In this document: piece after piece, positions 1 to 39,834 of the stretch
How positions within the stretch are numbered: position 1 is the first letter of the stretch
Layout of the letters: each line of letters begins with the position of its first letter
Source: a virus
Taxonomy: Duplodnaviria > Heunggongvirae > Uroviricota > Caudoviricetes
Virus record (IMG/VR): IMGVR_UViG_2563366858_000008
Reading direction: 5' to 3' (one strand)
Length of the DNA: 39,834 nt
The notes under the pieces: generated by a model
Seen by the model: only the letters and a program-made list of their open reading frames with translations
Told to the model about the DNA's origin: nothing
The model's database searches: none
Translations under genes and position numbers: made by a program

Positions 1-516
1 ATGAAATTTAAAAAATGTCTTCTGCCTGTGGCAATGTTAGCGTCATTCACTCTGGCAGGATGCCAGTCAAATGCTGATGATCATGCCGCCGATGTTTATC
101 AAACCGATCAACTGAATACCAAACAAGAAACTAAAACCGTTAATATTATTTCCATTCTTCCCGCAAAAGTTGCCGTAGACAACTCCCAAAATAAACGGAA
201 CGCACAAGCCTTCGGCGCGCTTATTGGTGCAGTCGCTGGCGGTGTAATCGGCCACAACGTGGGGTCTGGCAGCAATTCCGGAACGACGGCAGGTGCAGTT
301 GGCGGCGGAGCTGTTGGCGCGGCAGCGGGTTCTATGGTGAATGATAAAACCTTAGTGGAAGGTGTTTCTTTAACGTATAAGGAAGGCACCAAAGTGTATA
401 CCTCCACCCAGGTGGGTAAAGAGTGCCAGTTTACGACAGGTTTAGCCGTTGTTATTACCACGACGTATAACGAAACGCGTATTCAGCCAAATACGAAATG
501 TCCTGAAAAGAGCTAA
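1..516 (+). CDS. yfgH: Glycine-zipper outer-membrane lipoprotein (YfgH/YcfJ-like); host flank
   Basis: Signal peptide with lipobox LAGC; Gly/Ala-rich GAVAGGVIGH segment typical of YcfJ-type lipoproteins. Symbol from recalled similarity and 171-aa length, not verified. Confidence 0.6.
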   Translation: MKFKKCLLPVAMLASFTLAGCQSNADDHAADVYQTDQLNTKQETKTVNIISILPAKVAVDNSQNKRNAQAFGALIGAVAGGVIGHNVGSGSNSGTTAGAVGGGAVGAAAGSMVNDKTLVEGVSLTYKEGTKVYTSTQVGKECQFTTGLAVVITTTYNETRIQPNTKCPEKS

Positions 517-531
517 TGATCAGGAGGAGTC

Positions 532-1071
532 ATGAAGAAAGTTTTTCTTTGCGCCATCTTAGCCTCCTTAAGCTATCCGGCTATCGCCTCATCATTGCAG
601 GATCAACTCTCGGCTGTCGCAGAAGCGGAACAGCAAGGTAAAAATGAAGAGCAAAGGCAGCATGACGAATGGGTCGCGGAGCGCAACAGGGAAATCCAGC
701 AAGAGAAGCAACGTCGCGCAAACGCCCAGGCCGCGGCTAATAAAAGAGCGGCAACGGCAGCGGCGAATAAGAAAGCTCGTCAGGATAAACTGGACGCCGA
801 AGCCACTGCGGACAAAAAACGCGATCAAAGTTATGAAGATGAGCTACGCAGCTTAGAGATTCAGAAACAAAAACTGGCGCTGGCGAAAGAAGAAGCCCGC
901 GTCAAGCGCGAAAACGAATTTATCGATCAGGAACTGAAGCACAAAGCTGCGCAAACCGATGTGGTGCAATCTGAAGCTGACGCAAACAGAAATATGACTG
1001 AAGGCGGTCGCGATCTGATGAAAAGCGTGGGCAAAGCAGAAGAGAACAAATCGGACAGCTGGTTTAACTAA
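532..1071 (+). CDS. yfgI: Secreted coiled-coil protein (YfgI-like); host flank
   Basis: AGGAGG 6 nt upstream of ATG; signal peptide then charged coiled-coil; 179 aa. Symbol from recalled similarity, not verified. Confidence 0.6.
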   Translation: MKKVFLCAILASLSYPAIASSLQDQLSAVAEAEQQGKNEEQRQHDEWVAERNREIQQEKQRRANAQAAANKRAATAAANKKARQDKLDAEATADKKRDQSYEDELRSLEIQKQKLALAKEEARVKRENEFIDQELKHKAAQTDVVQSEADANRNMTEGGRDLMKSVGKAEENKSDSWFN

Positions 1072-1110
1072 GCGATGTCAGTAACTTCAAGCCTATGATT
1101 CGTGAGTATA

Positions 1111-1142
1111 AAAAACCCTCTGTAGTAACAGAGGGTTTTGTT
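1111..1142. terminator. Bidirectional intrinsic terminator between host genes and prophage lysis operon
   Basis: CCCTCTG-tagtaa-CAGAGGG stem-loop flanked by A5 upstream and TTTTGTT downstream. Confidence 0.7.
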
Positions 1143-1289
1143 CATTCATAGTGCAGGGTTCAAATCATTCCCACTCAATTATTTACGGACACCATAACCA
1201 ATTGAGTGATAACATTTTTCCAAAGATGAATTTTTCCCGTACCGTTTTATATACCGTCACCGGAAATCAGTACCATGAAAAATGCCATG

Positions 1290-1772
1290 CTATCTGGTCA
1301 GGGTGTCGTACTGTTTTTCGCAGACTCTTCCGGCTTCGGCTGCCCGGTCAGCATACTCTGCCAGTTGTCTGTTTCTCTCGAGAGATTTGCTGAGCACGTC
1401 GGCAAGCAAAACTCCGGTATCTGCGGCTGACGACCCAGCGCCGACAATGGCGTTATAGTGCCTGAGCTGCTCACGGATGGCAACGAGCTGTTGCTGCAAC
1501 CGGCCAGCGCGAGCGGCAGCATCAAGAGCATCATTGCGCGCCTGGTCGATCCTCTGCTGCGCTTCACGTTCATTGATCGATTTCTCCTGTTCGTAGTGCT
1601 GACGAACTCTCTCATCTTCGGTTTTGCGGTCTTCTTTCGCCTGTGCATACCCGGCGTCGTACTGACGACTGCCGTGCACATTCCAGGCAACAACTCCTGA
1701 TATGACCAGAACAGCAAGCACCGCCATGATAATCAACTGATTACGGTATGCTTTTACGAATGCCCAGATCAT
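1290..1772 (-). CDS. Rz-like i-spanin
   Basis: N-terminal TM helix then coiled-coil periplasmic domain; start overlaps endolysin stop (ATGA); Rz1 embedded in +1 frame. Confidence 0.75.
1298..1534 (-). CDS. Rz1-like o-spanin lipoprotein, embedded in Rz
   Basis: Internal Met of the 1298..1717 frame gives [13 protein letters not shown] signal with lipobox, then Pro/Ser-rich short protein. Exact start uncertain. Confidence 0.5.
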   Translation of the reverse strand: MMLLMLPLALAGCSNSSLPSVSSSGTITPLSALGRQPQIPEFCLPTCSANLSRETDNWQSMLTGQPKPEESAKNSTTP

Positions 1773-2398
1773 ACGGCCAGCACCTTACTGGCAGTAACGT
1801 ACCGCGCGCGCCGGTCGTCGATGCCGTTCCGGCCACCATTGATAATCAGAGTTACACGTGCAATATCTCCGGGATACTTCATGCATCCTTTGCTGGCGAA
1901 GAACCACGCCGCGCTACGAGCCGCATATTCGTCCTGCGCCAACAGTTCAGGATTCTCCAGCAGGTCCACTTTCAGGACGTTTCCGCAATCACGATAGTTA
2001 TTCAAACCGGTAATCTGGATAAGTCCGCGGCCACGGTAATTCCAGCCATCACCAGGGGCATTGTTCCCCATGCGTTTGCTGTACACCAGATTGGCGATCG
2101 CTCGCTGGCGCTCGAGTGGCAATGGTGGCTCACCAGCACGGCGACCCAGTGCATTAGCCTGCCCCTGAGTGAGACGCCCAGCCCGAACGAAGTTAGCCAG
2201 TCCGCTGACGCTGTAGTTGAAATTCTCCTGCAACCGGGTGAAGCCCCCAGACTCATGCCCGACTTGAGCAATAAACATTGCCTGATCTTCTGCTTTGCTG
2301 ATACCAAACTCTTTCATCGCAGAAGTTATATGCGAGAACCAGCGTGCGGCCAGCGCCTCGCTAATACCAGCAGCTCGCTGGAATTGTTTAATCTCCAT
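1769..2398 (-). CDS. Endolysin, glycoside hydrolase family 19 (chitinase-like lysozyme)
   Basis: Start [11 protein letters not shown] at ATG 2398 with GAGG RBS; motifs GHESGGF and GRGLIQITG typical of GH19 endolysins. The track's longer ORF to 2629 is an upstream extension. Confidence 0.85.
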
Positions 2399-2696
2399 GT
2401 TTAGACCTCGATATTTTGAAAATCTGAACAACGTTACCGCGTGTTTTAATAACCGCGGCAAGCATGACAGCGTTGATAATGACCTCAGATAAATCCACAG
2501 CCATTGGCGTGCGTAACCAGATTGCATAGACGACACGAACAGGAATACTGGCCGCAGCAACAATAAGGAAATAAGCAAGCCACCCTCCCCATCTTCGATG
2601 TTGAGAGCCGTTACGCCGGAATGTGACAACGCGAATTGCTATGCCAGTACAAATAACTGCATTGGTGATAAGCAAAAAAAACTCATGCGTTACCAT
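2388..2696 (-). CDS. Small membrane protein in lysis cassette (holin-like or antiholin)
   Basis: 102 aa with 2-3 hydrophobic helices; GGGGAG RBS; overlaps holin stop and ends at endolysin start. Confidence 0.5.
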
Positions 2697-3087
2697 CGTC
2701 TTTTCTCCCCGGAATTAAATCGCGTGGATTGTCTGAACGGTGGTAAAGCCATATACCAATACGCACAGCGACAATTGCTGACACGAATGCGCCAGCAGAG
2801 AAAACAATCCCTTTTTCAAAAGAGTCCTGCGTGATGGTAGGGATCAGGCTGGCTATGCCGATAAGAATTGATGCTGCTGGTTTGTAGAAAAGAAGTCCGC
2901 AGAGAAAGCTAAGCATCGATAAGAGTACGCGACGATGAATTGGGTACTCTACCGCAGAGGTAACAAAAATTACCGCACCAGCCAAAGACCCTAAAGCAAC
3001 CTCAGGAGGAACTCCTGCTATAACCGCAGCAAGAGAACTCATACTAAGCCATTGATTTAAAGATTCGCTGGTTAGCTGAACTGACAT
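2683..3087 (-). CDS. Holin
   Basis: About 134 aa with three predicted TM segments and charged C-terminus; GGTGG RBS before ATG 3087; upstream in-frame GTG at 3096 could give a dual start. Confidence 0.65.
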   Translation of the reverse strand: MSVQLTSESLNQWLSMSSLAAVIAGVPPEVALGSLAGAVIFVTSAVEYPIHRRVLLSMLSFLCGLLFYKPAASILIGIASLIPTITQDSFEKGIVFSAGAFVSAIVAVRIGIWLYHRSDNPRDLIPGRKDDGNA

Positions 3088-3190
3088 AAAGACCACCGTT
3101 TAATGTGCATGAAGCCCCACTTAGTTAGTGAAATAACACACATATTAAACCATATATGAATCACATTTAAACGGATAACTCTTCACGAAA

Positions 3191-3205
3191 TTACCCTATA
3201 GGTGA
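3191..3205. promoter_or_regulatory. Operator-like inverted repeat TTACCCTATAGGTGA (1 mismatch to TTACC-N5-GGTAA) upstream of the acetyltransferase gene
   Basis: 37 bp upstream of ATG 3242 in AT-rich promoter region. Confidence 0.4.
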
Positions 3206-3241
3206 TATCATTGGGTTATCCTATTCAAAACGATAGCAATT

Positions 3242-5182
3242 ATGTCTTATTTAAAATACAGAACAGATATTGATGGGCTGCGAGCTATTGCGGTTTTGCT
3301 GGTCGTGCTGTACCACGCAAACTTTCCTATTCATGGTGGTTTTATTGGTGTAGATGTTTTTTTCGTCATATCAGGATATCTCATTACCAACATCATATAT
3401 AAAGAGACTAAAAGAAATATTTTTTCATTCCTTAATTTTTACAAACGTCGAATAAAGCGATTGCTCCCAGCTTTTGCTTTTCTTCTTTTATTTTTATTTG
3501 TTTACTGCAAATTATATTTGATGCCAGATGAACTTATATCATTCTCTAAAAGTGCGGTATACGCTCTTCTTGGCATAAGCAATTTCTATTTTTTTAGTGG
3601 CACAGGTTACTTTAACTCAACCTCTTATGAACCGCTTTTACACACATGGTCGCTTTCCGTTGAAGAGCAGTTCTACATTGTATGGCCTTTCATCGTTTTC
3701 ATGCTCGCTCGGAACTCAGGGACAAAAAAAGCAATAATAATATCCTCATTACTATTTATTGTATTCCTTGGTATTTCACAGTATGGAGCAGTTAATTATA
3801 AAACAGCAGCGTATCTCCTACTGCCTTTTAGGTTCTTTGAGTTGCTCTCAGGTGCCCTACTTGCTATCTATAAAGATTCAATAACAAAACATCTGCGCCA
3901 CGGTTCTGTAATTTCACTGGTCGGCGTAATGCTGATTGTGTTGAGTTCATTATTTATAAATTCTAACACGCCATTTCCTGGGTTCACTGTTTTGCCTACA
4001 TGTTTAGGCGCTGTAATGCTTATTGCTGCAGGTGACTCATCCAAAAACTTCATTTCTAAAGTGCTGTCTTTAACTCCAGTTGTTTATGTAGGAAGAATTT
4101 CCTACTCTCTTTATTTATGGCACTGGCCTGTACTGATTCTTGCTGAATACAGGGGGATCGATCTTACGGCCTTAAATGCGACGGCGCTCATACTTATCGC
4201 ATTCATCATGGCAAGCATAAGCTATCACTTCGTTGAAAAGCCATTTAGGAAGGATTCGCTGCAATATTTCAGGACTGCATTTATAACCATCTACCTGATA
4301 CCATTAATAGTATCCGCTGCCTATGCAGCGTACATTTTAAAAAATGATGGTTTTCGCGCCAAAAGTTCAGAGTTAGTATCTGAATTAGAAGAGAGAAACG
4401 CGACAAATATTATGCGCCCACAGTGTATTGATAAATTATTTATCGGTAATGTAAATGACTGTCATCTTGGCGTTAATAAAGGCGAAGTAGATGGCGTGCT
4501 TCTTGGTGACTCCTTTGGTAATGCATATGCTTACTTTATTGATGAACTTGCGAAAGATGCTGGAATATCAATAACAGATACTACATATAGCTCAACACCT
4601 GTAATATCAGGAATTTATGTGCAGGATATCAGGAATAAGATATCTGACATAGATGCTAACCTGATAATGACATATACAAAAAACAGGCTGGAGTATGCAG
4701 CAAAACAAAAGTTCGCGATAATTTCCGTTTTTTGGGATCAGTACGGGCCACAAAATAATTACTTCCGTATCTTCGATAAAAACGGTGACGTATCGGAGAA
4801 TGCTTACCAGTTGCAATCTGAAGCAATAAAATATCTGCTGTCCAATGGCGTGAAAGTTTACATCATTGCAAGACCTTACCAGTCTATTGGCCCTGCTGCG
4901 ATAAACAAACTGCGCCAAATTAAGCTGCGGCATGGGGATGTAACTACTGAAAAATATGAATACGGCGTAAAGAAAGATGATCGGATAGAATACAAGTTAA
5001 AGCAGGAGTTCCCTCAGATAACGCTAATCGATCCTAACGATGTACTTTGCCACAAAGGGGAATGTGATGCCATCGTGGATGGAAAGATCATTTTCAGAAC
5101 TGATGGTTCACACCTGAATGCTGTTGGAGCAAAAAAAATCGGGGAAGAGTATTTGAAAAACTACGCAAACCCATTTCGATAA
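3242..5182 (+). CDS. O-antigen O-acetyltransferase, acyltransferase-3 membrane domain plus SGNH domain (OafA/Oac-like); lysogenic conversion
   Basis: N-terminal multi-TM domain with conserved YRxDIDGLRAIAV...H motif; C-terminal GDSFG (SGNH) motif; 646 aa; AT-rich relative to neighbours. Confidence 0.85.
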   Translation: MSYLKYRTDIDGLRAIAVLLVVLYHANFPIHGGFIGVDVFFVISGYLITNIIYKETKRNIFSFLNFYKRRIKRLLPAFAFLLLFLFVYCKLYLMPDELISFSKSAVYALLGISNFYFFSGTGYFNSTSYEPLLHTWSLSVEEQFYIVWPFIVFMLARNSGTKKAIIISSLLFIVFLGISQYGAVNYKTAAYLLLPFRFFELLSGALLAIYKDSITKHLRHGSVISLVGVMLIVLSSLFINSNTPFPGFTVLPTCLGAVMLIAAGDSSKNFISKVLSLTPVVYVGRISYSLYLWHWPVLILAEYRGIDLTALNATALILIAFIMASISYHFVEKPFRKDSLQYFRTAFITIYLIPLIVSAAYAAYILKNDGFRAKSSELVSELEERNATNIMRPQCIDKLFIGNVNDCHLGVNKGEVDGVLLGDSFGNAYAYFIDELAKDAGISITDTTYSSTPVISGIYVQDIRNKISDIDANLIMTYTKNRLEYAAKQKFAIISVFWDQYGPQNNYFRIFDKNGDVSENAYQLQSEAIKYLLSNGVKVYIIARPYQSIGPAAINKLRQIKLRHGDVTTEKYEYGVKKDDRIEYKLKQEFPQITLIDPNDVLCHKGECDAIVDGKIIFRTDGSHLNAVGAKKIGEEYLKNYANPFR

Positions 5183-5185
5183 GGA

Positions 5186-5203
5186 GTGCGCCTCGCGGCG
5201 CAC
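5186..5203. terminator. GC-rich stem-loop between convergent acetyltransferase and tailspike genes
   Basis: GTGCGCC-tcgc-GGCGCAC; no clear U-tract on either strand. Confidence 0.4.
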
Positions 5204-5212
5204 ATGCCTAAA

Positions 5213-7444
5213 TTAAGACTTCTTAAGGTACGACCATGTAACAGTGGTCGTACCGCTGCTGGTAATAGATATATACCTTTCTGATACGCTTGCTGTGAGG
5301 AACGCCGCAGTCTTCAGCGTCTGGATCATTGCTGTCGTACCATCATAAATTACCAGGAATGAAATCGCGTAGTTTGCACCTCCGCCAGAAACCCACACGT
5401 TAACATCATAAACTCCCTCAGAGTTTGGCAAAGTAAATAGCACGGACGCTACGTTAGCGTTGACCGATTTAGTACCCTTGTCGGTATAGACCGTGGGCAC
5501 CTGAAGCCCATTGGCATTTTTATTTTCTACATACCCACCAGCAATAACGCCTGACGTGATGCAGTTCGTGTAGTTAACGTTGCCGGTGCTCACAGTAGAG
5601 ATGGTTGGAGTTCCTCCGGCCGGAGCCTGGAACCGGCAGTTATCTGCATCAACCTGCGAGGTTACATCTGTGTGGATGAATGATGGATAGCCGGCCATTC
5701 CTTCAAAAGCGATCGGCGTACCATCGAAGCTATCTTTGCAGTTCAGCATCTTCACGCGAGATCCATTTATCGCGCGGTAAAAATCAACGATACCATTAGA
5801 ACCACCGAAAGATGTTTTCAACTTGTTGCCAGAACCAACTGCCCCGACTATCGAAACGGTTGAATTATCGAATGTCATAAACGCCACCTCAAGTGCTGAG
5901 TTGTTGTTTATAACGTTCGCCTCACCATCAAAACCGGAGATAAGAAATCCGTGACAATTCGAAAGGTAAATAGCAGACTGACCGATAGACTCGTTGGAGT
6001 TTACTGTCATCTTATCTGCTGCGCAGTTCGTCATCTGCCCTGAAAGGAGGTTTGTTAAATACCACGCGCATACACCCCCCATTACATAGCAGGACTCATA
6101 ATGGATCGTCGTGCCGGTGTTTTTGTAGAAACCACCGCGACTGCGACGCACCCATACATGCTCAAGCCTAGACATATAATTTCCAGAGTCGTCATATACT
6201 CCCCACCATGCCCCATCTATATCGACGTTTTTAATCCTTATCAAACCCGGCGATGTCTCACCACCATTTATAAGAATGCCAATTTTACCGTCGTTTGTGG
6301 CAGCATCTGTTGGATAGTCAATTCCATTCTGATCATAGAAAATATATAAATTCTCAATATTTCCTGAAGCAAAAGACTCTCCATAATGGAAGCACGCTTT
6401 ATTTCCAATTACGGAAATAAAAGTCCCTGATCTGTTTATTATGTTATTACACTCACCGTATACAGTTGCAGATGTATTCATCTTAATAGTGTCATTAACA
6501 AAATATGCATTTCCACCTGGAATAAACACATTTCGTCCAGTGTTAATAGCTGCCTGTATTCCTGCGTAGTCAAAAGACTGGGTAAGCGATGTCACAAATG
6601 GATATACCATTTGTGCTGCTGTCAATGTTGAAAACACTTCGCTTAACTGATGAAGTTTTCCATCGCCTGTAGCACCAAAATCTTTTGCACTAATAAAATC
6701 GCTGTTTTTATCATGCTGTGTACGAATAAATGAACTAATGAAAGGTTGCTTCACCGAGATCAGAGCATCGCCTTTCCCGTCCTCGCCGCTGGCCAACTGG
6801 TTGAATACATCAGCCGCCGTTCCTGAAGGCACAGGGAACGGAACGGGCTTACCGTTGGCGATGCCGATTATGCTTCCTTCAAGTTGAGCGAGAGGTGGCA
6901 GCGGATCGATATAAGAATCAGGAACACGGATTGTATGGTCGATATTCGATAAAACCGTACTGTCCACATAATTCTTTGTGGATGCATCCTGCGGGTTTAC
7001 CGGGTCTTTCAGGTTTCGAATATAGTTGTTCAGCGCGTTATAATAATTTGCCACGAATGACGGCTTGCGCAGCGCCAAGCTAAACCAACTTCGAACCTGC
7101 TGGATCAGCATCGTTAGCTTATCAAAAGCATCCTCATGCACTTCTGCAAAGAACTTCCCCTGATTACGCAAATCAGTTTCCTGCGTAACCGGGAGCTCTC
7201 GTGATATAGAAATCTGGTAACCGTTAGCTAACGCCTTCGACAGAATTACATTACCGCCGTTATATCCACCAGCCCCAGTGACAGTGTAATCAGTATCAAG
7301 AGCCAGCACAGCGATATTTTCGTCAAGGTCAACCACCTGCACTACCAGATCAGATTCCTTGAAAACCCTAAAGGTATAAGGGAATGAAGTCGTAACGCCA
7401 TTGCCTGTGTATTCGTTGTGGTCAACTTCGGTTGAGACCGTCAT
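5213..7444 (-). CDS. Tailspike protein
   Basis: 743 aa; N-terminal MTVSTEVDHNEYTGNGVTTSFPYTF resembles the particle-binding domain of epsilon15-type tailspikes (recalled); central region has beta-helix-like repeats; GGAG RBS. Confidence 0.75.
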   Translation of the reverse strand: MTVSTEVDHNEYTGNGVTTSFPYTFRVFKESDLVVQVVDLDENIAVLALDTDYTVTGAGGYNGGNVILSKALANGYQISISRELPVTQETDLRNQGKFFAEVHEDAFDKLTMLIQQVRSWFSLALRKPSFVANYYNALNNYIRNLKDPVNPQDASTKNYVDSTVLSNIDHTIRVPDSYIDPLPPLAQLEGSIIGIANGKPVPFPVPSGTAADVFNQLASGEDGKGDALISVKQPFISSFIRTQHDKNSDFISAKDFGATGDGKLHQLSEVFSTLTAAQMVYPFVTSLTQSFDYAGIQAAINTGRNVFIPGGNAYFVNDTIKMNTSATVYGECNNIINRSGTFISVIGNKACFHYGESFASGNIENLYIFYDQNGIDYPTDAATNDGKIGILINGGETSPGLIRIKNVDIDGAWWGVYDDSGNYMSRLEHVWVRRSRGGFYKNTGTTIHYESCYVMGGVCAWYLTNLLSGQMTNCAADKMTVNSNESIGQSAIYLSNCHGFLISGFDGEANVINNNSALEVAFMTFDNSTVSIVGAVGSGNKLKTSFGGSNGIVDFYRAINGSRVKMLNCKDSFDGTPIAFEGMAGYPSFIHTDVTSQVDADNCRFQAPAGGTPTISTVSTGNVNYTNCITSGVIAGGYVENKNANGLQVPTVYTDKGTKSVNANVASVLFTLPNSEGVYDVNVWVSGGGANYAISFLVIYDGTTAMIQTLKTAAFLTASVSERYISITSSGTTTVTWSYLKKS

Positions 7445-7600
7445 GTTAAATCTCCAGATAGTCGCAGCACCCGTTGCGCCGCATATCTGGTTATTCTATT
7501 ACCTGAAAAACCATATATGGATGGAAAGAGTGTTAATGTGAGCAGATATTACCTTTCAGGTGATTCGCAAAACGTGCTGGATAGCAAACAAATTATCTGC

Positions 7601-7620
7601 TACTGTATAAATATACAGTT
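7601..7620 (+). promoter_or_regulatory. LexA (SOS) box
   Basis: TACTGTATAAATATACAGTT matches CTGT-(A/T)8-ACAG; lies 20 bp upstream of the moron start codon. Confidence 0.75.
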
Positions 7621-7639
7621 ATTGCATGGAGAAGATAAG

Positions 7640-7897
7640 ATGCAGCAGTATCACTATCCACTGAAAGAGGGATTTACCGAAAGGATTCACACGCCGGGAG
7701 GCGTCAGGTCACTGGTGGAAGGATCGCACTTGATGAAATTACTCCGGGATCTCGATAAGGATGGATTTAATGTCGATGGCCCACTTGCCGAACTGACTGC
7801 ACTGATTAACTACGTCACCAGCTCACAGATGTCTATGCAGGATCTGCAAACACATCTCGACTATTGTGCCGAACAATTACGAAAACAAACCCGGTAA
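7640..7897 (+). CDS. Small SOS-regulated moron protein, unknown function (candidate antirepressor)
   Basis: GGAGAAG RBS 5 nt before ATG 7640; 85 aa; the track's longer ORF from 7517 would contain the LexA box. Confidence 0.6.
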   Translation: MQQYHYPLKEGFTERIHTPGGVRSLVEGSHLMKLLRDLDKDGFNVDGPLAELTALINYVTSSQMSMQDLQTHLDYCAEQLRKQTR

Positions 7898-7904
7898 ATT
7901 TAAA

Positions 7905-7920
7905 GGCCGCGAAAGCGGCC
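7905..7920 (-). terminator. Intrinsic terminator after the lipoprotein gene
   Basis: GGCCGC-gaaa-GCGGCC hairpin; on the minus strand followed by TTTAAATTT. Confidence 0.6.
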
Positions 7921-7921
7921 T

Positions 7922-7933
7922 GTGACATGTCAC
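7922..7933. repeat. 12-bp perfect palindrome GTGACATGTCAC, copy 1
   Basis: Between lipoprotein stop (7937) and terminator hairpin. Confidence 0.8.
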
Positions 7934-7936
7934 GAC

Positions 7937-8350
7937 TTATAAAGATGACTGATATTTTACAACTCTGTTCATGGCATCTTTTTTCACCGAGCTGATATCA
8001 GTTCTTATTTTGGCTTCGTCATTACTGTTTATCATGCTATTAACTTTTTGCACAGACATGCCGTTTCTTTCAGCCATTGCACATACAGCAGCATCGTATG
8101 AAGAACTCGCTGCGATGGATATAACCTTGTTACACTCAAACACAGCACCTTCAGCAATATCAGATGCCGATGATGCTGACTTGGTATAAGTCTTGACGTA
8201 GTGATCAATACAACTATCCTTCGCCGTCTTGGCAAGAGAAAAATCCATTTTAACCTTGTCGCAATATGCCTTATCAACACCGTCATAAACATCATAGGAT
8301 GTCGAGCAAGCGGATATCAAAAATACCGATAACAGCAATAATTCCTTCAT
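7937..8350 (-). CDS. Lipoprotein moron (possible superinfection exclusion)
   Basis: Signal peptide with lipobox ISAC; 137 aa; AT-rich; between ejection-protein genes and tailspike. Confidence 0.6.
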   Translation of the reverse strand: MKELLLLSVFLISACSTSYDVYDGVDKAYCDKVKMDFSLAKTAKDSCIDHYVKTYTKSASSASDIAEGAVFECNKVISIAASSSYDAAVCAMAERNGMSVQKVNSMINSNDEAKIRTDISSVKKDAMNRVVKYQSSL

Positions 8351-8359
8351 TGTTGTTCC

Positions 8360-10834
8360 TTATTGCGGAGTGACATCCTGAGGTCGCCACCAGTATGTCT
8401 GGTTAAACTCTTTCTTCGAACGTTGCTCCATTTTACGCAAATAGCCTGGTGAAAAATACTCCTGCATCTGGTTAAAGATCATGTGATCGAGAGCCGCCTT
8501 TAAGTACCAGAGATTCGCACCTGGCATCAGACCTTTCCCCAGCTTAACCAGATCACCACCAGTCTGCTCATTCTTCCCTTCCACAGCATTTAACGGTATG
8601 CCCTGAGCAATCTTCACTACGTCATCAACCAGACCAGCTACCGGGCCAAGCATCGACGCCAGCGCGCCGCTTCCGTACCTAGTGTGATCTGACAATAAAA
8701 AGTCACCGTAAAGGCCAAGACCACCACCTTTCAGTAGAGCACCAAGCCAAAATTTAGCAGCATCTTCTCCTGTCATCTCGCGATGATTACGACCAGACGC
8801 AAGGTCGTTAAGTTGCTGAGACAAAGCGCCAAGAATGGTCGTGCTGGCAATAAACGTCGCAATATATGCCGCACGCCCACCAGCAGACGGCATACCCATA
8901 GCGCGTGACCAGTGACGCATAACCACCGAGATAGGGAACGATTTAAACAGGAAAACACTTCTCGTTAATTCACCTTTCCATGTTCCACGCTGAATACCAG
9001 AACCGGTTATCAGTTGCTCACGTGCTCCCGGTGTAATAACAGCCATATCAACTTCTTCAGTTACGGCACCGAGCAGTTTACGCATTGCCTCAAATTTCAC
9101 GCGTTCAGGCTCACCAAGATGTTTAACTGCTGAATCAGGGATACGCATAATGCTTTCCGGTGTCAGCATCGTATTATTACCGTTCCCCCAGTCCTCCTGT
9201 TGCGCCAGCTTCCATACGCTCCAGTCTGTGTCAGTAATCCCTTTGCTTTTCAGGATACGAAAATCAGAGTCATCGAGGCTACGAAGGTCTGGTGTCCGTG
9301 ACACTACTTCTCCCAGGCTTCCCATCATGGTTACGCCATAGGCGCGCTTGTGCGCATCTGACCATGCTGTAAGCCCACTGGCACGCATTACCGCCGTTGC
9401 CGCCCAACGAGACACTGACGGCCCCATATTATCCATCGCCCAGCGGTTAACGCTGCCAAGTAGAGATTCCATCGCCAGACCAGCGCGGCGCGCCCGCGCA
9501 AGTTCTGTACGGTTCGTTGGGTCCATAGCTTCAAGCTGGTTGCGAAATAACTGGTTCATTGGAAGGTTGGTCACCTTCGCAGACAGATACATGGTTCCAA
9601 GATCAGAGAACGATGACAGCAACGCGGATCCGAGTCTGCTGGCAACCAGCCAGTTGCGGATAGTGTCAGACCATCGCGCGATGTGCGGATTCGCTACAGG
9701 CTGTGTCTTTCCGGAAATAAAGTTGTACAGATTCTCTGTGTTGTTCGCCAGCCGCTCGACTTTACCGGTTTTACTCGGGTTAGCTGTTGCCGTTTCTGCC
9801 TTAACCTGATCAAGAAGGGAGCGGAAAACATGATCGGGGTTTGGACCATATGTTTCCACCAGAGCAATATCTTTACTGATACCTTCCAGGTGACCGACCA
9901 TGATTTCCCATAGAGAGCGATCACCATAAAGTTGTTGATATTGGAGATAGGAATCTGCATCTTTGAAATGTATCTGTCGTGATGCATTACCACGGTTAGC
10001 ACGTGCGCCGGAAATTCGCATTCCGGTATCAGTAAGCTTATTCAGCCCACCAGTAGCGATCGTGTTATAAGCCTCTCCAAGAAATGCAGACAACTCGGCA
10101 TCGTTCATCAGTTGTCCATCGGCTCGGGTATAATATTTGCGATCCAGCTTACCTATAACATCGCCAACCCACTTATCCTTTGATACCGCCCCAACCTTTT
10201 CCATAGAATGATGTTGAGGGATCCCCCAGTTTTCGAGATAGCCAATGTCCCCACCAGCATCATTAAACCGGCGGCGCAGCAGCTCTGTAACTTCTCTCCA
10301 CGCCTTAGCACCTTTTCTTGCTTTAGCATTGCCAGTATTTTGCCCCCGCATTTCATATACCAGGTCACGTACGCCCGCTTCATCTTCAAACAGACCAAAA
10401 AAGCGAGGATCAACTGCTTCGAATGCCTCCTGCAATTGACTCAATGCATAATCACGGGTGGCTTTTGTTCTGGATTCAACAGAGAGGAAATTAGATTTAC
10501 CGTCTGCATTAAAAGCTATAGTACGGTTAAGAGCGCCAAGTTTACCATCAGCCCCTTGATAGCTATTGATAAATTTATCCAATCTCTGACGCGCGGCTAT
10601 AGTGAGAGCCACACGACGTTTCTTTAATGCCGCTTCTCGCTGTAATTCTTCAGATGCCAATTGTGCTGCTCGATATAGCCGCTCTGATTCGGAAAGTTGT
10701 CGCCACGACATCGGGTCATCACGAGCAATGGAGCGCATATTTCGATAAATGCGGTCTTCAATGTTCTGTATTTCTCGCGCCGTTAACGTGCGCTGCGCCG
10801 CCTGCTGGACCGCTTGTATACATTCCTGTCTCAT
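8360..10834 (-). CDS. Large internal virion / DNA-ejection protein
   Basis: 824 aa; last of a block of large co-directional genes between head and tailspike, as in T7/epsilon15-type podoviruses. Confidence 0.5.
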   Translation of the reverse strand: MRQECIQAVQQAAQRTLTAREIQNIEDRIYRNMRSIARDDPMSWRQLSESERLYRAAQLASEELQREAALKKRRVALTIAARQRLDKFINSYQGADGKLGALNRTIAFNADGKSNFLSVESRTKATRDYALSQLQEAFEAVDPRFFGLFEDEAGVRDLVYEMRGQNTGNAKARKGAKAWREVTELLRRRFNDAGGDIGYLENWGIPQHHSMEKVGAVSKDKWVGDVIGKLDRKYYTRADGQLMNDAELSAFLGEAYNTIATGGLNKLTDTGMRISGARANRGNASRQIHFKDADSYLQYQQLYGDRSLWEIMVGHLEGISKDIALVETYGPNPDHVFRSLLDQVKAETATANPSKTGKVERLANNTENLYNFISGKTQPVANPHIARWSDTIRNWLVASRLGSALLSSFSDLGTMYLSAKVTNLPMNQLFRNQLEAMDPTNRTELARARRAGLAMESLLGSVNRWAMDNMGPSVSRWAATAVMRASGLTAWSDAHKRAYGVTMMGSLGEVVSRTPDLRSLDDSDFRILKSKGITDTDWSVWKLAQQEDWGNGNNTMLTPESIMRIPDSAVKHLGEPERVKFEAMRKLLGAVTEEVDMAVITPGAREQLITGSGIQRGTWKGELTRSVFLFKSFPISVVMRHWSRAMGMPSAGGRAAYIATFIASTTILGALSQQLNDLASGRNHREMTGEDAAKFWLGALLKGGGLGLYGDFLLSDHTRYGSGALASMLGPVAGLVDDVVKIAQGIPLNAVEGKNEQTGGDLVKLGKGLMPGANLWYLKAALDHMIFNQMQEYFSPGYLRKMEQRSKKEFNQTYWWRPQDVTPQ

Positions 10835-10839
10835 TTAAT

Positions 10840-12642
10840 TTAACCTCTCAAGAAACACGCCACAGCAACATCAAACAGGCTGGAATCCTGTATTGCCTGC
10901 TCACTTTCCCTGTTCGCTTCATCCAGTACTTCACGCGCACTGCGCGATTGTGGATTACCATCATCATCCAGTACGGTGATTATCATGTCCGGAGATTCAA
11001 GCAGCGAGTCTTCAGCTATACGCAGATCAATATCTCCTGCCGGATCTGCCATCATTTTTTGTTCTGCCTGTTGCAATATTTTATCAGGCTCAAAAGGAGC
11101 TACTTCGTCTGGCGTCCTGACCTCTGCTGTTTTATAGAATGAAACAGCCTGAGCATTAAGTTCACTTTCTGCCTGCTGTCTCCGAGCCAGTTCTGCTCGA
11201 GCTTCAAAAAACTGACCGCCAGGCTCGTGCGGTGTCAACGCGTTACGGGAAAATTCCAGGCGTTCTTGTGCCTGCCGGATTCGTTGATCAATATCGCGAA
11301 GTCTGGCCTGTTTATCTGATCGAGCACGAGACAAAGCTTTACCGCTACCGGTTAGCTCTTCTGCAAGAATTTGTGCACGCTGTTCAGTGAGATTTTCAAT
11401 AATTCGTTGGCTATTAGCGATTTCAGACTGGTAAACCTGTCTATCTCCACGCGGCAAAAGCTGCGCGGCCTGTTCTTCAAGCAACCGATTTTCTATAGCG
11501 CGCGCCGTTACTCCATCATCTACAGATGACAGAGCCTCATTAACTGCCTGAGACAGCAGACTCTTGCGCCCTGGAATTTCACTGAAAGATGCAGACTCAA
11601 CAATGCTCGCAACGTCTACAGGTCTCCCCTGGCTAACATCAGACATAGCTTTTCGCAGAGCCTGAATGTGAGAATTGCGCGAAAGCACGTTGATCGGCAC
11701 GCCGGGCGCAATATCAATTTCAGCATGATGAGCGGCATTCGCCGCCAGTGCAGCATCGATATCAACTGGTGAAAAATTTGGTGCGCTTGTAGACTCGCCG
11801 CGAGAGTTAATAAATCTGCCGACACCACCAAACGCCACCCCAAGAACAGCATCAATAGCAATTGCCTGTCGATCCAACACATCATACTGGTTAGCCATTT
11901 CGCTATAGCCACCATCACGAAGCGTTTTTGCAGTAAGCCCACGCTGTGCCATACCGAACGCAATATTTGTACCTGCGGCATAGGCAATATCTGGCGTTGC
12001 ACGTACTGCTGTTGCTGCGGCGCGTCGCACTGAACTTTCACCCGTCCGCGCAAGCTGAGCCGCCACACCTTCCGCCAGCGCACCACCAGCACGTAACCCG
12101 AGGCTCATAGGGATCAGTGTTCCGGCACCAGCAGTAATACCCTGCACTAATCCCGCTTCCTGCGCCGTCCTGAAATCAACCCCCTGTGCTGTCAGCCGTT
12201 CAAACTCAGAAAAACCCTGTAGAGAAGTTACCGCCGCAGCACCTCCGACCGGACCACCGAGCGTTGTACCGACAACAGCCTGCCCGCCCATATCGAACAA
12301 CCCATGAAGGACCTGCCCGGCGGTTCCGGTTGTCGCGGCATCAGGCGTCAGCCGCTTAACCTGCTGCTCTGCTAGTTTTCTCTGCTCAGCAATGTATGAA
12401 ACTGAAGTGTCATTGAGCGAGGTGTTTTCGTTAACAAACTGAGCAATCGGGGATACGATTTTATCCATCCCTGCCCATAGCAACTGGTCTGGCTTTGCCA
12501 CCAGCCCGGAGTACAAACCAGACAATGCCGCTCCTACAGCATTGTCGAAAAAACCAACATCGCTGTTAAAGCCAGCTGGATTTGATGTTGCTTCGTCAAG
12601 CTGCTGATTCTGGTTTACTGGATTAAGGCCAAAGTAACTCAT
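10840..12642 (-). CDS. Internal virion / ejection protein, Gly/Ala-rich
   Basis: 600 aa; start overlaps upstream stop (ATGA); no tape-measure context. Confidence 0.45.
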   Translation of the reverse strand: MSYFGLNPVNQNQQLDEATSNPAGFNSDVGFFDNAVGAALSGLYSGLVAKPDQLLWAGMDKIVSPIAQFVNENTSLNDTSVSYIAEQRKLAEQQVKRLTPDAATTGTAGQVLHGLFDMGGQAVVGTTLGGPVGGAAAVTSLQGFSEFERLTAQGVDFRTAQEAGLVQGITAGAGTLIPMSLGLRAGGALAEGVAAQLARTGESSVRRAAATAVRATPDIAYAAGTNIAFGMAQRGLTAKTLRDGGYSEMANQYDVLDRQAIAIDAVLGVAFGGVGRFINSRGESTSAPNFSPVDIDAALAANAAHHAEIDIAPGVPINVLSRNSHIQALRKAMSDVSQGRPVDVASIVESASFSEIPGRKSLLSQAVNEALSSVDDGVTARAIENRLLEEQAAQLLPRGDRQVYQSEIANSQRIIENLTEQRAQILAEELTGSGKALSRARSDKQARLRDIDQRIRQAQERLEFSRNALTPHEPGGQFFEARAELARRQQAESELNAQAVSFYKTAEVRTPDEVAPFEPDKILQQAEQKMMADPAGDIDLRIAEDSLLESPDMIITVLDDDGNPQSRSAREVLDEANRESEQAIQDSSLFDVAVACFLRG

Positions 12643-15152
12643 TGCGGAATATCTCCGGAGAATCTCTGACGCTTCTGTGTCAGATTAAGAACAACGGGAG
12701 AACCATCATCTTTCAGCAGATAACCAGTACCAAGTTTCACCAGGTACTGACTATCGCCGTAACTTTGCAAACCATACTGACCAGGCGGTGTTTTTATCCC
12801 GGAGCCGACAACTTGTTCATTCCAAGCCTGATTAACCTGCTTATCGAATTGCTCTGCAGACATTCCCCACGGCAAAAGGACATTCCCCATTCCGTTATAG
12901 TCATGCACGCCACCTGTAGCTACGTTAACAGCCTGTTTCCAGACATCATTGTCAATTTCGCCTGATACCACGCCTTTTTTCGCCATCACACCAGCGTAAT
13001 AATCCTTTGCGATCTCGTATGCCATTGATGCCCCCTGAGCGTCACCAGCAAATGCATCCTTCACCATGTCAGAAAACTCAAGGCGAAGATCAGCATCTTT
13101 AGGCATCGGAATACCTTTCGCATCATCAGTACCTTTACGAGCCGCCGCGCCAGCAAGAATTGTCTGCGCAGCGGTTTCAGGAGACACGGAAACATCCGGA
13201 TTAAACCAGTTTTTTTCTGCCAAAATACCACCAGGCTTATCCATCAGTATCCCGGCAACGGCAGCAGATGGAGCGTTGGCACTGATCTGCTGTAGTGCTG
13301 ACATATACACCTGCCCACCACCAGTGCTCTGCCTGATGGTATCGAGATATGCTGCCTGTTGGGAAACTGGAGCATCACGAAAGAAAACACCTATCTGATT
13401 GGCCTCGTCTTTGGAAAAGAACGTCAGTGGAGTGCCATATGACTTAGCAAGGTCACTGACCTGAGCGGCACGCAAGGCAACGCTCTGTCCAAAGTTATCC
13501 TTATTGCTCATGTCGATAGGCTTTGCCTGTCCGGAGGCAAGAGAGAACTGCACAGGATCCGACTGCCGCTGCTTTATCACCTGATTTGCAGCCGAAACAA
13601 CGTTGTCATAAAGAGCTGCGCGTGCCGCATAGCCCTCCCCTGTATCACCAGTATCCGGGCGTAATTGCTCAACATATGCTGTAATGCTGCTTGTCGGCAT
13701 GTTGCGGAAAGAGCCTATATACTGTCCGGCGATCTGCGTATTTCTGAACTCGGTATATCGCAGGTTTCCTTCTCTGACGCCATAAGCTGCAATAAAATCA
13801 GCCTCACCAGGTGGATTAGGAAATTCAACGCCACGCATATACGCAGCCGTCGCATCGCGAACCTGGCTGTCAATCATCGTTTTATATTCAGCCTGCTGCT
13901 GCCGACGCAGTTGATCCGCCTGTCGCATAAAACTTGCCTGCGCCTCAGGAGATGCCGCATCGAATGCTGCATTACCGGTATAGCGTTTGGTGTTGGTTGG
14001 AATTGTTGATAAACCAAGTGCTGCACTGACACCAGCAGTTAACTGCTGATCACTGTATGGCTGGCTACCGTTCTCATGATGGATAATGGCTGCACAAAGC
14101 GCCTTCAGGGTATCAGGATTAGATGCATCGAGAGGCTCATCAGCAGAAACGCCAAGTTGTTCGCACACTGCTTTGATATACGACATAGTGTCATTTTTAT
14201 CAGTAGGCGGTGCCCAGCGATTAATTATCTCGCTGACGGTATCAATACCCTGCCTCTGATACGACATCAGGTTCCGCCCTAATGCACGAATCCCGTGTTC
14301 AGGTGTTTCGAATTTAGCAAATCGACCATCATCACCGGTCTGGCCTACCCACGGATTGGTTTTGCTGTATTCGAGATTTCCTGGGTTATTGTTGCGTATG
14401 CCACGGGCACGCTCGGAAGAATCACTATCTGCTACAGCACGGCGAGCTCCAGCAGCAGTATCACTTAACTCGCCATTACTTTGGATGAATGCGGTCGCAT
14501 TGTTTGCCGACCACTGGGACAATGCTGCATCAGCAACCTTCTCTTTAAACTCGATTTTCTTGGCCTGGATTTGCTCGTCGCTCCAGCCATGCGCAATGCC
14601 GTAATCCTCAATTTGCTGGAAAGTTTGCTTATTAGCCAATACGTATGCGGCGTTGTCGCCATACAATGCTGAGGCATTTTTACCATTGTTCAGCAGCGTC
14701 GCCTGAAACTGGCCTTCTTCGTAGGCATTTATTTGCCCTATCTCGTGCCGCCCGGCCTGCGTAGTGAACTGAATGCGCTGCTGCTGCGCCTGCTGCATGA
14801 AAGCATTACGAGCCTGTTCATCCGGCAGCGACATAGCCAGTTGCTCGACCTGGGCATCAAACTGCTGCGTATACTCCTGACCTTTTCCAATAGCATTTTT
14901 CCCTTTCAGGTTAAGCAAACCTGTTTCAGGGTTATTCAACAGATCGCTGCTTATCTGGCTTAAGCTAAGAGAAGCATCCTGAGCCATAGCAACATTCGCA
15001 CGCTGTTTTGCCTGCGCAATAATACCTGCATATTGCTCTGCAACATCGCCAAGTACATCACCGACATTTGGAGTCTGAAACGATGAGAATCCCTGAGTCG
15101 AAATCCCTCTGCTCTGAACCTGACGGCCCGATGTTGTTGGTACAACTGGCAT
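12639..15152 (-). CDS. Large internal virion (core) protein
   Basis: 837 aa; contains segment RGIRNNNPGNLEY of unknown function. Confidence 0.5.
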   Translation of the reverse strand: MPVVPTTSGRQVQSRGISTQGFSSFQTPNVGDVLGDVAEQYAGIIAQAKQRANVAMAQDASLSLSQISSDLLNNPETGLLNLKGKNAIGKGQEYTQQFDAQVEQLAMSLPDEQARNAFMQQAQQQRIQFTTQAGRHEIGQINAYEEGQFQATLLNNGKNASALYGDNAAYVLANKQTFQQIEDYGIAHGWSDEQIQAKKIEFKEKVADAALSQWSANNATAFIQSNGELSDTAAGARRAVADSDSSERARGIRNNNPGNLEYSKTNPWVGQTGDDGRFAKFETPEHGIRALGRNLMSYQRQGIDTVSEIINRWAPPTDKNDTMSYIKAVCEQLGVSADEPLDASNPDTLKALCAAIIHHENGSQPYSDQQLTAGVSAALGLSTIPTNTKRYTGNAAFDAASPEAQASFMRQADQLRRQQQAEYKTMIDSQVRDATAAYMRGVEFPNPPGEADFIAAYGVREGNLRYTEFRNTQIAGQYIGSFRNMPTSSITAYVEQLRPDTGDTGEGYAARAALYDNVVSAANQVIKQRQSDPVQFSLASGQAKPIDMSNKDNFGQSVALRAAQVSDLAKSYGTPLTFFSKDEANQIGVFFRDAPVSQQAAYLDTIRQSTGGGQVYMSALQQISANAPSAAVAGILMDKPGGILAEKNWFNPDVSVSPETAAQTILAGAAARKGTDDAKGIPMPKDADLRLEFSDMVKDAFAGDAQGASMAYEIAKDYYAGVMAKKGVVSGEIDNDVWKQAVNVATGGVHDYNGMGNVLLPWGMSAEQFDKQVNQAWNEQVVGSGIKTPPGQYGLQSYGDSQYLVKLGTGYLLKDDGSPVVLNLTQKRQRFSGDIPQ

Positions 15153-15164
15153 CTTATTATCCCC

Positions 15165-15704
15165 TTATCGACCGGTTGGAGTGCCAACAGCAGCAGAAAT
15201 CGGCGCAGCCTTCTGAGAGAACGGGCTCCACGTTCCGCCGCCCAACTTATATGCACCGTATGCTTTTAGTGGTGCCGTTAACAAAGTGCTGGTCATCGAT
15301 GATTTAGCAGCCGACTGAGCAGCAGCACCCTGTGCCTGAGCATTCATTCCCTGAACCTGATACCCATATGCCTCACGCTGAGCATTATTCACTGTCGTTA
15401 ACGCATCAAGAGTGCCGAACTGAGCATTATCCGCAAAAACGTCAAGAGCTGTTCCGCTACTTAATTCCGCACCGGTAGCCCCCATAGTGGCCGCCGCAGT
15501 GCCTGAGCGTTGACGCATTTCACGACGACGCTGATCCGCTTCAATATTCCCACGATTGATTGAATCCTGTGCCTGAGCTTCAGCAATTTCAGCATTCCGA
15601 TCAGCTATGGCTGACTGGTATTTTGCCTGCTTGCTCTGGCTGTACATTGACGCGGCTGTGGATGCCACTGTGACGGCAACCAAAGCGATGGCTGGGTTAC
15701 ACAT
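15165..15704 (-). CDS. Internal virion protein, Ala/Gln-rich
   Basis: 179 aa; N-terminal hydrophobic segment; start overlaps upstream stop by 1 nt. Confidence 0.45.
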   Translation of the reverse strand: MCNPAIALVAVTVASTAASMYSQSKQAKYQSAIADRNAEIAEAQAQDSINRGNIEADQRRREMRQRSGTAAATMGATGAELSSGTALDVFADNAQFGTLDALTTVNNAQREAYGYQVQGMNAQAQGAAAQSAAKSSMTSTLLTAPLKAYGAYKLGGGTWSPFSQKAAPISAAVGTPTGR

Positions 15705-16168
15705 TATTTTCTCTCCATGTGAAATCTGTGGAAATTAAGACCAAGAGCACCATAAGGCGCGGCTTCTTCAAGCCTGAATCCAAGCCAGTGGAGCCATGCT
15801 TTGGCAACATGGTTTCGCTCGTCGACGTAGTTTTCCAGACGCGGATAAACTGCCAGCATCTGCTGCAATACAGGGCGGCAGTGGCGAAGAAATGTCTTCT
15901 GATATTTTTCAATACGGCTGGTTCCTACCAGCCATGGCGTACCATTGCCACCGATCATTGACGCCGGAGATACACCAAACATGGTTACCAGTTCTCCGTT
16001 CGCGAACCCTGACCAGGCTATAGTCGCAGTGCGCAGACCAACACGCAGCGCATCTTCGGTAGTCATCAGTGATACCGCATACAGTTCGTCAATATCAGCC
16101 TGACGAACATCCGGCAAAATCATCTGAAGATGCTCTTCGGTAGCGGGAATAATTTGGACATCGATCAT
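15704..16168 (-). CDS. Virion structural protein
   Basis: 154 aa; 1-nt overlap junctions with neighbours. Confidence 0.45.
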   Translation of the reverse strand: MIDVQIIPATEEHLQMILPDVRQADIDELYAVSLMTTEDALRVGLRTATIAWSGFANGELVTMFGVSPASMIGGNGTPWLVGTSRIEKYQKTFLRHCRPVLQQMLAVYPRLENYVDERNHVAKAWLHWLGFRLEEAAPYGALGLNFHRFHMERK

Positions 16169-18639
16169 CAGAATCCCCCAACAGTAAGGCGAGGAATAAC
16201 GGCAAGAACAGACAGCGGCAACGGGTCAAGCTGACGGATTTTTACACGTCCGTTTTTGCCCCAGTTACTGTCCAGTTTCACTTCTACTTTTCCGGTAGCG
16301 TCATCAACAGGATCATCGTAGAACTCGAATTCACGCTGTGGATATTCGTACCATTTACCGCCGGGCGTAGTCGCCCAGATGCCGCGACTGGCATTCACAA
16401 CCAGAGTAACGGAGGGGATCACCTGTTTTTTGTCCAGCAGCGTTTCCTGTCCGTTAATGTTGATATCCAGTGTTTCGAATTCAGCAGTTATTGGCAGGCC
16501 GATGTGCACTACAGCCCCCGGAGATTCCAGTGTGACGGCACCTCCGGAAACAACTTTCTGTGGCTCAACATTCGCATCAGAAAGAATGTTTACGGTCTGT
16601 CCTTCAAGATGAGACAGGCCTCCAAATGTCCGGCGCGCCATCTGCCAGTTCGTGGTGGCCGCATTCCTGAGGGATGGCGGGACGTTCCTGTTAGCACGAA
16701 CCACTACAGCGGTATTGCTGGTTACAGAAATAATGTCGCAACGTAATTCTTTTGACACTTCATCGCCAGTATCAGGATCAGTTCCGGTATAAGGGAGCTG
16801 TAGTTGCGCGCCGACATCACTACTGGTGAAGTACGCACCACCAGAAACACTGATTGTATATTCCGTGCGGTAATCCCATTCACCAGAACCACCAGTGATG
16901 GTCATCGTTCTGTCAGACGTATTTCTTCCATCATAGCTAAGGCCAGAATCAACAAAGAAAGCATCTTCATCGCTGGTAAATAAACGGCTGGACAGTCTCT
17001 CGATGTATCTCACTGTTTGCCCGTTAACGGTTCGGTTAACGACGAAATACACCGCATCTTCATTGCCTTCGCTGATACTGCACGTGCTTTCATATTTTCC
17101 GGTACTGGACTGTGGTGCCCATGCAAAAACCTGTTGATCACGCAAATAGGTCATCACCAGTAATTTACCGTCATCACGAATGCAGAAGGCGCTGGAGTAA
17201 GGGACAATCGAGAAGCACCAGTCAACAATGCTGTGCTTCTGAAAAAGATGATTGGCAAGGATGGTCAGGTCGTTCCCCTGATAGCCATCAACATCGAATG
17301 AGTAGGCCAGATCACGGACAACACTGCCTTTCTCCTGGACGAACAGAGCAATATTCGCCACGGCAATTGGTGGGACGTTGCTTGAGCCATTTGATCCCTG
17401 AGAACTGAATGCAAATGATGATGGGGTTAATACTTTGTTCTGGTCGCCGGTGATGACGTACTCACCTCCGGAAGTCAGCGCCACCAGCGAACCAACATCA
17501 ATCAGGTGGCGGATCTCATTAACCTGACGTCCGGCATAGGTGTAGATAATTCTGTCGTCATCCTGCGTAGGATTGCTTTTGCCAAAATCCTTATAATCCC
17601 CGGTACGGCTGGCCCAGATAGTCTGAGGGAACGCAGTCGATGCGGCGAAGTAAAGACGTTGTTGATAATAAACAACAGTGCCAGGATAACCGTTAATACT
17701 GTTCCAGGCATATTTAGCCCATTTATAGCTGGCATTATCCTCGCCAACTACCTGCGAAGGGATATAGGAAATCACCTCGGCAGTTGCAGTAGTTCCATTT
17801 GCAGCAGAGATACGGGCAATGCCAAAACCACTGTGCAGATACTCCCACTCAATGCCGGTATCATCATCACCGGATCCGCCCCAGCCATCCCATGATGTGC
17901 CTTCTGTATGCGAAGGGCGCAAAGTGCCTGTTTTGCCTGCTGTAACGGCGCGATAGTAGTTACTGTCTGCACGGCGAATATCGCCAATCGACGTACTCTT
18001 ACTGGTTTCCCATACCGGCACAGAATCCACTGCAGGTTGTTCCAGATAGAACAATTTGCCTACCTGCTCCGCGCCAAAAATAGAGGCGCTTGCCGTTAAC
18101 GTAATTGTCCCGGTGCTGGCGCTGGCATAAACCGTCACTGACTCGTCAATATTGATATCTTCAAATGGCCCGTTCTTCGTTACCACATCAACCAGTTGCC
18201 AGTTGTCATGCGCATAGCGGCGCAACTCTTTCGGCGGGTATGCCGGATGAACCAGCGTAAGCACGTCGGCGCTTTGCGTGAATTTAATTCGGAACAGATC
18301 GGCTTCAGTATATGGTGTGGCAATTTCATAAATAACATTGCTGCTGTTCAGCACCAACGCACCATCTTTGATAACGCGCATGTACTGGTGTCCGAACTCC
18401 AGAGCATAGGTCTGAACCGTCGAGAACTGGAACGGGATCAGGCGGCATTTCCGATTTGGGTATTTGGCGGCACCGACAAAACGCGTACCAGGTCGATTCT
18501 CAACGCCGCCATACTGCCGCACAATAAAGTTATCGCACTTGCGCAATGCCACCTGGTACTTCGCCATGTCGATACGACCGTACAACGACGGTCCAATCTC
18601 ACCACCGGCAAAGCTGGGCTGGATCCAACTGATAGCCAT
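16168..18639 (-). CDS. Tail hub / tail tubular protein B-like (nozzle)
   Basis: 823 aa; immediately downstream of a gp11-like adaptor gene; call from position and size. Confidence 0.4.
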   Translation of the reverse strand: MAISWIQPSFAGGEIGPSLYGRIDMAKYQVALRKCDNFIVRQYGGVENRPGTRFVGAAKYPNRKCRLIPFQFSTVQTYALEFGHQYMRVIKDGALVLNSSNVIYEIATPYTEADLFRIKFTQSADVLTLVHPAYPPKELRRYAHDNWQLVDVVTKNGPFEDINIDESVTVYASASTGTITLTASASIFGAEQVGKLFYLEQPAVDSVPVWETSKSTSIGDIRRADSNYYRAVTAGKTGTLRPSHTEGTSWDGWGGSGDDDTGIEWEYLHSGFGIARISAANGTTATAEVISYIPSQVVGEDNASYKWAKYAWNSINGYPGTVVYYQQRLYFAASTAFPQTIWASRTGDYKDFGKSNPTQDDDRIIYTYAGRQVNEIRHLIDVGSLVALTSGGEYVITGDQNKVLTPSSFAFSSQGSNGSSNVPPIAVANIALFVQEKGSVVRDLAYSFDVDGYQGNDLTILANHLFQKHSIVDWCFSIVPYSSAFCIRDDGKLLVMTYLRDQQVFAWAPQSSTGKYESTCSISEGNEDAVYFVVNRTVNGQTVRYIERLSSRLFTSDEDAFFVDSGLSYDGRNTSDRTMTITGGSGEWDYRTEYTISVSGGAYFTSSDVGAQLQLPYTGTDPDTGDEVSKELRCDIISVTSNTAVVVRANRNVPPSLRNAATTNWQMARRTFGGLSHLEGQTVNILSDANVEPQKVVSGGAVTLESPGAVVHIGLPITAEFETLDININGQETLLDKKQVIPSVTLVVNASRGIWATTPGGKWYEYPQREFEFYDDPVDDATGKVEVKLDSNWGKNGRVKIRQLDPLPLSVLAVIPRLTVGGF

Positions 18640-19247
18640 CAGGACAACCTCGCAATGGTAAACTCATCAACCGGTGGCTGTGGTTCCTGTGATTCATTCT
18701 GGCTATGCGAGCCAGCACTAAGAATCACGCGATTGTACATATTGAGGGCAAACGTACCGAGGTCTGCATTCCCAGTCAGCGCCATGTTAATAGCTGCCGC
18801 AAGACGCCAGGCCAACGCCTCCATAAAAATGGCATCAAACATGTTCACATCTGTAACGCGAGAGACATACTTGAGCCATGCCTGAGGCTGGTCTGTGTAG
18901 ATCAACTTTCCTGTTCCGTTGGTGTCTGCACCAACTTCGTACTGAACGCGCATTGCTGCTGTTGGATTGCGTACACCAGGAAGCATAATTTCAGTAATGC
19001 GCAGACAATCTGACGGGTACTGGTACGCATATTCCCAGTCAGGCGGTGGATTGCTCGTATCTGCAAGCGCCACGCGTTTGGTAGCAAAGTTCCAGTCAAA
19101 ATCAGAAAGCACAGCATCACGGCAGGCCTCAAAGTGCAGCGAACATTCCCCCGCTTCCTTGCTGGCTTCCGTCAGGCTGTTAATGCTGCGGCTATTGCCA
19201 ATATTGGACAGCGCACGATTACAGATCTCTACTACAGAGGCCATCAC
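18639..19247 (-). CDS. Tail adaptor / tail tubular protein A-like (T7 gp11-like)
   Basis: 202 aa; N-terminal ALSNIGNSRSINSL resembles T7 gp11 N-terminus (weak, recalled); ATGA overlap with upstream gene. Confidence 0.4.
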   Translation of the reverse strand: MMASVVEICNRALSNIGNSRSINSLTEASKEAGECSLHFEACRDAVLSDFDWNFATKRVALADTSNPPPDWEYAYQYPSDCLRITEIMLPGVRNPTAAMRVQYEVGADTNGTGKLIYTDQPQAWLKYVSRVTDVNMFDAIFMEALAWRLAAAINMALTGNADLGTFALNMYNRVILSAGSHSQNESQEPQPPVDEFTIARLS

Positions 19248-19567
19248 TCACCTCCGTTACCGTACAGAGTTTCAGCCGCTGATTTTTCTACATCCCCGGA
19301 AACAGGAGCGATCGCCATATCAGTGATCTGCAGATCGGCGCTGCGATTAACACCATCGTCAGTTTCTCTGGCAGACAGGCCTCGAATAACAGCCTTTGCA
19401 GTTATCATCACTTCTGTTCCGACGCCCTGAGGTTGCGCCTTCAGCTTATTCAATGTGTCGTTATTAAGAGTGATGCACAGCCCCCACGGGTATTCATCGC
19501 GAGTTCTGGTTTCTCCGCTCTCATCCTGGTAGCTGTCAGTGCCGGTTTTGAGGTTTACGAGTTCCAT
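19244..19567 (-). CDS. Head-proximal structural protein
   Basis: AGGAG RBS 5 nt before ATG 19567; 107 aa. Confidence 0.5.
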   Translation of the reverse strand: MELVNLKTGTDSYQDESGETRTRDEYPWGLCITLNNDTLNKLKAQPQGVGTEVMITAKAVIRGLSARETDDGVNRSADLQITDMAIAPVSGDVEKSAAETLYGNGGE

Positions 19568-19585
19568 ATACACTCCTGCAATAAA

Positions 19586-19599
19586 GGGGCCGAAGCCCC
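19586..19599 (-). terminator. Intra-operon stem-loop (attenuator or mRNA stabiliser)
   Basis: GGGGC-cgaa-GCCCC; on the minus strand followed by TTTATTG, then the RBS of the next gene. Confidence 0.4.
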
Positions 19600-19617
19600 T
19601 TGTCTGATTCGCGAGGC

Positions 19618-19962
19618 TTACACGCCCAGTTCTTTACGCTTATCTGCGATCTTCTCGCGGAGCGTTTCGGCTTTGGCGTTATGGTGTGGCTTCTCGTTAA
19701 AGAGCAATTCGTACTCTTCACGGAGCTTATCCAGTTCACCATCATCTGACACATCGTTGATGATTTTGGTGCTGGTTGCTGCCATAGTCACCTTTCCTGC
19801 TACCTTTGCTTTTGCCTGTCTGGCTGCATCGTTAACAGGTTCCAGTGCGCTACCAGGCTCACCTTCGTATTCGATTTCTGCCCCCTCCGGCCACAGTGTG
19901 TTATGGATATGAGAGAGACGCAGAACGCGGTATCTTGGTTTCTCACCTGACATCGATATCAC
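19618..19962 (-). CDS. Head protein (possible decoration/staple)
   Basis: 114 aa, charged C-terminus; compact spacing after capsid genes. Confidence 0.45.
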   Translation of the reverse strand: MISMSGEKPRYRVLRLSHIHNTLWPEGAEIEYEGEPGSALEPVNDAARQAKAKVAGKVTMAATSTKIINDVSDDGELDKLREEYELLFNEKPHHNAKAETLREKIADKRKELGV

Positions 19963-19963
19963 C

Positions 19964-20401
19964 TTAACCAGTTACTTTTGAGCGGATCGGATACGGCGTA
20001 TTGGCATCAACATCAAGACTGATACCAGCAGTGAATTCGCCAGCCGTTAGCGGGCCAGTTGCGACGGAGTAGTTAACACGCAGATATCGCTGAACACCGG
20101 CAGGCACCTTTGCAGAAACAACTCGTTTACCTGCTGTCAGGGCGGTCTTTGCCAGTGCACCACTATCATAAATAGTGGTCCATGAGCTGTTATCATTACT
20201 CGTCTGCAACTGGATGTTTACAGTTGCATCACCGCTTGCTGCGGCAGCTGTGTTAACCAGCGCCCAAAACTCAAGCGGGTAACCCACGCCGATATCACGA
20301 CGTTTTCCGTCAATTGGACCGAGATCGATTACGTCAGTAGAAGCCGCGGTATTCGTAACCGCCTGAGCTTCGGAGAACATCAACAGTTTGTCGGTGATCA
20401 T
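19964..20401 (-). CDS. Head-associated structural protein
   Basis: 145 aa; GGAGAAAG RBS; immediately downstream of major capsid gene. Confidence 0.5.
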   Translation of the reverse strand: MITDKLLMFSEAQAVTNTAASTDVIDLGPIDGKRRDIGVGYPLEFWALVNTAAAASGDATVNIQLQTSNDNSSWTTIYDSGALAKTALTAGKRVVSAKVPAGVQRYLRVNYSVATGPLTAGEFTAGISLDVDANTPYPIRSKVTG

Positions 20402-20416
20402 CTTCTTTCTCCATTA

Positions 20417-20436
20417 GTGGGTCTGTTACGACCCAC
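20417..20436 (-). other. Stem-loop after the major capsid gene
   Basis: GTGGGTC-tgttac-GACCCAC, no U-tract; between capsid stop and next RBS. Confidence 0.35.
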
Positions 20437-20452
20437 AGGTTAATAACAGGCG

Positions 20453-21445
20453 TTACACCACGCGGGCTTCTGTTTCCAGAAGCGCATCAGTTTCACGGAT
20501 TGGTACACCACGGAATGACGTCCACCACTCGCCTTCTGTCTCTTTTACGCTGATCGCCAGAGATGTTTTCTCCAGAGATTGCAGATCAAGAGCCTGGCCT
20601 ACAGTGCGGTTCATGTAGAACACCGGGCGACCCATGCCACGATTTGGAATGCGATGCAGTGCTTTAACCATCAACTTCGCAATATTTGCGGCAGAGGAAG
20701 GTTCTGAAAGATTGCTGACATCGATGTTTGCAATGCGAACAACATAACGCCAGTCACGCAGAGCAAGTCCGTTGTCCCATTTGTAATGGGTACGGTAGCC
20801 TTCGTACTTGCCGCCATTCGCATCTTCCAGTGTCACCTGGCCTTTATCTTCCATCTGGATGCCAGCCTTCTGCCCTTTCGGGAAGATGCCATGCACGGTG
20901 TTTTCGCCCCACACCACTAACCAGATTGAGGTGTTATCTGTACCCGTGCCACCAGCATCAATGATGTTCTGAGCATTACCCGCAGACAGGCTGGAATAGC
21001 GGGAGGACAGTCCCATAAACTGCTGAGGGTTAACGCTGGAATCACCATAAAACAGTGTCTGCGCCATCTGCTGATTCATCGCTTCAATAAATGCGCGGTC
21101 TTCAGACAGGCGGAATTCGGCGGTATTACCGTTCAGATCAGCCAGTGACTTATCGACTTCAGCATAGGTTTCCAGCATGCCAACGGAATCGGTTACCTGC
21201 ACTGTGGTTGATTTGCTTGGCTGTACGCCATAGTTCAGCAAACGCCAGGTAGCTGAAGGTAAACCAGAACGAATGGTGGTTCGGTGTCCGGTAGGAAGGT
21301 TCCCTTCGACAAAAGGCATATCCTGAAGGATCGGGTTAGTTTGACCGAGAAGCTCGATAATCTTATCGACTTTCCCGTTTGGATCGACGCGCTTACCCCA
21401 GTCAGCCAGCGTTAGCGCAGTTAAGCCTTTAACAGCCATTGTCAT
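20453..21445 (-). CDS. Major capsid protein
   Basis: 330 aa; follows scaffold and portal in canonical head-gene order. Confidence 0.8.
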   Translation of the reverse strand: MTMAVKGLTALTLADWGKRVDPNGKVDKIIELLGQTNPILQDMPFVEGNLPTGHRTTIRSGLPSATWRLLNYGVQPSKSTTVQVTDSVGMLETYAEVDKSLADLNGNTAEFRLSEDRAFIEAMNQQMAQTLFYGDSSVNPQQFMGLSSRYSSLSAGNAQNIIDAGGTGTDNTSIWLVVWGENTVHGIFPKGQKAGIQMEDKGQVTLEDANGGKYEGYRTHYKWDNGLALRDWRYVVRIANIDVSNLSEPSSAANIAKLMVKALHRIPNRGMGRPVFYMNRTVGQALDLQSLEKTSLAISVKETEGEWWTSFRGVPIRETDALLETEARVV

Positions 21446-21453
21446 TTCCTCTC

Positions 21454-22149
21454 TTATTTGCCATAGAGCACTTCGGCCGCACTACGCTGGCCTTCATTAC
21501 CACCGGTGACCATGCCATCTTCAGACATCGCCTTTCCGATTTTCACGAACGTTTTGACCAGATCAGGGTGATTACCCAGCCCGGTGGTGTTCAGATATTC
21601 TTTGAGTTCAGGTGTCCCGAACTGGTCAAGCGCACGCTGTGCGGCGCTAAGGTTAGAAATCAACTTGTCGCCACCGATTTCTTTGTCAGCTTTTACATCA
21701 GCAGCCCACTGCTCGGTTGTTTTCTGCCAGGCTTCTGCCTGGCGCTGCTGCACACCTGCCAGAATCTTCGGATAAGCATCAACCAGCTTTTGCGCTTGCT
21801 CGTTGGTCAGGTTAAGTTCTCGCGCCACCGGCTCGAATTCCTTCAACGCTTCTGTATCCAGCTCTACGCCTTCGGCAGCCTGAAACTCGTACTTCTCAGG
21901 CGCACCCTCTGGTTTATCGCCGTCCTTTTTTTCATCCTGCTTATCGTTTTCAGGCTTTTTGTCATCAGCAGGTTTATCGCCATCAGCAACAGGTTGTGGC
22001 TTATCACCTTCCGATTGTGATGGATCACCAACTGGAGCAGGGTTATCACCTGCAGGCGCTGACGGTTCTGACGCAGCCGGAGCTGCTCCACCATCGACTG
22101 GTTGCTCATTGCAAAGACGGCGATACAGCAAACGCTCAAATAAATTCAT
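21454..22149 (-). CDS. Scaffolding protein
   Basis: Acidic, Pro/Ala-rich low-complexity N-terminal half and helical C-terminus; AGGAG RBS before ATG 22149 (track start 22155 is an in-frame GTG). Confidence 0.7.
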   Translation of the reverse strand: MNLFERLLYRRLCNEQPVDGGAAPAASEPSAPAGDNPAPVGDPSQSEGDKPQPVADGDKPADDKKPENDKQDEKKDGDKPEGAPEKYEFQAAEGVELDTEALKEFEPVARELNLTNEQAQKLVDAYPKILAGVQQRQAEAWQKTTEQWAADVKADKEIGGDKLISNLSAAQRALDQFGTPELKEYLNTTGLGNHPDLVKTFVKIGKAMSEDGMVTGGNEGQRSAAEVLYGK

Positions 22150-22151
22150 GA

Positions 22152-22448
22152 TCACTCCTGTTCACTGGCCTCTTTGGCCATCTTCAAATACTGTTCAGGG
22201 CAATGCGCCATAACGCGCTGAAACAGTTCCAGCGCCAGATTGCGTTGCCCCTCATTAAATGCCATAGCCATAGCGTCCATCGGTGAGATAGCAGAAAACA
22301 CACGGCCTTTCTCCAGCACCGACCAGACAACGCGACGCCCCTGTTCACTGCTCATGACAAAGCGAATGTCATCAATTTCACGCTGTGCCATGTCACGTTG
22401 CTTACGGGCGTTTTCTTCTTTCAGTTGATCGTCTTCGTAATCTGTCAT
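22152..22448 (-). CDS. Small head-assembly protein
   Basis: 98 aa; ATGA overlap with portal stop. Confidence 0.5.
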   Translation of the reverse strand: MTDYEDDQLKEENARKQRDMAQREIDDIRFVMSSEQGRRVVWSVLEKGRVFSAISPMDAMAMAFNEGQRNLALELFQRVMAHCPEQYLKMAKEASEQE

Positions 22449-24124
22449 TGTGATTGCCCACCCTGACCACTAACTGCATTCGCCATAGCTGACAAAACAC
22501 TCGGATCCGAAGTTTTAGCTTCGCTTAGCGTCTTGGCACCCTGTGCCGCCGCCATCCCCATCGCCATCATTTGTTGCTGCTGTTGCTGCTGTGCCCGTTG
22601 CTGGCGAGCCTGCTCAACCTGTTCCTGCGGAACAATGACGGTTGGAGACACTCCAGACATATCAGCGAATGCATCGATTGCCTGATCAACGTTGAGTTTG
22701 TCGAGAGCTTCTGGTTTCGCTTGCGCAAGTTGACCAATGAAGTTGACCGTAGACGCCAGACTGGACAGGCCGATAGACTTCTGCGCCTGAGCCATGACGG
22801 AAATGTATTCGACCTTCAGGGGCATACCTTCCATCGCGTCAGGCGGGGGCGGCAGCATGTTTTTACGCACCATCATCGAGAAAGCGCGGTCAATGAGAGG
22901 ATTAAGACATTCGTCGTTCAGACGCTCCAGAACCGGCCCCAACATCAGAAGTTTTTCTTCTTTCATTTCGATCACCGCTTCAACAGGCATCGAACGGGTA
23001 TTGATGTTCTGCAACATCATGAACAGATCGACAAAGTAGGCACTGTTAATGATTTGACGAGTGTCCTGAATGTCTGCCACCAGATCTGCTGTACTGGGGT
23101 TAACCAGATAAGCAGGCCTGAAACCATCCTGACCAGTAATCTGATCGATATACGTGATGTCGCCAGGAAGAAGGGAGGCGCGCTGATTCTTGAGGGAAGT
23201 CGGAGCAATCATCGGCGGATTGGTGGCTTTATCAATCAACTGCGACTTGCGCTTCTGGAGAAGCTGCAATGCCTTAACAGGTCCAAGCGCCAGCATACCC
23301 GGGCATGATGATCCATAAACATCTTCGCCGTTAACTTCCCAGCGCGGAGCCATAATTGGAAACTCATCGAATCCTGACTCACGCAACAACTTGTCGTTAT
23401 CACCGCCAACCTCGTAATAAACCGATTTGAATGGCTTGTTCTTGCTATCCAGCTTCGATGTATCGCGGTCAATGTTCGGGTAAACCGAATGCATCACTTC
23501 AATCCACTTCTCGTAGGTGCCGCTTTCCCACATGCTTTTTACGGATTCGCTGACGTTATTTAGCCCGAACTCCTGAACAAGCTGACGAACAGTCATAGAG
23601 AACTTGCGAAAACAGGTGTCCACACTGCCACGAGGTGAGTTAGCCAGGTAGTAACTGCCTATAGGGAATGGCATTGTGCGAATGATGTCCTCGTCATCCT
23701 CCAGCACCGCCATTGCACCAGTGCTGTATGTGCCGAGGCTTCCGTATAACTGCGGCAGCGACTGATAGAGATTCGACTTATTGAACATATCGTTCATGCG
23801 GTTCTGCACCGCCTCAAGCCACAACTTAACAGGGCCATAATCCATCATTTCAGGATCTGGCGTAGCCAGGCGAAACCACGGACGCGCGGGGCTTGTGATG
23901 CCTGACATCATGCCGCTGGCGAGAGTGCGCGCCGCCATAGTCCCGGTCGAATCAATAATGCGTGTATTCCGTCGATCGTTACGGTTGACCTCAGAAGTCA
24001 GAAAGCGGGAACCACGCGGGTTGATGTAATCACTCAACTCGCGCCAGTGCGGCTCGAACGACTGACGCTCGCTTTCAAGTTGTGCGAACTGTTTGTTCAA
24101 TCGCTCTTTAGTTGTTTCCGCCAT
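22445..24124 (-). CDS. Portal protein, podovirus head-to-tail connector type
   Basis: 559 aa; Gln-rich C-terminal tail (QQQQQQQMMAMGMAAAQ) as in T7 gp8-type connectors. Confidence 0.85.
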   Translation of the reverse strand: MAETTKERLNKQFAQLESERQSFEPHWRELSDYINPRGSRFLTSEVNRNDRRNTRIIDSTGTMAARTLASGMMSGITSPARPWFRLATPDPEMMDYGPVKLWLEAVQNRMNDMFNKSNLYQSLPQLYGSLGTYSTGAMAVLEDDEDIIRTMPFPIGSYYLANSPRGSVDTCFRKFSMTVRQLVQEFGLNNVSESVKSMWESGTYEKWIEVMHSVYPNIDRDTSKLDSKNKPFKSVYYEVGGDNDKLLRESGFDEFPIMAPRWEVNGEDVYGSSCPGMLALGPVKALQLLQKRKSQLIDKATNPPMIAPTSLKNQRASLLPGDITYIDQITGQDGFRPAYLVNPSTADLVADIQDTRQIINSAYFVDLFMMLQNINTRSMPVEAVIEMKEEKLLMLGPVLERLNDECLNPLIDRAFSMMVRKNMLPPPPDAMEGMPLKVEYISVMAQAQKSIGLSSLASTVNFIGQLAQAKPEALDKLNVDQAIDAFADMSGVSPTVIVPQEQVEQARQQRAQQQQQQQMMAMGMAAAQGAKTLSEAKTSDPSVLSAMANAVSGQGGQSQ

Positions 24125-24138
24125 TTCAATGACTCCGG

Positions 24139-24345
24139 TTACTGACCAAGCAGCGTTTTACCGCTGGCATTAGCGGTTGATGTGTCGCCCTGAGAACCGG
24201 TAAGCAGCGTAGAACTACGACCAGCAGCAGCGCGACGGCGACGTGTTTCTTCGTCGCGGGCATCAACAACGGCGGCATCCTGCTCCTGTGGTGCTGCCTG
24301 AACTTCTGGTGTTGCAGGCACTGATGGTGAGCTACCCATGCACAT
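24139..24345 (-). CDS. Small protein upstream of portal
   Basis: GGAG RBS 9 nt upstream of ATG; 68 aa, Ala/Arg-rich. Confidence 0.45.
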   Translation of the reverse strand: MCMGSSPSVPATPEVQAAPQEQDAAVVDARDEETRRRRAAAGRSSTLLTGSQGDTSTANASGKTLLGQ

Positions 24346-24413
24346 ATCAATGACTCCGTACGCAATTAAATTATTACCAATTTAACCACATATGATTTAT
24401 TTATCGTAGATAG

Positions 24414-24419
24414 TTGACA
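24414..24419 (+). promoter_or_regulatory. TTGACA -35-like hexamer upstream of the tRNA; -10 unclear
   Basis: Consensus -35 located 16 bp before the operator-like repeat at 24436. Confidence 0.35.
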
Positions 24420-24435
24420 TTTAACGCACAAATTA

Positions 24436-24450
24436 TTACCTTTAAGGTAA
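24436..24450. promoter_or_regulatory. Operator-like inverted repeat TTACCTTTAAGGTAA (perfect)
   Basis: Perfect TTACC-N5-GGTAA in the noncoding region upstream of the tRNA. Confidence 0.6.
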
Positions 24451-24772
24451 CCAAAGAGTTCATTCCGGTTACTAACCTGACTGGCTTGTCGTTAAATTGA
24501 ACAGGTGGAGTGAGCTTTTATTTTGAGCAGTACGGCGTATGGCACATGCGCCGATAGCGGTCTGGATACGTTTAAGGGGCACCCTCCCTTGCTCGGGCAA
24601 ACGAACCAGGTAGCCGGAATGTGCAAGTCGAGCGGTTTTATTCCGCGCACGGGGATTCACCATCCCGGCGATTCGGTGTGACGCCTCGGAAGAGACGAGG
24701 GTACAACGATGAGAGCATTTATGGAGCCGCGACAAAGTGTGGTGCCTTAACAGGCTAAGTGCTCTCAGCGTT

Positions 24773-24849
24773 GTGGCATTAGCTCAGTTGGACAGAGCAA
24801 CCGCCTTCTAAGCGGTTGGTCGCAGGTTCGAATCCTGCATGCCACGCCA
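24773..24849 (+). tRNA. tRNA-Arg (anticodon UCU), phage-encoded
   Basis: Full cloverleaf: acceptor GTGGCAT/ATGCCAC, D-arm GCTC/GAGC, anticodon stem ACCGC/GCGGT with loop CTTCTAA, T-arm GCAGG-TTCGAAT-CCTGC, discriminator G and encoded CCA. Confidence 0.95.
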
Positions 24850-24892
24850 GAATCACGCATAAGGACCGTGATGCCAGAAGTTCCAGGGGCTT

Positions 24893-24934
24893 GGCGGTGA
24901 TGGTTTCCCTTGAAGGACTATCACCGCCCTTTTT
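24893..24934 (+). terminator. Intrinsic terminator after the tRNA
   Basis: 9-bp stem GGCGGTGAT/ATCACCGCC followed by CTTTTT. Confidence 0.7.
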
Positions 24935-25012
24935 ACAGCAGGACGCCATTGCGATGACTTCATGCTGTAAACCAGTACAGCCACGGAAGGCATAACTCAT
25001 TGCTTCCAGTTC

Positions 25013-25036
25013 GCCCGGTTCGCCGGGCATTTTTTT
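25013..25036 (+). terminator. Terminator-like hairpin in the 5' leader of the 25053 gene
   Basis: GCCCGG-ttcg-CCGGGC followed by ATTTTTTT; RBS AAGGTGAG directly after. Confidence 0.6.
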
Positions 25037-25052
25037 AAGGTGAGATTAGACT

Positions 25053-25424
25053 ATGAGTGACAAAGACATTGAATCTGAAATTCAGGCTAAAGGTTTAGCC
25101 GCGCCGCGCGTTACGCCAGACCATATCGAGAGCATTATTGCTCAGGAGGCATATTTCACAGCAGAAGATGGTGTCTTTGGCGTAGCCATAAAAGCGAAAC
25201 ATACTGGCGGAGAGGTAAACTACCAGCCGCACGAATCACTTTCTCTGCTGACGTTCTGCGTTCTGGTGCTGCGCAACGGCTTCACCGTCACCGGAGAGAG
25301 CGCCTGTGCAAGCCCGGAAAACTTTGATGCGGAAATTGGTCGGAAGATTGCCCGGCAGAATGCTGTAAACAAAATCTGGATGCTTGAAGGTTACTTGCTG
25401 AAGCAGAAGTTAAGCGAGCAATAA
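25053..25424 (+). CDS. Moron protein of unknown function, co-located with the tRNA
   Basis: AAGGTGAG RBS; 123 aa; opposite strand to flanking terminase and portal genes. Confidence 0.65.
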   Translation: MSDKDIESEIQAKGLAAPRVTPDHIESIIAQEAYFTAEDGVFGVAIKAKHTGGEVNYQPHESLSLLTFCVLVLRNGFTVTGESACASPENFDAEIGRKIARQNAVNKIWMLEGYLLKQKLSEQ

Positions 25425-25428
25425 CACC

Positions 25429-25440
25429 GTGACATGTCAC
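25429..25440. repeat. 12-bp perfect palindrome GTGACATGTCAC, copy 2
   Basis: 4 bp after the stop of the 25053 gene, immediately before a terminator. Confidence 0.8.
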
Positions 25441-25444
25441 AAAC

Positions 25445-25471
25445 AGCCAGCCGATGAGCTGGCTTTGTTTT
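25445..25471 (+). terminator. Intrinsic terminator
   Basis: AGCCAGC-cgatga-GCTGGCT followed by TTGTTTTAT. Confidence 0.7.
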
Positions 25472-25514
25472 ATCCTCACCAGAGGATATCTCCGTCATTA
25501 TCCCCGCTAACGGA

Positions 25515-26990
25515 TTAAGCATAGGGATCGTAATCTATAATGGCCTTGCCTTGCTGGTTCTGCTGCCCGGGAATTCGCAGACGCTTAGACACAGGGAACG
25601 CAAACGTCAGCAGTAGCGCATCGCCTTTACCCGGCGAACGCCCAAGCCGCTCCTTGATATCTTCCTTCGGTTCGATAACGATTTTACCGTCCACTCGAAC
25701 TTTGTACTCTGCCGCCGACAGGTCGTCCGCTGTTTCCTGGTCATCCAGCATGCCGCCCAGCCTCAGCCATGTCTTGCATGAGTTGAACATCTCCCCACGC
25801 TTGTTGAGCATCTGCGGGTCAGTAGACGCGCCACCGAACGGAACAAGTTGCCATGTGCGCCCCCAACCGTCACCGATTGACTTCAGCCCGGTACCGTAAC
25901 CGAAGTCGATGAACACCGCGTCAGCCTGATACTGGTCTTCAAAGTCAGCGATACGCTTTGCCATAATCAGATCGTCAGTGGTCTTGTTGCCGGTCCACAG
26001 CACCTTACTGTGCAGCCCCTGCCGCAGGTATATCACCGCGTCATCAACACCGGAGTATGCAGGGTCAACGCCGATTATCACCGGAGCATGTGCCACCTGC
26101 GCAGCAGTTACCACCCGTTTCATTGCCTCGTCAGTAAGACCGGTAGGGATAAACTGCAATTCAGATGCATCCGGGAATATGCCGCGCACACGGATTTTAA
26201 CGAAGTCGCTGTCTTCCCCGTAGTCATCAACCCATTTCTGCAACTGCTGTTTGTTAGTGCCTTCCACCGTCCGGCTGTCAATCTGCGCAGTTTTCCAGCG
26301 GTGTTTATATTTGCGGAAACATTCGCGGAAACGCCCGGTGTTACGTGTAGGGTTTCCGAATGCCACCCAGATAATCTCAGTGTCTTCGTCCGTCAGCGCC
26401 CCCTCAGCAACTTCCCACACCAGATCCGCAATGTTCGACGCTTCATCGAATACCACGATGATGCGTTTGCGCTCGTTGTGTAGTCCGGCGAATGCCTCAG
26501 TGTTGTGCTCAGACCAGGGTATTGCGTCAGCCCGCCACCGCTTGTCGTGCCCTGGGTCATTGCTGTACATCGCGGTAGCGGTACAGGTAAACCAGTCTTT
26601 CGTGATAGCAAGGTTCGACCACTTGATAATTTCCGGCCAGGTCTTCGTTCGTAGCTGGTTGTCGGTGTTGGCGGTCACCACGACCTTACAATCCTCGCAA
26701 GTGGACATGCCCCAGTTGATCAGCATTGAGATAAATGCGGATTTACCAATACCGTGACCAGAAGCGCGTGCCAGCATAAGCGGCTGATAGCGCGTCTCCG
26801 GATTCTGCAGGTGATCACGTATCTCTCGGAACGCATCAGCCTGCCACTGACGTGGGCCGGTAGCATGTGCCAGTTCAGTCCCCTCTTCCCCCCACGGGAA
26901 CGCATAGAGGGCATAGCCAAGCGGATCGTGAGTGAACCCTGCAATATCCTCGATCAACTGCTCTTCAGGAGATAACGCTGTATCTGTCAC
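25515..26990 (-). CDS. Terminase large subunit
   Basis: 491 aa; N-terminal ATPase region with P-loop-like GHGIGKS and C-terminal nuclease-like region; ATGA overlap with small subunit. Confidence 0.9.
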   Translation of the reverse strand: MTDTALSPEEQLIEDIAGFTHDPLGYALYAFPWGEEGTELAHATGPRQWQADAFREIRDHLQNPETRYQPLMLARASGHGIGKSAFISMLINWGMSTCEDCKVVVTANTDNQLRTKTWPEIIKWSNLAITKDWFTCTATAMYSNDPGHDKRWRADAIPWSEHNTEAFAGLHNERKRIIVVFDEASNIADLVWEVAEGALTDEDTEIIWVAFGNPTRNTGRFRECFRKYKHRWKTAQIDSRTVEGTNKQQLQKWVDDYGEDSDFVKIRVRGIFPDASELQFIPTGLTDEAMKRVVTAAQVAHAPVIIGVDPAYSGVDDAVIYLRQGLHSKVLWTGNKTTDDLIMAKRIADFEDQYQADAVFIDFGYGTGLKSIGDGWGRTWQLVPFGGASTDPQMLNKRGEMFNSCKTWLRLGGMLDDQETADDLSAAEYKVRVDGKIVIEPKEDIKERLGRSPGKGDALLLTFAFPVSKRLRIPGQQNQQGKAIIDYDPYA

Positions 26991-27583
26991 TGATTGCCAT
27001 CCTGACGTTCTTTCAGTCTCTTCCTGGCTGCCGCTATGCGATCAGCAATTGTCACATTCACATTAACATCCAGGCGTTCTTTGAACGCGTTGACATCAAC
27101 ATGCTTACCAATCAGCTCAAGGTTCTTCACCTTGTCAGGCCATTTAATTTTTTTGAGGATTGTCTCTATCGAATCCTCGTTCATGTTCATGATGGTCGAT
27201 GACAGATCAAAGCCACTAAGCGTAGTGCGCCAGATTTTCGGCCACTCACGGATTGGTTTAAGGCTCCCATCGTCGTTGAGGATATCGATCACGTCCATCT
27301 GGTCGATCTCCACCAGGCGCATGAGAACGTAATCAGCACTGACGCGCATTCGTTTGTTGCGCTCCTCCATCAACTCGGCAATCCGTTTTTGAATGCGTAC
27401 ATCGCGCATCATGACACTGGCTTTAACTGCCGCTGTATTTGGGGAGAACCCTGCGTTAATCGCTGCCTGAGTCTGGTTTTCAGGCGTTTTGATGTATGAC
27501 TGGCAATAAGCCTCCTGCATTGCTGTGAGCGGCTTAAATTGCGTTGATTTGCGTTTATAGGTTTTAGGTTCAGCAGGCATCAT
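26987..27583 (-). CDS. Terminase small subunit
   Basis: Start MMPAEPK at ATG 27583 (the track's N-terminal extension to 27661 crosses a terminator and operator repeats); motif QEAYCQSYIKT...AAINAGFS typical of small subunits. Confidence 0.75.
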   Translation of the reverse strand: MMPAEPKTYKRKSTQFKPLTAMQEAYCQSYIKTPENQTQAAINAGFSPNTAAVKASVMMRDVRIQKRIAELMEERNKRMRVSADYVLMRLVEIDQMDVIDILNDDGSLKPIREWPKIWRTTLSGFDLSSTIMNMNEDSIETILKKIKWPDKVKNLELIGKHVDVNAFKERLDVNVNVTIADRIAAARKRLKERQDGNQ

Positions 27584-27597
27584 AACCACCGTGGTAA
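27583..27597. promoter_or_regulatory. Operator-like repeat TAACCACCGTGGTAA (1 mismatch), overlapping terS start
   Basis: Adjacent to the perfect copy at 27601; 18 bp centre-to-centre. Confidence 0.45.
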
Positions 27598-27600
27598 TAG

Positions 27601-27615
27601 TTACCGTTGTGGTAA
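27601..27615. promoter_or_regulatory. Operator-like inverted repeat TTACCGTTGTGGTAA (perfect)
   Basis: Between the late-leader terminator and the terS start codon. Confidence 0.6.
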
Positions 27616-27622
27616 TAGTACC

Positions 27623-27652
27623 ATGCAAAATAAAGCCGCCATAGTTGGCGGC
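27623..27652 (-). terminator. Intrinsic terminator immediately upstream of the terminase genes (tR'-like)
   Basis: GCCGCC-aactat-GGCGGC followed by TTTATTTTG on the minus strand. Confidence 0.65.
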
Positions 27653-27657
27653 AGTAT

Positions 27658-27870
27658 TCAAAGTCCATCAAATTCATCGTAAAAACTCTCGTCAAGATAC
27701 CCTTCCCATTTACCGCGAATGAAAATTACATCCTCGCCGCAAGGGTGCTGACTGTCGATAACTATATCCCTCCTGGCGCAACCATACTTATGCATGAGAA
27801 ATTTAACCTCTTTCGGAAAATTTGCTGAGTTATCTCTCATATCTTCAAGGTCGTAGCGTATTTTTGGCAT
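27658..27870 (-). CDS. Small protein of unknown function
   Basis: Start MPKIRYD at ATG 27870 with GAAGGTG RBS; 70 aa; the track start at 27891 is a GTG inside the palindrome. Confidence 0.5.
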   Translation of the reverse strand: MPKIRYDLEDMRDNSANFPKEVKFLMHKYGCARRDIVIDSQHPCGEDVIFIRGKWEGYLDESFYDEFDGL

Positions 27871-27879
27871 AACACCTTC

Positions 27880-27891
27880 GTGACATGTCAC
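27880..27891. repeat. 12-bp perfect palindrome GTGACATGTCAC, copy 3
   Basis: Contains the TGA stop of the 27888..28226 gene and abuts the RBS of the 27658..27870 gene. Confidence 0.8.
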
Positions 27892-28226
27892 ACTATTAAT
27901 TTTGTTTCATGCCAGCCTTTAGTCACCCAGCATTGCGAGTCACCATTGCACGGGCATGAATTAACTGGAACTCTCTCGCCGCACTTACCGCAACGTTTTC
28001 TGCTGATCGATTTTATACGCCCGCGCACGCGTGCATCATCCTGGCGGATCAGTAACGCTATATACTCACCAAATTCGTAAGGCACACGCCCGGGGCGACG
28101 CGTGGCGCAGTTCCGCTCCAGCATTTCAATTTCCTGAGCATCAAGCACAATCTCCAGCTTACGTACACCGGATGCAGCTTGTCTGGCTCTCTGAGCGGCT
28201 TTGCGCTCTGCTGCTGATTTAGCCAT
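27888..28226 (-). CDS. Zinc-ribbon protein (candidate late-gene regulator)
   Basis: Start MAKSAAERK at ATG 28226 (in-frame ATG 28232 and GTG 28238 upstream); C-terminal CGKCG...CPCNG four-Cys motif; last regulatory-sized gene before the late-operon terminator. Confidence 0.5.
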   Translation of the reverse strand: MAKSAAERKAAQRARQAASGVRKLEIVLDAQEIEMLERNCATRRPGRVPYEFGEYIALLIRQDDARVRGRIKSISRKRCGKCGERVPVNSCPCNGDSQCWVTKGWHETKLIV

Positions 28227-28311
28227 TACCATATCCACCCAATTTCACCAGACATAATTCTCGCAATCACTATCATAACCAAAGTGATAATCACAACTTT
28301 AACTGGCGGCA

Positions 28312-29259
28312 TTATTCACCATCCTGCTCAGGCGGTTCTGGCAGCGGCATCCAGTGTGATGGAATCCACGACGCACCAGGAATTATCCAACCATCATTAG
28401 CGTCAGGATGTCCCGGTATGTAAGTCGCCCATTTCATTCGCCAGTCACCTTTCCTGTCAAACTCCACGGCAACAAGAACGGCTGTTTTGGTATCCGGCAT
28501 TCGCTCACTACAGCTTATCCAACCATCCGGAGTTACCGGATAGTTGCCAGCCAGTCTACGCAAAACAGCCTTAACAGCCTCAATACGGTCATCATCGCAA
28601 TTTTCCAGCGTATCTATGCGGTCGAGCATGATGATTGCGTTATCAATATCAGGATTGCCGGTCCACTCATTACCGCGATTGGATTCGGCAGCCTGGTTGC
28701 CACGTACTGGTTGATTCTCGGCTTTACCCTGTCTGTCGTCGCTGCATGAATGCCCTTCCAGCCAGACCAGTGCTTGTCGCATGAAATACGCAATATGCTT
28801 GCCGTGGTAATCGTCTTCATCGATGTGAAAAGCGATACTGCGGATATATTCAATTGCGTTTTCAATGGCCTCTAACGCTATCGGTGCTGGCGGAGTGGTA
28901 TATAGTTTTCGACATTTGTTTATCCAACCGGCATGGTCAGGCGTGTCTGTAAAGCGCAAATCGTCTTCGTAGCCCTCACGACTACGTTCTTTCCATTCCG
29001 TCCACGGAACACCGCTATTCCAAGTGGGGCGAGTGCAGGACTGATACAGAACAGGCTCTGCTTCCAGCGATGCCAGCACAATTCGTGCCAGCTCACGCAC
29101 TACTTCCGGGGGCGCGTAACGGTCATTCAGGTCATCCCACAGGCGTAGCATGTTATCGCTACTAGGGTGAACATCCTCGTTAGTTCCGGCAAGCGCACTA
29201 ATAACCTCATCGGCTGCCTCAATAATTTTCAGAGCTTGTTCTCTGGTAATAGTGGTCAT
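28312..29259 (-). CDS. DUF551-type phage protein
   Basis: 315 aa; C-terminal WMPLPEPP motif typical of DUF551 (recalled); ATGA overlap with upstream gene. Confidence 0.55.
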   Translation of the reverse strand: MTTITREQALKIIEAADEVISALAGTNEDVHPSSDNMLRLWDDLNDRYAPPEVVRELARIVLASLEAEPVLYQSCTRPTWNSGVPWTEWKERSREGYEDDLRFTDTPDHAGWINKCRKLYTTPPAPIALEAIENAIEYIRSIAFHIDEDDYHGKHIAYFMRQALVWLEGHSCSDDRQGKAENQPVRGNQAAESNRGNEWTGNPDIDNAIIMLDRIDTLENCDDDRIEAVKAVLRRLAGNYPVTPDGWISCSERMPDTKTAVLVAVEFDRKGDWRMKWATYIPGHPDANDGWIIPGASWIPSHWMPLPEPPEQDGE

Positions 29260-29771
29260 GCCGCGTTTCCTTCTTTCTTATTAACAATTACACCGTCATA
29301 TATTTCATTAAGGTGCCCTCTCAACTCCATGCGCCTTAATGCAGATAACATGTAATCGCATTCAACCTGCTTATTTCCAGTAAATGGCTTATCGTCAGGA
29401 TTACCCCAACAGCAATTACCCTTGGGCCACCCATGTACTTTCCGTACTCTTCCGTTAACAACGTGAAGTAATCCCCAGCCAGGTGGTAAATCCTCAATTG
29501 AAATAATTCCCGGCTCACTAATAAAGAATCGCCAGTCGCCCATTCCAAGAGACGGATTTTTACGAAAACGCTTTTTTCTATCTGCCAACAAGTCAGCACG
29601 AGAACATTTCGCCTCTATCAGGCATGATGCTGAATTTCTGAATCCCATAGCATCTGGCTGTTCTCCGGTACTGGTTACAGCTATAAAGCGGTCATGAAAA
29701 CAAACCTTGAACCCGTTGCGCTTAAGGAACTTGTACGCAATCTGACAGAGTTCGCGGTGTGTTAACGCCAT
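29256..29771 (-). CDS. PD-(D/E)xK nuclease-like protein
   Basis: Start MALTHRELC at ATG 29771; motif PDAMGF...CLIEAKC resembles a PD-(D/E)xK catalytic core. Confidence 0.45.
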   Translation of the reverse strand: MALTHRELCQIAYKFLKRNGFKVCFHDRFIAVTSTGEQPDAMGFRNSASCLIEAKCSRADLLADRKKRFRKNPSLGMGDWRFFISEPGIISIEDLPPGWGLLHVVNGRVRKVHGWPKGNCCWGNPDDKPFTGNKQVECDYMLSALRRMELRGHLNEIYDGVIVNKKEGNAA

Positions 29772-29772
29772 A

Positions 29773-30405
29773 TCACTCTCCTTTGATGCGAATGCCAGCG
29801 GCGCGTGGCACATTAACTTCCACGATGCGCACAGTTGGTTTGTACATCTCAATCGCTGTCAGCCAGTCAGCGCCAGTCATGCGCTTTTCTGCATCGCCAT
29901 TAGTCCACTTAACCGGTACACCAATAGCCTTCATCGCGATTTCTATTTCCCCGGCAATGGCGCTTTTTCCGCAACCAGTAAAACCAGAAACAACGACAAG
30001 AACTTCACCTTTGGCTGGTTTTATTTCCCGTGCTTCCAGTTCAGCAATACGCTTACTCCCATCCGAGATAACACCTTCGTAATACTCGCGTTGCTCGTTG
30101 AGTTTTGATTTTGCTTCCTCAAGCTCAACACGCAGTTTCCCTACCGTTAGCGCAATATCCTCGTTCTCCTGATCGCGGCGTTTTATGTATTGCTGGTTTC
30201 TTTCCCGTTCATCCAGCAGCGCCAGCACGGTTTCTGGTCCGGCCAGAAATTTGAAGGCGTTGAGCGCATCAATATCCACACCGTAATCTTTAAGTTCCTG
30301 TTCACTTAACAAATCATCATCAGATGGCAACATTAACAGGCGTTCCATTGCTGGAATTGCACGTTCCGCCACCTCACGCAGTGCCTGGTAATTAATTTCG
30401 CTCAC
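29773..30405 (-). CDS. Ea22-like early protein with C-terminal P-loop-like motif
   Basis: N-terminus MSEINYQALREVAE resembles ead/Ea22-like proteins (recalled); C-terminal VVVSGFTGCGKS is Walker-A-like. Confidence 0.5.
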   Translation of the reverse strand: MSEINYQALREVAERAIPAMERLLMLPSDDDLLSEQELKDYGVDIDALNAFKFLAGPETVLALLDERERNQQYIKRRDQENEDIALTVGKLRVELEEAKSKLNEQREYYEGVISDGSKRIAELEAREIKPAKGEVLVVVSGFTGCGKSAIAGEIEIAMKAIGVPVKWTNGDAEKRMTGADWLTAIEMYKPTVRIVEVNVPRAAGIRIKGE

Positions 30406-31022
30406 TGGTTGCCTCCTTTGCGAAGCTGGGCAGCAAAGTCAACTAACCACTCAGTCATTTCAACCTTCCCTACCAGGTCTGAACCAGGGTGCATACAGCA
30501 ATCACTCTGCGCCGCTTTGAAATCCTTATACTCATATTCTTGGGCCACCAGATTTTTTGCAGCTTCTATAGCAGCATCCACCCCCTGCGCCCGTACTTCA
30601 GCCAGAAAAGCATCGGTGGCTGGGGTGTCAACACGGATACTGTCGCGCAAGATGAAAAATGCATTGAGCATCCCAGTCTCCGGCACTTCATCCTGATACT
30701 TCTCATACGCATCAAGAGCCTTCATCATCTCAGGTCCGAATGGTTGAGGGTGCGCAGCCTTCAGCGCCGCATTCTCCGCTGCCAACGCCGAAAACTTCTC
30801 GTGTGCCAACTTAACAGCCGCATCAGCCTGCTTAATTGACTCAATCGCGCTCTGGTGGTCTTCGGCCAGCGCATTAGCACGCACCAGTTGCACTTCCAGT
30901 TGCGTTGCCAAATCGCTGAGCAGCTTTGCCACACTGCGCATATCAACGGCACCACATTCAGCTTTCAGTTCCGAAGCCATCTCATGCCCGGCGGCAACTA
31001 ACCCTTTGATATTACTTTCCAT
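30402..31022 (-). CDS. Hypothetical early protein
   Basis: 206 aa; ATGA overlap with downstream gene. Confidence 0.5.
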   Translation of the reverse strand: MESNIKGLVAAGHEMASELKAECGAVDMRSVAKLLSDLATQLEVQLVRANALAEDHQSAIESIKQADAAVKLAHEKFSALAAENAALKAAHPQPFGPEMMKALDAYEKYQDEVPETGMLNAFFILRDSIRVDTPATDAFLAEVRAQGVDAAIEAAKNLVAQEYEYKDFKAAQSDCCMHPGSDLVGKVEMTEWLVDFAAQLRKGGNQ

Positions 31023-31083
31023 CTTTACCCTCGCTTATCCACATAACTTATTGATTACATTGATAACTAAAAAGATCGTCGAT

Positions 31084-31428
31084 TCAGAACTCTTCGATGT
31101 TCCAGCCACCACCTGCTTTCTTTGGTTTAACCGTTACCCCGATGATTCGGAACGGATACTGATCTGCGGCGACTTTGGTTTTCACCCTGGCGTCGTCGGT
31201 CCAGAAACCTTTCACTTCGTGCAGTTCCATCTCGCCGGTGGCGAGCATCACAGCGAAATCGGGCGTATAGAACGTGTTGTCAGCTAACCGCAGCTTGATA
31301 CCCTCGAATCGATACCAGGCGATTTCCCCTGCACGTTTACGCTGCTCAAGGTGCTGGCAATACACAGATTCTGTTTTGTTCATCTGGCCTGTTTTGAGTC
31401 GACCAAGAGCCTGTATCTGTTTTCTCAT
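31084..31428 (-). CDS. DUF1064-type nin-region protein
   Basis: GAGGT RBS 5 nt before ATG 31428; 114 aa; family assignment from memory. Confidence 0.5.
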   Translation of the reverse strand: MRKQIQALGRLKTGQMNKTESVYCQHLEQRKRAGEIAWYRFEGIKLRLADNTFYTPDFAVMLATGEMELHEVKGFWTDDARVKTKVAADQYPFRIIGVTVKPKKAGGGWNIEEF

Positions 31429-31431
31429 GAT

Positions 31432-31446
31432 TTACCTCTAAGGTAA
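31432..31446. promoter_or_regulatory. Operator-like inverted repeat TTACCTCTAAGGTAA (perfect)
   Basis: Overlaps RBS/leader of the 31084..31428 gene. Confidence 0.6.
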
Positions 31447-31474
31447 TTAAAAACCACATAAGACACGAAATCAA
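31446..31474 (-). promoter_or_regulatory. Candidate sigma70 promoter for the nin-like operon
   Basis: Minus strand TTGATT, 17-bp spacer, TTTAAT; flanked by operator-like repeats at 31432 and 31494. Confidence 0.4.
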
Positions 31475-31493
31475 TAGAGCTTAGAATATTTTA

Positions 31494-31508
31494 TTACCCG
31501 ACAGGTAA
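31494..31508. promoter_or_regulatory. Operator-like inverted repeat TTACCCGACAGGTAA (perfect)
   Basis: Just downstream (minus strand) of the terminator-like hairpin after the P-like gene. Confidence 0.6.
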
Positions 31509-31520
31509 TTGTTGAGACGT

Positions 31521-31540
31521 AAAAAAATGCGCTATCGCGC
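31521..31540 (-). terminator. Weak terminator-like hairpin after the P-like gene (tR2-like position)
   Basis: GCGC-gata-GCGC followed by T7 on the minus strand; stem is short. Confidence 0.35.
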
Positions 31541-31545
31541 TGGTA

Positions 31546-32331
31546 TTACTTGATAAATCCTGACGCCTTTCCCCGCCTGTATTCCTCCATCAGCCACTGC
31601 GCCGGTGTTATTCCCCCCAGGGTGGCGGCGTTAGGCATGCACCCGAAACTTCGCCCTGGCGGGTGGTAAACGTCTCTCCCTGTGTCCGGAGGCGTACTCA
31701 TGGGTTCTGGCTTTGCCTGTATGCTGATCACCGGATCGGGTATCTGCTGCCCGGAAGCCACCTTTTTCGCCCAATCATCGAGCAGCCTGCGCGCGTGTTT
31801 CTCAACCTCAATCTCGCTAAGCTGGCGCTGATACATTGCACGGCGGGTATCACATACGACCCAGTACATAACCGGATGCCGCCACGGGAATCTTTCGGGA
31901 CCACCAGGATATAAACTTTTTTCCTTGCTGTACCGGTGAAACTCCGCCATCACATCGTCAATGGTGACGCCAAGAACCATCTTGCTGTCTTTACACCACT
32001 TGATAAATTGCCCTGGCGACGGCCAGAACGGAGATTCACTGGCGCGGGCGTGGCGCATACCAGCAGAAACCTGTTCACGGGTTCGGATCCCCCCTTCGGC
32101 AAACGCAGCAATCCACTGCTGTTTTGCAGCAACTTCCTGCTCTGGCGTCTTCAGGTTGGTTACTACTGCCGCCGGAAACAGTTGTTTCAGCTGTTTGAAA
32201 AGGGCATCAACAAGCCTCTCTGCTGACATGTTCACCACATTGTCATTGTTGACGTACTGATGCTCATAACCTGACATGCGAGAAAGGGCTTCTCCGTCAC
32301 GGTTTTGTATCGCGGTAAAAACGTTGTTCAC
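31546..32331 (-). CDS. Replication protein P-like (helicase loader)
   Basis: Segment FPAAVVTNL...WIAAFAEGGIRTREQVSAGMRHARASESPFWPSPGQFIKWCK aligns with lambda P (recalled); GGAGGA RBS before GTG 32331, overlapping the O-like stop (GTGA). Confidence 0.8.
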   Translation of the reverse strand: MNNVFTAIQNRDGEALSRMSGYEHQYVNNDNVVNMSAERLVDALFKQLKQLFPAAVVTNLKTPEQEVAAKQQWIAAFAEGGIRTREQVSAGMRHARASESPFWPSPGQFIKWCKDSKMVLGVTIDDVMAEFHRYSKEKSLYPGGPERFPWRHPVMYWVVCDTRRAMYQRQLSEIEVEKHARRLLDDWAKKVASGQQIPDPVISIQAKPEPMSTPPDTGRDVYHPPGRSFGCMPNAATLGGITPAQWLMEEYRRGKASGFIK

Positions 32332-33167
32332 AAGAAATCCTCCCACGCTTCAGGGCTGTTCCAGTGCGGAACGTTGTTATCAGGTAATGTTGATTGCTTC
32401 TGTCTGCTAATCTGCAGCCGCCTTCCCAGCTTCTGCTCCCACTGTGCCTGATGGTATGCCTTACCCTCAGCCATCCAGTAAATTCTGAACTCTGCAAGTT
32501 CCTGTGCCGTTGGCAGACTGTCCAGGTAGATCCCCTGCAATGAGCTTTTCCGAAGAAAGTCATCTGATGGTTGCCATTGTTCATGCATGACAAATTTGCC
32601 TAATTGCCCTGGCCCACCAGGAGGAACAAAGTTATTCATCACGGCGTTGTTTGCGCCGGGGTCATGAGGCACAGAATCCCCGGTTTTTGTCCTGCTCTCC
32701 CTCTCTTGGTTAAATGACTGGTTATATGACTGGTTCTGGATCCCGTTTTTGGGATCATTCAACATCCCGTTTTTGGGATCATTCAACATCCCGTTTTTGG
32801 GATCATTCAACATCCCGTTTTTGGGTATATTCCCGTTTTCGGGAACATTACCGTTTTCGGGTTCATTACGTCCTTCTAGGTTGCCTTTAATGTTCCCTTT
32901 TTTGGTTATATTAAGAGAGAAAACCCGCACTCTTTTCGTCGCTCCCTTTCTCTCTCCGGTATCTGAAATAAGCCCCATTTTCATGAGCGATATAAGCCCG
33001 GCCTGCACGGTTTTTTTATTCAGGCAAGTGTCTTTAACGAGGCGTTCTATGCTGGGGTAGCAGAGGTTATATTCATCGGCTCTGTCAGCCATCGAGAGCA
33101 GTATGAGCTTTAATGACGAGCTACCTGGATCTGTCTCCCAGGCCCAATCTGTTGCATGTCTGCTCAT
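32328..33167 (-). CDS. Replication initiator O-like, with internal origin iterons
   Basis: N-terminal helix-turn-helix-like region; central NGMLNDPK x3 repeat encoded by DNA iterons; directly upstream of P-like gene. Confidence 0.7.
   Translation of the reverse strand: MSRHATDWAWETDPGSSSLKLILLSMADRADEYNLCYPSIERLVKDTCLNKKTVQAGLISLMKMGLISDTGERKGATKRVRVFSLNITKKGNIKGNLEGRNEPENGNVPENGNIPKNGMLNDPKNGMLNDPKNGMLNDPKNGIQNQSYNQSFNQERESRTKTGDSVPHDPGANNAVMNNFVPPGGPGQLGKFVMHEQWQPSDDFLRKSSLQGIYLDSLPTAQELAEFRIYWMAEGKAYHQAQWEQKLGRRLQISRQKQSTLPDNNVPHWNSPEAWEDFL
32741..32866. repeat. Origin-like iteron array inside the O-like gene
   Basis: Three exact 24-bp units TCCCGTTTTTGGGATCATTCAACA (32741, 32765, 32789) then three degenerate 18-bp units, each with a CCCG-T(4-5)-GGG dyad; AT-rich stretch follows. 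Confidence 0.75.
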
Positions 33168-33182
33168 GATTAATCTCCGCTA

Positions 33183-33383
33183 TCAGCTTGAGTGTTGTGG
33201 GGAGGAATTAATCATGATCTGCTTAATCTCTGCCCTGATGCGACGGTTTGATTCCATGGTGCACTCAACACAGTGTCCGTTGTAAACCCAGCGTTCACTG
33301 TCATGTCCGTGCTTACATGGTTTTCCGGTGTAGTAGCGTTTAAGTCCGCGCTTTGCGGCATCAATACGTGTAATGATTTCCAT
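33183..33383 (-). CDS. Small zinc-binding protein
   Basis: Start MEIITRIDAAKRG at ATG 33383; CKHGH...CVEC motif; 66 aa. Confidence 0.45.
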   Translation of the reverse strand: MEIITRIDAAKRGLKRYYTGKPCKHGHDSERWVYNGHCVECTMESNRRIRAEIKQIMINSSPQHSS

Positions 33384-33463
33384 GGTAAGCCCTGTTATTA
33401 GTATTGGGATTACGGTTATTTTGTGCTGACACAAAAAAAAGATCAACCAGATTTGGTTTTTTG

Positions 33464-33478
33464 TTACCTTTTAGGTAC
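33464..33478. promoter_or_regulatory. Operator-like repeat TTACCTTTTAGGTAC (1 mismatch)
   Basis: Between the terminator after the cro-like gene and the next gene. Confidence 0.45.
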
Positions 33479-33480
33479 GA

Positions 33481-33511
33481 ATAGATATGAAAAGACCGCC
33501 GGATGGCGGTC
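33481..33511 (-). terminator. Intrinsic terminator after the cro-like gene (tR1-like position)
   Basis: GACCGCC-atcc-GGCGGTC followed by TTTTCATATCTAT on the minus strand. Confidence 0.65.
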
Positions 33512-33533
33512 TACAGAGGGTTGTGGCTGGATA

Positions 33534-33764
33534 TCATGAGTAGAAGAAGTACGCCAGTTCTGCTTTTGAGCGCAGCCATCGTCTTGTTTTACAGGCTTTA
33601 AAAAGCCCATTCATCAATACCTTACCTGGCATTTTGCGCTTACCTGTTAAGTGAGTCTGGATATAGTGACTCGTCGTTCCGGCTTCCTGTGCGAAGGCTT
33701 CACGCTCATCCGGAGTAAGTGCAAGCCAGTGTTTTTTGAAATCGAAATGTCCGTTATCGCTCAT
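33534..33764 (-). CDS. Cro-like small regulator
   Basis: 76 aa; divergent from the repressor gene across the three-site operator region. Confidence 0.5.
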   Translation of the reverse strand: MSDNGHFDFKKHWLALTPDEREAFAQEAGTTSHYIQTHLTGKRKMPGKVLMNGLFKACKTRRWLRSKAELAYFFYS

Positions 33765-33800
33765 AGCTATTGCCTGATATTTATTTCAGATAATAAATAT

Positions 33801-33815
33801 TCACCCATAAGGTAA
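33801..33815. promoter_or_regulatory. Operator site TCACCCATAAGGTAA (1 mismatch)
   Basis: First of three sites in the cro/cI intergenic region. Confidence 0.55.
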
Positions 33816-33831
33816 CAAAAATCAAGGATAG

Positions 33832-33846
33832 TTACCCATGGGGTGC
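33832..33846. promoter_or_regulatory. Operator site TTACCCATGGGGTGC (2 mismatches)
   Basis: Middle site; 17 bp centre-to-centre from the next. Confidence 0.45.
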
Positions 33847-33848
33847 AT

Positions 33849-33863
33849 TTACCTGTTGGGTAA
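33849..33863. promoter_or_regulatory. Operator site TTACCTGTTGGGTAA (perfect)
   Basis: Third site of the tripartite operator. Confidence 0.65.
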
Positions 33864-33918
33864 TATTGCTTTAAATTGAATCATCTACTGATTCATATAT
33901 GAGGCGATTTTCCAGAAA

Positions 33919-34503
33919 ATGAAAAGTATCCAGGACGTCCGCAGGCAAAATCTCAACGACTTGATCGACCGTGAATTCAATGGTGTTCAGACGCGGATGG
34001 CAGAAAAACTTGGAACTCAGGCAAATCTGGTAAACCGCTGGGCTCTTGGCAAGAAGGTTATCGGCGACCAGGTTGCGCGAAAAATTGAAGCTGCCGCCAA
34101 TAAACCCCGTAACTGGCTTGATATCGATCGCTCGCTTTCTCAGGAAGGTTTTCAGCCTGTCGGCCCAAGCGACATTGGTCAGCTGGCGGCTCACAACCTG
34201 GAACGCTGGATGAGCGAAAGCCGCGACCTTTCAACACAGGGAAAACTTCACCGCGCATCCGGCGTCGCCCAGGTGACAATCAGCCGCCTGTTAAACAATG
34301 AGGTCAGCGTTTCCATTTCCACCCTGGAGAATGTTGCATCCGCATTCGGGCGTCACGGCTATGAATTACTGATTCACCCGCACGACCCTGCGACTATCAA
34401 CTATGACCGCTCGCGCTACGCATTGTTACCCGAAACAGAGAAGGCAAAGATCGAAAGTTACATTGAATTTGTCATCAGCCAGAACGAAAAAAACAAACAA
34501 TAA
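33919..34503 (+). CDS. Prophage repressor, tandem HTH (XRE-type), no autocleavage domain (cI-like)
   Basis: Two HTH-like segments (QTRMAEKLGTQANLVNRW and ASGVAQVTISRLL); 194 aa, no room for an S24 peptidase domain; divergent from cro-like gene. Confidence 0.7.
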   Translation: MKSIQDVRRQNLNDLIDREFNGVQTRMAEKLGTQANLVNRWALGKKVIGDQVARKIEAAANKPRNWLDIDRSLSQEGFQPVGPSDIGQLAAHNLERWMSESRDLSTQGKLHRASGVAQVTISRLLNNEVSVSISTLENVASAFGRHGYELLIHPHDPATINYDRSRYALLPETEKAKIESYIEFVISQNEKNKQ

Positions 34504-34523
34504 AATCATATTTTTCAGTAAGT

Positions 34524-34550
34524 AAGCCGCCTCATGGCGGCTTTTTTATT
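34524..34550 (+). terminator. Intrinsic terminator after the repressor gene
   Basis: AAGCCGCC-tcat-GGCGGCTT followed by TTTTTATT. Confidence 0.75.
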
Positions 34551-34560
34551 GCCAGCAAGA

Positions 34561-34575
34561 TTACCTTATGGGTAA
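34561..34575. promoter_or_regulatory. Operator site TTACCTTATGGGTAA (perfect)
   Basis: Upstream flank of the early-left promoter. Confidence 0.65.
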
Positions 34576-34594
34576 TTTTTTTAACTCATATCTA

Positions 34595-34622
34595 TTGACA
34601 TCAAACCAGATACGCATAATCA
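34595..34622 (+). promoter_or_regulatory. Early-left promoter (PL-like)
   Basis: TTGACA, 16-bp spacer, TAATCA; bracketed by operator sites at 34561 and 34623. Confidence 0.55.
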
Positions 34623-34637
34623 TTACCTCAACGGTAA
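34623..34637. promoter_or_regulatory. Operator site TTACCTCAACGGTAA (perfect)
   Basis: Immediately after the -10; would cover the transcription start. Confidence 0.65.
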
Positions 34638-34656
34638 CAGACCGAGGTAACAAATT

Positions 34657-34809
34657 ATGCAGTGGAAAATCATCAACGGTTGGTACTGCGTTACTGCATG
34701 CGGATTCATGAGCTGGAAGTTCCGCACCTTACAGGAAGGCATTAAGTGGGCTTTCGTCAGCAAAGAAGCTCGCGATGTGGCCAACGATAACGAGATATGG
34801 GAGGGCTGA
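34657..34809 (+). CDS. Small first gene of the early-left operon (50 aa)
   Basis: GAGGTAA RBS 6 nt before ATG; Trp-rich peptide; below the ORF-track length cut-off. Confidence 0.4.
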   Translation: MQWKIINGWYCVTACGFMSWKFRTLQEGIKWAFVSKEARDVANDNEIWEG

Positions 34810-34811
34810 TA

Positions 34812-35111
34812 ATGAACGTTAATCAGCAGAAAAATCTTCAAAAAATCATGCTGGCATTCGACAAGGACTACCGCCTGTCAGAACAGCTATATGACCGACA
34901 AGTTGAACTGATTGAGAGCATCCGACTTCATCAACTGTCCTCAACTTTCGACGTTGTAACAGGCAAAGGCGTTCGCCAGGAAGTACTGGAGGCTGCTAAA
35001 GACAGCCCTGAGTTCGAAGAACTGATGGATGCCTATCGGCGAGAGGCAATGGCAATTATCGCCCGCTGGGATCTGGCGGATCAGCTTGATGGACAGAGGG
35101 ACGCGGCATGA
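34812..35111 (+). CDS. Hypothetical early protein
   Basis: Start MNVNQQK with GGGAGGG RBS; stop overlaps exonuclease start (ATGA). Confidence 0.5.
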   Translation: MNVNQQKNLQKIMLAFDKDYRLSEQLYDRQVELIESIRLHQLSSTFDVVTGKGVRQEVLEAAKDSPEFEELMDAYRREAMAIIARWDLADQLDGQRDAA

Positions 35112-36007
35112 TGCGGAACGCTGGAATCATGGATAGAACAAAATACATCGGAGGAAGCGATGTTGCAGGGATTCTTGGAATTAGCCCATGGCGCACCCCG
35201 CTTGAGGTTTATCTGGATAAGGTCCAGCCACGTGTCAAACCAGTAGACCCAAGCAAGCAGAAAGTTTTCACGCGTGGCCAGCGTATGGAGCCATACGTAA
35301 TAGACCTGCTTTCTGAGGAAACAGGGATGGAAATCGTTCATCGCGGAAACCGCTATATCCACCGTGATTACGATTTTATTGCAGCTGAGATCGATGCAGA
35401 AGCAGCGTCAGGCGAGAACATTGAGATCAAAACAGTTAGTCCGTTCAAAGCCAAAGAATGGGGAGAAATCCAGACAGATGCAATTCCTGTGCATTACACG
35501 GCCCAGGCCATGCACGGGTTGATGGTTACAAACAAACAGGTATGCGTTTTCGGTGTGCTTATCGGTGGCGACGACTTCCGAATCTATCGGGTTGAGCGTG
35601 ATGAAGAAACTATCCAGGCGATCTTAGAAAAAGAAATCGCTTTCTGGGACCGAGTGAAAAATCTTAACCCGCCGGAAGCTACCAGCGTAAGCGATGTATC
35701 GCTGATGTTTGAGAAAGATGCCGGGACAAGTATCGAGGCTGACGGAAAGGCACTCTCACTATTCAACGATCTACGAGACATGAAGTCACGCAGAAAATCA
35801 CTGGAAGAAGAAATAGCTATATCAGAAGAGAAGCTGAAGATGTACATGCAAGAGCACTCAGTCCTGACCCTGGACGGAAAGCCGCTCTGCACATGGAAAT
35901 CTCAGATCAGCAACAGATTCGACCAGAAGCTATTCCAGTCAGTACACCCTGAGTTATTCGAAAAATTCAAAACAACAACGACACAACGCGTCTTCAGAAT
36001 GAAGTAA
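35108..36007 (+). CDS. YqaJ-like recombination exonuclease (lambda Exo-type)
   Basis: N-terminal YIGGSDVAGILGISPWRTPLEVY motif typical of YqaJ-type exonucleases; immediately upstream of RecT. Confidence 0.8.
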   Translation: MMRNAGIMDRTKYIGGSDVAGILGISPWRTPLEVYLDKVQPRVKPVDPSKQKVFTRGQRMEPYVIDLLSEETGMEIVHRGNRYIHRDYDFIAAEIDAEAASGENIEIKTVSPFKAKEWGEIQTDAIPVHYTAQAMHGLMVTNKQVCVFGVLIGGDDFRIYRVERDEETIQAILEKEIAFWDRVKNLNPPEATSVSDVSLMFEKDAGTSIEADGKALSLFNDLRDMKSRRKSLEEEIAISEEKLKMYMQEHSVLTLDGKPLCTWKSQISNRFDQKLFQSVHPELFEKFKTTTTQRVFRMK

Positions 36008-36016
36008 GGAGAAAAA

Positions 36017-37039
36017 ATGTCTATCAATGCACTTAAGGCAGCGGCTACCGGTAACCAAGTTGCACATCATAATGAGAAACCAACAACTCTGGCCGGACTT
36101 CTGGCAGACCCAAAAATTAAAGCTCAGATGGCTTTGGCACTTCCAAAGCACATGACAGCAGACCGTCTGGCGCGCATAGCAACCACAGAGATCCGAAAGG
36201 TTCCAAAACTTGCATCATGCGACCAAGCCAGCTTCCTGGGGGCAATTATGCAATGTGCCCAATTGGGTCTTGAACCAGGCGGAGCTCTTGGACACGCTTA
36301 CCTGATACCGTTCGACAAACGCCAGAAAGTAAATGGAAGATGGGAAACCGTATCTACAGAAGCACAGCTGATTATCGGCTATCGCGGAATGATTGACCTT
36401 GCCCGCCGCTCTGGGCAGATCCTGAGTATCTCAGCTCGTACCGTACATACAAACGACAAATTCAGCTACTCATACGGCATGGAAGAAACGCTCGAGCATT
36501 TACCTTGCGAAACAGGTGACCGCGGAGAATTAACACACGTTTACGCCGTTGCACGACTGAAAGATGGCGGAGTCCAATTTGAAGTTATGAGCCGGGCAGA
36601 CGTTGAGAAAGTTCGTGCACTGAGCAAAGCCGGTAGCAGTGGCCCATGGGTTGATCACTTCGATGAGATGGCTAAAAAAACAGTAATTCGCCGACTGTTC
36701 AAATATCTTCCTGTTTCTATTGAAATGCAGAAGGCTGTTGTTATGGATGAGCGCGCTGAAGCTGGACTTAGCCAAGATAACGCAGCTGTTATCACTGGTG
36801 AATATTCCGTAGTTGACGATGAGCGTCAACACCTATCGCCAATTTCAGATTCAGAACGAGAAGAAGCTCGAGAATATATCATCGCGATACTTAATAGCCT
36901 GGATCCATCTGCTGAAGATGCAAAAACGATGTTCAAGCGCGCTGAAAATGAAATTAACACCATGGCTGAAAAGCTCGGTGATGAATATCACCAAAAATTC
37001 ATGATGACGCTTAACGATATGCGTCCAGAATTCGAGTAA
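36017..37039 (+). CDS. recT: RecT-family single-strand annealing recombinase
   Basis: Long segments (LPKHMTADRLARIATTEIRKVP, LIIGYRGMIDLARRSGQI, VYAVARLKDGG, GPWVDHFDEMAKKT) match E. coli RecT as recalled; AGGAG RBS. Confidence 0.9.
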   Translation: MSINALKAAATGNQVAHHNEKPTTLAGLLADPKIKAQMALALPKHMTADRLARIATTEIRKVPKLASCDQASFLGAIMQCAQLGLEPGGALGHAYLIPFDKRQKVNGRWETVSTEAQLIIGYRGMIDLARRSGQILSISARTVHTNDKFSYSYGMEETLEHLPCETGDRGELTHVYAVARLKDGGVQFEVMSRADVEKVRALSKAGSSGPWVDHFDEMAKKTVIRRLFKYLPVSIEMQKAVVMDERAEAGLSQDNAAVITGEYSVVDDERQHLSPISDSEREEAREYIIAILNSLDPSAEDAKTMFKRAENEINTMAEKLGDEYHQKFMMTLNDMRPEFE

Positions 37040-37088
37040 CCACCACCGCGGCGCCACGTGCGCCTCACTGCAACCAAGAGAGGTATTC

Positions 37089-37337
37089 ATGAAAGGTGCA
37101 TTAGGTAAGAAAGAACTCCTGGCGGTGGTGCCACTGTCATGGAGCACTATCGACCGTATGGAGCGCGCAGGGGAATTTCCTAAACGCTGGTATATCACCG
37201 ATAAACGCTGCGCATGGAACCGTGACGAAGTTGAGCGTTGGCTTGATGAACGTCAGGCAGCAAGCCCGGCAGAGTTCCAGGGTAAAAAGCCTCCTGTTCA
37301 GCAACGTGTATATCGTCCTGTGAGCAACGCTGCATGA
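37089..37337 (+). CDS. AlpA-family DNA-binding protein (excisionase/regulator-like)
   Basis: Motif MERAGEFPKRWYITDKRCAWNRDEVERWL typical of AlpA-type proteins; GAGAGG RBS. Confidence 0.65.
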   Translation: MKGALGKKELLAVVPLSWSTIDRMERAGEFPKRWYITDKRCAWNRDEVERWLDERQAASPAEFQGKKPPVQQRVYRPVSNAA

Positions 37338-37446
37338 GTGCGCTGCTAAGGCACTGGAGCAAATGGTCAGGATGGTACTTATTCCTGGCCTCTGTTTCAG
37401 CATGGCTTTATCTGCTGGCATTAATTTTCAGAGAGGGTTGGATTAA

Positions 37447-37746
37447 GTGAGAAAGTTAAGCCGACTTGAAAAATATCACATGAACAAGGTTTCAATGCGC
37501 AGTCCGTCAAAGATTGTCGCCGTTACTCCTGCGGCGATAGAGATCGAAAAACGCGCGATTGAAAGAGAGAAAAAAGGGCAGTTCCGCATTGCCGCTCACC
37601 TTTGGCTTCAGTGTATGGATGTTGCTTCTGGTGATGTTGAGCGTGCAAGGATCGCGGTTCGCAGGGACCAATGTATCACAAAAGGTAACGGCCTTCGCCG
37701 TGGCGACTATAGCGGCATAGGATGTTGTGGGGTGGTTTATGACTAA
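37447..37746 (+). CDS. Hypothetical protein
   Basis: ORF with GTG start (alternative ATG at 37480); overlaps methyltransferase start; no recognised motifs. Confidence 0.35.
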   Translation: MRKLSRLEKYHMNKVSMRSPSKIVAVTPAAIEIEKRAIEREKKGQFRIAAHLWLQCMDVASGDVERARIAVRRDQCITKGNGLRRGDYSGIGCCGVVYD

Positions 37747-38389
37747 GAAATACACACTAATCTATGCAGATCCACCCTGGGTATACCGGGACAAAGCCGC
37801 AGATGGTAATCGCGGTGCCGGTTTTAAATATCCGGTTATGAGTGTGCTGGACATCTGCCGCCTTCCTGTGTGGGATTTGGCCGATGAAAACTGTCTGTTG
37901 GCCATGTGGTGGGTGCCAACACAACCACTCGAAGCACTAAAAGTTGTTGAAGCCTGGGGATTCCGTCTGATGACCATGAAGGGATTCACGTGGATAAAAT
38001 GTGGTAGTCGACAACCAGATAAACTGGTTATGGGTATGGGTCACATGACTCGCGCCAATAGTGAAGATTGCCTGTTTGCGGTAAAGGGAAAACTACCTCC
38101 GCGCATTAATGCAGGGATCGTTCAGTCATTTACCGCACCGCGACTTGAGCATTCAAGAAAACCAGATGTCGTTCGTGAAAAACTTGTGCAATTGTTAGGC
38201 GATGTTTCTCGCATTGAACTGTTCGCCCGCCAGTCGTCTCATGGCTTCGATGTTTGGGGTAATCAGTGCGAAGACTCGGCAGTGCAACTACACCCTGGAT
38301 ACGCGTTGGATATTGGCGGATTAACAAATGCATTCAGCAATTCTCCGCTGTCACCAACAGACAACCAGGGGCGGGAGCGTGCAGCATGA
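37739..38389 (+). CDS. DNA N6-adenine methyltransferase, MT-A70-like
   Basis: Catalytic DPPW motif near N-terminus (LIYADPPWVY); about 216 aa; alternative GTG start at 37727. Confidence 0.8.
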   Translation: MTKKYTLIYADPPWVYRDKAADGNRGAGFKYPVMSVLDICRLPVWDLADENCLLAMWWVPTQPLEALKVVEAWGFRLMTMKGFTWIKCGSRQPDKLVMGMGHMTRANSEDCLFAVKGKLPPRINAGIVQSFTAPRLEHSRKPDVVREKLVQLLGDVSRIELFARQSSHGFDVWGNQCEDSAVQLHPGYALDIGGLTNAFSNSPLSPTDNQGRERAA

Positions 38390-38580
38390 ACAGGGCATCA
38401 CCAGCAGATTTAAGGAAATGCCTTGAAACTGCAAACATGCTTGCACACAGCGGGATCAGGTTTGTTCCAATTCCCGCTGTCACTGATGCTGAATTTGCAA
38501 CACTGTCAGCAATATTCACAGATAAAATTGAATCACTGGCAGCAGAAGCCGAGATGGAAGAAAATCAGCAGAATAATTAA
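38386..38580 (+). CDS. Small protein translationally coupled to the methyltransferase
   Basis: ATG overlaps methyltransferase TGA (ATGA); 64 aa. Confidence 0.45.
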   Translation: MNRASPADLRKCLETANMLAHSGIRFVPIPAVTDAEFATLSAIFTDKIESLAAEAEMEENQQNN

Positions 38581-38583
38581 ACG

Positions 38584-39834
38584 TTATTCCTCCGCCATCC
38601 ACTTCTCAAACTTCGACGGGGAGAACGGAATCAGATCCGTATGCTCCCCGTTAATCCAGGAATCAATCATATCGGCCCACTGCTGCAACATGTAGGCGCG
38701 CTGTCTGGCGTATTCCGCTTTGTTATATACGGCGCGCACACCTTTCTGCTCATGTGCCAGAGCCTTTTCAATCCAGTCTGAAGGATAACCAGCCTCATGC
38801 AACAACGTACTGGCTGTACGGCGCATATCATGTACAGTGAAGTCCTGAATATGATCACCATCTTCATTTATTATTTTCACCGTTCTGTCGATCAGAGAGT
38901 TCAGCGCGGCATTAGATAATGGCTTCCGGAAATTGTAACGACCAGGAACCAGATATTCACTTCCACCAGCGCACATCTGCAACCCGATTAATATATCCTG
39001 TGCCTGTTTAGGCAGGTAAATAACGTGCGCCCGACTTCCCTTCATGCGGTCTGAAGGAATTGTCCATGTCCATTTTTTAAAATCTATTTCATCCCACGTT
39101 GCATTGGTGAATTCGCCTTTACGAACCATAGTGATAAGCACCAGCTTTAAAGCCATTTTCATAGTGCCCATAGCACCAATGGCATCCAGCGTGCGGAAGA
39201 ACAGACCAATTTCTTCTGGTGTCAGTGTTCGCTCTCGTGGTTTAAATATGGCGATAGACGAAGGTTTAATGTCAGCCGCAGGATTAAACAAACCATGACC
39301 ACGGTCATTGGCGTGACGGTATACGCTGCTGATGATCTCCCTGGCCTGCACTGCTGTTGCCCGACCACCGCGTTCGACAATCCGGTCACACAAATCACGA
39401 ACCATCGATGTGGTAATTTCAGCCATTATTTTGTTGCCAAGAACCGGAAGTATGTCACGGTCGATCACCGCCTGCTTCATTGCGCGGGTACTGTCAGCCA
39501 GGATGACGTGTTTCATATAACTGTCGGTATGTACCGCAAACGTCTCGGCACCACGAATCTTTTTGATACCGTCACGTTTAGCCGCAGCCGGCGACTGGCC
39601 TGCTTTAAGCAGCTTCTTTGCAGCAATCAGTTCTTCTCGCGCTTCTGCCAGGCTGATACCGTCACGCCCATACTGCCCGATTACCAGTGTTTCGCGGCGA
39701 CCGTTGATACGGTAGTCATAGCGAAACGAGACCGTGCCTGACGTAAGCACAGCTACATACAGCCCGTCACGATCGGAGACCTTGTACAGTTTGTCCTGCG
39801 GCTTGAGGTTTTTTAATTTTGTATCGGTAAGCAC
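38584..39834 (-). CDS. int: Tyrosine integrase, P4-like; start at window edge
   Basis: N-terminal LTDTKLKNLKP...YKVSDRDGLYVAV arm-binding-like domain; C-terminal HDMRRT and VYNKAEY catalytic Tyr region; GTG at 39832..39834, upstream context not visible. Confidence 0.9.
   Translation of the reverse strand: MLTDTKLKNLKPQDKLYKVSDRDGLYVAVLTSGTVSFRYDYRINGRRETLVIGQYGRDGISLAEAREELIAAKKLLKAGQSPAAAKRDGIKKIRGAETFAVHTDSYMKHVILADSTRAMKQAVIDRDILPVLGNKIMAEITTSMVRDLCDRIVERGGRATAVQAREIISSVYRHANDRGHGLFNPAADIKPSSIAIFKPRERTLTPEEIGLFFRTLDAIGAMGTMKMALKLVLITMVRKGEFTNATWDEIDFKKWTWTIPSDRMKGSRAHVIYLPKQAQDILIGLQMCAGGSEYLVPGRYNFRKPLSNAALNSLIDRTVKIINEDGDHIQDFTVHDMRRTASTLLHEAGYPSDWIEKALAHEQKGVRAVYNKAEYARQRAYMLQQWADMIDSWINGEHTDLIPFSPSKFEKWMAEE

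Follow-up and report, generated by a model that had tools for sequence, protein, structure and literature searches.

Epsilon15, the prototype of the genus Uetakevirus, encodes an O-antigen polymerase (gp21) and a polymerase inhibitor (gp22) downstream of its tailspike gene gp20, and converts Salmonella group E1 hosts via a changed polymerisation linkage. For phiV10, a Uetakevirus of E. coli O157:H7 (Perry et al., 2009; NC_007804), the GenBank note on its Oac protein states that it 'acetylates the host O-antigen; functions in superinfection immunity', and a further paper provides an experimental precedent for this protein (PMC11854483). GtrC of phage BTP1, together with the tailspike of that phage, offers a second experimental precedent (PMC4413052): this OafB-type enzyme of Salmonella Typhimurium ST313 shields the O-antigen receptor from the putative endorhamnosidase tailspike and blocks infection. 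Finally, the essential residues of the chromosomal Salmonella enzyme OafA are available from a mutagenesis table (PMC7448272).

The window analysed here, a DNA stretch of 39,834 nucleotides, represents a Uetakevirus (epsilon15/phiV10-like) prophage adjoining yfgI in E. coli. Its order of yfgH, yfgI and then phage lysis genes is that annotated for the E. coli AF5 locus, which is 100% identical to the window. The insertion site is common to SCU-116, HCP4S3_I4 and MFDS1019527; since the integrase is site-specific, this common site is uninformative on the independence of the carriers. In this temperate epsilon15/phiV10-like (Uetakevirus) prophage, which is probably specific for E. coli O2, the region of interest is probably the cassette for serotype conversion and host recognition; the following features are relevant to it:

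1-1071, + strand: host chromosome flank (yfgH, yfgI), with the prophage end just past it
2683-3096, - strand: membrane protein associated with the holin (epsilon15 gp23-like); conserved, and bounds the variable cassette on the left
3182-3211, + strand: candidate sigma-70 promoter of oac with an extended -10 (TTCACG, 18 nt spacer, TGaTATCAT)
3213-6962, strandless: exchangeable cassette comprising oac, the hairpin and tailspike residues about 161-743 (blastn breakpoints)
3242-5182, + strand: oac, 646-aa AT3-SGNH acyltransferase, putative O2 O-antigen O-acetyltransferase (Pfam, phrog_6705, motifs)
3266-4213, + strand: AT3 membrane domain of Oac
about 4268-4342, + strand: 11th transmembrane helix of Oac
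4448-5155, + strand: periplasmic SGNH domain of Oac
4654-6288, strandless: recombination tract common with the diverged relative L008 (identity contrast)
5186-5203, strandless: GC-rich hairpin GTGCGCC-TCGC-GGCGCAC between the stop codons (ViennaRNA fold)
5213-7444, - strand: tailspike, 743 aa
6965-7444, - strand: N-terminal particle-binding anchor of the tailspike (aa 1-160)
tailspike aa 161-247: low-confidence neck
5216-6703, - strand: receptor-binding beta-helix plus C-terminal beta-sandwich of the tailspike (aa 248-743)

As the preliminary description had stated, oac and the tailspike gene are convergent, and oac is more AT-rich than the surrounding phage genes. The two stop codons are 30 bp apart. 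The GC content of oac is 0.382 (GC3 0.362) compared with 0.496 in the rest of the prophage, corresponding to z = -5.3 against 18 non-overlapping windows elsewhere, and in a scan of the whole 39.8 kb the lowest-GC 1941-bp window begins at 3041. The intergenic region upstream of oac has a GC content of 0.331, and the tailspike body is just mildly low (0.447). Furthermore, AGA or AGG serves for 12 of the 25 Arg codons in oac, which together with its strong AT-richness makes the gene look foreign. These properties would suit a reading in which the neighbourhood of the tailspike is a permissive insertion site for AT-rich morons at the end of the late operon, with no coupling between the two genes, or in which oac is silent or decaying. 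In the same direction, an IS66 element fills the slot in one related phage, and an IS5 element is located between the promoter and oac in one host.

The candidate promoter is the sole promoter-like site in the 3097-3241 spacer and lies inside the conserved backbone, directly upstream of the variable cassette. It matches the consensus weakly, and shuffled sequence gave more sites than the real sequence in the promoter scan, so that by itself the call carries little weight. In phiV10, Tyrion and L008 the -10 block is kept despite their differing oac genes, and similarity collapses directly after it. At the opposite end of oac, the 60-nt stretch that contains the hairpin (5171-5230) folds in ViennaRNA with -18.4 kcal/mol on the + strand and -18.0 kcal/mol on the - strand. 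The terminator scan made no call at 5186-5203 because the hairpin is without a T tail; it is likely a bidirectional terminator or RNA-end stabiliser lacking the T-run.

From its sequence, the product of oac is an AT3-SGNH carbohydrate O-acetyltransferase that is intact and keeps all catalytic motifs. The ORF matches Pfam Acyl_transf_3 with 129.7 bits (cut-off 31) and the AT3-fused SGNH domain with 96.5 bits (cut-off 27), and the protein matches phrog_6705 'O-antigen acetylase'. Its motifs comprise R14-X10-H25, GGFIGVD32-38, FFVISG40-45, R70xxR73, GDS422-424 and D621xxH624, whose residues are invariant among 46 homologues, except for H624 (at least 90% of sequences) and D621 (not listed). Every residue known as essential in OafA is retained. 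This retention of the catalytic residues argues against a decaying moron, as do the ORF, intact in all eight carrier genomes, and the comparison with the 85%-identical L008 copy, in which amino-acid differences of 0.08-0.21 stand beside four-fold-site differences of 0.28-0.63, a pattern indicating that oac is under purifying selection and selectively maintained.

The AF2 model of Oac has a mean pLDDT of 89.5, and its best PDB fold match is 6SE1, the periplasmic domain of the LPS acetyltransferase OafB, followed in second to fifth place by PatB peptidoglycan O-acetyltransferases; a phmmer search of Oac against PDB sequences gave no match at E up to 0.01. The acceptor sugar is not discriminated by sequence and fold, and Oac could instead acetylate another envelope glycan (peptidoglycan, enterobacterial common antigen, capsule or colanic acid), its adjacency to the tailspike being unrelated to the receptor. 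The PatB matches fit this alternative, AT3-SGNH proteins act on many glycans (PMC9558356), and the nearest non-phage homologues (73-77% identity) are chromosomal genes in Enterobacter and Citrobacter that adjoin an MBOAT/AlgX pair, outside any O-antigen cluster. We nevertheless consider it quite unlikely: the top fold match is an LPS enzyme, phage O-antigen acetylases (BTP1 GtrC, g341c) share 36-41% identity with the AT3 domain, and both the slot contents of related phages and the carrier hosts, described below, point to the O-antigen.

The tailspike had been proposed to combine an epsilon15-like N-terminus with a different receptor-binding body, and both halves of that proposal are borne out. 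The N-terminus is 70% identical to epsilon15 gp20 over 226 aa and 74% identical to the phiV10 tail fiber over 222 aa, and past about residue 220 similarity to epsilon15 and phiV10 is absent, the body being an unrelated beta-helix. A Pfam search of the 743-aa ORF returned no match. Structure prediction of the body, which had been suggested as a check, was carried out with AF2 and gave a beta-helix with mean pLDDT per 10-residue block of mostly 76-97; the top Foldseek matches are the tailspikes phi297 gp61, Sf6 and LKA1 gp49, and the body is 51.6% identical to the tailspike of phage 611R6. At the DNA level, homology resumes at 6963-6967 for phiV10, TL-2011b and PAS61, which is about tailspike residue 160, and at 6959 for Tyrion. 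In this tailspike, a beta-helix body that has been swapped follows a conserved anchor (aa 1-160).

On the other side, backbone homology to phiV10, TL-2011b and PAS61 spans the holin-associated gene, whose product matches Pfam Phage_holin_8 and the holin family phrog_198, and ends at 3158-3212. Between these borders, determined by blastn against phiV10, PAS61, TL-2011b and Tyrion, the cassette is swapped as one block between Uetakevirus backbones that are otherwise 88-98% identical. The tail-to-tail arrangement of oac and the tailspike gene makes them move and recombine together. The tract common with L008 takes in the 3' parts of both genes, from about aa 471 onwards in oac and from about aa 385 onwards in the tailspike gene, along with the hairpin that separates them, and has a nucleotide identity of 0.90 within and 0.72 outside (maximum chi-square 225) and a four-fold-site divergence of 0.33 within and 0.63 outside (Fisher p = 1.3e-12).

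An O-antigen-modifying gene occupies the slot between the holin-associated gene and the tailspike in epsilon15, phiV10, Tyrion, PAS61 and TL-2011b. In a survey of 70 related IMG/VR loci, the slot was occupied in 47 and empty in 23, the latter number being compatible with a mere insertion site for morons. Among the 35 slot-protein clusters, however, 26 are AT3 acyltransferases, and the non-AT3 clusters include one GT2, one Wzy_C, one SASA and two DUF6056; with at least two further O-antigen enzymes (the Wzy-type polymerase and the GT2 glycosyltransferase), the set is far from random morons, and these same two enzymes speak against a glycan other than the O-antigen. Tailspike type and slot gene co-vary across the 70 loci, slot content being consistent in 14 of 16 multi-member tailspike clusters even with differing backbones, which tells against both alternatives and leaves the moron reading very improbable. 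The arrangement of slot and tailspike is the norm for Uetakevirus and not peculiar to this window.

The cassette is present in 8 of 5426 complete E. coli genomes. All eight carriers have the O2/O50 wzy gene, compared with 133 of the 5426 overall (hypergeometric p about 1e-13, without correction for phylogeny), and O2 is the shared feature identified among the hosts, again in disfavour of another envelope glycan. The carrier prophages of AF5, HCP4S3_I4 and SCU-116 differ among themselves in neighbouring accessory genes, and the carriers involve at least two O2 gene-cluster alleles, since four of the eight are missing among the O2-cluster matches listed (60, all at least 99.6% identical to the AF5 cluster). 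In favour of O2, the His-to-Arg change published for O50 is absent from the host fdtB; as a point against acetylation, passages on O2/O50 in a review of E. coli O-antigens mention no O-acetyl group. In independent agreement with the host link, the entries 'SCU-116_Prophage_RBP, Uetakevirus, O2' and '611R6_RBP, O2' appear in Pas et al. (2023; PMC10408124), the O2 assignment of the SCU-116 tailspike having been made in silico by prophage-host and HGT logic. One carrier host is a bloodstream isolate. Interest in the cassette stems chiefly from the place of O2 among the ExPEC vaccine serotypes.

The preliminary description had read the gene pair as a serotype-conversion module, and every sequence-level prediction of that reading holds (intact Oac, slot, swapped tailspike, O2/O50-wzy hosts and co-variation). 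Most likely, the tailspike recognises O2 and, by analogy with the precedents above, Oac acetylates the O2 antigen, whereby lysogens would resist the same phage. In the virion, the tailspike trimer would gain access to the cell surface by binding and probably cleaving the rhamnose-rich O2 polysaccharide. In the lysogen, transcription of oac would run rightwards from its own promoter, opposite to that of the late and lysis genes. Acetyl-CoA in the cytoplasm would supply the acetyl group, which the AT3 domain would carry through the inner membrane and the SGNH domain would attach, on the periplasmic side, to a sugar of the O2 repeat unit, most likely a rhamnose. Once acetylated, the O-antigen would be a poor substrate for this tailspike, which would block superinfection by the same and similar phages. 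As in BTP1, acetylation may also keep tailspike that is set free upon induction from attacking the O-antigen of the lysogen itself, and it is conceivable, if unlikely, that Oac acetylates O2 mainly for such protection from the sibling tailspike, or for serum resistance or altered antibody recognition. In the BTP1 system, the O-antigen becomes shorter when GtrC is lost, which deletion of the tailspike gene compensates (PMC4413052); the bloodstream origin of one host and the status of O2 as a major ExPEC serotype (PMC9516715) would suit a role in serum. These roles are compatible with superinfection exclusion and are not separated from it by sequence, and both BTP1 GtrC and phiV10 Oac block infection too.

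Compared with the known systems, the superinfection-exclusion cassette proposed here resembles that of epsilon15, whose conversion genes lie in this slot too, are likewise convergent with the tailspike gene and precede gp23, holin and endolysin; it differs in relying on acetylation. With Salmonella OafA/OafB, Oac has in common the domain architecture, the essential residues and the disulfide-pair cysteines, whereas OafA is without tailspike linkage. BTP1 GtrC is likewise prophage-encoded and of the same AT3-SGNH class (36% identity over residues 1-428), but belongs to a P22-like (Lederbergvirus) backbone, acts on a Salmonella O-antigen and aligns poorly by sequence in its SGNH part. The SCU-116 prophage carries this very cassette (99.5% DNA identity); the main text of Pas et al. 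(2023; PMC10408124) contains 'acetyl' solely in a reference title and therefore covers the tailspike, not the adjacent acetyltransferase. Phage phiV10 belongs to the same genus, with backbone flanks 88-98% identical, oac in the same slot and convergent with the tailspike, the same conserved -10 block upstream and a common N-terminal anchor. Its Oac, by contrast, is an AT3-only protein of 338 aa, the receptor-binding bodies are unrelated and the host antigen is O157 instead of O2. Orthology of the two Oac proteins was rejected (BLASTP E = 0.45). The cassette adds a further case to an arrangement that is already well known.

The oac gene and the tailspike gene face each other as the two large convergent open reading frames of the window, and their stop codons are separated by 30 bp. 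Together with their surroundings they are laid out as follows:

Window 1-1071: host genes yfgH and yfgI, according to the AF5 annotation
Window 3182-3211, plus strand: candidate oac promoter, with a weak -35 element at 3182 and an extended -10 element, TGaTATCAT, at 3203-3211
Window 3242-5182, plus strand: oac, encoding the 646-aa acyltransferase Oac
Window 5186-5203: hairpin GTGCGCC-TCGC-GGCGCAC, between the stop codons
Window 5213-7444, minus strand: tailspike gene, encoding 743 aa
Window 7935-8356: second variable spot, with an open reading frame at 7937-8350 (minus strand, 137 aa, phrog_8691, unknown function)

The preliminary description had drawn attention to an AT-rich acyltransferase-3/SGNH gene convergent with a tailspike, and this observation is confirmed by the layout and strands of the reading frames, the Pfam matches and the composition of oac. 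The GC content of oac is 0.382 (GC3 0.362) and that of its upstream spacer 0.331, against 0.496 in the rest of the prophage; the lowest-GC window of 1941 bp in all 39.8 kb begins at 3041, and with z = -5.3 relative to non-overlapping windows elsewhere in the stretch oac is a compositional outlier. AGA or AGG serve as 12 of its 25 arginine codons, and because of this codon usage a prophage-borne tRNA-Arg with the anticodon UCU, which reads AGA (window 24773-24849, plus strand), could aid the translation of oac and other phage genes. Escherichia coli AF5, isolated in the UK from a blood culture, has the oac-tailspike region at 100% identity, and seven further complete E. coli chromosomes have it at 99.5%. 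In AF5, yfgH/yfgI are followed by a cassette of phage lysis genes, by the acyltransferase and tailspike genes, and by a complete set of podovirus structural genes. The nearest named phages are phiV10, TL-2011b, PAS61, ZX5, Tyrion and epsilon15-like Salmonella phages, all of the genus Uetakevirus.

Oac consists of an Acyl_transf_3 domain (PF01757, residues 9-324, 129.7 bits against a cut-off of 31) and an AT3-fused SGNH domain (PF19040, residues 403-638, 96.5 bits against a cut-off of 27). The AF2 model, with a mean pLDDT of 89.5, comprises a helical membrane domain and an alpha/beta domain at 408-640, preceded by an extra, eleventh transmembrane helix in the form of a long helix at 343-367; in the predicted topology, the SGNH domain is periplasmic. 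In Salmonella OafA, mutagenesis has identified as essential R/K-X10-H in TMH1, GG-F/Y-XGV-D, FFXISG, RXXR, a loop serine and a glutamate after TMH10, and the SGNH catalytic triad is provided by the GDS serine of block I and the DxxH of block V (PMC7448272). Oac retains all residues found essential in OafA, and its catalytic motifs are intact: R14-X10-H25, GGFIGVD at 32-38, FFVISG at 40-45, R70xxR73, S113-N114 and E332 in the AT3 domain, and G422-D423-S424 and D621-G-S-H624 for the triad. Among 46 Oac homologues of 36-85% identity, R14, H25, G32, G33, D38, R70, R73, E332 and the GDS at 422-424 are invariant, as are the cysteine pairs C395/C407 and C603/C608, which match the OafA disulfides; H624 is conserved in at least 90%, and D621 is not among the listed conserved positions.

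A fold search was required for Oac, since a sequence-only search of the PDB with it gave no match. The best PDB match by Foldseek is 6SE1 (E = 1.6e-5, target TM 0.59, 279 columns), the periplasmic part of OafB, an LPS acetyltransferase of Salmonella, and PatB peptidoglycan acetyltransferases rank next. The AT3 domain is 36-41% identical to the BTP1 GtrC and g341c O-antigen acetylases, and the full-length protein is 28-30% identical to the O-antigen acetylases of D3, Tyrion and PAS61. By its domains, motifs and modeled fold, Oac is thus a predicted AT3-SGNH carbohydrate O-acetyltransferase of the OafA/OafB/GtrC-BTP1 type, and context and host association suggest an O-antigen sugar as the substrate that it acetylates. 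In PHROGs v4, phrog_10852 covers residues 352-646 only, as a separate family, an extent which suggests truncated oac gene calls in some phage records. The closest non-phage relatives (73-77% identity) are chromosomal genes of Enterobacter asburiae and Citrobacter freundii:

L009 6001-7935: Oac homologue of E. asburiae
L010-L012: Oac homologues of C. freundii

These genes adjoin an MBOAT/AlgX-like pair, in C. freundii also near cls and opp, and in one C. freundii genome the homologue is split into open reading frames of 89 and 553 aa. They are a plausible source pool of oac and are uninformative on its substrate. A linked pair of Oac and tailspike homologues on a C. freundii P22-like phage was considered and dropped, as the Oac homologue is a chromosomal gene elsewhere in that genome.

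The tailspike carries an epsilon15-like N-terminus on a different body, as had been proposed. Residues 1-226 are 70% identical to epsilon15 gp20 over 226 aa, and identity to the phiV10 protein is 74% over 222 aa and about 90% in the first ~160 residues, while beyond residue ~220 there is no similarity to the tailspike of either phage. Pfam finds no domain in the 743-aa protein, and a PDB profile search with it matches at the neck and the helix start only; in PHROGs v4, phrog_8649 is a family that matches this very tailspike over its whole length (743 of 743 positions), annotated 'unknown function'. Structure prediction of the body (residues 248-743), which had been suggested as a check, yields an all-beta model with strands from about residue 305 to 741 and a mean pLDDT per 10-residue block of mostly 76-97, compatible with a parallel beta-helix that has a beta-sandwich at its C-terminal end. 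Almost all of its best 50 Foldseek matches are phage tailspikes or depolymerases, led by Pseudomonas phi297 gp61, the Sf6 endorhamnosidase and LKA1 gp49 (E = 5e-10 to 7e-9). In AF5, the gene lies between the structural genes and the lysis cassette, as in phiV10 and epsilon15. Anchor, predicted beta-helix body and genome position thus characterize the protein as a Uetakevirus tailspike, of putative trimeric state and putative enzyme activity. Four of its acidic residues, D418, D477, E508 and D571, are invariant and are candidates for a catalytic role.

Homologous bodies (40-55% identity) are also found behind other N-terminal adaptors, of which there are at least three kinds, namely the P22 head-binding domain, PF18668 and the T7 tail-fibre N-terminus, and also occur in lytic phages, e.g. 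611R6, SU57 and JeanPiccard; this mixing is the usual modular exchange of receptor-binding domains. In L013, the locus of a C. freundii P22-like prophage (8001-11057), a P22 head-binding N-terminus is combined with a body 55% identical to that of the window, and a 353-aa AT3-only acyltransferase directly follows this tailspike at the prophage end. The L013 arrangement thus places a tailspike-acyltransferase pairing on another backbone and with another class of acetylase.

The limits of the replaceable unit can be read from the comparison with phiV10, TL-2011b and PAS61, whose DNA homology (87-98% in the flanks) ends at window 3158-3212 and restarts at 6963-6967, which corresponds to tailspike residue ~160. 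According to these breakpoints, the acetylase, the hairpin and the receptor-binding part of the tailspike form one replaceable block of ~3.75 kb. The direction of oac is opposite to that of the late genes. The extended -10 of its candidate promoter is common to phiV10, Tyrion and L008, a diverged relative with the same gene pair, all of which carry a slot gene in the same direction, and similarity collapses directly after it. Promoter and terminator scans gave no statistically convincing signal, and since the promoter scan was not above chance, the oac promoter stays a candidate. An imperfect inverted repeat at window 3190-3206, ATTACC-N5-GGTGAT, extends over the spacer and -10 of this candidate. 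Its flanks recur in phiV10, Tyrion and L008, and the repeat may serve as an operator or belong to a leftward control region of the lysis genes. In the pig isolate HCP4S3_I4, the IS5-family element ISKpn26 is inserted at window 3216-3219 (about 4124-5318 of its locus, L017), 5-8 bp downstream of the predicted -10, where it separates the candidate promoter from the start codon of oac and may silence or re-wire oac expression. The hairpin has no T-run, and the 60-nt stretch around it reaches about -18 kcal/mol on either strand. The second variable spot is located just upstream of the tailspike gene, and its content is different in phiV10, TL-2011b and SCU-116, where Bro-N/antirepressor genes, a YafO toxin or others are present.

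The slot that oac occupies, between the holin-associated gene and the tailspike gene, is used throughout the genus. In phiV10, it is occupied by oac, which is flanked by the genes for the holin-associated membrane protein and the tail fiber and convergent with the latter; its GenBank note reads 'acetylates the host O-antigen; functions in superinfection immunity'. A convergent 'O-antigen acetylase' of the AT3-SGNH class fills the slot in Tyrion, and epsilon15 has its O-antigen polymerase and polymerase-inhibitor conversion genes there, convergent with tailspike gp20, whereas the O-acetyltransferases of PAS61 (host O146) and TL-2011b (host O103) are co-directional with the tailspike. The window and these five named relatives thus have in common a slot in which a modifying gene is directly linked to the receptor-binding gene. 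In a survey biased to close relatives of the window's anchor, 80 IMG/VR loci were retrieved by the tailspike anchor, and in the 70 that carry both anchor and holin-associated gene the slot either contains an open reading frame of at least 200 aa (47 loci) or is empty (23 loci). Slot reading frames are convergent with the tailspike in 37 cases and co-directional in 14. At 60% identity, the slot proteins fall into 35 clusters, 26 of them AT3, six of these with SGNH, while the nine non-AT3 clusters include two of DUF6056 and one each of GT2, Wzy-type polymerase, SASA esterase and IS66 transposase. The tailspike bodies form 44 clusters, and of the 16 that have at least two members, 14 show no variation in slot content, a consistency which persists where the upstream backbone differs or cannot be aligned. 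A slot gene beside the tailspike is the rule in Uetakevirus.

The hosts of the cassette share one O-antigen. AF5 has an O-antigen cluster with O2/O50 wzx and wzy, a cluster type present in 136 of 5426 complete genomes. A concatenated query of 1.5 kb across the oac-tailspike junction and the O2 wzy gene gave 141 matches in 133 records. Both parts were present in exactly eight of these, the cassette carriers, and none of the 5426 complete genomes had the cassette without the O2/O50 wzy. The presence of this wzy in eight of eight carriers, compared with 133 of 5426 genomes overall, corresponds to a hypergeometric p of ~1e-13, uncorrected for phylogeny. Some of the carriers were obtained from humans (blood, stool, a rectal swab) and others from animals, namely calf, pig and monkey. 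The carriers are not a single clone, since the prophages of AF5, HCP4S3_I4 and SCU-116 mutually differ in neighboring accessory genes and four of the eight carriers are not among the 60 O2-cluster matches listed, all at least 99.6% identical to the AF5 cluster.

O50 as the host antigen was rejected in favor of O2. The O50 passages of an E. coli O-antigen review distinguish it from O2 by a His-to-Arg change in FdtB; the host FdtB is without this change, V364A being its single difference from the FdtB of a serotyped O2 strain. Pas et al. (2023; PMC10408124) list 'SCU-116_Prophage_RBP, Uetakevirus, O2' and '611R6_RBP, O2', and SCU-116 is one of the eight carriers, so that the O2 assignment of this tailspike is already published as an in silico prediction; the adjacent acetylase is not discussed in the main text of that paper, where 'acetyl' occurs in a reference title only. 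The tailspike type and the O-serogroup of the lysogens thus match in all eight carriers, in agreement with the published assignment. The fdtC-like acetyltransferase of the O2 cluster is annotated in RefSeq as two pseudogene fragments in every O2 genome inspected:

L007 39026-39472: fdtC-like fragments in an O2 O-antigen cluster
L014, L015 and L016, about 935-1381: fdtC-like fragments in further O2 O-antigen clusters

As a prophage-linked clue this split was discarded, since a cassette-free O2 strain and a serotyped O2:K2:H1 strain have the same annotation. The split is thus generic at the level of annotation and seems to reflect either a systematic annotation fault or a gene that is genuinely split throughout O2. 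In the O2:K2:H1 strain, wzy is frameshifted.

The O2 association extends to a second Uetakevirus module, in which a 751-aa tailspike is convergent with a 619-aa AT3-SGNH protein:

L019 2777-6927: second module in E. coli MFDS1019527, at the same yfgI site, also found in FT130

By the concatenated-query approach, this module occurs only in O2/O50-wzy genomes (133 records, none without wzy); two different acetylases are thus paired with related tailspikes on one antigen. Type A is represented by the 646-aa Oac of the window and type B by the 619-aa protein, which is 28% identical to it, with tailspike bodies 41% identical. In L008, a 39.4-kb metagenomic phage contig, Oac and tailspike are each 85% identical to those of the window. 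Strict co-divergence of the two proteins, which this equality would fit, is rejected by the 41% and 28% of the second module, and the slot gene also differs within two of 16 tailspike clusters, so the linkage exists at the level of the cassette rather than as clock-like co-evolution. Nucleotide identity between the window and L008 is about 0.72 overall and 0.90 over window 4654-6288, which includes the 3' parts of both genes together with the hairpin between them. Differences at four-fold degenerate sites amount to 0.33 inside this tract and 0.63 outside (p = 1.3e-12), which points to a more recently shared recombination tract rather than protein constraint alone. Owing to the tail-to-tail layout, one exchange can carry the distal halves of both genes. 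Between oac and its L008 counterpart, amino-acid differences are 0.08-0.21 and synonymous differences 0.28-0.63, which indicates purifying selection.

Based on what is known of AT3-SGNH enzymes (PMC7448272, PMC9558356) and on the precedents for receptor masking by BTP1 GtrC (PMC4413052) and by phiV10 Oac (PMC11854483), we infer acetyl transfer and exclusion. In the lysogen, the AT3 pore of Oac would take up acetyl groups supplied by acetyl-CoA, and its SGNH domain, in the periplasm, would pass them to the O2 repeat unit. Acetylated O2 would then be poorly bound or cleaved by this tailspike, so that superinfection would be excluded and the lysogen's own LPS perhaps protected. BTP1 GtrC/OafB-type enzymes acetylate rhamnose. 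With such relatives, the Sf6 fold match and the L-rhamnoses of the O2 unit, one may guess, and only guess, that rhamnose is the acceptor and the tailspike an endorhamnosidase; several L-rhamnose residues are described in the O2 passages of the E. coli O-antigen review, which do not mention an O-acetyl epitope.

It is possible, although we consider it somewhat less than probable, that roughly 6-11% of O2 strains, including bloodstream isolates, display a so far unrecognized, prophage-made O-acetylated O2 variant produced by two non-orthologous enzymes, each with its O2 tailspike and possibly acting at differing positions, and that the 3' halves of the paired genes recombine as one tract. Types A and B may acetylate different O2 positions in an arms race between phages and between phage and host. 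Glycoconjugate vaccines against ExPEC are directed at a few main serotypes, O2 among them, and one of the carriers was cultured from blood. If the prophage acetylates O2, a subset of O2 strains would have an additional epitope, of relevance to ExPEC glycoconjugate vaccines that contain O2, to serotyping and to phage therapy; it could affect antibody recognition, serotype determination and the range of strains infected by O2-specific therapeutic phages, 611R6 for instance. Whether carrier O2 strains display the O-acetylated antigen is therefore worth testing. The cassette also offers a ready-made predicted O2-binding tailspike for diagnostics. For the study of acceptor choice by AT3-SGNH enzymes, two acetylases and related tailspikes directed at a single antigen make a clean natural comparison.

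The observation of the preliminary description stands, and so does its interpretation as a probable case of serotype conversion. The phiV10 Oac has 338 aa and lacks an SGNH domain, whereas the Oac of the window has 646 aa and possesses one. As BLASTP detects no homology between the latter and phiV10 Oac (YP_512280; best E = 0.45), orthology is ruled out, and the two are positional and functional analogues, the function being putative. Tailspike-linked O-antigen modification is the founding property of the phages related to epsilon15, and phiV10, Sf6 and BTP1 are well-documented cases. The proposed mechanism is thus an ordinary one, and the gene pair of the window would represent the canonical conversion cassette of its phage genus.

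Follow-up and report, generated by a model that had tools for sequence, protein, structure and literature searches.

The 15-bp dyad TTACCCTATAGGTGA at positions 3191-3205 is, judged by its match to a phage-wide consensus and its retention in relatives, a genuine and evolutionarily conserved copy of the prophage repressor operator, to which the repressor Rep would be expected to bind. It lies in a 39,834-nucleotide stretch of DNA (the window), a phiV10/epsilon15-like (Uetakevirus) prophage, where it is placed in a 145-bp divergent intergenic region and inside the spacer of the promoter predicted for an acyltransferase gene. We think it rather probable that the operator of the 194-aa Rep-family repressor is fused to the acyltransferase promoter and that bound repressor lowers transcription with incomplete occupancy. 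The operator family and the repressor are already known, and it is this copy, its fusion to a promoter and its association with cargo genes that are absent from the annotation examined.

The window is 81-93% identical to phiV10, Tyrion, PAT1, and other Uetakevirus phages over 2600-3212, where the match ends, and over the immunity region (33100-34800) its identity to phiV10 is 98%. Gene order is common to the window, phiV10, and Tyrion: Rz, endolysin, holin, a minus-strand membrane protein, a short intergenic region, a plus-strand O-antigen acyltransferase, and a convergent tailspike. The features of the locus are as follows.

2683-3096, minus strand: first gene of the lysis cassette, membrane protein or putative holin, homologue of epsilon15 gp23 (Pfam Phage_holin_8; phiV10 and Tyrion annotation)
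3148-3158, plus strand: m2 box AACCATATATG, 32 nt left of the operator, conserved
3182-3187, plus strand: predicted -35-like hexamer TTCACG of the acyltransferase promoter, a consensus match, weak and not conserved in relatives
3191-3205, no strand assigned: operator core TTACCCTATAGGTGA (sequence match, position weight matrix (PWM), conserved in orthologous loci)
3203-3211, plus strand: predicted extended -10 TGaTATCAT (TG 3203-3204, TATCAT 3206-3211), a consensus match
3242-5182, plus strand: cargo gene encoding a 646-aa AT3 plus SGNH acyltransferase, OafA/OafB-type O-antigen acetylase-like (Pfam)

The 646-aa ORF matched Acyl_transf_3 (PF01757) at 1.7e-37 and SGNH (PF19040) at 2.7e-27, and the position of its gene is that of oac in phiV10. 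Of 5426 complete E. coli genomes, 8-9 had exactly the acyltransferase cassette of the window. No RNA family was found when 2900-3400 was scanned against Rfam with E values up to 1.

Matches to TTACC-N5-GGTAA with at most one mismatch numbered 13 in the window (seven perfect and six with one mismatch) versus 0.62 expected, and none of 100 shuffles reached 13. The probability of such a site in the 145-bp intergenic region was about 0.002. The credible copies were intergenic in every case; they cluster round the repressor gene and overlap two predicted early promoters. Those other than the dyad under study, none assigned a strand, are given below.

7549-7563: lone operator, GGTGA variant, between the antirepressor and tailspike genes (consensus match)
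24436 and 33464: intergenic operators
27583 and 27601: intergenic operators
31432 and 31494: intergenic operator pair
33801-33815, 33832-33846 (two mismatches), and 33849-33863: immunity-region operators between the cro-like gene and rep (consensus match)
34561-34575 and 34623-34637: operator pair, 62 bp apart, bracketing a strong rightward early promoter, TTGACA-17-AATCAT

At the main lytic promoters the operators come in pairs separated by 62 bp or in groups of three. At the rightward early promoter (34595-34623) one operator lies over the start and the second is 62 bp upstream. In both the 31432/31494 and the 34561/34623 pair the centres are exactly 62 bp apart, a spacing also found at the orthologous pairs of phiV10, epsilon15, PAT1, and Tyrion (63 bp for one BUCT711 pair). 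SPC32H Rep is described in PMC9638917 as a tetramer that binds palindromic sites, and a single repressor tetramer, spanning two dyads on one face of the helix, would fit the 62-bp pairing. The 3191 site is without a partner: none was found at spacings of 17, 18, 31, 48, or 62 bp with up to two mismatches allowed. The one-mismatch sequence CTACCGCAGAGGTAA at 2949-2963 was considered as a partner and rejected, as it lies 242 bp away inside the holin-like gene, is absent from phiV10, and is probably a chance match. A GGTGA/TCACC half-site variant occurs at three operators, and it always faces the non-late gene: the acyltransferase at 3191, ant at 7549, and the cro-like gene at 33801. The same orientation was seen at the orthologous conversion-gene and cro-side sites of other genomes.

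The genome encodes the expected binding protein.

33919-34503, plus strand: repressor gene, 194 aa with two HTH domains, homologue of SPC32H Rep

This repressor is 99.5% identical to phiV10 gp40, its Pfam matches are of the HTH_3/XRE type, and it matched the SPC32H Rep structure (PDB 5D50 chain A) with E = 4e-42. The operator motif brackets the repressor gene, which makes the prophage repressor its natural binder, and from this distribution of operators we infer that Rep would bind 3191-3205. The putative recognition helix NLVNRW of the N-terminal HTH is invariant in repressors down to 43% identity overall, and thus the half-site is common to the whole genus. Six complete genomes have one half-site at positionally equivalent places with repressors 43-78% identical, and hence there is no variation for a covariation test. 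A 90-aa ORF (7625-7897) is an antirepressor homologue (PDB 5D50 chain E, E = 7e-47) and is directly preceded by a consensus LexA box, TACTGTATAAATATACAGT, at 7601-7619. As homologues of Rep and Ant and the LexA box are present, the prophage has the whole Rep/Ant/LexA switch. Note that the program-made ORF list places the ant start too early, at 7517.

The initial annotation had described the dyad as an operator-like site with one mismatch located 37 bp upstream of the conversion gene, and these particulars were accurate. The ATG is at 3242, which leaves 36 nt between and puts the beginning of the start codon 37 bp past the last base of the site. The single mismatch holds on either count: as a self-dyad with a 5-bp centre, four of the five outer pairs are complementary, the exception being T2:G14, and relative to the phage-wide TTACC-N5-GGTAA consensus there is G for A at position 14. 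The 17-mer at 3190-3206, ATTACCCTATAGGTGAT, has one mismatch to ATTACC-N5-GGTAAT (11 of 12 specified positions match). With a PWM derived from 54 perfect-core sites in six genomes, which gave 0.18 sites above 12 bits in shuffled sequence, the site scored 18.9 bits. This made it eighth of the 11 credible sites in the window and the top imperfect site, a ranking that derives from perfect cores only and gives no measure of affinity for the GGTGA variant. A 7-bp inverted repeat round the operator (GGATAAC at 3173-3179 and GTTATCC at 3215-3221) was discarded, as its right arm is not kept in the close relative FT130.

TTCACG-18 nt-TGaTATCAT is the only consensus-type promoter in 2600-3400 and has a predicted start at about 3218. 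The operator fills the spacer of this predicted promoter, and the GGTGA half-site provides the TG of the extended -10. The centre of the dyad, 3198, is therefore at about -20 from the predicted (unmapped) start. The predicted -35 and -10 elements flank the dyad, and the earlier placement of the site within the conversion gene's promoter region is supported. The cro-side leftward promoter (TTGTTA-17-TATTAT) has operator 33801-33815 in its spacer, the same arrangement as at the acyltransferase promoter. An extended -10 directly past the operator was also found in FT130, phiV10, Tyrion, PAT1, and a Citrobacter braakii prophage; in epsilon15 it lies 3 nt earlier as TGgTAAAAT, and it has decayed in a Citrobacter werkmanii prophage that has no divergent gene. 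A point against the acyltransferase-promoter model is that the -35 is weak and not conserved, the predicted promoter being a consensus match only.

The intergenic regions of eight genomes were aligned (the window, E. coli FT130, phiV10, Tyrion, epsilon15, PAT1, and the two Citrobacter prophages). In this alignment AAATTACC, five variable bases and GGT(G/A)A form a conserved island. The 25 nt to the left of the operator are variable, and the right-hand DNA is unrelated among these genomes because the cargo gene differs from phage to phage. The genes at this locus are:

phiV10: oac (338 aa)
Window, FT130, Tyrion, and PAT1: AT3-SGNH genes, 619-646 aa
Epsilon15: genes 22/21
C. braakii prophage: 62-aa ORF

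The C. werkmanii prophage keeps the operator beside a co-directional 392-aa gene and has no divergent gene, which suggests that the operator has another target, additional or alternative, on the lysis side.

The association with cargo was also seen in a set of 80 IMG/VR loci having 50 distinct upstream regions, in which divergent cargo was scored when the nearest ORF of at least 70 aa was divergent. The operator was present at 7 of 11 divergent-cargo loci versus 4 of the 39 others (Fisher p = 8e-4), and TGn-TAnnnT abutted the operator in 10 of the 11 operator-bearing loci. Four of the 11 divergent-cargo loci are without the operator, indicating that it is dispensable for cargo expression. In Klebsiella phage BUCT711 there was no gene between the tailspike and the lysis cassette, and no operator was found there. 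By eye, one of the four operator loci that lack divergent cargo (L025) has an apparent remnant of a truncated acyltransferase N-terminus. In another locus (L013, E. coli HCP4S3_I4), the IS5-family element ISKpn26 is inserted about 5 bp past the predicted acyltransferase -10 (about 3216 in the window) and parts the operator and promoter from the acyltransferase gene.

In the model that we favor, Rep bound at 3191-3205 would occlude RNA polymerase at the acyltransferase promoter, because the operator lies in the spacer and the TG comes from its half-site. A lone one-mismatch operator would probably be occupied incompletely, and in the lysogen the acyltransferase would have low, basal maintenance expression. 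Full expression would occur just after infection, before Rep accumulates, or upon induction, when Ant removes Rep. In classical epsilon15 work antigen conversion is said to have occurred within minutes of infection, for lytic and lysogenic outcomes alike, and such rapid conversion would agree with an early, repressor-sensitive promoter. Given the geometry of the predicted promoter, the repressor most likely dampens the conversion gene rather than activating it. Full repression is unlikely because phiV10 Oac is reported to protect its host, the site is without a partner, and it carries the GGTGA variant. In work cited in PMC9782041, Oac is described as modifying the O157 antigen and protecting the host. 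As Oac acts in lysogens, the gene cannot be strongly repressed there, and the model requires that occupancy be leaky.

It is unlikely, although compatible with the acyltransferase-promoter model and not exclusive of it, that the operator chiefly serves the leftward lysis cassette and that its overlap with the cargo promoter is secondary. We rank such control second. In this scheme the divergent cargo would sever the lysis genes from the late operon, and these genes would have their own promoter, silenced by the repressor in the lysogen. The distance from the operator to the lysis gene start is fixed at 105 bp in phiV10, epsilon15, PAT1, and Tyrion, and that to the acyltransferase start in PAT1 is 380 bp. 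Moreover, the 3191 operator is one of four modules of operator plus m2 box, all directed at lytic gene blocks, and the C. werkmanii prophage keeps both elements without a divergent gene. However, the best candidates for a leftward promoter are about 50 bp off, which puts the operator near -63 to -70, where it would not be occluding, and the sole leftward -10 that overlaps the operator (TAATTT) has a poor score. In loci without cargo, the m2 box and leader are kept but the operator is gone.

The m2 box at 3148-3158 lies in the spacer of the predicted leftward lysis promoter (-35 at 3170-3165 and -10 at 3147-3142), whose start is predicted near 3135. The window has exactly four copies of the m2 sequence (AACCAYATAWG, with the palindromic core CCATATATGG), all on the plus strand.

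3148-3158, 7509-7519, 24384-24394, and 31452-31462, plus strand: m2 copies

Read along the late-gene strand, each module consists of the operator, 29-41 nt, C(A/T)TAT(A/G)TGGTT, and then a lytic gene block, these blocks being the lysis cassette, the tailspike, the head genes, and a DUF1064 gene. The pairing of operator with m2 and their spacings are conserved in phiV10, epsilon15, PAT1, Tyrion, and BUCT711, and three of the four modules have a -10-like hexamer 7-10 nt past the m2 box. A phage transcription factor may act at the m2 box. CRP, IHF, and LexA were considered as the binder of the box and set aside, as no consensus match was seen by eye.

A Cro-like protein could instead be the chief user of the 3191 site and shut off the conversion gene in lytic growth with negligible occupancy by Rep.

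33534-33764, minus strand: gene of a 76-aa Cro-like protein, divergently adjoining the operator cluster

In lambdoid switches Cro and repressor share operators, and the position of the cro-like gene beside the operator cluster suits this idea. However, the 76-aa protein is without a Pfam match, and the geometry of the site cannot tell a Cro-like protein from Rep. We regard such a role as quite improbable.

The initial annotation had proposed that the repressor might activate the conversion gene from the 3191 site, giving lysogen-specific expression. The operator-type site and its place in the conversion-gene promoter region stood, whereas activation is unsupported and, in our estimation, very improbable. 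It would suit a conversion function, given that phiV10 Oac acts in lysogens, and with its poor predicted -35 the promoter could in principle need help. However, the site is centred near -20 of the predicted promoter and overlaps the extended -10 TG, rather than lying at about -42, the position from which the lambda repressor activates PRM. An identical arrangement is present at the cro-side lytic promoter, which must be off in the lysogen. Moreover, the repressor is of the HTH_3/XRE type rather than a MerR-type activator that binds within the spacer.

A chance match in AT-rich intergenic DNA, which had been raised since there is a single imperfect copy and of which the coding match at 2949-2963 is a probable example, is hardly credible at about 0.002 expected in the interval, and is ruled out by orthologous copies in at least seven other phages or prophages, where the half-sites are conserved across genera amid unalignable flanks.

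Several of these elements have counterparts in known systems. The epsilon15 RefSeq record (NC_004775.2) annotates seven ATTACC-N5-GGTAAT sites as 'protein_bind: repressor', and these share the consensus of the window and, like its operators, are spread among a number of intergenic regions (terminase, head genes, tail fibre, both sides of the repressor gene, and the replication/RuvC region). Epsilon15 has a further copy upstream of conversion genes 22/21, TTACCATATGGGTAA at 24704, which is a perfect 15-mer although its 17-mer begins with T rather than A. This copy and its overlap with the conversion promoter are absent from the annotated repressor sites. Like SPC32H (PDB 5D50 and 5D4Z), the window has homologues of Rep and Ant, and a LexA box precedes its ant gene. 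The lambda operators OR1 and OR2 at PR and OL at PL resemble the 3191 site in that a dyad lies across the -35/-10 interval, where it would keep RNA polymerase out. Unlike the lambda operators, the 3191 site is single, lacks a cooperative neighbour, and belongs not to a lytic operon but to an accessory cargo gene. P22 gtrABC, like the window gene, is a prophage-borne O-antigen modification locus with its own promoter, but gtr is controlled by Dam/OxyR phase variation (PMC7380047) and not by the prophage repressor. No report of Rep control of O-antigen conversion genes was found in the sources consulted.

The present evidence extends the known operator set and reveals no new mechanism. The usual assumption is that lysogenic conversion genes are expressed regardless of the lysogenic state or in positive coupling with it. 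If Rep sits on the acyltransferase core promoter, surface modification by these prophages of E. coli, Salmonella, and Enterobacter would be linked to the lysis-lysogeny switch in the reverse direction, with expression peaking on infection and SOS induction and limited in the stable lysogen. Serotype expression, superinfection immunity, and phage-receptor availability would then be affected in O157 and other hosts. More tentatively, the operator and extended -10 could form a portable cassette that puts O-antigen conversion cargo under direct control of the master repressor, a proposal that we find possible but doubtful. In that event several unrelated cargo genes in different phages would be so controlled, conversion would be a function of early infection and induction that is throttled in the stable lysogen, and O-antigen modification would increase in the SOS response through the Rep/Ant/LexA switch.

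An operator-like site, TTACC-N5-GGTAT, was also observed between the Rz and integrase genes, near attP, in five of five complete phage genomes (L003 at 26870, L004 at 10746, L005 at 26882, L006 at 28568, and L007 at 12620). Its equivalent in the window would sit just past the right end.

Follow-up and report, generated by a model that had tools for sequence, protein, structure and literature searches.

The ant gene, its LexA box, and its putative promoter

The window analyzed here is a stretch of DNA of 39,834 nucleotides (nt), and the locus under study consists of a small gene, ant, which encodes a protein of 85 amino acids (aa), together with a LexA box just upstream of it (Table 1). The box, TACTGTATAAATATACAGTT, has the form CTGT-N8-ACAG with a spacer composed wholly of A and T, and, compared with the 20-mer consensus of the SOS box, TACTGTATATATATACAGTA, it has two mismatches, both at weakly informative positions. 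No other site in the 39.8-kb window has three or fewer mismatches to this consensus, while 100 shuffles yielded none and the second-best 20-mer in the window has six mismatches; given the base composition, about 8e-5 sites with two or fewer mismatches would be expected by chance. The bare 16-mer CTGT-N8-ACAG is much less specific, occurring three times in the window against an expectation of 0.64, which is near chance. Its other two matches, at 20423 and 24965, were dismissed as chance occurrences because their spacers contain G or C; the one at 24965 sits in a 20-mer with eight mismatches to the consensus.

The ant gene lies on the strand opposite to its neighbors, between the tailspike gene and virion genes resembling gp17 and gp18, and far from the immunity region. 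A self-BLAST of the window found no second copy of the 496-bp ant region. A preliminary description of this DNA had placed a near-consensus SOS box with an all-A/T spacer 20 bp upstream of an 85-aa gene, itself set on the opposite strand between tail genes. The quality and uniqueness of the box, its location just upstream, the length of the gene, and its position amid minus-strand tailspike and virion genes were all confirmed; the distance needs a small correction, as the gap is 19 nt and the ATG lies at 7640 rather than 7641. The same description had regarded the gene as a moron. This did not hold up, and ant is no recent insertion either: 10 of 10 relatives, which come from four host genera, have the gene in the same place and with its LexA box, so that ant belongs to the core genes of the genus and occupies a fixed position.

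Conservation of the box was assessed in an alignment of ten phages (from Escherichia, Salmonella, Enterobacter, and Klebsiella) that covered the intergenic region between the tailspike gene and ant. The half-sites TA-TGT and ATACAGT are invariant in this alignment, unlike the spacer and the 15 nt that precede the box; in the two Klebsiella phages, ATGT replaces CTGT. The distance from the box to the ATG is likewise fixed at 19 nt across the ten relatives (18 nt in the Klebsiella phages), and the box in the window aligns column for column with that of phage SPC32H. A second point of comparison is SPC32N, which differs from SPC32H at only two bases within the 5.4 kb compared. One of these, C to A at position 2632 of the compared locus, turns ACAG into AAAG in the right half of the ant LexA box and, judged from the sequence, destroys that half-site; the other is a G-to-A change near the start of the tailspike gene. 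SPC32N is reportedly the clear-plaque variant on which the discovery made by Kim & Ryu (2013) was based.

The putative ant promoter combines the -35 hexamer TGGATA with the -10 hexamer TACTGT across a 17-nt spacer, and its -10 coincides with the first 6 nt of the LexA box. A generic sigma-70 scan of positions 7400 to 8000 returned no promoter at the scan threshold, so the assignment rests on conservation and on analogy with promoter p95 of coliphage 186. Across the ten aligned phages, CTGGA(T/A)A is invariant and the spacer is not. In the curated phage 186 record, p95, the LexA-controlled promoter of tum, has the LexA box TACTGTATGTTTATACAGTA. The first six bases of that box are the -10 hexamer TACTGT, and tum starts 18 nt past the box, compared with 19 nt for the ant ATG in the window. 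An alternative -10 hexamer, TATAAA (7606 to 7611), also falls within the box; with either one, bound LexA would be expected to occlude the -10/start region.

Downstream of the box, the ribosome-binding site (RBS) GGAGAAG was read from the sequence, and its GGAG core is invariant in the alignment. Past the stop codon, a G+C-rich hairpin separates ant from the convergent minus-strand gene. It resembles a terminator on the minus strand, where it has a T-rich tail (RNA fold of -17.9 kcal/mol; z -3.2), and the epsilon15 record lists its counterpart as a rho-independent terminator. ant is the sole gene between the LexA box and this hairpin.

Table 1. Features of the ant locus, the immunity region, and the integrase gene in the window
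Feature	Position	Strand	Description
Tailspike gene	5213-7444	-	Flanks ant
Rep-operator-type palindrome	7548-7564		ATTACCTTTCAGGTGAT; 53 bp upstream of the LexA box
Putative ant promoter	7578-7606	+	-35 TGGATA (7578-7583), 17-nt spacer, -10 TACTGT (7601-7606)
LexA box	7601-7620		TACTGTATAAATATACAGTT
RBS	7628-7634	+	GGAGAAG
ant	7640-7897	+	85-aa antirepressor, SPC32H_020 ortholog; 85 codons plus stop
Terminator hairpin	7904-7921		G+C-rich; between convergent ant and minus-strand gene
137-aa protein gene	7937-8350	-	Flanks ant on the other side
Virion gene	8360-10834	-	Flanks ant on the other side
Operator cluster	33800-33864		Between rep and the divergent 76-aa gene (33534-33764, -)
rep	33919-34503	+	194-aa prophage repressor; two HTH-type domains, C-terminal oligomerization/Ant-binding region, no S24 domain
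Two operators 62 bp apart	34560-34576, 34622-34638		Flank TTGACA -35 (34595-34600) of early promoter downstream of rep
Integrase gene	38584-39834		Tyrosine integrase, intact, 416 aa; reaches window end exactly

Ant, Rep, and related antirepressor systems

The closest relative of Ant with a known structure was found by a phmmer search of the PDB sequences, in which residues 2 to 84 matched chain E of PDB entry 5D50, an "Anti-repressor protein" of 86 aa (E value of 5.6e-47). Ant is 87% identical to this SPC32H Ant, 84% identical to gp19 of epsilon15, 95 to 96% identical to its orthologs in phiV10 and TL-2011b, and 64 to 76% identical to those of Enterobacter and Klebsiella phages. It belongs to phrog_450, a family of "unknown function" (E value of 1.4e-47), and has a weak link to the antirepressor family phrog_1760 (E value of 4.4e-7). 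Pfam and NCBIfam searches with Ant returned noise only and no family; in Pfam, neither a Bro-N (PF02498) nor an ANT/KilAC domain was detected. At 90% identity, the Ant family forms 136 clusters that come almost entirely from Enterobacteriaceae and related enterobacteria, and the ant region is present in 544 of 5,426 complete E. coli genomes.

The repressor, Rep, is also homologous to a protein of known structure, and the homology spans the whole protein. Residues 1 to 190 match chain A of 5D50, "Repressor" (E value of 4.1e-42), and residues 89 to 190 match chain A of 5D4Z (E value of 4.2e-20). Pfam assigns HTH_3 to residues 106 to 147 and a weak HTH-like match to residues 21 to 61; only HTH families, and no Peptidase_S24 domain, were found at E values of 0.1 or less. 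Since Rep lacks the S24 autoprotease, RecA* cannot inactivate it. Rep shares 99.5% identity with the phiV10 repressor but only about 42% (41.8% in one alignment) with SPC32H Rep. The latter identity varies along the protein: the N-terminal domain reaches 54% and the C-terminal region 49%, as against 32% for the middle HTH and 22% for the linker. In the C-terminal region, 16 of 43 residues are invariant over all Rep types. NLVNRW, presumed to be the recognition segment, is invariant. Ant is therefore far better conserved than Rep between the E. coli and Salmonella systems (87% versus 42%).

These searches bear on two statements of the preliminary description. Its view of 33919 to 34503 as a tandem-HTH repressor without an autocleavage domain is correct, since Pfam finds HTH_3 and a weak N-terminal HTH and no Peptidase_S24, at matching coordinates. 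Its statement that the 85-aa protein has no recognizable relative is right insofar as Ant is not a Tum homolog (BLASTP E value of 0.24) but fails with respect to SPC32H Ant; Pfam and NCBIfam gave nothing meaningful, and it was the PDB sequence search that produced the relative (5D50 chain E).

SPC32H (PDB codes 5D50 and 5D4Z) belongs to the same phage genus as the window, and the two systems agree in detail. Both have orthologous Ant proteins of 85 or 86 aa, a Rep of the same domain layout without S24, and ATTACC-N5-GGTAAT operators. In both, ant lies on the opposite strand beside the tailspike gene, with 19 nt between its LexA box and the ATG; the SPC32H GenBank record annotates ant (SPC32H_020) as "anti-repressor protein" at the syntenic place, on the opposite strand and adjoining the tailspike gene, and annotates rep at the syntenic position as well. 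All four sequence features of an SPC32H-type module are thus present in the window, namely, Ant homology, a Rep without S24, a box at the promoter, and synteny. The systems differ in that the host is E. coli rather than Salmonella, that Rep is a diverged allele, and that the slot after ant holds the gene for a 137-aa lipoprotein rather than the 46-aa membrane protein of SPC32H.

Two further systems invite comparison. Like Ant, Tum of coliphage 186 is a trans-acting antirepressor of a non-cleavable repressor, expressed from a promoter that lies outside the immunity region and has a LexA box over its -10. The p95-like geometry of the ant box reflects a shared mechanism and not membership in one family. 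Homology between Ant and Tum was considered and rejected, as the BLASTP value given above is not significant and Tum falls into phrog_189 (DinI-like) while Ant falls into phrog_450; moreover, Tum has 146 aa and a DinI-like half that Ant lacks, and the phage type and the repressor differ as well. The Gifsy-1, -2, and -3 antirepressors GfoA, GftA, and GfhA are small proteins under direct LexA control, encoded outside the immunity region, that bind uncleaved repressors and remove them from DNA (Lemire et al. 2011, PMC3121763). Compared by description, they differ from Ant in that they are encoded by the second gene of operons led by a dinI homolog, occur in lambdoid siphoviruses, and form A2B2 complexes (PMC3121763), whereas ant in the window is monocistronic and its complex would, by homology, consist of an Ant tetramer and two Rep dimers. 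PHROG and Pfam searches with Ant revealed no link to the Gifsy antirepressors.

Ant-like sequence also occurs within larger proteins. The Bro-N antirepressors of Uetakeviruses include p23 of phiV10 (2266 to 2850 of the compared locus), gp20 of Tyrion (1726 to 2402 of the compared locus), and ORF4 of ZX5. Residues 153 to 223 of Tyrion gp20 are 41% identical to residues 2 to 72 of Ant (E value of 1e-14), and residues 150 to 180 of phiV10 p23 are 48% identical to residues 2 to 32 of Ant. Because the C termini of Bro-N antirepressors contain this Ant-like segment, the small Ant looks, at the sequence level, like a stand-alone form of a repressor-targeting module. The window itself contains no candidate for a Bro-N-type or other antirepressor besides Ant.

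The prophage and its putative Rep operators

The window is a Uetakevirus (epsilon15-like podovirus) prophage that has integrated into an E. coli chromosome, because it combines homology to phiV10 with host genes, an att core, and an intact integrase gene. The first 25 kb are 96 to 98% identical to Escherichia phage phiV10 and its relatives over about 75% of their length, and the ant region is 100% identical to one E. coli chromosome (isolate AF5). Positions 1 to 1071 are the host genes yfgH and yfgI. The att core attgagtgggaatgatt, which is that of phiV10, epsilon15, and ZX5 (PMC9782041), occurs once in the window, at 1163 to 1179 in minus orientation, and homology to phiV10 starts exactly there. 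As the integrase open reading frame (ORF) ends at the end of the window, the second copy of the att core lies outside it. A broken integrase at the ORFs 1290 to 1772 and 1769 to 2629 was considered and rejected, since these encode a DUF2514 protein and a GH19 endolysin.

Several other features of the prophage were recorded. The 137-aa protein encoded next to ant carries a lipoprotein-type signal (MKELLLLSVFLISAC...) and belongs to phrog_8691, with no Pfam or NCBIfam family; it could be lysogenic-conversion or exclusion cargo. In other phages this variable slot after ant holds the gene for the 46-aa membrane protein (SPC32H and phiV10) and also that for the Bro-N antirepressor (phiV10, Tyrion, and ZX5). 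The gene at 3242 to 5182 on the plus strand encodes a 646-aa protein with AT3 and SGNH acyltransferase domains, the O-antigen acetylase (oac) of phiV10 and SPC32H, which acts in serotype conversion, and a Rep-operator-type palindrome (3190 to 3206) lies 36 bp upstream of its start. A prophage tRNA-Arg with anticodon TCT is located at 24773 to 24849 on the plus strand and is annotated in O157 typing phages 9 and 10 as well. Within a 279-aa ORF on the minus strand (32328 to 33167), positions 32740 to 32869 contain perfect tandem repeats, first 3.6 copies of 24 bp and then 3.1 copies of 18 bp, which encode a reiterated NGMLNDPK in a putative replication protein. By analogy with lambdoid phages, these repeats look like iterons of a replication origin located inside the initiator gene.

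The 17-bp palindrome ATTACC-N5-GGTAAT has 13 sites in the window at two or fewer mismatches, against 1.1 expected. The sites are mostly intergenic (3190 to 3206, 7548 to 7564, 24435 to 24451, 27582 to 27616, 28275 to 28291, 31431 to 31509, 33800 to 33864, and 34560 to 34638) and form three pairs, two of which are spaced at exactly 62 bp (31431/31493 and 34560/34622). The cluster next to rep consists of sites at 33800 to 33816 (three mismatches) and 33848 to 33864 (one mismatch), and equivalent clusters are found in SPC32H, epsilon15, Tyrion, and BUCT711. In epsilon15, the sites homologous to the pair downstream of rep are annotated as repressor binding. The over-representation of the palindrome, its mostly intergenic placement, and the epsilon15 annotation suggest that Rep may directly control many promoters across the genome, beyond the immunity region.

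One such palindrome precedes ant. Its distance from the LexA box is fixed at 53 bp in 10 of 10 relatives (52 bp in the Klebsiella phages), and the epsilon15 record labels the equivalent site "repressor; lysogeny." The offset of this palindrome roughly matches that of the upstream operator at the early promoter near rep, and at the ant promoter (Pant) the LexA box occupies the position of the promoter-proximal operator. It is conceivable, if on balance unlikely, that Pant responds not only to LexA but also, through this operator, to Rep. From this site, Rep could contact other operators by bridging or looping, or it could modulate ant or the divergent tailspike promoter. In a limited literature search, we found no description of Rep feedback or of a "lysogen-only" gate at ant.

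The tailspike-ant intergenic region has a second block conserved in the ten relatives (7493 to 7522; TCTATTACC...AACC..ATATG.A). On the minus strand, this block reads TCCATA-N17-TAGAAT in the window and TTCATA-N17-TAGAAT in SPC32H, a candidate tailspike promoter whose -10 abuts a GGTAAT operator half-site.

The proposed SOS switch and its alternatives

The locus is very probably the part of the lysis-lysogeny switch through which this phiV10/epsilon15-like (Uetakevirus) prophage senses the SOS response, in that cleavage of LexA leads to production of Ant, which disables Rep. In the lysogen, host LexA on its box would cover the -10/start region of the ant promoter and keep ant silent, while Rep would hold the early promoters off through its ATTACC-N5-GGTAAT operators. 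Upon DNA damage, RecA*-stimulated cleavage of LexA would allow ant to be transcribed. By homology with SPC32H, an Ant tetramer would then bind the C-terminal oligomerization domain of Rep and convert DNA-binding Rep tetramers into inactive, Ant-bound dimers, so that Rep would leave its operators and the lytic genes would be expressed. For the E. coli pair, we infer LexA binding, the exact promoter, and the binding of Ant to Rep from sequence.

Published accounts of SPC32H describe the corresponding system. There, self-cleavage of LexA allows the antirepressor to be made, and the antirepressor inhibits the repressor through protein-protein contact (PMC7380047, citing Kim & Ryu 2013); Rep binds DNA as a tetramer, and a tetrameric Ant binds two Rep dimers, thereby breaking the tetramer (PMC9638917); and the C-terminal domain of Rep serves both tetramerization and Ant binding (PMC9986798). 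In E. coli, phage ZX5 is inducible by mitomycin C, with titers rising from 1e7 to 1e9 PFU/mL, and the sequence of its repressor is, according to its authors, that of phiV10 (PMC9782041), the near-identical relative of Rep in the window. The preliminary description had proposed a LexA-controlled, trans-acting antirepressor paired with a repressor that cannot cleave itself. That logic is supported, because the homologous and experimentally characterized SPC32H system works in this way and shares with the window its Ant, Rep, box, and gene order. The Ant/LexA mechanism is already known, with a crystal structure of the complex from the same phage genus, and the window reveals no new mechanism. The SPC32H system was published between 2013 and 2016 (Kim & Ryu 2013, J Virol 87:11775; Kim et al. 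2016, PNAS 113:E2480).

Transfer of the Ant-Rep interaction to the window is not guaranteed, since its Rep is only about 42% identical to the crystallized SPC32H Rep. This opens the way to the best of the alternatives, in which Ant is SOS controlled but is not an effective inducer of the E. coli-type Rep, a task performed in phiV10/ZX5-type phages by the Bro-N antirepressor; the Bro-N gene would have been lost here, and the prophage would therefore be poorly or not at all SOS inducible. The disparity between Rep and Ant in their identity to the SPC32H counterparts fits this alternative, as does the presence of a Bro-N antirepressor gene directly after ant in phiV10, Tyrion, and one Klebsiella relative, where the window has the 137-aa lipoprotein gene and no Bro-N homolog. 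In addition, overexpression of the Bro-N protein ORF4 of ZX5 reduced lysogeny (PMC9782041). However, Ant and its LexA box accompany every Rep type, even in phages without Bro-N (SPC32H, epsilon15, PAT1, and BUCT554), and the part of Rep that would contact Ant retains its 16 invariant residues of 43 over all of these types. The Bro-N proteins themselves carry the Ant-like segment at their C termini, a hint that repressor binding resides in the Ant module. We consider this alternative improbable.

It is still less probable that the 85-aa protein is an SOS-induced effector with another target, for instance one directed at the host or acting in exclusion. Its lack of a Pfam or NCBIfam family and the label "hypothetical protein" on nearly all database copies would allow for this, and its much stronger conservation relative to Rep could point to a further conserved partner. 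Against this, a protein 87% identical to it was crystallized together with the homologous repressor, and its sole weak family links are to antirepressors, namely, phrog_1760 and the C termini of the Bro-N proteins. The preliminary description had kept another SOS-induced effector as a fallback, which is very unlikely given this identity to an antirepressor crystallized with Rep. Equally remote is the idea that LexA does not act at the palindrome and that ant is controlled otherwise, e.g., via the conserved Rep-type operator 53 bp upstream, as conservation in phages of four host genera is limited to the half-sites that LexA contacts, only about 8e-5 such sites are expected by chance, the architecture is like that of 186 p95, and SPC32N carries a substitution in this very box.

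Read as an SOS-sensing arm, the ant locus explains how a common type of E. coli prophage with a non-cleavable repressor senses DNA damage. It also exposes a gap in annotation, as Ant goes by the name "hypothetical protein" in RefSeq/PGAP, in the phiV10 record, and in nearly all database entries, and the antirepressor tested experimentally in ZX5 was the Bro-N protein alone, with the small Ant passed over (PMC9782041). Beyond annotation, the remaining value of the locus lies in the question of the conserved Rep operator beside a LexA-controlled promoter. If Pant does respond to Rep, this input would give the switch feedback or a "lysogen-only" gate. Finally, because Ant is conserved far beyond Rep, cross-induction among different Uetakevirus prophages would be possible.

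Follow-up and report, generated by a model that had tools for sequence, protein, structure and literature searches.

Small dimeric ribbon-helix-helix (RHH) proteins that act on short palindromes include Arc and Mnt of phage P22, CopG, ParD and TacA, and the P22 immI region is located between the late genes and the tailspike, beside ant. MatP, which organizes the Ter macrodomain of Escherichia coli, is likewise a dimeric RHH protein, and its site, matS, is a 13-bp palindrome (GTGAC-RNY-GTCAC) found at few positions per replicon and without a tie to promoters. In phage lambda, the gene for the late antitermination regulator Q comes last before the late genes, with its DNA binding element just downstream of the gene, then a terminator (tR') and then the late genes. 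Moron slots hold variable cargo of low GC content beside a short conserved sequence and a terminator, with many alternative cargos for one slot.

Here, we describe an element that resembles each of these systems, found in 39,834 nucleotides of viral DNA (IMG/VR record IMGVR_UViG_2563366858_000008; this whole stretch is hereafter the window). The window is a phiV10/epsilon15-like podovirus of the genus Uetakevirus, and most of it is collinear with phiV10 read in reverse. It contains three exact copies of the palindrome GTGACATGTCAC, starting at 7922 (copy 1), 25429 (copy 2) and 27880 (copy 3), compared to a chance expectation of 0.02 based on shuffled sequences; 0 of 100 shuffles reached three copies. 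In our judgment, copy 1 (7922–7933) is probably one of three cognate binding sites for the phage protein p55, and we tentatively propose that binding may have a roadblock or insulator effect. A one-mismatch palindrome at 22385 and a near match at 8905 were rejected as further copies; both are within coding regions and fit chance, and the former is present only in phiV10-type relatives.

Compared with MatP/matS, the phage palindrome has the same identical half-sites (GTGAC and GTCAC), few sites per replicon and no promoter association, but the phage sites span 12 bp (11 bp in one clade) and their half-sites are one base closer. No 13-bp site is present in the window, and sites with a 2-nt centre outnumber those with a 3-nt centre by 62 to 1 in 36 loci. 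p55 contains a four-cysteine C-terminal motif where MatP has a helix bundle and a coiled coil, it is encoded beside one of its own sites, unlike MatP, and profile alignment does not identify it as a MatP homologue (hhalign probability of 0.2%). On sequence grounds, the resemblance therefore appears to be one of site architecture, and membership in the MatP/matS system is not supported. Host MatP is unlikely to bind the phage palindrome, whose spacing differs from that of matS and covaries with the phage protein. p55 resembles Arc and Mnt in being small, phage-encoded and predicted to adopt an RHH fold. However, Arc and Mnt operators overlap promoters, whereas the window sites are at the 3' ends of transcription units, one of them in the regulator's own stop codon, and none is on a recognizable promoter, which does not fit classic operator logic. 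The position of p55 matches that of lambda Q, but p55 has another predicted fold and extra sites far from promoters, and each late block has its own Rep operator. The slot beside copy 1 differs from a moron slot in that no separate promoter was detected for its lipoprotein cargo, which uses the backbone terminator, and in that its boundary sequence is a candidate protein site also found in unrelated phages.

Copy 1 is located between two convergent genes. Along the plus strand, the TAA stop codon of ant (7895–7897) is followed by the hairpin GGCCGCgaaaGCGGCC (GGCCGC-GAAA-GCGGCC, 7905–7920, a single occurrence in the window), one T at 7921, the perfect 12-bp palindrome and the stop codon of a minus-strand lipoprotein gene (7937–7939), a sequence exactly as given in a preliminary description of this junction. 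That description also noted the same order of stop, palindrome and hairpin at copy 2, which holds when each copy is read along the gene that ends beside it: on the minus strand at copy 1, the lipoprotein stop, 3 nt, palindrome, 1 nt, hairpin and TTAAATTTAC; on the plus strand at copy 2, the stop of a PF13876-family gene (25422–25424), 4 nt, palindrome, 4 nt, a hairpin at 25445–25464 and TTGTTTTATC. As a putative p55 site without strand, copy 1 thus sits between the last gene of the late operon and its terminator.

Using a terminator scan and RNA folding, we identified the hairpin at copy 1 as an intrinsic terminator on the minus strand (7894–7921), with the stem-loop AGGCCGC-TTTC-GCGGCCT (7921 to 7904), a 7-bp stem (6 GC), a loop of 4, the tail TTAAATTTAC and a fold of −16.5 kcal/mol. 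The same methods found no U-tract on the plus strand, where TGTGACAT follows the 7905–7920 hairpin on the ant side. The hairpin had been described as a terminator shared by two convergent genes; it is a genuine terminator, that of the late structural operon, and lacks a U-tract for transcripts arriving from ant. Terminators accompany the other two window palindromes as well: AGCCAGCCGATGAGCTGGCT then TTGTTTTAT next to copy 2 (25445–25473, plus strand), and GCCGCCAACTATGGCGGC then TTTATTTTG between copy 3 and terS (27626–27652, minus strand). Among 63 distinct palindrome sites, a terminator was present within 45 nt of 21, compared to 6% of random positions; the pairing is enriched but lineage-dependent, and we did not accept it as common to all sites. 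The whole terminator-palindrome unit is inverted relative to the late operon in TL-2011b-type contigs and Klebsiella phage BUCT711 (L021:5339–5384 and L170:1975–2014), where its U-tract serves the ant/Bro-N side. Given the sites without a terminator and the reversals in the order of palindrome and U-tract, part of the pairing may stem from the placement of both elements in short 3' intergenic regions.

The two genes flanking copy 1 are of different character. The 85-aa product of ant (7640–7897, plus strand), which is convergent with the late operon, matches chain E of PDB 5d50, ‘Anti-repressor protein’ (E = 5.6e-47), and a LexA-box-like sequence, CTGTATAAATATACAG, is located upstream (7603–7618, plus strand) and matches the LexA-type box perfectly. 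The gene is kept in every relative examined, including phiV10, PAS61, epsilon15 and SPN1S. Its earlier reading as an SOS moron does not fit a conserved, LexA-controlled antirepressor with 47.7% GC; ant is core phage circuitry and not an accessory gene. The minus-strand gene (7937–8350) encodes a 137-aa lipoprotein with the lipobox LISAC, had a match only to phrog_8691 and is the last gene of the late operon. At 38.9% GC compared to 48.7% for the window, it bears out half of the statement that both genes are AT-rich, which does not extend to ant.

To place this gene among relatives, we searched with the exact 29-bp hairpin-plus-palindrome unit, which was found in at least 120 viral contigs, and analysed 121 contexts (120 IMG/VR stretches and the window). 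The lipoprotein gene was present in 13 of these, with at least seven other cargos elsewhere, and it takes the slot of a gene for a 46-aa membrane protein in phiV10 and PAS61. It starts 9 nt past the stop codon of the gene for an 824-aa virion protein, and no sigma-70-type promoter was detected upstream (8300–9000); it is therefore transcribed as late-operon cargo, with the hairpin as the late-operon terminator. Deviant GC content and patchy presence are moron-like, but it lacks its own promoter, and its terminator belongs to the conserved backbone. There is accordingly no moron island at this junction: the lipoprotein gene merely replaces the 46-aa gene at the end of the late operon and is alone the swappable cargo, next to a conserved ant.

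Copies 2 and 3 mark comparable junctions. Copy 2 (25429–25440, no strand) lies between the stop of the PF13876 gene (Sf6 gp66/N4 gp49-like) and the terminator shared with terL, and is found at the same place in phiV10, epsilon15 and eight prophages. Copy 3 (27880–27891, no strand) contains the TGA stop codon of the p55 gene (27888–27890, minus strand). Past it come, in order, the ribosome-binding site (RBS) of a 70-aa open reading frame (ORF), a terminator (27635–27652), two Rep-type operators and terS. Each palindrome thus closes one of three co-directional units that follow one another, ahead of the next Rep-controlled region: copy 3 ends the early-right operon, copy 2 the terS–terL block and copy 1 the structural block from portal to cargo. 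The two operators ahead of terS (27582–27616, no strand) resemble ATTACC-N5-GGTAAT, and the equivalent epsilon15 sites are annotated as repressor-binding. Ten matches to this type of operator were found in the window (at 3190, 7548, 24435, 27582, 27600, 31431, 31493, 33848, 34560 and 34622) compared to 0.04 expected, with that at 24435 preceding the portal block and that at 7548 the ant/tailspike region. Several sit before individual late blocks (terS, portal block, ant/tailspike and lysis region), which suggests separate repressor-controlled promoters for the late blocks instead of a single late promoter for all of them.

The slots beside these two copies vary among relatives. The PF13876 gene (25053–25424), which converges on copy 2, is replaced by at least five unrelated ORFs in related prophages (L126 and L129–L134), mostly with the stop codon exactly 4 nt from the palindrome. 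Between p55 and terS, the 70-aa ORF (phrog_1541; 27658–27870, minus strand) is represented by a short remnant in phiV10, is missing from epsilon15 and is replaced by a LexA-boxed UmuD-like gene in Klebsiella and other relatives.

Within the genus, the arrangement is conserved. Although DNA identity between epsilon15 and the window is about 80% in the best-conserved genes, or lower, GTGACATGTCAC occurs in epsilon15 three times and no more, at junctions that correspond to those in the window: one copy (2142) follows the terL terminator, one (19517) separates the final gene of the structural operon from its terminator, and one (39612) overlaps the TGA stop of gp49, with a terminator and terS further downstream. 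The layout of phiV10 is the same, with one mismatch in the third copy, which is split across the ends of the linear record. That record ends inside the palindrome (GTGA|CATGTTAC), and we considered a cos or pac end, but this is merely the stop codon of the last annotated gene and the epsilon15 record ends 60 nt further. Copy 1 occupies the same position in phiV10, PAS61, epsilon15, SPN1S, BUCT711 and Tyrion, whatever the cargo.

The gene that ends in copy 3 encodes p55 (27888–28226, minus strand; 112 aa), a member of the epsilon15 gp49/N15 gp46 family (phrog_536) and our proposed palindrome binder. Searches of Pfam, NCBIfam and PDB sequences gave no match, and the PHROGs label is transcriptional regulator. 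Family members conserve a basic N-terminal helix, rich in arginine and lysine, a strand-helix-helix core and four cysteines (C79, C82, C91 and C99), and structure modelling predicts an RHH-like fold plus the four-cysteine motif. Among 1.84 billion representatives, a profile search retrieved only 226 members of the family at E-values up to 0.001.

Homologues outside the genus, found by tblastn with p55, were accompanied by the palindrome. The Pectobacterium myovirus ZF40 has no structural genes in common with the window phage, yet encodes a homologue with 67% identity and contains TGTGACATGTCACA three times, once 2 nt after the stop codon of the homologue. In N15, gp46 is 35% identical, and GTGACTGGTCAC or its complement occurs three times, one of them on the stop of gp46. 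In a P2-like Yersinia phage, the site on the stop codon of the homologue is GTGACGCGTCAC, and Vibrio phage K303, with a homologue at 31% identity, has three 12-bp sites, one of them 19 nt before terS. Three sites per genome were found in each of four complete phage genomes examined (window, epsilon15, ZF40 and N15). Among 30 prophage loci taken from genome contigs, 29 had at least one site and in 20 a site overlapped the stop codon. Overall, the site was found in 35 of 36 loci carrying a p55-family gene, in most lineages on the stop codon of that gene or beside it, with 62 occurrences of GTGAC-N2-GTCAC in 788 kb compared to 0.75 expected; in the same loci, spacers of 0, 1 and 4 nt did not occur and a 3-nt spacer occurred once. 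Phage lambda has no GTGAC-N2-GTCAC sites, and an Aeromonas phage with a weak, partial p55 homologue has no GTGAC/GTCAC sites.

Even where the accompanying proteins are only about 31% identical, the arms of the palindrome do not change; its centre does (AT, GC, TG, CT, AC and others), a pattern that fits a dimer on duplex DNA. Among the distant family members sampled, five keep GTGAC-N2-GTCAC on the stop codon. P0293 and P0284, which are 49% identical, are instead accompanied by an 11-bp form, GTGAC-N1-GTCAC, at all five of their sites (L168:10315, 18059 and 19448; L172:744 and 5156), and this variant is confined to their clade. In the P0210/P0219 clade, the stop codon is without a site. A spacing that changes with protein lineage at every copy per genome is what a cognate protein–site pair predicts, and the palindrome and the p55 gene are co-inherited across unrelated phage types. 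Some further occurrences were noted. Vibrio phage K303 has, besides its 12-bp sites, one true 13-bp matS-consensus site, GTGACACCGTCAC (L160:6769). In two P0210 loci (L164 and L165), a tandem repeat, CTGTATTTCTGGCTTT, follows the gene in place of the site. ZF40-like prophages have one palindrome copy inside an early-left coding sequence (L125:5125, L137:232, L138:3890, L139:4164, L140:2039, L142:3487 and L143:1353), always as the codons TGT GAC ATG TCA (Cys-Asp-Met-Ser) amid diverged protein sequence, which suggests dual constraint from coding and from a DNA site.

From the non-random occurrence, conservation and co-inheritance of the palindrome, the covariation of its spacing and the RHH-like p55 model, we infer that p55 binds it and that binding has an effect. 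Bound as a dimer, p55 would recognize both GTGAC half-sites while leaving the central two bases unconstrained. Our tentative preference is for a roadblock or insulator, with bound p55 acting on the passage of RNA polymerase where one unit ends and the next begins; such a role is usual for RHH proteins, and we regard the mechanism as possible rather than probable. At copy 1, bound p55 would back up the terminator and separate late-operon transcription from convergent ant transcription; on the stop codon of p55, it would restrict transcription running on into the unit that follows. The p55 unit is expected to be silent in a lysogen, so any insulation would be restricted to lytic growth. Some observations sit less well with this reading. 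A different binder encoded nearby could in principle explain the linkage of gene and site. The hairpin is only 1–4 nt away, and the geometry offers no obvious synergy with a roadblock, which would also have to accommodate the flipped order of palindrome and U-tract in TL-2011b-type contigs and BUCT711.

Several previously described sequence types were rejected as the identity of the palindrome. It is not an operator of the prophage repressor, as Rep sites are ATTACC-N5-GGTAAT according to the epsilon15 annotation and all ten in the window are elsewhere, nor is it the LexA box, which is the separate element at 7603–7618. CRP sites have a consensus spacer of 6 nt, which the palindrome does not fit. 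A −35-like GTGACA promoter element was also discarded: no consistently spaced −10 follows the three copies or those of relatives.

Other modes of action can be weighed against the roadblock reading. If p55, last in the early-right operon like lambda Q, loaded at the palindromes and let RNA polymerase read through the three terminators, the result would be late expression of terS–terL, the structural block and the tailspike. The layout agrees with such antitermination in several respects: p55 is directly upstream of the late genes, with its site, then a terminator, then terS; the transcript crossing each of the three window sites runs into an efficient terminator 1 to about 230 nt further downstream; K303 sites precede lysis genes and terS; and in N15 the site at 28550 is between gene 33 and the annotated terminator (28413–28435) that precedes genes 32–30, including the anti-repressor Ant. 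We nevertheless consider it unlikely. RHH proteins are not known as antiterminators, and for Q-type factors acting through a DNA site there is no precedent for promoter-distant loading without a sigma-dependent pause. N15 carries its own Q-like gene (gene 40) as well as the p55 homologue, and in P2-like phages the Ogr position is taken by another transcriptional regulator gene. Moreover, copy 2 comes after the terminator rather than before it for late transcription, the unit is flipped in BUCT711 and TL-2011b-type phages, and each late block has its own Rep-operator region. The half-sites raise an architectural alternative, in which a phage protein akin to MatP joins the three matS-like sites to one another, or disturbs host MatP/matS, and thereby loops or condenses phage DNA instead of controlling particular promoters. 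This we judge to be quite improbable: similarity between the p55 family and Escherichia coli MatP is not significant by hhalign, p55 is without the N-terminal four-helix bundle and C-terminal coiled coil of MatP, and the window has no 13-bp matS. A small RNA hairpin, GUGA-CAUG-UCAC, acting in 3' untranslated and intercistronic regions on termination, processing or translation of the next cistron, and bound by the arginine-rich N-terminus of p55 or by a host factor, is very unlikely. Every copy is transcribed, an RBS often directly follows the site, the p55 N-terminus is rich in arginine and lysine, and RNA folding stacks a 4-bp hairpin onto the terminator. However, the arms stay free of compensatory changes even between loci whose proteins are only about 31% identical, and it is the ‘loop’ that varies; this is the opposite of RNA hairpin recognition, which would allow compensation in the stem and hold the loop constant. 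The stem has only four pairs, energy z-scores of about −2 to −3 derive mainly from the terminator stem, the sole Rfam match in the window at the gathering score is a tRNA (24773–24846), and the predicted p55 fold is that of a DNA-binding RHH protein.

The preliminary description had instead viewed the palindrome as the footprint or target of moron insertion, a recombination site arriving with the cargo or directing it. It does coincide with a mosaic boundary. In the 121 contexts, at least eight unrelated cargo sequences start 1–2 nt past the palindrome to the right of GTGACATGTCAC, and three types of flank start immediately before the hairpin to its left; cargos in the copy 1 slot include the 46-aa protein, the lipoprotein and several more membrane or secreted proteins. 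Copies 2 and 3 are mosaic joints as well, with adjoining DNA equally variable among relatives. Flanks thus diverge 1–2 nt beyond the palindrome at all three copies, many unrelated cargo genes end within 7 nt of it and the whole unit is inverted in some relatives, all as insertion at the site would have it. The palindrome was not carried in by an insert, however. It is there whatever the cargo, including the ancestral 46-aa gene, and occurs with the ancestral small gene in PAS61, phiV10, epsilon15 and SPN1S. Phages without a variable slot at the place concerned likewise have it, within coding sequences or on the stop codon of p55, and its presence in unrelated phages that share only the p55 gene comes close to the palindrome without an adjacent insertion that the preliminary description had itself named as incompatible with its view. 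No recombinase is associated with the palindrome, and conserved functional DNA between dispensable DNA suffices to make a recombination joint. We therefore consider the insertion view extremely unlikely. The palindrome is a backbone element beside which cargo is exchanged, and exchange falls exactly at these points because the conserved DNA of site plus terminator has dispensable genes on its flanks; under the reading as a p55 site, palindrome and terminator would double as the joint for recombinational exchange.

We conclude that p55 and the palindrome are a putative phage regulator–operator pair, unusual in its 3'-end sites, the embedding of a site in the regulator's own stop codon, the presence of three sites in each of the four complete genomes, its matS-type half-sites and its occasional embedding in coding sequence. 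A full-text search of the accessible literature found the 12-mer in no paper and no paper tying GTGAC/GTCAC sites to the p55 family. Epsilon15, phiV10, SPN1S/SPC32H, N15 and ZF40 are well-studied phages, yet the element is unannotated in the epsilon15 and phiV10 GenBank records, both fully listed. The hypothesis is concrete and cheap to test, with one 112-aa protein, one 12-bp site and three positions in each genome. The analysis has a bearing on the delimitation of late transcription units in Uetakeviruses and accounts for the exchange of accessory genes such as the lipoprotein gene at precisely these places. The annotation of the region is also put right, with ant as core circuitry and the lipoprotein gene as late-operon cargo. 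Sharing half-sites with matS, the palindrome also poses the question whether there is cross-talk with the host MatP system or avoidance of it. There is an outside chance that p55 and GTGAC-N2-GTCAC are a phage counterpart of MatP/matS that organizes or bridges the genome at unit boundaries or competes with host chromosome organizers instead of working as a regulator at promoters, or the first RHH-type, DNA-site-dependent modulator of termination at promoter-distant terminators.

Two further features of the window were noted outside these junctions. A tRNA-Arg gene (anticodon TCT; 24773–24849), on which ARAGORN and Rfam agree, is located between the PF13876-family gene and the portal block. About 3.7 kb (3212–6963) has no match in phiV10. 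This region, which looks like a swap of the receptor-binding and serotype module, covers the greater part of the 743-aa tailspike and leaves its N-terminal head-binding portion as the only shared part.

Follow-up and report, generated by a model that had tools for sequence, protein, structure and literature searches.

What is the function of the lipoprotein gene that directly follows the last DNA-ejection gene of an epsilon15/phiV10-type prophage? We analyzed the whole stretch of DNA that carries this gene (39,834 nucleotides, hereafter the window), a complete prophage of this type (Uetakevirus) that is matched at 100% identity by Escherichia coli AF5, a blood-culture strain from the UK. The prophage is integrated between guaA and yfgH/yfgI, and since the host genes yfgH and yfgI lie at the left end and the integrase gene at the right, the window spans the whole prophage. 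The features that frame the locus are as follows:

1-516: yfgH, host DNA (itself an outer-membrane lipoprotein), at the left end of the window
532-1071: yfgI, host DNA, at the left end of the window
1290-1772: Rz gene of the lysis cassette (phrog_312, E 8e-58)
Embedded in Rz: Rz1 lipoprotein of the lysis cassette (phrog_11621, E 8e-36)
3242-5182, plus strand: AT3 + SGNH O-antigen acetyltransferase gene, 646 aa, adjoining the tailspike gene; GC 0.382
5213-7444, minus strand: tailspike gene, 743 aa
8360-10834, minus strand: gp17-like internal virion protein, 824 aa (phrog_684), the upstream operon partner of the lipoprotein gene
15165-15704, minus strand: T7_gp14-like protein (Pfam E 3e-8)
38584-39834: integrase gene, adjoining guaA, at the right end of the window

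The virion genes of the prophage lie on the minus strand, and the ejection block runs in the order T7_gp14-like protein, 837-aa protein, 600-aa protein and the 824-aa gp17-like protein, which is the last. Over the virion block, phages PAS61 and phiV10 are 95–97% identical to the window (megablast). Only the first ~160 residues of the tailspike (window ~6967-7444) are common to phiV10 and PAS61; the rest differs, and this divergent remainder would fit a different O-antigen specificity.

The lipoprotein and its predicted fold

The original prediction had called the gene product a 137-aa lipoprotein with a clean lipobox, and analysis of its N-terminus, which reads MKELLLLSVFLISAC followed by STSYD, confirmed this description. 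Under a PROSITE PS51257-type rule (a basic n-region, an uncharged h-region and [LVI][ASTVI][GAS]C within the first 35 residues), K2 gives the basic n-region, LLLLSVFLI the uncharged h-region, and LISA before C15 the lipobox (I-S-A-C15), with Ser at the +2 position. The same rule describes all 20+ full-length homologues, in which residue +2 is Ser, Thr or Gly and in none of which is it Asp. By the Lol +2 rule, a lipoprotein with Ser at +2 is delivered to the outer membrane's inner leaflet; Ser at +2 thus predicts an outer-membrane location for the phrog_8691 lipoprotein. The gene and its parts are located as follows:

7937-8350, minus strand: lipoprotein CDS, 137 aa, a member of phrog_8691 (RefSeq WP_000661386.1, 'hypothetical protein')
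8306-8350, minus strand: signal peptide (aa 1-14) and lipobox cysteine C15 (L-I-S-A-C)
8081-8263, minus strand: twin CX16C region (C30, C47, C73 and C90) in two long antiparallel helices

The mature lipoprotein consists of 123 aa, with a mass of 13.3 kDa and a pI of 6.75. The AlphaFold2 model (pLDDT 86.6) is all-alpha, with helices at residues 24-55, 62-72, 74-96, 100-106, 109-117 and 120-136. Residues 1-17 are disordered in the model and the helices start at residue 24, which points to a short tether. No hydrophobic segment was found after the signal peptide, and the modeled domain is a soluble helical bundle. The four cysteines of the twin CX16C motif are invariant across all relatives, down to 25% identity, a range over which the lipobox is kept too; together with the model, the cysteine pattern suggests two disulfides that would staple the long antiparallel helices and a periplasmic location of the domain.

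The gene is also AT-rich, as had been predicted, with a GC content of 0.389 (GC3 0.391), compared with 0.487 for the window and 0.495–0.511 for the three upstream virion genes. Comparison with the Citrobacter copy revealed that synonymous sites are 40% different and non-synonymous sites 2.8% (dS = 0.58, dN = 0.028, dN/dS = 0.049), and to judge from these rates the gene is genuine and under strong purifying selection. It is extremely improbable that the ORF is spurious or that it encodes an Rz1-type o-spanin. We rejected the spurious ORF on the dN/dS of 0.049 and on conservation across genera. An o-spanin would likewise be a phage-encoded, predicted outer-membrane lipoprotein. We rejected this assignment since epsilon15 and phiV10 are classified with two-component spanins (PMC6139136), since the prophage has its own Rz with embedded Rz1 in the lysis cassette, ~6 kb from the lipoprotein gene, and since the mature protein is helical, 123 aa long and not proline-rich.

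A fixed slot with interchangeable cassettes

The immediate surroundings of the lipoprotein gene contain the following features:

7603-7618: perfect LexA box CTGTATAAATATACAG, 22 nt upstream of the 85-aa antirepressor ORF
7640-7897, plus strand: antirepressor gene, 85 aa, convergent with the lipoprotein gene (phrog_450; 88% identical to the annotated Ant of Salmonella phage SPC32H)
7894-7921, minus strand: intrinsic terminator (7-bp G+C-rich stem, 4-nt loop, T-rich tail)
7922-7933, no strand assigned: perfect palindrome GTGACATGTCAC, which separates the stop codon from the terminator
8351-8362, minus strand: junction TAA-GGAACAACA-ATG, comprising the gp17-like stop codon, a 9-nt spacer and the AAGGA Shine-Dalgarno sequence

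The AAGGA Shine-Dalgarno sequence of the lipoprotein gene overlaps the stop codon of the gp17-like gene. Among the 26 IMG/VR contigs that bear the lipoprotein, 19 have an identical junction TAA-GGAACAACA-ATG and every one has the same TAAGGAACAACA junction; this RBS/stop flank is common to phages with other cassettes. Comparison with PAS61 revealed identity to the window up to ...GTGACATGTCACG, with divergence starting exactly at the cassette stop codon and identity resuming at the RBS/gp17 stop; the same two junctions are present in all 26 IMG/VR contigs with the lipoprotein. The gene had been placed between the ejection-protein genes and the tailspike. It does lie 9 nt after the gp17-like gene, and on the other side the convergent antirepressor gene intervenes before the tailspike. 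The LexA box and the 85-aa antirepressor appear to represent the antirepression switch under SOS control that is known from this phage group.

On the downstream side, the terminator is formed by the stem at 7921-7904 (AGGCCGC-TTTC-GCGGCCT) plus TTAAATTTAC on the minus strand, and a 51-nt segment that combines it with the adjacent GTGAC/GTCAC hairpin folds with -16.5 kcal/mol (z = -2.5). In relatives the stem is kept and the loop varies. The gene had been credited with a terminator of its own: a hairpin does follow it, but the hairpin belongs to the conserved flank and is found too in phages with a different slot gene. The palindrome GTGACATGTCAC is likewise kept in all lipoprotein loci and in phage PAS61, which has the 46-aa cassette described below. 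In the window as a whole, the 12-bp palindrome is perfect three times (7922-7933, 25429-25440 and 27880-27891; chance expectation 0.06), with a fourth copy bearing one mismatch at 22385-22396; two copies lie between a stop codon and a terminator hairpin, and AACACC precedes two copies. The palindrome may serve as a regulatory site or bind a protein.

A consensus scan found no sigma-70-like promoter in the 400 nt upstream of the lipoprotein gene, a scan that a weak or non-sigma-70 promoter could escape; the best candidate scores 8/12 and lies 341 nt away. On this result, we read the lipoprotein gene as the final cistron of the late virion operon and not as an autonomous moron. As to the term moron, foreign composition and presence or absence between conserved flanks agree with it, but no promoter was found. 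The description 'moron with its own terminator' thus overstates the autonomy of the gene, which is a cassette in a fixed slot and not a strict moron.

In phiV10, PAS61, SPN1S and SPC32H, the slot holds a 46-aa protein with two predicted transmembrane (TM) helices (PhiV10p21 / SPC32H_019, phrog_7892). The lipoprotein ORF is swapped ORF-for-ORF with this 46-aa 2-TM protein of phiV10, PAS61 and SPC32H, with identical flanks. We surveyed the slot in 80 IMG/VR contigs whose gp17 C-terminus is 96–100% identical to that of the window, reading the next ORF after gp17 in each:

57-aa 2-TM protein: 39 contigs
46-48-aa 2-TM protein: 31 contigs
41-aa single-TM protein: 8 contigs
No ORF: 2 contigs, in which the contig ends before the slot

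In 78 of the 80 relatives, therefore, the slot product is a small membrane protein from one of three unrelated families. The 57-aa gene is usually followed by a gene for a 98-aa multi-TM protein (phrog_3075), and this is the commonest cassette; the 41-aa gene is always followed by a gene for a different, 126-aa lipoprotein (phrog_3716, lipobox LLVGC), as in phage ZX5. This 126-aa lipoprotein is unrelated to phrog_8691 and was seen in phage ZX5 (locus L010, 133-513) and at L073, L059, L067, L080, L095 and other IMG/VR loci. The slot is never empty, its occupants are without exception envelope-targeted, and they make up at least four cassettes that are not homologous. The phrog_8691 lipoprotein is the rarer allele: it is present in 26 IMG/VR contigs, and a 521-nt query including the slot flanks matched 357 of 5,426 complete E. 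coli genomes, of which 22 have the lipoprotein. E. coli UMNK88 is, like AF5, a carrier. The 46-aa allele occurs in some contigs with a 100% identical gp17 C-terminus, which indicates that the exchange is recent. Foreign composition, exact ORF-for-ORF replacement and presence in 22/357 genomes all support the reading of the gene as a lipoprotein accessory cassette.

The same locus bears on a possible late lytic role, in which the protein would condition the outer membrane for lysis and release, or chaperone or sequester the ejection proteins, and would do nothing in the lysogen. We consider such a role quite unlikely: non-homologous replacement by proteins of different topology (2-TM inner-membrane versus lipoprotein) speaks against a specific core function, plasmids and islands support thriving relatives without any phage, and the lysis cassette of the window is already complete, with two holins, endolysin, Rz and the embedded Rz1 lipoprotein. 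What speaks for it is the arrangement of the gene, namely translational coupling to the gp17-like gene (gap of 9 nt here and 2 nt in Cedecea), no promoter of its own in the scan, the operon terminator behind it, and an unchanged position in a phage with a copy that shares only 26% identity.

The protein family and its distant relatives

The phrog_8691 profile matches the lipoprotein over its full length (E 7.5e-91, residues 1-137 on positions 1-137 of 137), and the function of the family is unannotated. Only 17 relatives were found among 5.8 billion proteins, their sources being E. coli, Enterobacter, Citrobacter and Cedecea; 16 of them have a length of 137 aa, and the remaining one is a fragment of 78 aa. 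Exhaustive HMM and profile searches add only a handful of relatives, with 25–44% identity. The exhaustive HMM search, covering 1.8 billion representative proteins, returned seven proteins: the family's own representative, a 40-aa fragment, four distant lipoproteins and P0022, a 3,870-aa Cys-repeat protein (E 2e-4) that we regard as spurious. Searches of Pfam, NCBIfam, PADLOC and PDB sequences gave only sub-threshold noise (for example Linker_histone, TrkA and MtN13), no structural match to the predicted fold was found, and tblastn of the lipoprotein and of its relative P0020 against 50,697 phage genomes gave no match. Single-protein scans of IMG/VR for P0018, P0021 and P0023 found nothing; P0018 itself comes from a 3-kb contig end, which is too short for its gene context to be read. 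Only prophages and metagenomes have yielded members of the phrog_8691 lipoprotein family.

In every close relative, the 54%-identical Cedecea copy among them, the gene starts 2-9 nt (Cedecea 2 nt) past the end of the gp17-like gene, and downstream come the convergent Bro-N/pRha antirepressor module and then the tailspike gene. The distant relatives, overall 25–29% identical, are found in an epsilon15-like phage, in a Q-holin slot, in Morganellaceae defence islands and on Col3M plasmids. P0023 (26% identity, metagenomic) is encoded in a divergent epsilon15-like phage, after an 855-aa gp17-like gene and an extra 191-aa gene. In a lambdoid IMG/VR phage, the Q antiterminator and holin genes flank a P0020-like copy encoded on the other strand, and a distant relative in locus L013 also matches phrog_8691 (E 1.2e-09). 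P0020 and P0024 (Providencia and Morganella; 25–26% identity) are found in integrase-AlpA-DUF3987-YfjJ islands, at the margin of a variable cargo comprising Gabija (GajB, E 5e-121), type III RM (PADLOC E 0), type I RM, GmrSD and SIR2, together with E1-E2/mad3-like genes and a Druantia-like helicase. P0025 is carried on non-mobilisable Col3M plasmids of 2.4–4.0 kb in Providencia and Proteus, and the 2.4-kb plasmids have just one other annotated ORF besides it. The relatives on Col3M plasmids are 142 aa long (L111, NZ_CP135992.1, 2,428 bp; L112, 4,044 bp; L015-L019) and are usually followed by a 146-aa ORF without a family match; a 3.7-kb Col3M variant has a pentapeptide-repeat (Qnr-like) gene, and another variant a GNVR (Wzz-like) gene.

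The occurrence of relatives on many kinds of mobile element indicates that the family provides a self-contained accessory function. Such a function could also be lysogenic conversion or fitness unrelated to exclusion, such as serum resistance, tolerance of envelope stress or bacteriocins, or a plasmid role. The foreign, AT-rich cassette, the blood-culture origin of the E. coli carrier and the relatives on tiny Col3M plasmids and in the lambdoid Q-holin slot, where virulence and fitness morons typically sit, agree with a fitness role, as does the range of mobile elements itself. Even so, we rate it as rather unlikely, given that there is no Pfam match to Lambda_Bor, TraT or another family, that no promoter for expression in the lysogen was detectable in the window, that the alternative slot occupants are tiny, hydrophobic and unlike virulence factors, and that the island relatives adjoin anti-phage systems and not virulence genes.

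Proposed envelope-level exclusion and comparison with known systems

Taken together, the gene encodes an orphan, mobile, twin-CX16C, predicted outer-membrane lipoprotein in a hypervariable envelope-protein slot that parallels sieA. By analogy, it is most likely an envelope-level superinfection-exclusion factor, a function that we propose tentatively. A predicted placement on the periplasmic face like that of Llp and Rtp45, a sieA-like slot and neighbours in defence islands together make exclusion the best-supported function, and the unvarying use of the slot for envelope-targeted proteins from unrelated families lends it indirect support; guilt by association through neighbours is weak evidence. 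According to the proposed mechanism, the lipoprotein, encoded by one of the four or more cassettes that replace each other in a fixed 3' slot of the internal-virion (DNA-ejection) operon of epsilon15/phiV10-type podophages, would be translated from the late polycistronic mRNA via the RBS overlapping the gp17 stop codon. A very short tether would then hold it in the outer membrane's inner leaflet, with its compact, disulfide-stapled all-alpha bundle facing the periplasm against the outer membrane. From there it could act on incoming phages in either of two ways, by blocking an outer-membrane component on which they depend or by preventing assembly of their trans-envelope ejection conduit. Infected or lysogenic cells would thereby be protected, and progeny spared futile ejection into debris.

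Several observations weigh against this proposal. No promoter for lysogenic expression was found and the gene looks coupled to the late operon. The note in the phiV10 record credits the homologue of the acetyltransferase with superinfection immunity by O-antigen acetylation, and the O-antigen acetyltransferase of the same prophage may already provide homotypic exclusion. We found neither sequence nor fold similarity of the lipoprotein to Llp, Cor, Rtp45, SieA, Imm, Sp, Bor, TraT or any PADLOC model. The relatives in defence islands and on plasmids, for their part, are only ~25% identical and may have a different role.

Among the 15 best E. coli records with the lipoprotein, six (H31, H32 and H35-H38) also show a second place matching the slot flanks; four of the six are near-identical strains. 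This second place may represent a second Uetakevirus-type prophage in the same genome; a second related prophage, if real, would argue against strong homotypic exclusion.

A broader version of the exclusion proposal is possible, if rather doubtful. It holds that phrog_8691 and its relatives form an unrecognised single-gene envelope anti-phage defence carried on podophage operons, in lambdoid moron slots, on PICI-like islands and on 2.4-kb Col3M plasmids, and more generally that Uetakeviruses keep a hypervariable 'sieA-equivalent' slot in which each allele excludes different phages. If the slot proteins do exclude phages, epsilon15/phiV10-type prophages, which occur in ~7% of complete E. coli genomes (357/5,426), would hold a second exclusion layer besides O-antigen modification. 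Such a layer, modular and placed just where P22 keeps sieA, would then suggest that short-tailed temperate phages follow a common principle of design. With the occurrence of the family in defence islands and on minimal plasmids, an inexpensive surface defence made of a single gene would be added, with relevance to host-range prediction for phage therapy against E. coli, Enterobacter, Citrobacter, Providencia and Proteus. Should the protein have another function, it would be an ordinary orphan accessory lipoprotein.

Among known exclusion proteins, T4 Spackle is a small, helical, disulfide-containing periplasmic protein. We rejected as speculation a Spackle-like inhibition of an ejection-protein transglycosylase domain, the 837-aa protein of the window being without an SLT match.

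The closest parallel in genomic position is P22, in which sieA lies between gene 16, encoding the last ejection protein, and gene 9, encoding the tailspike, and its inner-membrane product blocks the ejection-protein conduit (PMC10883804). The lipoprotein gene occupies the same genomic place beside an antirepressor module, and both are accessory genes present only in some relatives, with highly divergent types. SieA, however, is a polytopic inner-membrane protein expressed from the prophage, whereas the window protein is a lipoprotein without a TM helix after the signal peptide; it lacks the SieA motif FxRYPxEAxxFNK and has no sequence similarity to SieA. The allelic occupants of the slot, PhiV10p21/SPC32H_019 (46 aa) and the 57-, 98- and 41-aa proteins, share the same RBS/stop junction and the same terminator flank. 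They are envelope-targeted like the lipoprotein, but they are inner-membrane hairpins of unrelated sequence, size and topology.

The closest parallel in predicted placement is offered by Llp of T5 and by Rtp45, which bind to FhuA and LptDE, respectively, at their periplasmic face, allosterically prevent adsorption and spare progeny from debris (PMC9586334, PMC12685063). Like Llp, Rtp45 and Cor, the window protein is phage-encoded, carries a lipobox and is predicted to face the periplasm, held by a short tether in the outer membrane's inner leaflet, and its gene lies near the receptor-binding protein gene, inside or at the end of the virion block. These siphophage proteins, in contrast, are only ~6–8 kDa, about half the 13.3 kDa of the window lipoprotein, which is all-alpha, bears a twin CX16C motif and resembles them in neither sequence nor structure; moreover, the phage that hosts it is an O-antigen-specific podophage without a known protein receptor. 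Lambda Bor and plasmid TraT are, in turn, outer-membrane lipoproteins borne by mobile elements that alter host surface properties. This kind of protein is known, and the phrog_8691 family would add to the accessory or exclusion-type lipoproteins of phages.

Follow-up and report, generated by a model that had tools for sequence, protein, structure and literature searches.

A T7-family portal and tail module in a Uetakevirus prophage with lambda-style control genes at the guaA locus of E. coli

How do genes arranged like the portal, tail and core genes of T7 come to lie beside replication, immunity and lysis genes laid out as in lambda? The question is raised by a virus record of 39,834 nucleotides (IMGVR_UViG_2563366858_000008; the whole stretch is called the window below), which a first, sequence-only reading took for a podovirus of the epsilon15/phiV10 type. 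Its structural block, 8360-24124, begins and ends exactly at gene boundaries (the 559-aa portal ORF has its start codon at 24124, and the 824-aa ORF ends at 8360), and all 14 of its ORFs lie on the minus strand (Table 1). The block is ~98% identical to phiV10, phiv142-3 and vB_EcoP_ZX5 (97.9-98.5% nucleotide identity at 96% coverage), which bears the assignment out, and 12 of the 14 proteins are 96-99% identical to their phiV10 counterparts. The best explanation, to which we give a probability of about 95%, is that 8360-24124 is the virion block of a temperate, epsilon15/phiV10-group podovirus, carried as a prophage at the 3' end of E. coli guaA.

Why a prophage? Positions 1-1162 are E. coli chromosome, outside the phage; the yfgH/yfgI region is found in 5422 of 5426 complete E. 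coli genomes, and homology to phage begins at 1163. The published attP/attB sequences of phiV10, epsilon15 and ZX5 are identical to the att core that starts there, guaA being the published attB, and in the genome context (E. coli AF5) attL lies ~190 bp past the window end, at the guaA 3' end. Because the window includes this host flank and leaves attL outside, it is not a free phage genome; the whole stretch is an integrated prophage of the phiV10/epsilon15 type, genus Uetakevirus.

Table 1. Features of the window, with the basis of each assignment
Feature	Position	Strand	Basis
Host gene yfgH	1-516	+	Pfam matches; not phage
Host gene yfgI	532-1071	+	Pfam matches; not phage
att core AATCATTCCCACTCAAT (attR), prophage-host junction	1163..1179	.	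17-bp exact repeat of guaA 3' end
i-spanin, Rz-like	1290-1772	-	Pfam DUF2514; not lambda Rz family
Embedded Rz1 lipoprotein	about 1298-1573	-	+1 frame ORF, lipobox LALAGC
GH19 endolysin	about 1769-2398	-	Pfam; phiV10 annotation
Holins	2388-2696, 2683-3096	-	Pfam; phiV10 annotation
Tailspike, 743 aa	5213..7444	-	PHROG tail fibre/spike families (residues 1 to ~220)
Large virion protein, epsilon15 gp17 equivalent, 824 aa	8360..10834	-	phrog_684 'virion structural protein'
Large putative ejection protein, epsilon15 gp16 equivalent, 600 aa	10840..12642	-	phrog_1145; conserved position in related phages
Large virion protein, epsilon15 gp15 equivalent, 837 aa	12639..15152	-	phrog_992 'head protein'
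Internal virion/ejection protein B, T7 gp14 family, 179 aa	15165..15704	-	Pfam PF24072 T7_gp14, E 3.3e-8
Internal virion protein A, T7 gp13-like, 154 aa	15704..16168	-	phrog_308 'internal virion protein', E 5e-62
Tail nozzle, T7 gp12/tail tubular protein B type, 823 aa	16168..18639	-	PDB and profile matches
Tail adaptor, T7 gp11/tail tubular protein A type, 202 aa	18639..19247	-	Profile and fold matches
epsilon15 gp10-type capsid 'staple' protein, ~107-109 aa	19244..19573	-	Pfam PF21628, E 1.2e-51
Small conserved protein, ~111-114 aa	19618..19962	-	phrog_590, E 6.4e-61; phiV10p12 equivalent
Bbp16-like capsid cement/decoration protein, 145 aa	19964..20401	-	Pfam PF21190, E 5e-47
Major capsid protein, epsilon15 gp7 family, 330 aa	20453..21445	-	Pfam PF20911, E 2.1e-149
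Scaffold or 'protease' protein, 233 aa	21454..22155	-	phrog_458, E 3.5e-111
Small Bbp19-like protein, 98 aa	22152..22448	-	Pfam PF25181, E 2.8e-17
Portal protein, T7 gp8 family, 559 aa	22445..24124	-	Pfam PF12236, E 2.5e-187
Terminase large subunit	25515-26990	-	phrog_2; Pfam; phiV10 annotation
Terminase small subunit	26987-27661	-	Pfam PF03592, E 6.6e-30 (among the terminase evidence); phiV10 annotation
Helicase loader, lambda P family	31546-32346	-	Pfam PF06992, E 1.5e-56; phrog_109 'P-like helicase loader', E 7e-92
Initiator, O-like N-terminus and DnaT domain	32328-33167	-	HTH_36 and DnaT; phrog_391 'O-like', E 8e-19
Cro-like regulator	33534-33764	-	phrog_35/phrog_8 pair with divergent repressor
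Repressor, HTH only	33919-34503	+	Pfam HTH_3 only; phrog_35/phrog_8 pair
Tyrosine integrase	38584..39834	-	Pfam matches

Is this prophage merely a defective remnant, its structural block non-functional? The integrated state would fit, as would the absence of the Bro-N anti-repressor that phiV10 and ZX5 carry, whose region is replaced by a 137-aa lipoprotein gene, and the divergent allele of the gp14-like gene, whose 179-aa product is only 62% identical to phiV10p17. Yet all 14 structural ORFs are intact, their lengths within 3 residues of the phiV10 counterparts; terminase, lysis genes, integrase and att core are intact as well; and the gp14-like allele keeps both terminal motifs, its PF24072 match exceeding the Pfam cut-off. 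A remnant is therefore an unlikely reading, and a temperate podovirus remains the preferred one.

What, then, is T7-like about it? The block opens with the portal, small protein, scaffold, capsid and three small capsid-associated proteins and continues with the 202-aa adaptor, the 823-aa nozzle and proteins of 154, 179, 837, 600 and 824 aa; the tailspike follows the 824-aa gene, past a short divergent insert. Order and sizes agree with T7 gp8 to gp17 (gp11, 196 aa; gp12, 794; gp13, 138; gp14, 196; gp15, 747; gp16, 1318). The T7 order proposed from the sequence holds for the adaptor, the nozzle and the large internal proteins, although these last number three and not four. The comparison with T7 profiles and structures that had been suggested as a check returned T7-family matches for gp8 and gp11-gp14 and a weak one for the gp16 C-terminal half. 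Five proteins thus belong to T7 families and stand in T7 gene order, and in an hhalign matrix against the T7 slots the matches fall on the syntenic diagonal only: portal to gp8 (98.1%, E 1e-13), adaptor to gp11 (87.9%, E 3.7e-7), nozzle to gp12 (99.1%, E 4.1e-18, 639 columns), 154-aa protein to gp13 (98.6%, E 9.2e-15) and 179-aa protein to gp14 (E 5.1e-5). The last pair shares an N-terminal MC... hydrophobic segment and a C-terminal KAPI.AA.GT.TGR motif, and the 179-aa protein is probably an outer-membrane pore component. The epsilon15 homologue of the 154-aa protein is annotated with a GNAT HHpred note.

The portal also matches that of Carin-1 (PDB 8CK0_A, E 5.6e-179), and the Gln-rich, gp8-like tail first noticed in its sequence is real: the C-terminal tail is rich in Gln, Met and Ala, with Gln at 27% of the last 60 residues (6.8% in the whole protein) and a QQQQQQQ run, and the tail of T7 gp8 is likewise Q/M/A-rich (Gln 15% vs 6.3% overall). 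The stretches compared between the two tails read ...QQKMAQQSMQMGM..AAALAQG.. and ...QQQQQQQMMAMGMAAAQG..; all 11 portals of the family that were examined have a Gln-rich tail. The nozzle matches the Carin-1 'Tail Nozzle' (8CK1_A, E 3.8e-217) and that of LME-1 (9EFK_M, E 2.2e-15); its AlphaFold model (mean pLDDT 38.9) was left out of the evidence. The adaptor matches the Carin-1 connector (8CK1_E, E 3.9e-26), and Foldseek aligns its AlphaFold model (mean pLDDT 88.8) with 8CK1_E (E 2.8e-16, TM 0.84) and T7 gp11 (7BOX_N, E 5.6e-6, TM 0.60), at an identity to T7-type adaptors of ~12-14% in the fold comparison.

Could the tail instead be of the P22 type, with a gp4 adaptor, gp10 hub, gp26 needle and gp7/gp20/gp16 ejection proteins? 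This phage is temperate and has tailspikes rather than fibres, the epsilon15 ejection proteins group with those of P22 in some trees of a published review, and P22 falls in the same broad homology group (Hardies et al., 2016). However, gp11-type adaptors match the adaptor model with E values of 1e-5 to 1e-6, against only E 0.72 for P22 gp4; the portal belongs to the gp8 family, not to the P22 portal family; the nozzle aligns with the T7 gp12 profile along 639 columns; and the T7-like core stack of epsilon15, whose ejected internal proteins form a tail-like apparatus, is missing from P22 (review). A P22-type tail is very improbable, and the T7-type tail of an epsilon15/phiV10 podovirus stands.

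What of the head and its contents? The Bbp19-like gene directly follows the portal gene in 8 related phages too. Neither the 233-aa scaffold nor the major capsid protein, which is 43% identical to epsilon15 gp7, has an hhalign match to its T7 counterpart (gp9 and gp10, respectively); judged by profiles, this part of the block is not T7-like. In the 837-aa protein, about residues 245-400 form an internal lytic transglycosylase domain, also present in the gp16 equivalent of phage E1004; the protein matches 9VVP_L (E1004 Gp29, N-terminal domain; E 4e-38) and the 7Q47 endolysin (E 2.7e-17), and hhalign matched it to neither gp15 nor gp16 of T7. The 600-aa protein, with a single hydrophobic segment at residues 260-278, matched nothing among PDB or T7 profiles, so that profile comparison detects a T7 counterpart for neither protein. 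A deep profile of the 824-aa protein (5086 clusters of relatives) aligned with the C-terminal half of T7-type gp16 (38% probability, E 3.3e-4, 285 columns) and with every other T7 slot at E > 0.1, which hints at a specific, if faint, relationship to gp16 (IVP-D). Hardies et al. (2016) assigned epsilon15 gp17 as IVP-D and placed counterparts of tubular tail A and B, and of IVP-A, -B and -D, in epsilon15. All three large proteins would sit in the virion and serve in ejection.

How lambda-like is the rest? With the lambdoid phages (lambda, Stx and P22-type) the window shares a divergent repressor/Cro-like pair, an O-like initiator with a P-family loader, an embedded Rz/Rz1 pair and RecET-type recombination (RecE/RecT); tRNA-Arg and O-antigen-modifying cargo are also encoded. 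A temperate phage with lambda-style control joined to a T7-type module, as the sequence-only reading had it, is supported, with O/P, cI/cro and Rz/Rz1 being partly analogies. P is a true member of the lambda P family, but the initiator is O-like at its N-terminus only and has a C-terminal DnaT domain; the divergent layout is that of cI and cro, but the Pfam search found no S24 peptidase (cI autocleavage) domain in the repressor; Rz1 is embedded in Rz, but the i-spanin is a DUF2514 protein, of another family than lambda Rz. Work on ZX5 has shown that its putative equivalent of this gene encodes the lysogeny repressor. The window yielded no N or Q antiterminator, and the virion module of lambda is unrelated to this one. 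Patches that match Stx, lambda and P22-type phages at 92-98% nucleotide identity are confined to ~28315-30870, in EaA/Ea22 accessory genes; it is with lambdoid phages, and in accessory genes only, that DNA has recently been exchanged.

Is the block, then, a newly acquired T7 module, and the prophage a recent chimera of a lytic T7-like phage and a lambdoid prophage? Its genes do stand in T7 order and include members of T7 families, and the lambdoid patches attest to ongoing recombination. But this exchange lies outside the structural block; pairwise searches of the block against T7 proteins gave nothing significant; no T7-type RNA polymerase gene is found among the window ORFs; and the module has the same order in phages of Pseudomonas, Xylella, Pelagibacter, Bordetella, Vibrio, Burkholderia and Acinetobacter, several of these distant-host phages being temperate. 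A recent chimera is hardly credible; the likeness to T7, visible with profiles and folds only, reflects deep common ancestry. The pairing of a T7-like tail with lambda-style control genes is real, was already described for this phage type and is nothing new; the T7 relationships were stated by Hardies et al. (2016) and in the epsilon15 RefSeq notes.

The predicted absence of tape-measure and tail-tube genes was confirmed: with every ORF of at least 400 aa accounted for, the window gave no match to a tape-measure, tail-tube or sheath family apart from phrog_2276 'tail length tape measure protein', which meets the 837-aa protein (E 3.6e-32) at residues 185-421 only, that is, at the transglycosylase domain. 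Such a domain is also found in some tape measures. A long-tailed phage with unrecognised tube and tape-measure genes, its tape measure being among the 600-837-aa proteins, could appeal to that match but is next to impossible, since the best full-length families of the 837-aa protein are 'head protein' and endolysin types, no ORF matches tube, sheath, tail-terminator or baseplate families, and a ~98% identical phage, short-tailed by EM, contradicts it. That phage, vB_EcoP_ZX5, and the T7-type portal, tail and ejection module together support a podovirus.

How might the particle be built and work? By homology to the solved T7, Carin-1 and LME-1 tails, a gp8-type dodecameric portal would occupy one capsid vertex and carry a gp11-type adaptor, likewise dodecameric, and a gp12-type nozzle, which is hexameric, giving a short tail. 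Six tailspikes would be held by their N-terminal ~220 aa, the conserved particle-binding domain; residues 231-743 (best tblastn match, 51% identity) are unlike the receptor-binding part of any isolated phage. Inside the head, the gp13-like, gp14-like, 837-, 600- and 824-aa proteins may be stacked on the portal, as homology, synteny and the epsilon15/T7 literature suggest. Once the tailspike has bound and cleaved O-antigen, the nozzle would open and the internal proteins leave before the DNA to form a transient channel through the envelope, with presumed roles for the gp14-like protein at the outer membrane, for the transglycosylase domain in cutting peptidoglycan and for the gp16-C-like 824-aa protein at the inner membrane. 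The temperate part comprises the repressor/Cro-like pair, O-like and P-family proteins, RecE/RecT, integrase and holin-endolysin-Rz/Rz1 genes in a lambda-like layout.

The closest relatives are the Escherichia Uetakevirus phages phiV10, phiv142-3, vB_EcoP_ZX5 and TL-2011b, with the same block at ~98% identity in the same gene order and the same integrase, 17-bp guaA att core, tRNA-Arg, terminase, replication and lysis genes. The prophage differs from them in the receptor-binding domain of the tailspike, from phiV10 in its O-antigen acyltransferase (a 646-aa AT3+SGNH protein vs the 338-aa Oac) and from phiV10-type phages in the lipoprotein gene and several early accessory genes. Salmonella phage epsilon15 is the type member and a cryo-EM model for podoviruses with an internal core. 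It has the same module order and attP but different serotype-conversion genes; its portal (80%), adaptor (85%) and nozzle (88%) are much closer than its capsid (43%), decoration proteins (35-42%), 600-aa protein (31%) and 824-aa protein (28%), and this uneven identity implies that the structural block is itself mosaic within the genus. T7 shares gene order, similar sizes and, by profile or fold, gp8 and gp11-gp14, more weakly gp16-C; it too has a transglycosylase domain in an ejection protein, but at the gp16 N-terminus rather than midway along the first large protein. T7 has two large proteins where this phage has three, with a gp15 homologue not detectable here, a capsid and scaffold unrelated at the profile level, and fibres instead of tailspikes; the window phage is temperate and lacks a phage RNA polymerase. 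The closest solved portal, nozzle and adaptor structures are those of Cobetia marina phage Carin-1 (8CK0/8CK1) and Legionella phage LME-1 (9EFK), which differ in hosts and fibres and whose tails have been described as T7-like.

The 39.8-kb window is a single prophage almost throughout, and its block of head, tail and ejection genes has close relatives among named phages: in nucleotide comparisons the Escherichia phages phiv142-3, vB_EcoP_ZX5 (ZX5) and phiV10 cover 96% of the block at 97.9–98.5% identity, Enterobacter phage Tyrion covers it at 81.5%, and Salmonella phage epsilon15 covers it partly, at ~75%. All five belong to the genus Uetakevirus. Over the rest of the window, the same phages match 45–71% of the length at ~97% identity. 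The ICTV guideline for a genus is a genome-wide nucleotide similarity of ~70% or more to its members; against phiv142-3, ~28.8 kb of the ~38.7 kb of prophage in the window align at 96–98.5%, or roughly 73%, which exceeds the genus level and falls under the 95% species level. The gene order is that of the genus (terminase, portal, capsid, adaptor, nozzle, internal proteins, tailspike, O-antigen modification, lysis, attP, integrase), with gene-by-gene correspondence to phiV10 and epsilon15; the integration site, at the guaA 3′ end, has the core attgagtgggaatgatt, the same as the published sequence. The element can be placed in Uetakevirus and is probably short-tailed, as is reported for ZX5 in the ZX5 paper: with a block ~98% identical to those of phiV10, phiv142-3 and ZX5, the epsilon15/phiV10-type podovirus proposed from sequence alone is borne out.

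At one end, the window holds host DNA, the E. coli core genes yfgH and yfgI (found in 5422 of 5426 complete E. coli genomes), and phage homology begins precisely at 1163, which marks the prophage-host junction. The E. coli AF5 chromosome is 100% identical to the window over the host segment, and there the integrase gene of the window's other end adjoins guaA. A 17-bp exact repeat, AATCATTCCCACTCAAT, lies at the junction and again across the guaA stop codon in AF5; it is the reverse complement of the att core published for phiV10, epsilon15 and ZX5 attP/attB. Where, then, is attL? The integrase start codon forms the exact boundary of the window, which leaves attL and guaA immediately beyond it. 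Prophages of this type are very common: at least 397 IMG/VR contigs encode a nozzle relative, and the best 80 of these loci, all 99–100% identical, sit mostly on contigs of prophage size that come from E. coli genomes or from metagenomes of the gut.

Features of the window, with block genes in order of transcription and, where a T7-type counterpart was matched in the all-against-all hhalign, its probability, E-value and aligned columns
Feature	Coordinates	Strand	Length (aa)	T7-type counterpart (hhalign)
Host genes yfgH, yfgI	1-1162
17-bp att repeat	1163-1179
AT3-SGNH acyltransferase gene	3242-5182		646
Tailspike	5213-7444
Small gp19-like ORF	7517-7897
Predicted lipoprotein (phrog_8691)	7937-8350		137
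Head/tail/ejection block	8360-24124	minus
Portal		minus	559	gp8: 98.1%, E 1e-13, 483
Bbp19-like protein		minus	98
Scaffold/'protease'		minus	233
Major capsid protein		minus	330
Bbp16-like decoration protein		minus	145
Block protein		minus	~111
gp10-type capsid staple		minus	~107
Adaptor		minus	202	gp11: 87.9%, E 3.7e-7, 192
Nozzle		minus	823	gp12: 99.1%, E 4.1e-18, 639
gp13-like protein		minus	154	gp13: 98.6%, E 9.2e-15, 145
gp14-like protein	15165-15704	minus	179	gp14: 39.6%, E 5.1e-5, 176
First large protein	12639-15152	minus	837
Second large protein		minus	600
Third large protein		minus	824
tRNA-Arg(TCT)	24773-24849	plus
ORF overlapping the tRNA (p04 in phiV10)	24779-25030	minus
'Transcriptional regulator' (phrog_536)	27888-28238	late strand	116
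Zone of identity with lambdoid phages	~28315-30870
Helicase loader	31546-32346
Replication initiator	32328-33167
Small Cro-like regulator	33534-33764
Repressor	33919-34503

The block coincides with gene boundaries, and the likeness to T7 seen by the sequence-only reading is real: from the adaptor onwards, sizes and order follow those of T7 gp11–gp16 (196, 794, 138, 196, 747 and 1318 aa). The proposed order stands; of the three to four large internal proteins that went with it, three are present. The Gln-rich portal tail is also there, with 27% Gln in the last 60 residues vs. 6.8% overall. A Q/M/A-rich tail of this kind is found in T7 gp8 and in all 11 family portals examined (13–27% Gln in the tail vs. 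5–7% overall).

Does this likeness reflect homology? When the 14 block proteins, the 137-aa predicted lipoprotein and the tailspike were compared pairwise (phmmer, BLASTP) with T7 gp8–gp17, no match was significant; the T7 claim thus rests on profiles and folds. The portal belongs to Pfam PF12236, the T7 gp8 family (E 2.5e-187), and the 179-aa protein to PF24072, T7_gp14 (34.1 bits vs. a cut-off of 27). In the PDB, whose entries are named here from their fold-search descriptions, the close relatives come from the marine phage Carin-1: its portal (8CK0_A, E 5.6e-179), “Tail Nozzle” (8CK1_A, E 3.8e-217) and “Connector” (8CK1_E, E 3.9e-26). Entries of Legionella phage LME-1 are more distant; according to the LME-1 paper, the tails of both phages closely resemble the T7 tail complex. 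An AlphaFold2 model of the adaptor (mean pLDDT 88.8) matches the Carin-1 connector in Foldseek with a TM-score of 0.84, followed by many T7-type adaptors, T7 gp11 among them (7BOX_N; E 5.6e-6, probability 1.00, TM 0.60); P22 gp4 reaches only E 0.72. The nozzle model, built from 20 homologs that are all at least 82% identical, was set aside (mean pLDDT 38.9), and a single-sequence PDB search with the 154-aa protein gave nothing useful.

More sensitive comparisons used one profile per gene slot, built from eight diverse relatives with conserved synteny (phages of Salmonella (epsilon15), Pseudomonas, Xylella, Pelagibacter, Bordetella, Vibrio, Burkholderia and Acinetobacter) and aligned all-against-all by hhalign with profiles of T7, SP6, phiKMV and P-SSP7 proteins; because the 80 nearest nozzle loci are 99–100% identical, nozzle diversity was drawn from a tblastn search of the phage collection, with 221 homologs. 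Matches are confined to the syntenic diagonal (see the table), and every off-diagonal cell has a probability below 1%. By profile and structure, the T7 correspondence holds for gp8, gp11, gp12, gp13 and gp14. The gp13/IVP-A- and gp14/IVP-B-type small proteins (names of Hardies et al., 2016, whose “transient tail” homology group is this type of tail and ejection module) directly follow the nozzle gene, and the gp14-like protein shares with T7 gp14 an N-terminal “MC” hydrophobic start and a C-terminal KAPI.AA.GT.TGR motif. The scaffold and capsid profiles show no relationship to T7 gp9 or gp10, in agreement with the grouping of epsilon15 capsid and terminase with those of siphoviruses (Hardies et al., 2016); the T7-type part thus consists of the portal and all genes from the adaptor on, without the intervening capsid-shell genes. 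The structural block is also a mosaic within the genus, judging from its identity to epsilon15: 80–88% in portal, adaptor and nozzle, 43% in the capsid protein, 35–42% in the decoration proteins, and 31% and 28% in the 600- and 824-aa proteins, respectively.

A long-tailed phage is very unlikely: ZX5, ~98% identical across the block, is short-tailed, all ORFs of at least 400 aa in the window are accounted for, its ORFs match no tube, sheath, terminator or baseplate family in Pfam or PHROG, and the sole “tape measure” match in PHROG, to the 837-aa protein, covers only residues 185–421, that is, its transglycosylase domain, leaving intact the claim that tape-measure and tail-tube genes are missing. 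Nor is this a member of the Autographiviridae, since the element is temperate (integrase, repressor and att site are present) and the window has neither a match to a phage single-subunit RNA polymerase family nor an unaccounted ORF large enough to encode one.

If the tail is T7-like, how lambda-like is the rest? The sequence-only reading had joined the T7-type module to lambda-like O/P replication, cro/cI immunity and Rz/Rz1 lysis. The P component is secure: the helicase loader is in the lambda P family (PF06992, E 1.5e-56; phrog_109, E 7e-92). The initiator contains HTH_36 and DnaT domains (Pfam); its “O-like” PHROG match is limited to the N-terminal ~160 aa (E 8e-19), and it has no match to Pfam Phage_rep_O. 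The repressor and the small Cro-like regulator are divergent, in a lambda-style layout; Pfam finds only HTH domains in the repressor, without the S24 (LexA-like) autocleavage domain expected of cI. The equivalent repressor of ZX5 works with an anti-repressor (ZX5 paper). An Rz1 lipoprotein ORF (lipobox LALAGC) lies inside Rz in the +1 frame, forming an embedded spanin pair; this Rz is a DUF2514 protein rather than one of lambda’s own Rz family, and a GH19 enzyme serves as endolysin. The loader, the divergent layout and the embedded Rz/Rz1 pair are lambda-like, the S24 domain and the lambda Rz family are missing, and the element as a whole is only partly lambdoid. Searches of the window for N or Q antiterminator families gave no match. 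Just upstream of the terminase genes lies a 116-aa “transcriptional regulator,” a candidate late-gene activator in place of lambda Q.

A recent T7 × lambda hybrid does not fit the pattern of identity. Nucleotide identity of 92–98% with Stx, lambda (ea22 region) and P22-type phages is confined to a single zone of DUF551/EaA and Ead/Ea22 accessory genes and does not reach the replication and immunity genes, and the tie to T7 is ancient; the hybrid is rejected. In the same zone, the identity extends to the P1-like plasmid phages D6 and SJ46. Taken together, the homology of modules and the local patches of identity make the genome a mosaic in two senses: (i) an ancient podoviral tail/ejection lineage is combined with a lambda-style temperate backbone; and (ii) small-scale exchange with lambdoid phages is recent, with the accessory zone as a recombination hot spot.

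Other variation is window-specific. The gp14-like gene is 62% identical to that of phiV10 among neighbors that are 97–99% identical (94.5% for the adjoining 837-aa protein), which looks like a local allele replacement, at this gene and the adjoining start of the 837-aa gene, in an otherwise near-identical block. The tailspike begins with the conserved Uetakevirus particle-binding domain (~220 aa); for its residues 231–743, the best match among 50,697 phage records is the vB_EcoP-611R6 tailspike, at 51% identity, so its O-antigen specificity is probably unlike that of any characterized phage. Where phiV10 encodes a 338-aa Oac, the window has, in a stretch of low GC (~38% vs. ~50% elsewhere), an AT3 acyltransferase with a fused SGNH domain; its gene is probably another kind of O-antigen-modifying (serotype-converting) cargo. 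phiV10 carries a Bro-N anti-repressor between the tailspike and the 824-aa gene, which was not found in the window; here the interval 7517–8350 holds other genes, a small gp19-like ORF and a predicted lipoprotein (signal ...LISAC) that could be a superinfection-exclusion factor. A tRNA-Arg(TCT) gene (ARAGORN; 73 bits in Rfam) runs antisense to the late operon, overlapping an ORF annotated as a protein in phiV10; the phiv142-3 record, unlike our call, places the tRNA on the opposite strand. The window’s 64 matches to Synechococcus phages reflect only this conserved gene. The tailspike domain, the acyltransferase, the lipoprotein gene and the swapped gp14 allele are ordinary cargo variation for the group. 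In this common E. coli prophage, the probable O-antigen-modifying gene and the tailspike, with its untyped specificity, bear on serotype conversion and phage host range.

What do the three large proteins do? Gene position, conservation and what has been published on epsilon15 make the 837-, 600- and 824-aa proteins likely internal proteins with a role in ejection; epsilon15 is described, in papers citing the original work, as having a core stack and as ejecting its internal proteins to form a tail-like apparatus. The 837-aa protein has a lytic transglycosylase domain at ~residues 245–400, a homolog of the N-terminal domain of Gp29 (1295 aa) from E. coli phage E1004 (9VVP_L, E 4e-38). Given the size of Gp29 and the transglycosylase domain at its N-terminus, we regard it as equivalent to gp16. 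In E1004, the ejection proteins are stacked on the portal as in T7-like phages, and the position of the transglycosylase domain in ejection proteins varies across T7-like phages (E1004 preprint). Neither the 600-aa protein nor the 837-aa protein outside its enzymatic domain has a T7 or PDB match, and by hhalign both slots lack a match to T7-type gp15 and gp16. A 66-sequence profile of the 824-aa family gave a weak match to T7-type gp16 residues 820–1153 (38% probability, E 3.3e-4, 285 columns), all other T7 slots having E > 0.1; single-sequence PDB searches with the 824- and 600-aa proteins were without useful result, and the 66-sequence alignment used as a PDB profile query found only chance-level matches. 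The gp16 signal, weak as it is, is specific and fits the placing of epsilon15 gp17 by Hardies et al. (2016) as IVP-D, the T7 gp16 type. The family comprises 5086 clusters at 50% identity, and some members are the C-terminal part of giant proteins of 1700–2913 aa; phages of the Bordetella BPP-1 type, Vibrio MZH0603 and Acinetobacter Ab9 have one giant gene in place of two or three here, so the large-protein genes are fused in some lineages and separate in others.

None of the three proteins matches the T7-type gp15 profile, and a gp15 (IVP-C) homolog was likewise not confirmed in the epsilon15 family by Hardies et al. (2016). One review (PMC8954989, Table 1) does give epsilon15 gp11 (229 aa), gp12 (499 aa) and gp13 (708 aa) as homologs of gp14, gp15 and gp16; these sizes are unlike those in the epsilon15 genome (~201, ~825 and ~154 aa), so the entry is probably mislabeled and is not used here. 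Is the epsilon15-type ejection apparatus, then, a simple copy of the T7 gp14-gp15-gp16 channel? Three large proteins instead of two, a gp15 undetectable even by profiles and a mid-chain transglycosylase domain in the first large protein leave room for a departure from T7, one we regard as rather doubtful, in which the 837- and 600-aa proteins would form a structurally distinct periplasmic section of the channel across the envelope.

The block touches on how epsilon15-type ejection proteins, lacking a recognizable gp15 homolog, build a trans-envelope channel. Its more immediate value is annotation: portal, adaptor, nozzle, gp13-like, gp14-like, transglycosylase-bearing ejection protein and gp16-C-like protein can now be labeled with confidence. 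The proposals of the sequence-only reading are correct in substance and already documented: publications, and in part RefSeq notes, cover the phage type, podovirus morphology, guaA site and T7-like tail and internal proteins. Tubular tail proteins A and B, together with IVP-A, -B and -D, were mapped in epsilon15 by Hardies et al. (2016); the epsilon15 RefSeq record reads “gp11; HHpred: Tail tubular protein A {T7}”; and related Pelagibacter phages carry T7 names in their existing annotation.

Follow-up and report, generated by a model that had tools for sequence, protein, structure and literature searches.

Between the portal and terminase large subunit genes of a phiV10/epsilon15-like (Uetakevirus) prophage of E. 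coli lies a short cassette on the opposite strand, and it raises two questions: what its long noncoding leader does, and how a transcript would reach the gene at its far end through two terminator-like hairpins. The window analysed here, meaning the whole stretch of 39,834 nucleotides, is 99.3% identical to phiV10 over positions 24300-25520. A first-pass annotation had placed on the plus strand, antisense to the packaging and head genes, about 400 bp of noncoding DNA with a structured leader, a tRNA-Arg(UCU), a strong terminator, a second hairpin just before the ribosome-binding site of a 123-aa gene, and a last terminator. All of these parts were recovered at their positions, with 407 nt of noncoding DNA separating the tRNA from the 68-aa gene, whose start is at 24345. 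The tRNA and the protein belong to known families; the structured RNA core within the leader is new. The layout of the locus is as follows.

22445-24124, minus strand: portal gene
24139-24345, minus strand: 68-aa gene
24414-24442, plus strand: putative sigma-70 promoter, -35 TTGACA (24414-24419), 17-nt spacer, -10 TACCTT (24437-24442)
24436-24450, no strand: operator-like palindrome TTACCTTTAAGGTAA, lying across the -10 and the predicted start
24451-24526, plus strand: 5' leader domain, a long-range helix of AAAGAGUUCAUUCC with GGAGUGAGCUUUU around small hairpins
24527-24704, plus strand: conserved RNA core, from the covariance model and homologue alignments
24704-24775, plus strand: 3' domain, with a closing helix of CAACGAUGAGAGCA (24704-24717) and UGCUCUCAGCGUUG (24760-24773) and a variable insert inside
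24773-24849, plus strand: tRNA-Arg, anticodon UCU, CCA encoded (ARAGORN; Rfam RF00005)
24893-24934, plus strand: T1, hairpin 24893-24928 with 14 bp (GGCGGUGAUGGUUU...AGGACUAUCACCGCC), then CUUUUU
24935-25012, plus strand: T1-T2 spacer, conserved and constant in length, containing small hairpins (from 27 aligned, distinct T1-T2 units)
25013-25036, plus strand: T2, hairpin GCCCGGUUCGCCGGGC (25013-25028), then AUUUUUUU, immediately 5' of the ribosome-binding site
25037-25424, plus strand: Shine-Dalgarno sequence AAGGUGAG and the 123-aa gene (ORF 25053-25424; PF13876)
25445-25472, no strand: T3, hairpin 25445-25464 and UUGUUUU, between the convergent acb4-like and terminase large subunit genes
25515-26990, minus strand: terminase large subunit gene

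The signals at the head of the cassette suggest when it would be transcribed. The proposed promoter, with a predicted start near 24449, combines a perfect -35 with a weak -10 that agrees with the consensus at three of six positions, which explains why a consensus scan of the region called no promoter; the same TTGACA-17-TACCTT arrangement recurs in other Uetakevirus-type loci (L066, L073, L122). The palindrome is one instance of a TTACC-N5-GGTAA motif common to the surroundings of the prophage HTH repressor and cro-like genes, which has 19 matches at up to three mismatches in the window against 0.62 expected; the HTH repressor gene has copies on either side of it, at about 33801, 33849, 34561 and 34623. 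In epsilon15, the equivalent operator site is annotated 'repressor; lysogeny'. The presence of a prophage repressor operator in the cassette promoter therefore points to an early unit that would be silent in the lysogen. Late transcripts from the terminase genes may cross the cassette antisense, as the first-pass annotation proposed; a terminator scan found no minus-strand terminator-like site in the region. The 5' leader domain folds at -22.9 kcal/mol (z -2.4) and is conserved only among Uetakevirus-type loci; its helix has a 3' strand similar to that of the helix closing the 3' domain.

Folded as a single sequence, the leader is only modestly better than its shuffles (z -2.0), and the case for structure therefore rests on the comparison of homologues, which together with a covariance model puts it far beyond chance and bears out the suggestion of a structured leader. 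The model, built on 31 diverse homologues, matches one full-length copy in the window (143.5 bits, E 1.5e-42). The core, about 180 nt here and 152-184 nt among homologues, has four covarying helices and a pseudoknot, and its elements are arranged in this order.

24533-24540 with 24546-24553, plus strand: helix H1
24561-24564 with 24607-24610, plus strand: helix P2, with a variable hairpin as cap
24609-24627, plus strand: invariant single-stranded stretch GGUAGCCGGAAUGUGCAAG
Between the invariant stretch and P4, plus strand: P3, a variable hairpin
24652-24655 with 24663-24666, plus strand: helix P4
24658-24661 with 24675-24678, plus strand: pseudoknot of the P4 loop CACC with GGUG
24684-24688 with 24696-24700, plus strand: helix P5, loop GAAGAGA

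Across the 31 homologues, 94.3% of the proposed pairs are paired versus 26-47% in slid controls; compensatory changes occur at 12 core pairs, and the observed covariation was reached by none of 500 shuffles. Because the G-U pairs work on one strand only, the RNA is assigned to the plus strand. All 14 of the sequence variants compared form the closing helix of the 3' domain (-19 to -32 kcal/mol), and they show many compensatory differences. RNAalifold also prefers a further pseudoknot in which the H1 loop (GGCACA) pairs with UGUGC in the invariant stretch; its columns are constant in the homologue set, partly since the set was collected with the invariant 18-mer, and the sole variant (L151, UUUGC) brings no covariation.

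These patterns also bear on whether the conservation might belong to the DNA, as a recombination, cargo-exchange or protein-binding site, or to a small protein gene. Cargo is exchanged at fixed junctions beside conserved sequence, and epsilon15 has lost the core while retaining T2 and a gp49-like gene, by a deletion between two copies of the UUCCCUUGAUGCU motif; furthermore, the depositor ORFs mEp460_037 and PhiV10p04 span the core. However, the compensatory changes preserve pairs, the G-U pairs hold on a single strand, the core always points in the direction of local transcription and no reading frame is conserved, any frame being open in at most 12 of the 31 homologues, whose lengths are not multiples of three. 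A protein-coding core was rejected for want of a conserved open frame, an explanation at the level of DNA or protein appears exceedingly improbable, and several deposited ORFs, including these two, are probably spurious.

The core is a member of a widespread RNA family, of which we could not find a description in the databases or literature searched. Rfam 15 (4,227 models) gave no match in 24366-24772 at E up to 10 and no family for the core copies of mEp460, P1 and Kosakonia, and at gathering thresholds the tRNA alone was matched in the whole window. PGAP leaves the core unannotated in E. coli genomes, and no description of the element was found in literature searches by core sequence strings and by topic. 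Copies 70-84% identical occur in P1, P7, D6 and SJ46, in mEp460, cdtI and Stx2c phages, and in phages of Klebsiella, Enterobacter, Salmonella and Stenotrophomonas. In IMG/VR, the core occurs on at least 120 contigs (107 distinct copies in 38 clusters), and it is present in 1,817 of 5,426 complete E. coli genomes. Of 120 matches to a loose gapped pattern in genome contigs, eight passed a motif filter and six of these appear genuine (from Kosakonia and Phytobacter, two each, E. whittamii and Superficieibacter); the taxonomic breadth given here comes from the collections of phages, IMG/VR contigs and E. coli genomes.

This distribution tells against another account of the leader, namely an ordinary structured tRNA leader serving processing, stability or simple attenuation by a hairpin, with no function of its own. 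The leader adjoins the tRNA and would be co-transcribed with it, the end of the closing helix overlaps tRNA nucleotides 1-3, and the P1 copy, within the C1-controlled ban operon, lies 15 nt past trnI. The tRNA is nonetheless absent from the whole fetched locus in 27 of 37 cluster representatives and sits beside the core in about nine, and conservation across phage families far exceeds the needs of a leader. The distribution largely refutes this account, which we consider very unlikely: the earlier description was right that the element is structured and adjoins the tRNA, but the element represents an RNA family in its own right, which moves horizontally and in most of its copies has no tRNA beside it.

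The tRNA itself is sound. ARAGORN reports a good tRNA-Arg (tct), the RF00005 match (73.3 bits, E 2.4e-14) is well above the gathering score of 29, and the same tRNA carries a tRNA-Arg annotation in RefSeq E. coli genomes. AGA and AGG are rare codons in E. coli. In the window ORFs they reach 6.0 and 4.9 per 1000 codons (together about 11), several-fold above E. coli usage, and a role for this tRNA as their decoder, as first proposed, is therefore plausible. The proposal fits less well with the head genes (19964-26990), from which both codons are almost absent; they are located in tail, injection and early genes.

Downstream of the tRNA, T1 folds at -22.8 kcal/mol (z -5.0) and its upper stem covaries between loci. 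T2 folds at -12.7 kcal/mol, its AUUUUUUU leading directly into AAGGTGAG and then the ATG at 25053, and covarying versions are found at other loci (GCCCACUUCGGUGGGC, GCCCGCCCCGUGCGGGC and GCCCGGGCGCCCCGGGC); this hairpin may also act in classical attenuation. Of 100 distinct cores, 65 have a T1-like hairpin 3' of them and 33 a T2-like one, compared with 0 and 3 in the reverse-complement control. The starts of T1 and T2 are 106-129 nt apart, and the fold of the spacer between them is not distinctive (z -1.3). T1, T2 and T3 each have the hairpin and U tract of an intrinsic terminator, and termination is predicted at all three. The minus-strand fold of T3 is equally good but has a weaker U tract; the phiV10 depositors annotated it as a terminator of the terminase strand. 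T1 and T2 are thus terminator-like, as the first-pass annotation had it, but they are not merely the terminators of a tRNA and a gene, as they recur as conserved parts of a module in unrelated phages.

No convincing promoter was seen between T1 and the cargo gene, and the cargo mRNA must therefore cross both T1 and T2. The conserved Shine-Dalgarno sequence abuts T2, and the cargo is swapped exactly at the ATG: at other loci, the position behind T2 holds Tad2-like sponges, other genes or none. As a riboswitch, the core would act as a ligand-sensing aptamer that sets the stop at T1 and T2 according to a host metabolite or immune signal, and strongly conserved unpaired nucleotides in a pseudoknotted fold upstream of terminators would suit that role. 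The distance from core to T1, however, varies from about 200 to 550 nt and can contain a whole tRNA or other inserts, which argues against an overlapping expression platform. P1-type copies lack both the 3' domain and a terminator ahead of the next gene, the genes downstream of the core are functionally unrelated (xis-int, ban, sponges, YfdQ-like), and no known riboswitch class in Rfam was matched. Ligand sensing of this kind is very unlikely indeed.

The cargo gene was described at first as a moron, and it is indeed an accessory gene acquired separately, but its family has a known activity, that of tetrameric sponges that bind cyclic dinucleotides and block CBASS. A profile search assigned the 123-aa protein to PF13876 (121.3 bits, where the cut-off is 27; E 2.4e-35; profile positions 1 to 82, the full length), also known as the N4 gp49 / Sf6 gp66 family, and its RefSeq name is 'Gp49 family protein'. 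PADLOC, a defence-system library, gave no matches for the 123-aa or the 68-aa protein. Matches to PDB 9e4w, 'anti-CBASS 4 (Acb4)' (E 0.007), and directly, albeit distantly, to Acb4 of the Bacillus phage SPO1 (20 bits, phmmer) agree with the assignment. PF13876 is the Acb4 family, in which eight of eight homologues tested bound 3'3'-cGAMP, and the ligand contacts of SPO1 Acb4 are K36, F48, E49, V56, Y57, F62, N63, I66, T70 and K81 (PMC11722364). F48, F62 and I66 are identical in the 123-aa protein and the ENFxxEIGR motif is kept, whereas E49, V56, Y57, N63 and T70 are replaced by T, C, A, D and I; K36 and K81 fall outside the phmmer-aligned stretch. Since the guanine-reading E49 is T and Y57 and T70 differ, ligand preference may not be the same as that of SPO1 Acb4. 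On the strength of its sequence, the protein is predicted to be a cyclic-dinucleotide sponge that blocks CBASS.

How the polymerase would reach this gene leads to the reading of the core that we favor, tentatively: a cis-acting antitermination element that takes polymerase through T1 and T2. The prophage repressor would keep the cassette silent as an early accessory unit in the lysogen; upon infection or induction, host RNA polymerase would start near 24449, copy the 5' leader domain, the core, the 3' helix and the tRNA, and then meet T1 and T2. The nascent core would act in cis on the polymerase transcribing it, allowing passage through T1, T2 and later terminators, and the ribosome-binding site abutting T2 would drive whichever cargo is present, which at this locus is an Acb4-family protein predicted to soak up the cyclic dinucleotides of CBASS. 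The core RNA would be freed by RNase P, cutting at the 5' end of the tRNA.

The context of the core in other phages is in part consistent with such a role. In lambdoids, the cI terminator precedes the core, as does a promoter with operators that have 9-mers in common with OR, and the core therefore lies near the 5' end of the early-left transcript; the P1 copy is likewise in a repressor-controlled operon, that of ban under C1. Furthermore, xis and int come directly behind the core and T1 at two loci (L090, L124). No N gene was seen in the lambdoid carriers examined (mEp460, an Stx2c phage and an O104:H4 prophage), and a scan of the mEp460 early-left operon found no other strong terminators, which would make T1 the main barrier there. 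Against antitermination count the modules at L066 and L102, in which the core, T1 and T2 run into a convergent terminase gene with no cargo, the P1 copies with no terminator to cross, and the lambdoid clusters, only about half of which have a strong terminator within 700 nt. Two tandem core copies at some loci (L025), the weak -10 and a size more than twice that of put RNA are further points against it. Finally, because epsilon15 has lost the core and kept T2 with its gp49-like gene, read-through of T2 cannot strictly need the core.

Several of these points would be better explained if the core were a stand-alone, trans-acting noncoding RNA, with its own early promoter, an end at T1 and T2 and trimming by RNase P at the tRNA. 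Such an RNA would serve as decoy, sponge or inhibitor by binding some factor of the host or of its defences, and leaky read-through would then suffice for the gene downstream. Whole modules with no downstream gene on the same strand fit a stand-alone RNA gene better, the module travels as a unit among unrelated phage backbones, its long invariant unpaired stretches are typical of a binding surface, and the L025 duplication suggests dosage of a trans-acting product. The anti-defence neighbors, Acb4 and Tad2-like genes, and the tRNA directly 3' of the core in the window are also in keeping with it, as is an acceptor-stem-like element 3' of the core in some lambdoids: its ends pair like an acceptor stem (in L004, 2738-2747 with 2863-2872), and it has a D-arm-like hairpin. 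The Rfam tRNA model does not recognise this element, however, and exact 7-nt acceptor-like pairing occurs in only 8 of 100 copies, so that a tRNA-like identity is doubtful. Moreover, the lambdoid core is not a unit of its own but part of the 5' leader to a long operon of protein genes, and the P1 copy has no terminator of its own. Action in trans, the main rival reading, is possible on this evidence but somewhat doubtful.

A more specific proposal is that the core is an immune-evasion RNA made in the first minutes of infection, either a decoy that occupies a defence nuclease or sensor directed at RNA or tRNA, or an aptamer-type sponge for a nucleotide immune signal. We regard this as unlikely; if true, every component of the cassette, from RNA and tRNA to the protein sponge, would serve against defence. 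Whichever reading applies, about one in three complete E. coli genomes carries the core without annotation, as do P1, a model phage, and prophages of the Stx-converting and O104:H4 kinds, in what would be the first-transcribed part of the phage programme. If trans-acting, the core would add a new tool to those that phages use against the host. Sponges of the Acb4 and Tad2-like kinds occupy the slot behind T2, and the remaining genes seen in that slot are good candidates for new anti-defence genes.

Comparison with known systems places the cassette near several of them. Stx phages carry ileZ-argN-argO tRNA 'morons', which share with the cassette a phage-borne tRNA-Arg(UCU) reading AGA and AGG. 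The cassette tRNA differs in lying not in the late operon but in an early unit between a conserved RNA and conserved terminators, and the most highly expressed head genes here avoid both codons. The c4 RNA of P1 and P7 and the CI RNA of P4 (Rfam C4) are likewise phage RNAs cut from an early leader transcript. RNase P cleaves at tRNA 5' ends, and by analogy it would set the 3' end of the core RNA, as a tRNA directly follows. In contrast to the core, which has no Rfam match, the c4 and CI RNAs are antisense regulators of about 70-80 nt with known targets. GOLLD and ROOL are also complex conserved RNAs of phages and prophages, often beside tRNA genes, but the core is much smaller, mainly found in Enterobacterales, without an Rfam match to them and fixed in promoter-proximal early positions.

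Other parallels are with antitermination. The core occupies the position of nutL in lambda, at the start of the early-left transcript, and the 3' strand of its closing helix is often UGCUCUUU followed by a GU-rich run, which we take to resemble boxA (as in lambda nut and rrn) and boxC; because this strand is base-paired and covarying, it is unlikely to be presented single-stranded. The core also differs from the lambda N system in that no N-like gene accompanies it in the carriers examined. The put RNAs of HK022 and HK639 are cis-acting, protein-independent processive antiterminators found after pL in lambdoids without N, and are about 70 nt long with two stem-loops (features compared from PMC9378689). 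They promote terminator read-through by binding the zinc-binding domain of the RNA polymerase beta' subunit. Like put, the core lies just 3' of a repressor-controlled early promoter, on the same strand as the terminators downstream and locked in orientation, a resemblance of function and not of membership. It is larger, with at least four helices, a pseudoknot and a 3' domain, and occurs outside lambdoids and sometimes with no downstream gene. Identity with put was rejected: the covariance model (R1), run with filters off, gave nothing above noise in the HK022 stretch (23000-31000, taken to hold putL and putR, which are unannotated there) or in the HK639 stretch, which has an annotated putL-like RNA. 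If the core is an antiterminator, it would add to put a second class of antitermination RNA that needs no protein and has an unrelated structure, and would explain how the examined lambdoids without N express their early-left operons.

Sequence comparison places the window among the Uetakevirus (phiV10/epsilon15-like) prophages, as judged from its 99.3% identity at 24300-25520 to Escherichia phage phiV10 and the O157 typing phages 9 and 10, from the gene order of a RefSeq-annotated prophage 99.9% identical to it, and from concordant PHROGs and Pfam assignments (terminase, phrog_2; portal, PF12236). The RefSeq annotation has the small and large terminase subunits on the minus strand, tRNA-Arg and a 'Gp49 family protein' on the plus strand, and a 68-aa protein, portal, protease and major capsid protein on the minus strand. 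The cassette occupies the gap from the large terminase subunit to the portal but reads on the other strand, converging on the terminase genes and diverging from those of the 68-aa protein and the portal; it is present in full in 223 complete E. coli genomes. All of the features listed for it in the first-pass annotation were present:

24773-24849, plus strand, tRNA-Arg(TCT), from tRNA calling and Rfam
24893-24928 with a U tract, plus strand, terminator-like hairpin T1 (-22.8 kcal/mol, z -5.0)
25013-25028 with U7, plus strand, terminator-like hairpin T2, then directly AAGGTGAG and ATG at 25053
25053-25424, plus strand, 123-aa ORF
25445-25464, terminator-like hairpin T3

T3 folds at -12.8 and -14.3 kcal/mol on the two strands, with a minus-strand tail of only GUUUGUG, and was annotated as the terminase terminator by the phiV10 depositors; a scan of the minus strand found no terminator-like sites. 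Late transcripts from the terminase genes may cross the cassette antisense.

Neither the tRNA nor the protein gene is of a new kind. ARAGORN and Rfam (73 bits) agreed on the tRNA, whose CCA end is encoded. E. coli uses AGA and AGG only ~1.5-3 times per 1000 codons, and the window ORFs use them at 6.0 and 4.9 per 1000, which makes sense of supplying a decoder. The late-gene argument is qualified, however: both codons are all but absent from the head and packaging genes (19964-26990) and are found in the genes for tail, injection and early functions, at up to 20-50 per 1000.

The 123-aa product, at first described as a moron protein, matched PF13876 across the whole profile (E 2.4e-35) and, among solved structures, 9e4w 'anti-CBASS 4 (Acb4)' (E 0.007). 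The paper solving 9e4w places SPO1 Acb4 in PF13876, regards the 1,331 members of this family as viral sponges of the Acb4 family, and found 3'3'-cGAMP bound by eight of the eight homologues tested (PMC11722364). Aligned with SPO1 Acb4, the protein retains ENFxxEIGR and the residues corresponding to F48, F62 and I66; the guanine-reading E49 is replaced by T, and the ligand preference may for this reason differ from that of SPO1 Acb4. The gene is best called a predicted Acb4-family anti-CBASS sponge.

The first-pass interpretation was partly right. The leader is a widespread structured RNA family that heads early operons and anti-defence cargo slots. A sensitive search of phage genomes with 24366-24775 matched 88 phage records, Uetakeviruses and others. 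Relatives of the core, the structured RNA at 24527-24704, occur in P1, P7, D6, SJ46 and RCS47, where the element lies in the C1-controlled ban operon, from 15 nt after trnI to ~100 nt short of ban; in the lambdoids mEp460, cdtI and Stx2c- and Stx2a-converting phages; and in Klebsiella, Enterobacter, Salmonella and Stenotrophomonas phages. Depositors annotated either nothing over the core or an ORF that is probably spurious. A scan of IMG/VR with the invariant 18-mer GTAGCCGGAATGTGCAAG found it in at least 120 contigs; among the matches listed were 107 distinct core copies, forming 38 clusters at 95% identity. Searching 5,426 complete E. coli genomes with the core alone (coverage at least 80%) detected it in 1,817, with up to four copies per genome, 554 places on plasmids and no PGAP annotation beneath it. 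Most copies have no tRNA nearby, which excludes a plain tRNA leader. Elsewhere in the P1 ban operon, between upl and tciA (1558-1677 of P1 locus L003), we noted a sub-threshold Rfam match to the STnc100 sRNA (33.4 bits, gathering score 47; E 6.6e-5).

The first five elements below were supported when 31 diverse cores were aligned, and a 3' domain (24704-24775) follows P5:

24533-24540 with 24546-24553, plus strand, helix H1
24561-24564 with 24607-24610, plus strand, helix P2 with a variable hairpin cap
24652-24655 with 24663-24666, plus strand, helix P4
24658-24661 (CACC, P4 loop) with 24675-24678 (GGUG), plus strand, pseudoknot
24684-24688 with 24696-24700, plus strand, helix P5
24704-24717 with 24760-24773, plus strand, closing helix of the 3' domain, ~14 bp

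The proposed pairs were paired in 94.3% of cells, compared with 26-47% when partners were slid by 1-3 columns; both sides changed in 12 pairs, and the covariation score was 0.257 against 0.120 for shuffles, none of 500 reaching 0.257. Frequent G-U pairs fix the predicted RNA strand as plus. Between the helices lie the invariant unpaired stretches AGCGGUC, GGUAGCCGGAAUGUGCAAG and GGCG, the 18-mer inside GGUAGCCGGAAUGUGCAAG being invariant by construction, as the homologues were collected with it. Each of the 14 sequence variants examined forms the closing helix (-19 to -32 kcal/mol), and many of the differences among them are compensatory. At most 12 of the 31 cores keep any one reading frame open, and core lengths are not divisible by three. 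Deposited or possible ORFs that run opposite to the tRNA, T1, T2 or the core (window 24779-25030 and 24472-24735, minus strand; phiV10 PhiV10p04; mEp460_037) are probably annotation artefacts, since the constraint on this sequence comes from the RNA of the opposite strand.

R1, our covariance model of the core, found exactly one full-length copy in the window (24527-24704; 143.5 bits, E 1.5e-42), one per related locus, two in the lambdoid IMG/VR contig L025 and a mere remnant in epsilon15. The L025 copies (minus strand, 4803-4963 and 3996-4158) are ~800 nt apart, and in the first an AT-rich insert with an opposite-strand ORF of ~166 aa has taken the place of the 3' helix strand. The epsilon15 locus (L005, 2230-2440 against window 24556-24934) has promoter, operator and H1 but neither the remainder of the core nor the tRNA; the junction falls in a UUCCCUUGAUGCU motif present both in the loop of the P2 hairpin and in that of T1, which points to loss of the sequence between two similar loops, the 5' half of T1 being destroyed with it.

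Several smaller resemblances were observed. The 3' strand of the closing helix often reads CAGUGCUCUUUCCGUUGUGG (window 24757-24776 and many related loci) and the Uetakevirus leader GGAGUGCGCUUUCAGGUGUGU (24508-24526), which resemble rrn/lambda boxA (UGCUCUUUAACAA) and GU-rich boxC; the 3'-domain strand is base-paired, so that the likeness may not matter. In two loci (L102 and L151) the 3'-domain insert, equivalent to window 24718-24759, contains a tRNA T-arm-like GGTTCGATTCC with a flanking stem, in which ARAGORN called no tRNA. Many lambdoid copies (mEp460 locus L004, 2738-2875; also L204, upstream of its core) continue from the closing helix into GUGGUGAAU and a covarying 4-5 bp hairpin, with UCACCACAAC ~125-150 nt further on giving a 10-bp long-range pairing; this element looks tRNA-shaped and stands in the place of tRNA-Arg in the window, and the Rfam tRNA model did not match it. 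The invariant stretch with the start of the window's P3 (AAUGUGCAAGUCGAGCGG, 24609-24632) and the H1 loop (GGCACAUGC, 24541-24549) are similar, perhaps by chance, to the 5' region of 16S rRNA in E. coli (ACACAUGCAAGUCGAACGG); only UGCAAG(U/C)C is conserved family-wide.

Promoter placement in the lambdoid, window and P1 backbones assigns the RNA, at the level of sequence, to an early transcript behind a prophage-repressor-controlled promoter. The core lies in the lambdoid immunity region in 19 of 44 cluster representatives, in the order cro (minus strand), cI (plus strand), cI terminator and a promoter flanked by sequence that has 9-mers in common with OR. It starts a few to ~60 nt past this promoter, or later where other sequence is inserted, and plus-strand early-left genes follow, the first being of unknown function (PHROG 204), YfdQ- or YfdR-like, or xis-int. 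No N-like gene was found in the lambdoid carriers examined. In several lambdoid leaders (L023, L096, L151 and L189) another conserved block without coding capacity (CATCAACAGCGAACAGGCAGGACGCCCACGAAGTAGCCGCC..GGCGTATGAAGATGGGGATGATTCGCG) is inserted upstream of the core, behind the pL-like promoter. In the window, the RNA's putative own promoter (plus strand; TTGACA, 17 nt, TACCTT) is overlapped by the palindrome TTACCTTTAAGGTAA; TTACC-N5-GGTAA occurs 19 times where 0.6 are expected, with copies flanking the HTH repressor gene, and depositors marked the equivalent epsilon15 site 'repressor; lysogeny'. Further copies beyond the OR-/OL-like positions (31432, 31494, 33464, 33801, 33849, 34561 and 34623; one between replication gene P and the DUF1064 gene, one after the cro-like gene) suggest several repressor-controlled promoters in the prophage.

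The tandem terminators noted at first are present but do not simply end the tRNA and the gene. T1-like hairpins (conserved base GGCGGU..ACCGCC, covarying upper stem, CUUUUUACA tail) lie within 900 nt on the same strand behind 65 of 100 distinct cores, compared with 0 on the reverse complement, and T2-like hairpins (GCCC..GGGC with U5-8) behind 33, compared with 3; where both occur, T2 starts 106-129 nt after T1. Both are parts of the module. Immediately behind T2 comes a conserved AAGGUGAGAUU-AUG, with homology ending at the start codon. The cargo behind it is an Acb4-family gene in the window, L024 and L099, a Tad2-like gene (PF11195, E 4e-26) in a Klebsiella phage, one of several unknown proteins, or absent (L066, L102); a P1-like variant (L041) carries a Tad2-like gene directly behind the core. 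No convincing promoter was found between T1 and the cargo, so that, on the predicted layout, the cargo message must pass both terminators.

Our preferred reading, held tentatively, is that the core would act in cis as an antitermination RNA on the transcript from the repressor-controlled promoter. It is promoter-proximal and orientation-locked, two strong conserved terminators separate the promoter from a conserved ribosome-binding site, the lambdoid carriers examined lack N, and xis-int lies directly behind core and T1 in two loci (L090, L124). A processed, stand-alone RNA acting in trans, the main rival, seems to us only somewhat less likely; it is favoured by the points that speak against the cis reading, namely the cargo-free modules of L066 and L102, the P1-type copies without a terminator, the strong terminator nearby in only about half of lambdoid clusters, the tandem cores of L025, and epsilon15, which lacks the core yet keeps T2 and the gene. 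Our remaining confidence is spread over other readings. Because anti-defence genes accompany the RNA, a decoy or sponge role is conceivable. A riboswitch is unlikely, since the core-to-T1 distance is variable and can contain a whole tRNA.

An unnamed RNA family heading early operons and anti-defence slots is considerably more interesting than a tRNA moron. Searches of the leader against Rfam 15 (E up to 10) gave no match in the window or three other members, and characteristic sequence strings and topic retrieved no description within the searchable literature. The core is not itself a put RNA, the cis-acting antiterminator of HK022 and HK639, as R1 run without filters found nothing in the fetched stretches of either phage, that of HK639 containing the annotated putL-like RNA. 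By position, the put RNAs are nonetheless its nearest known counterpart, the lambdoid cores occupying the place of nutL/putL.
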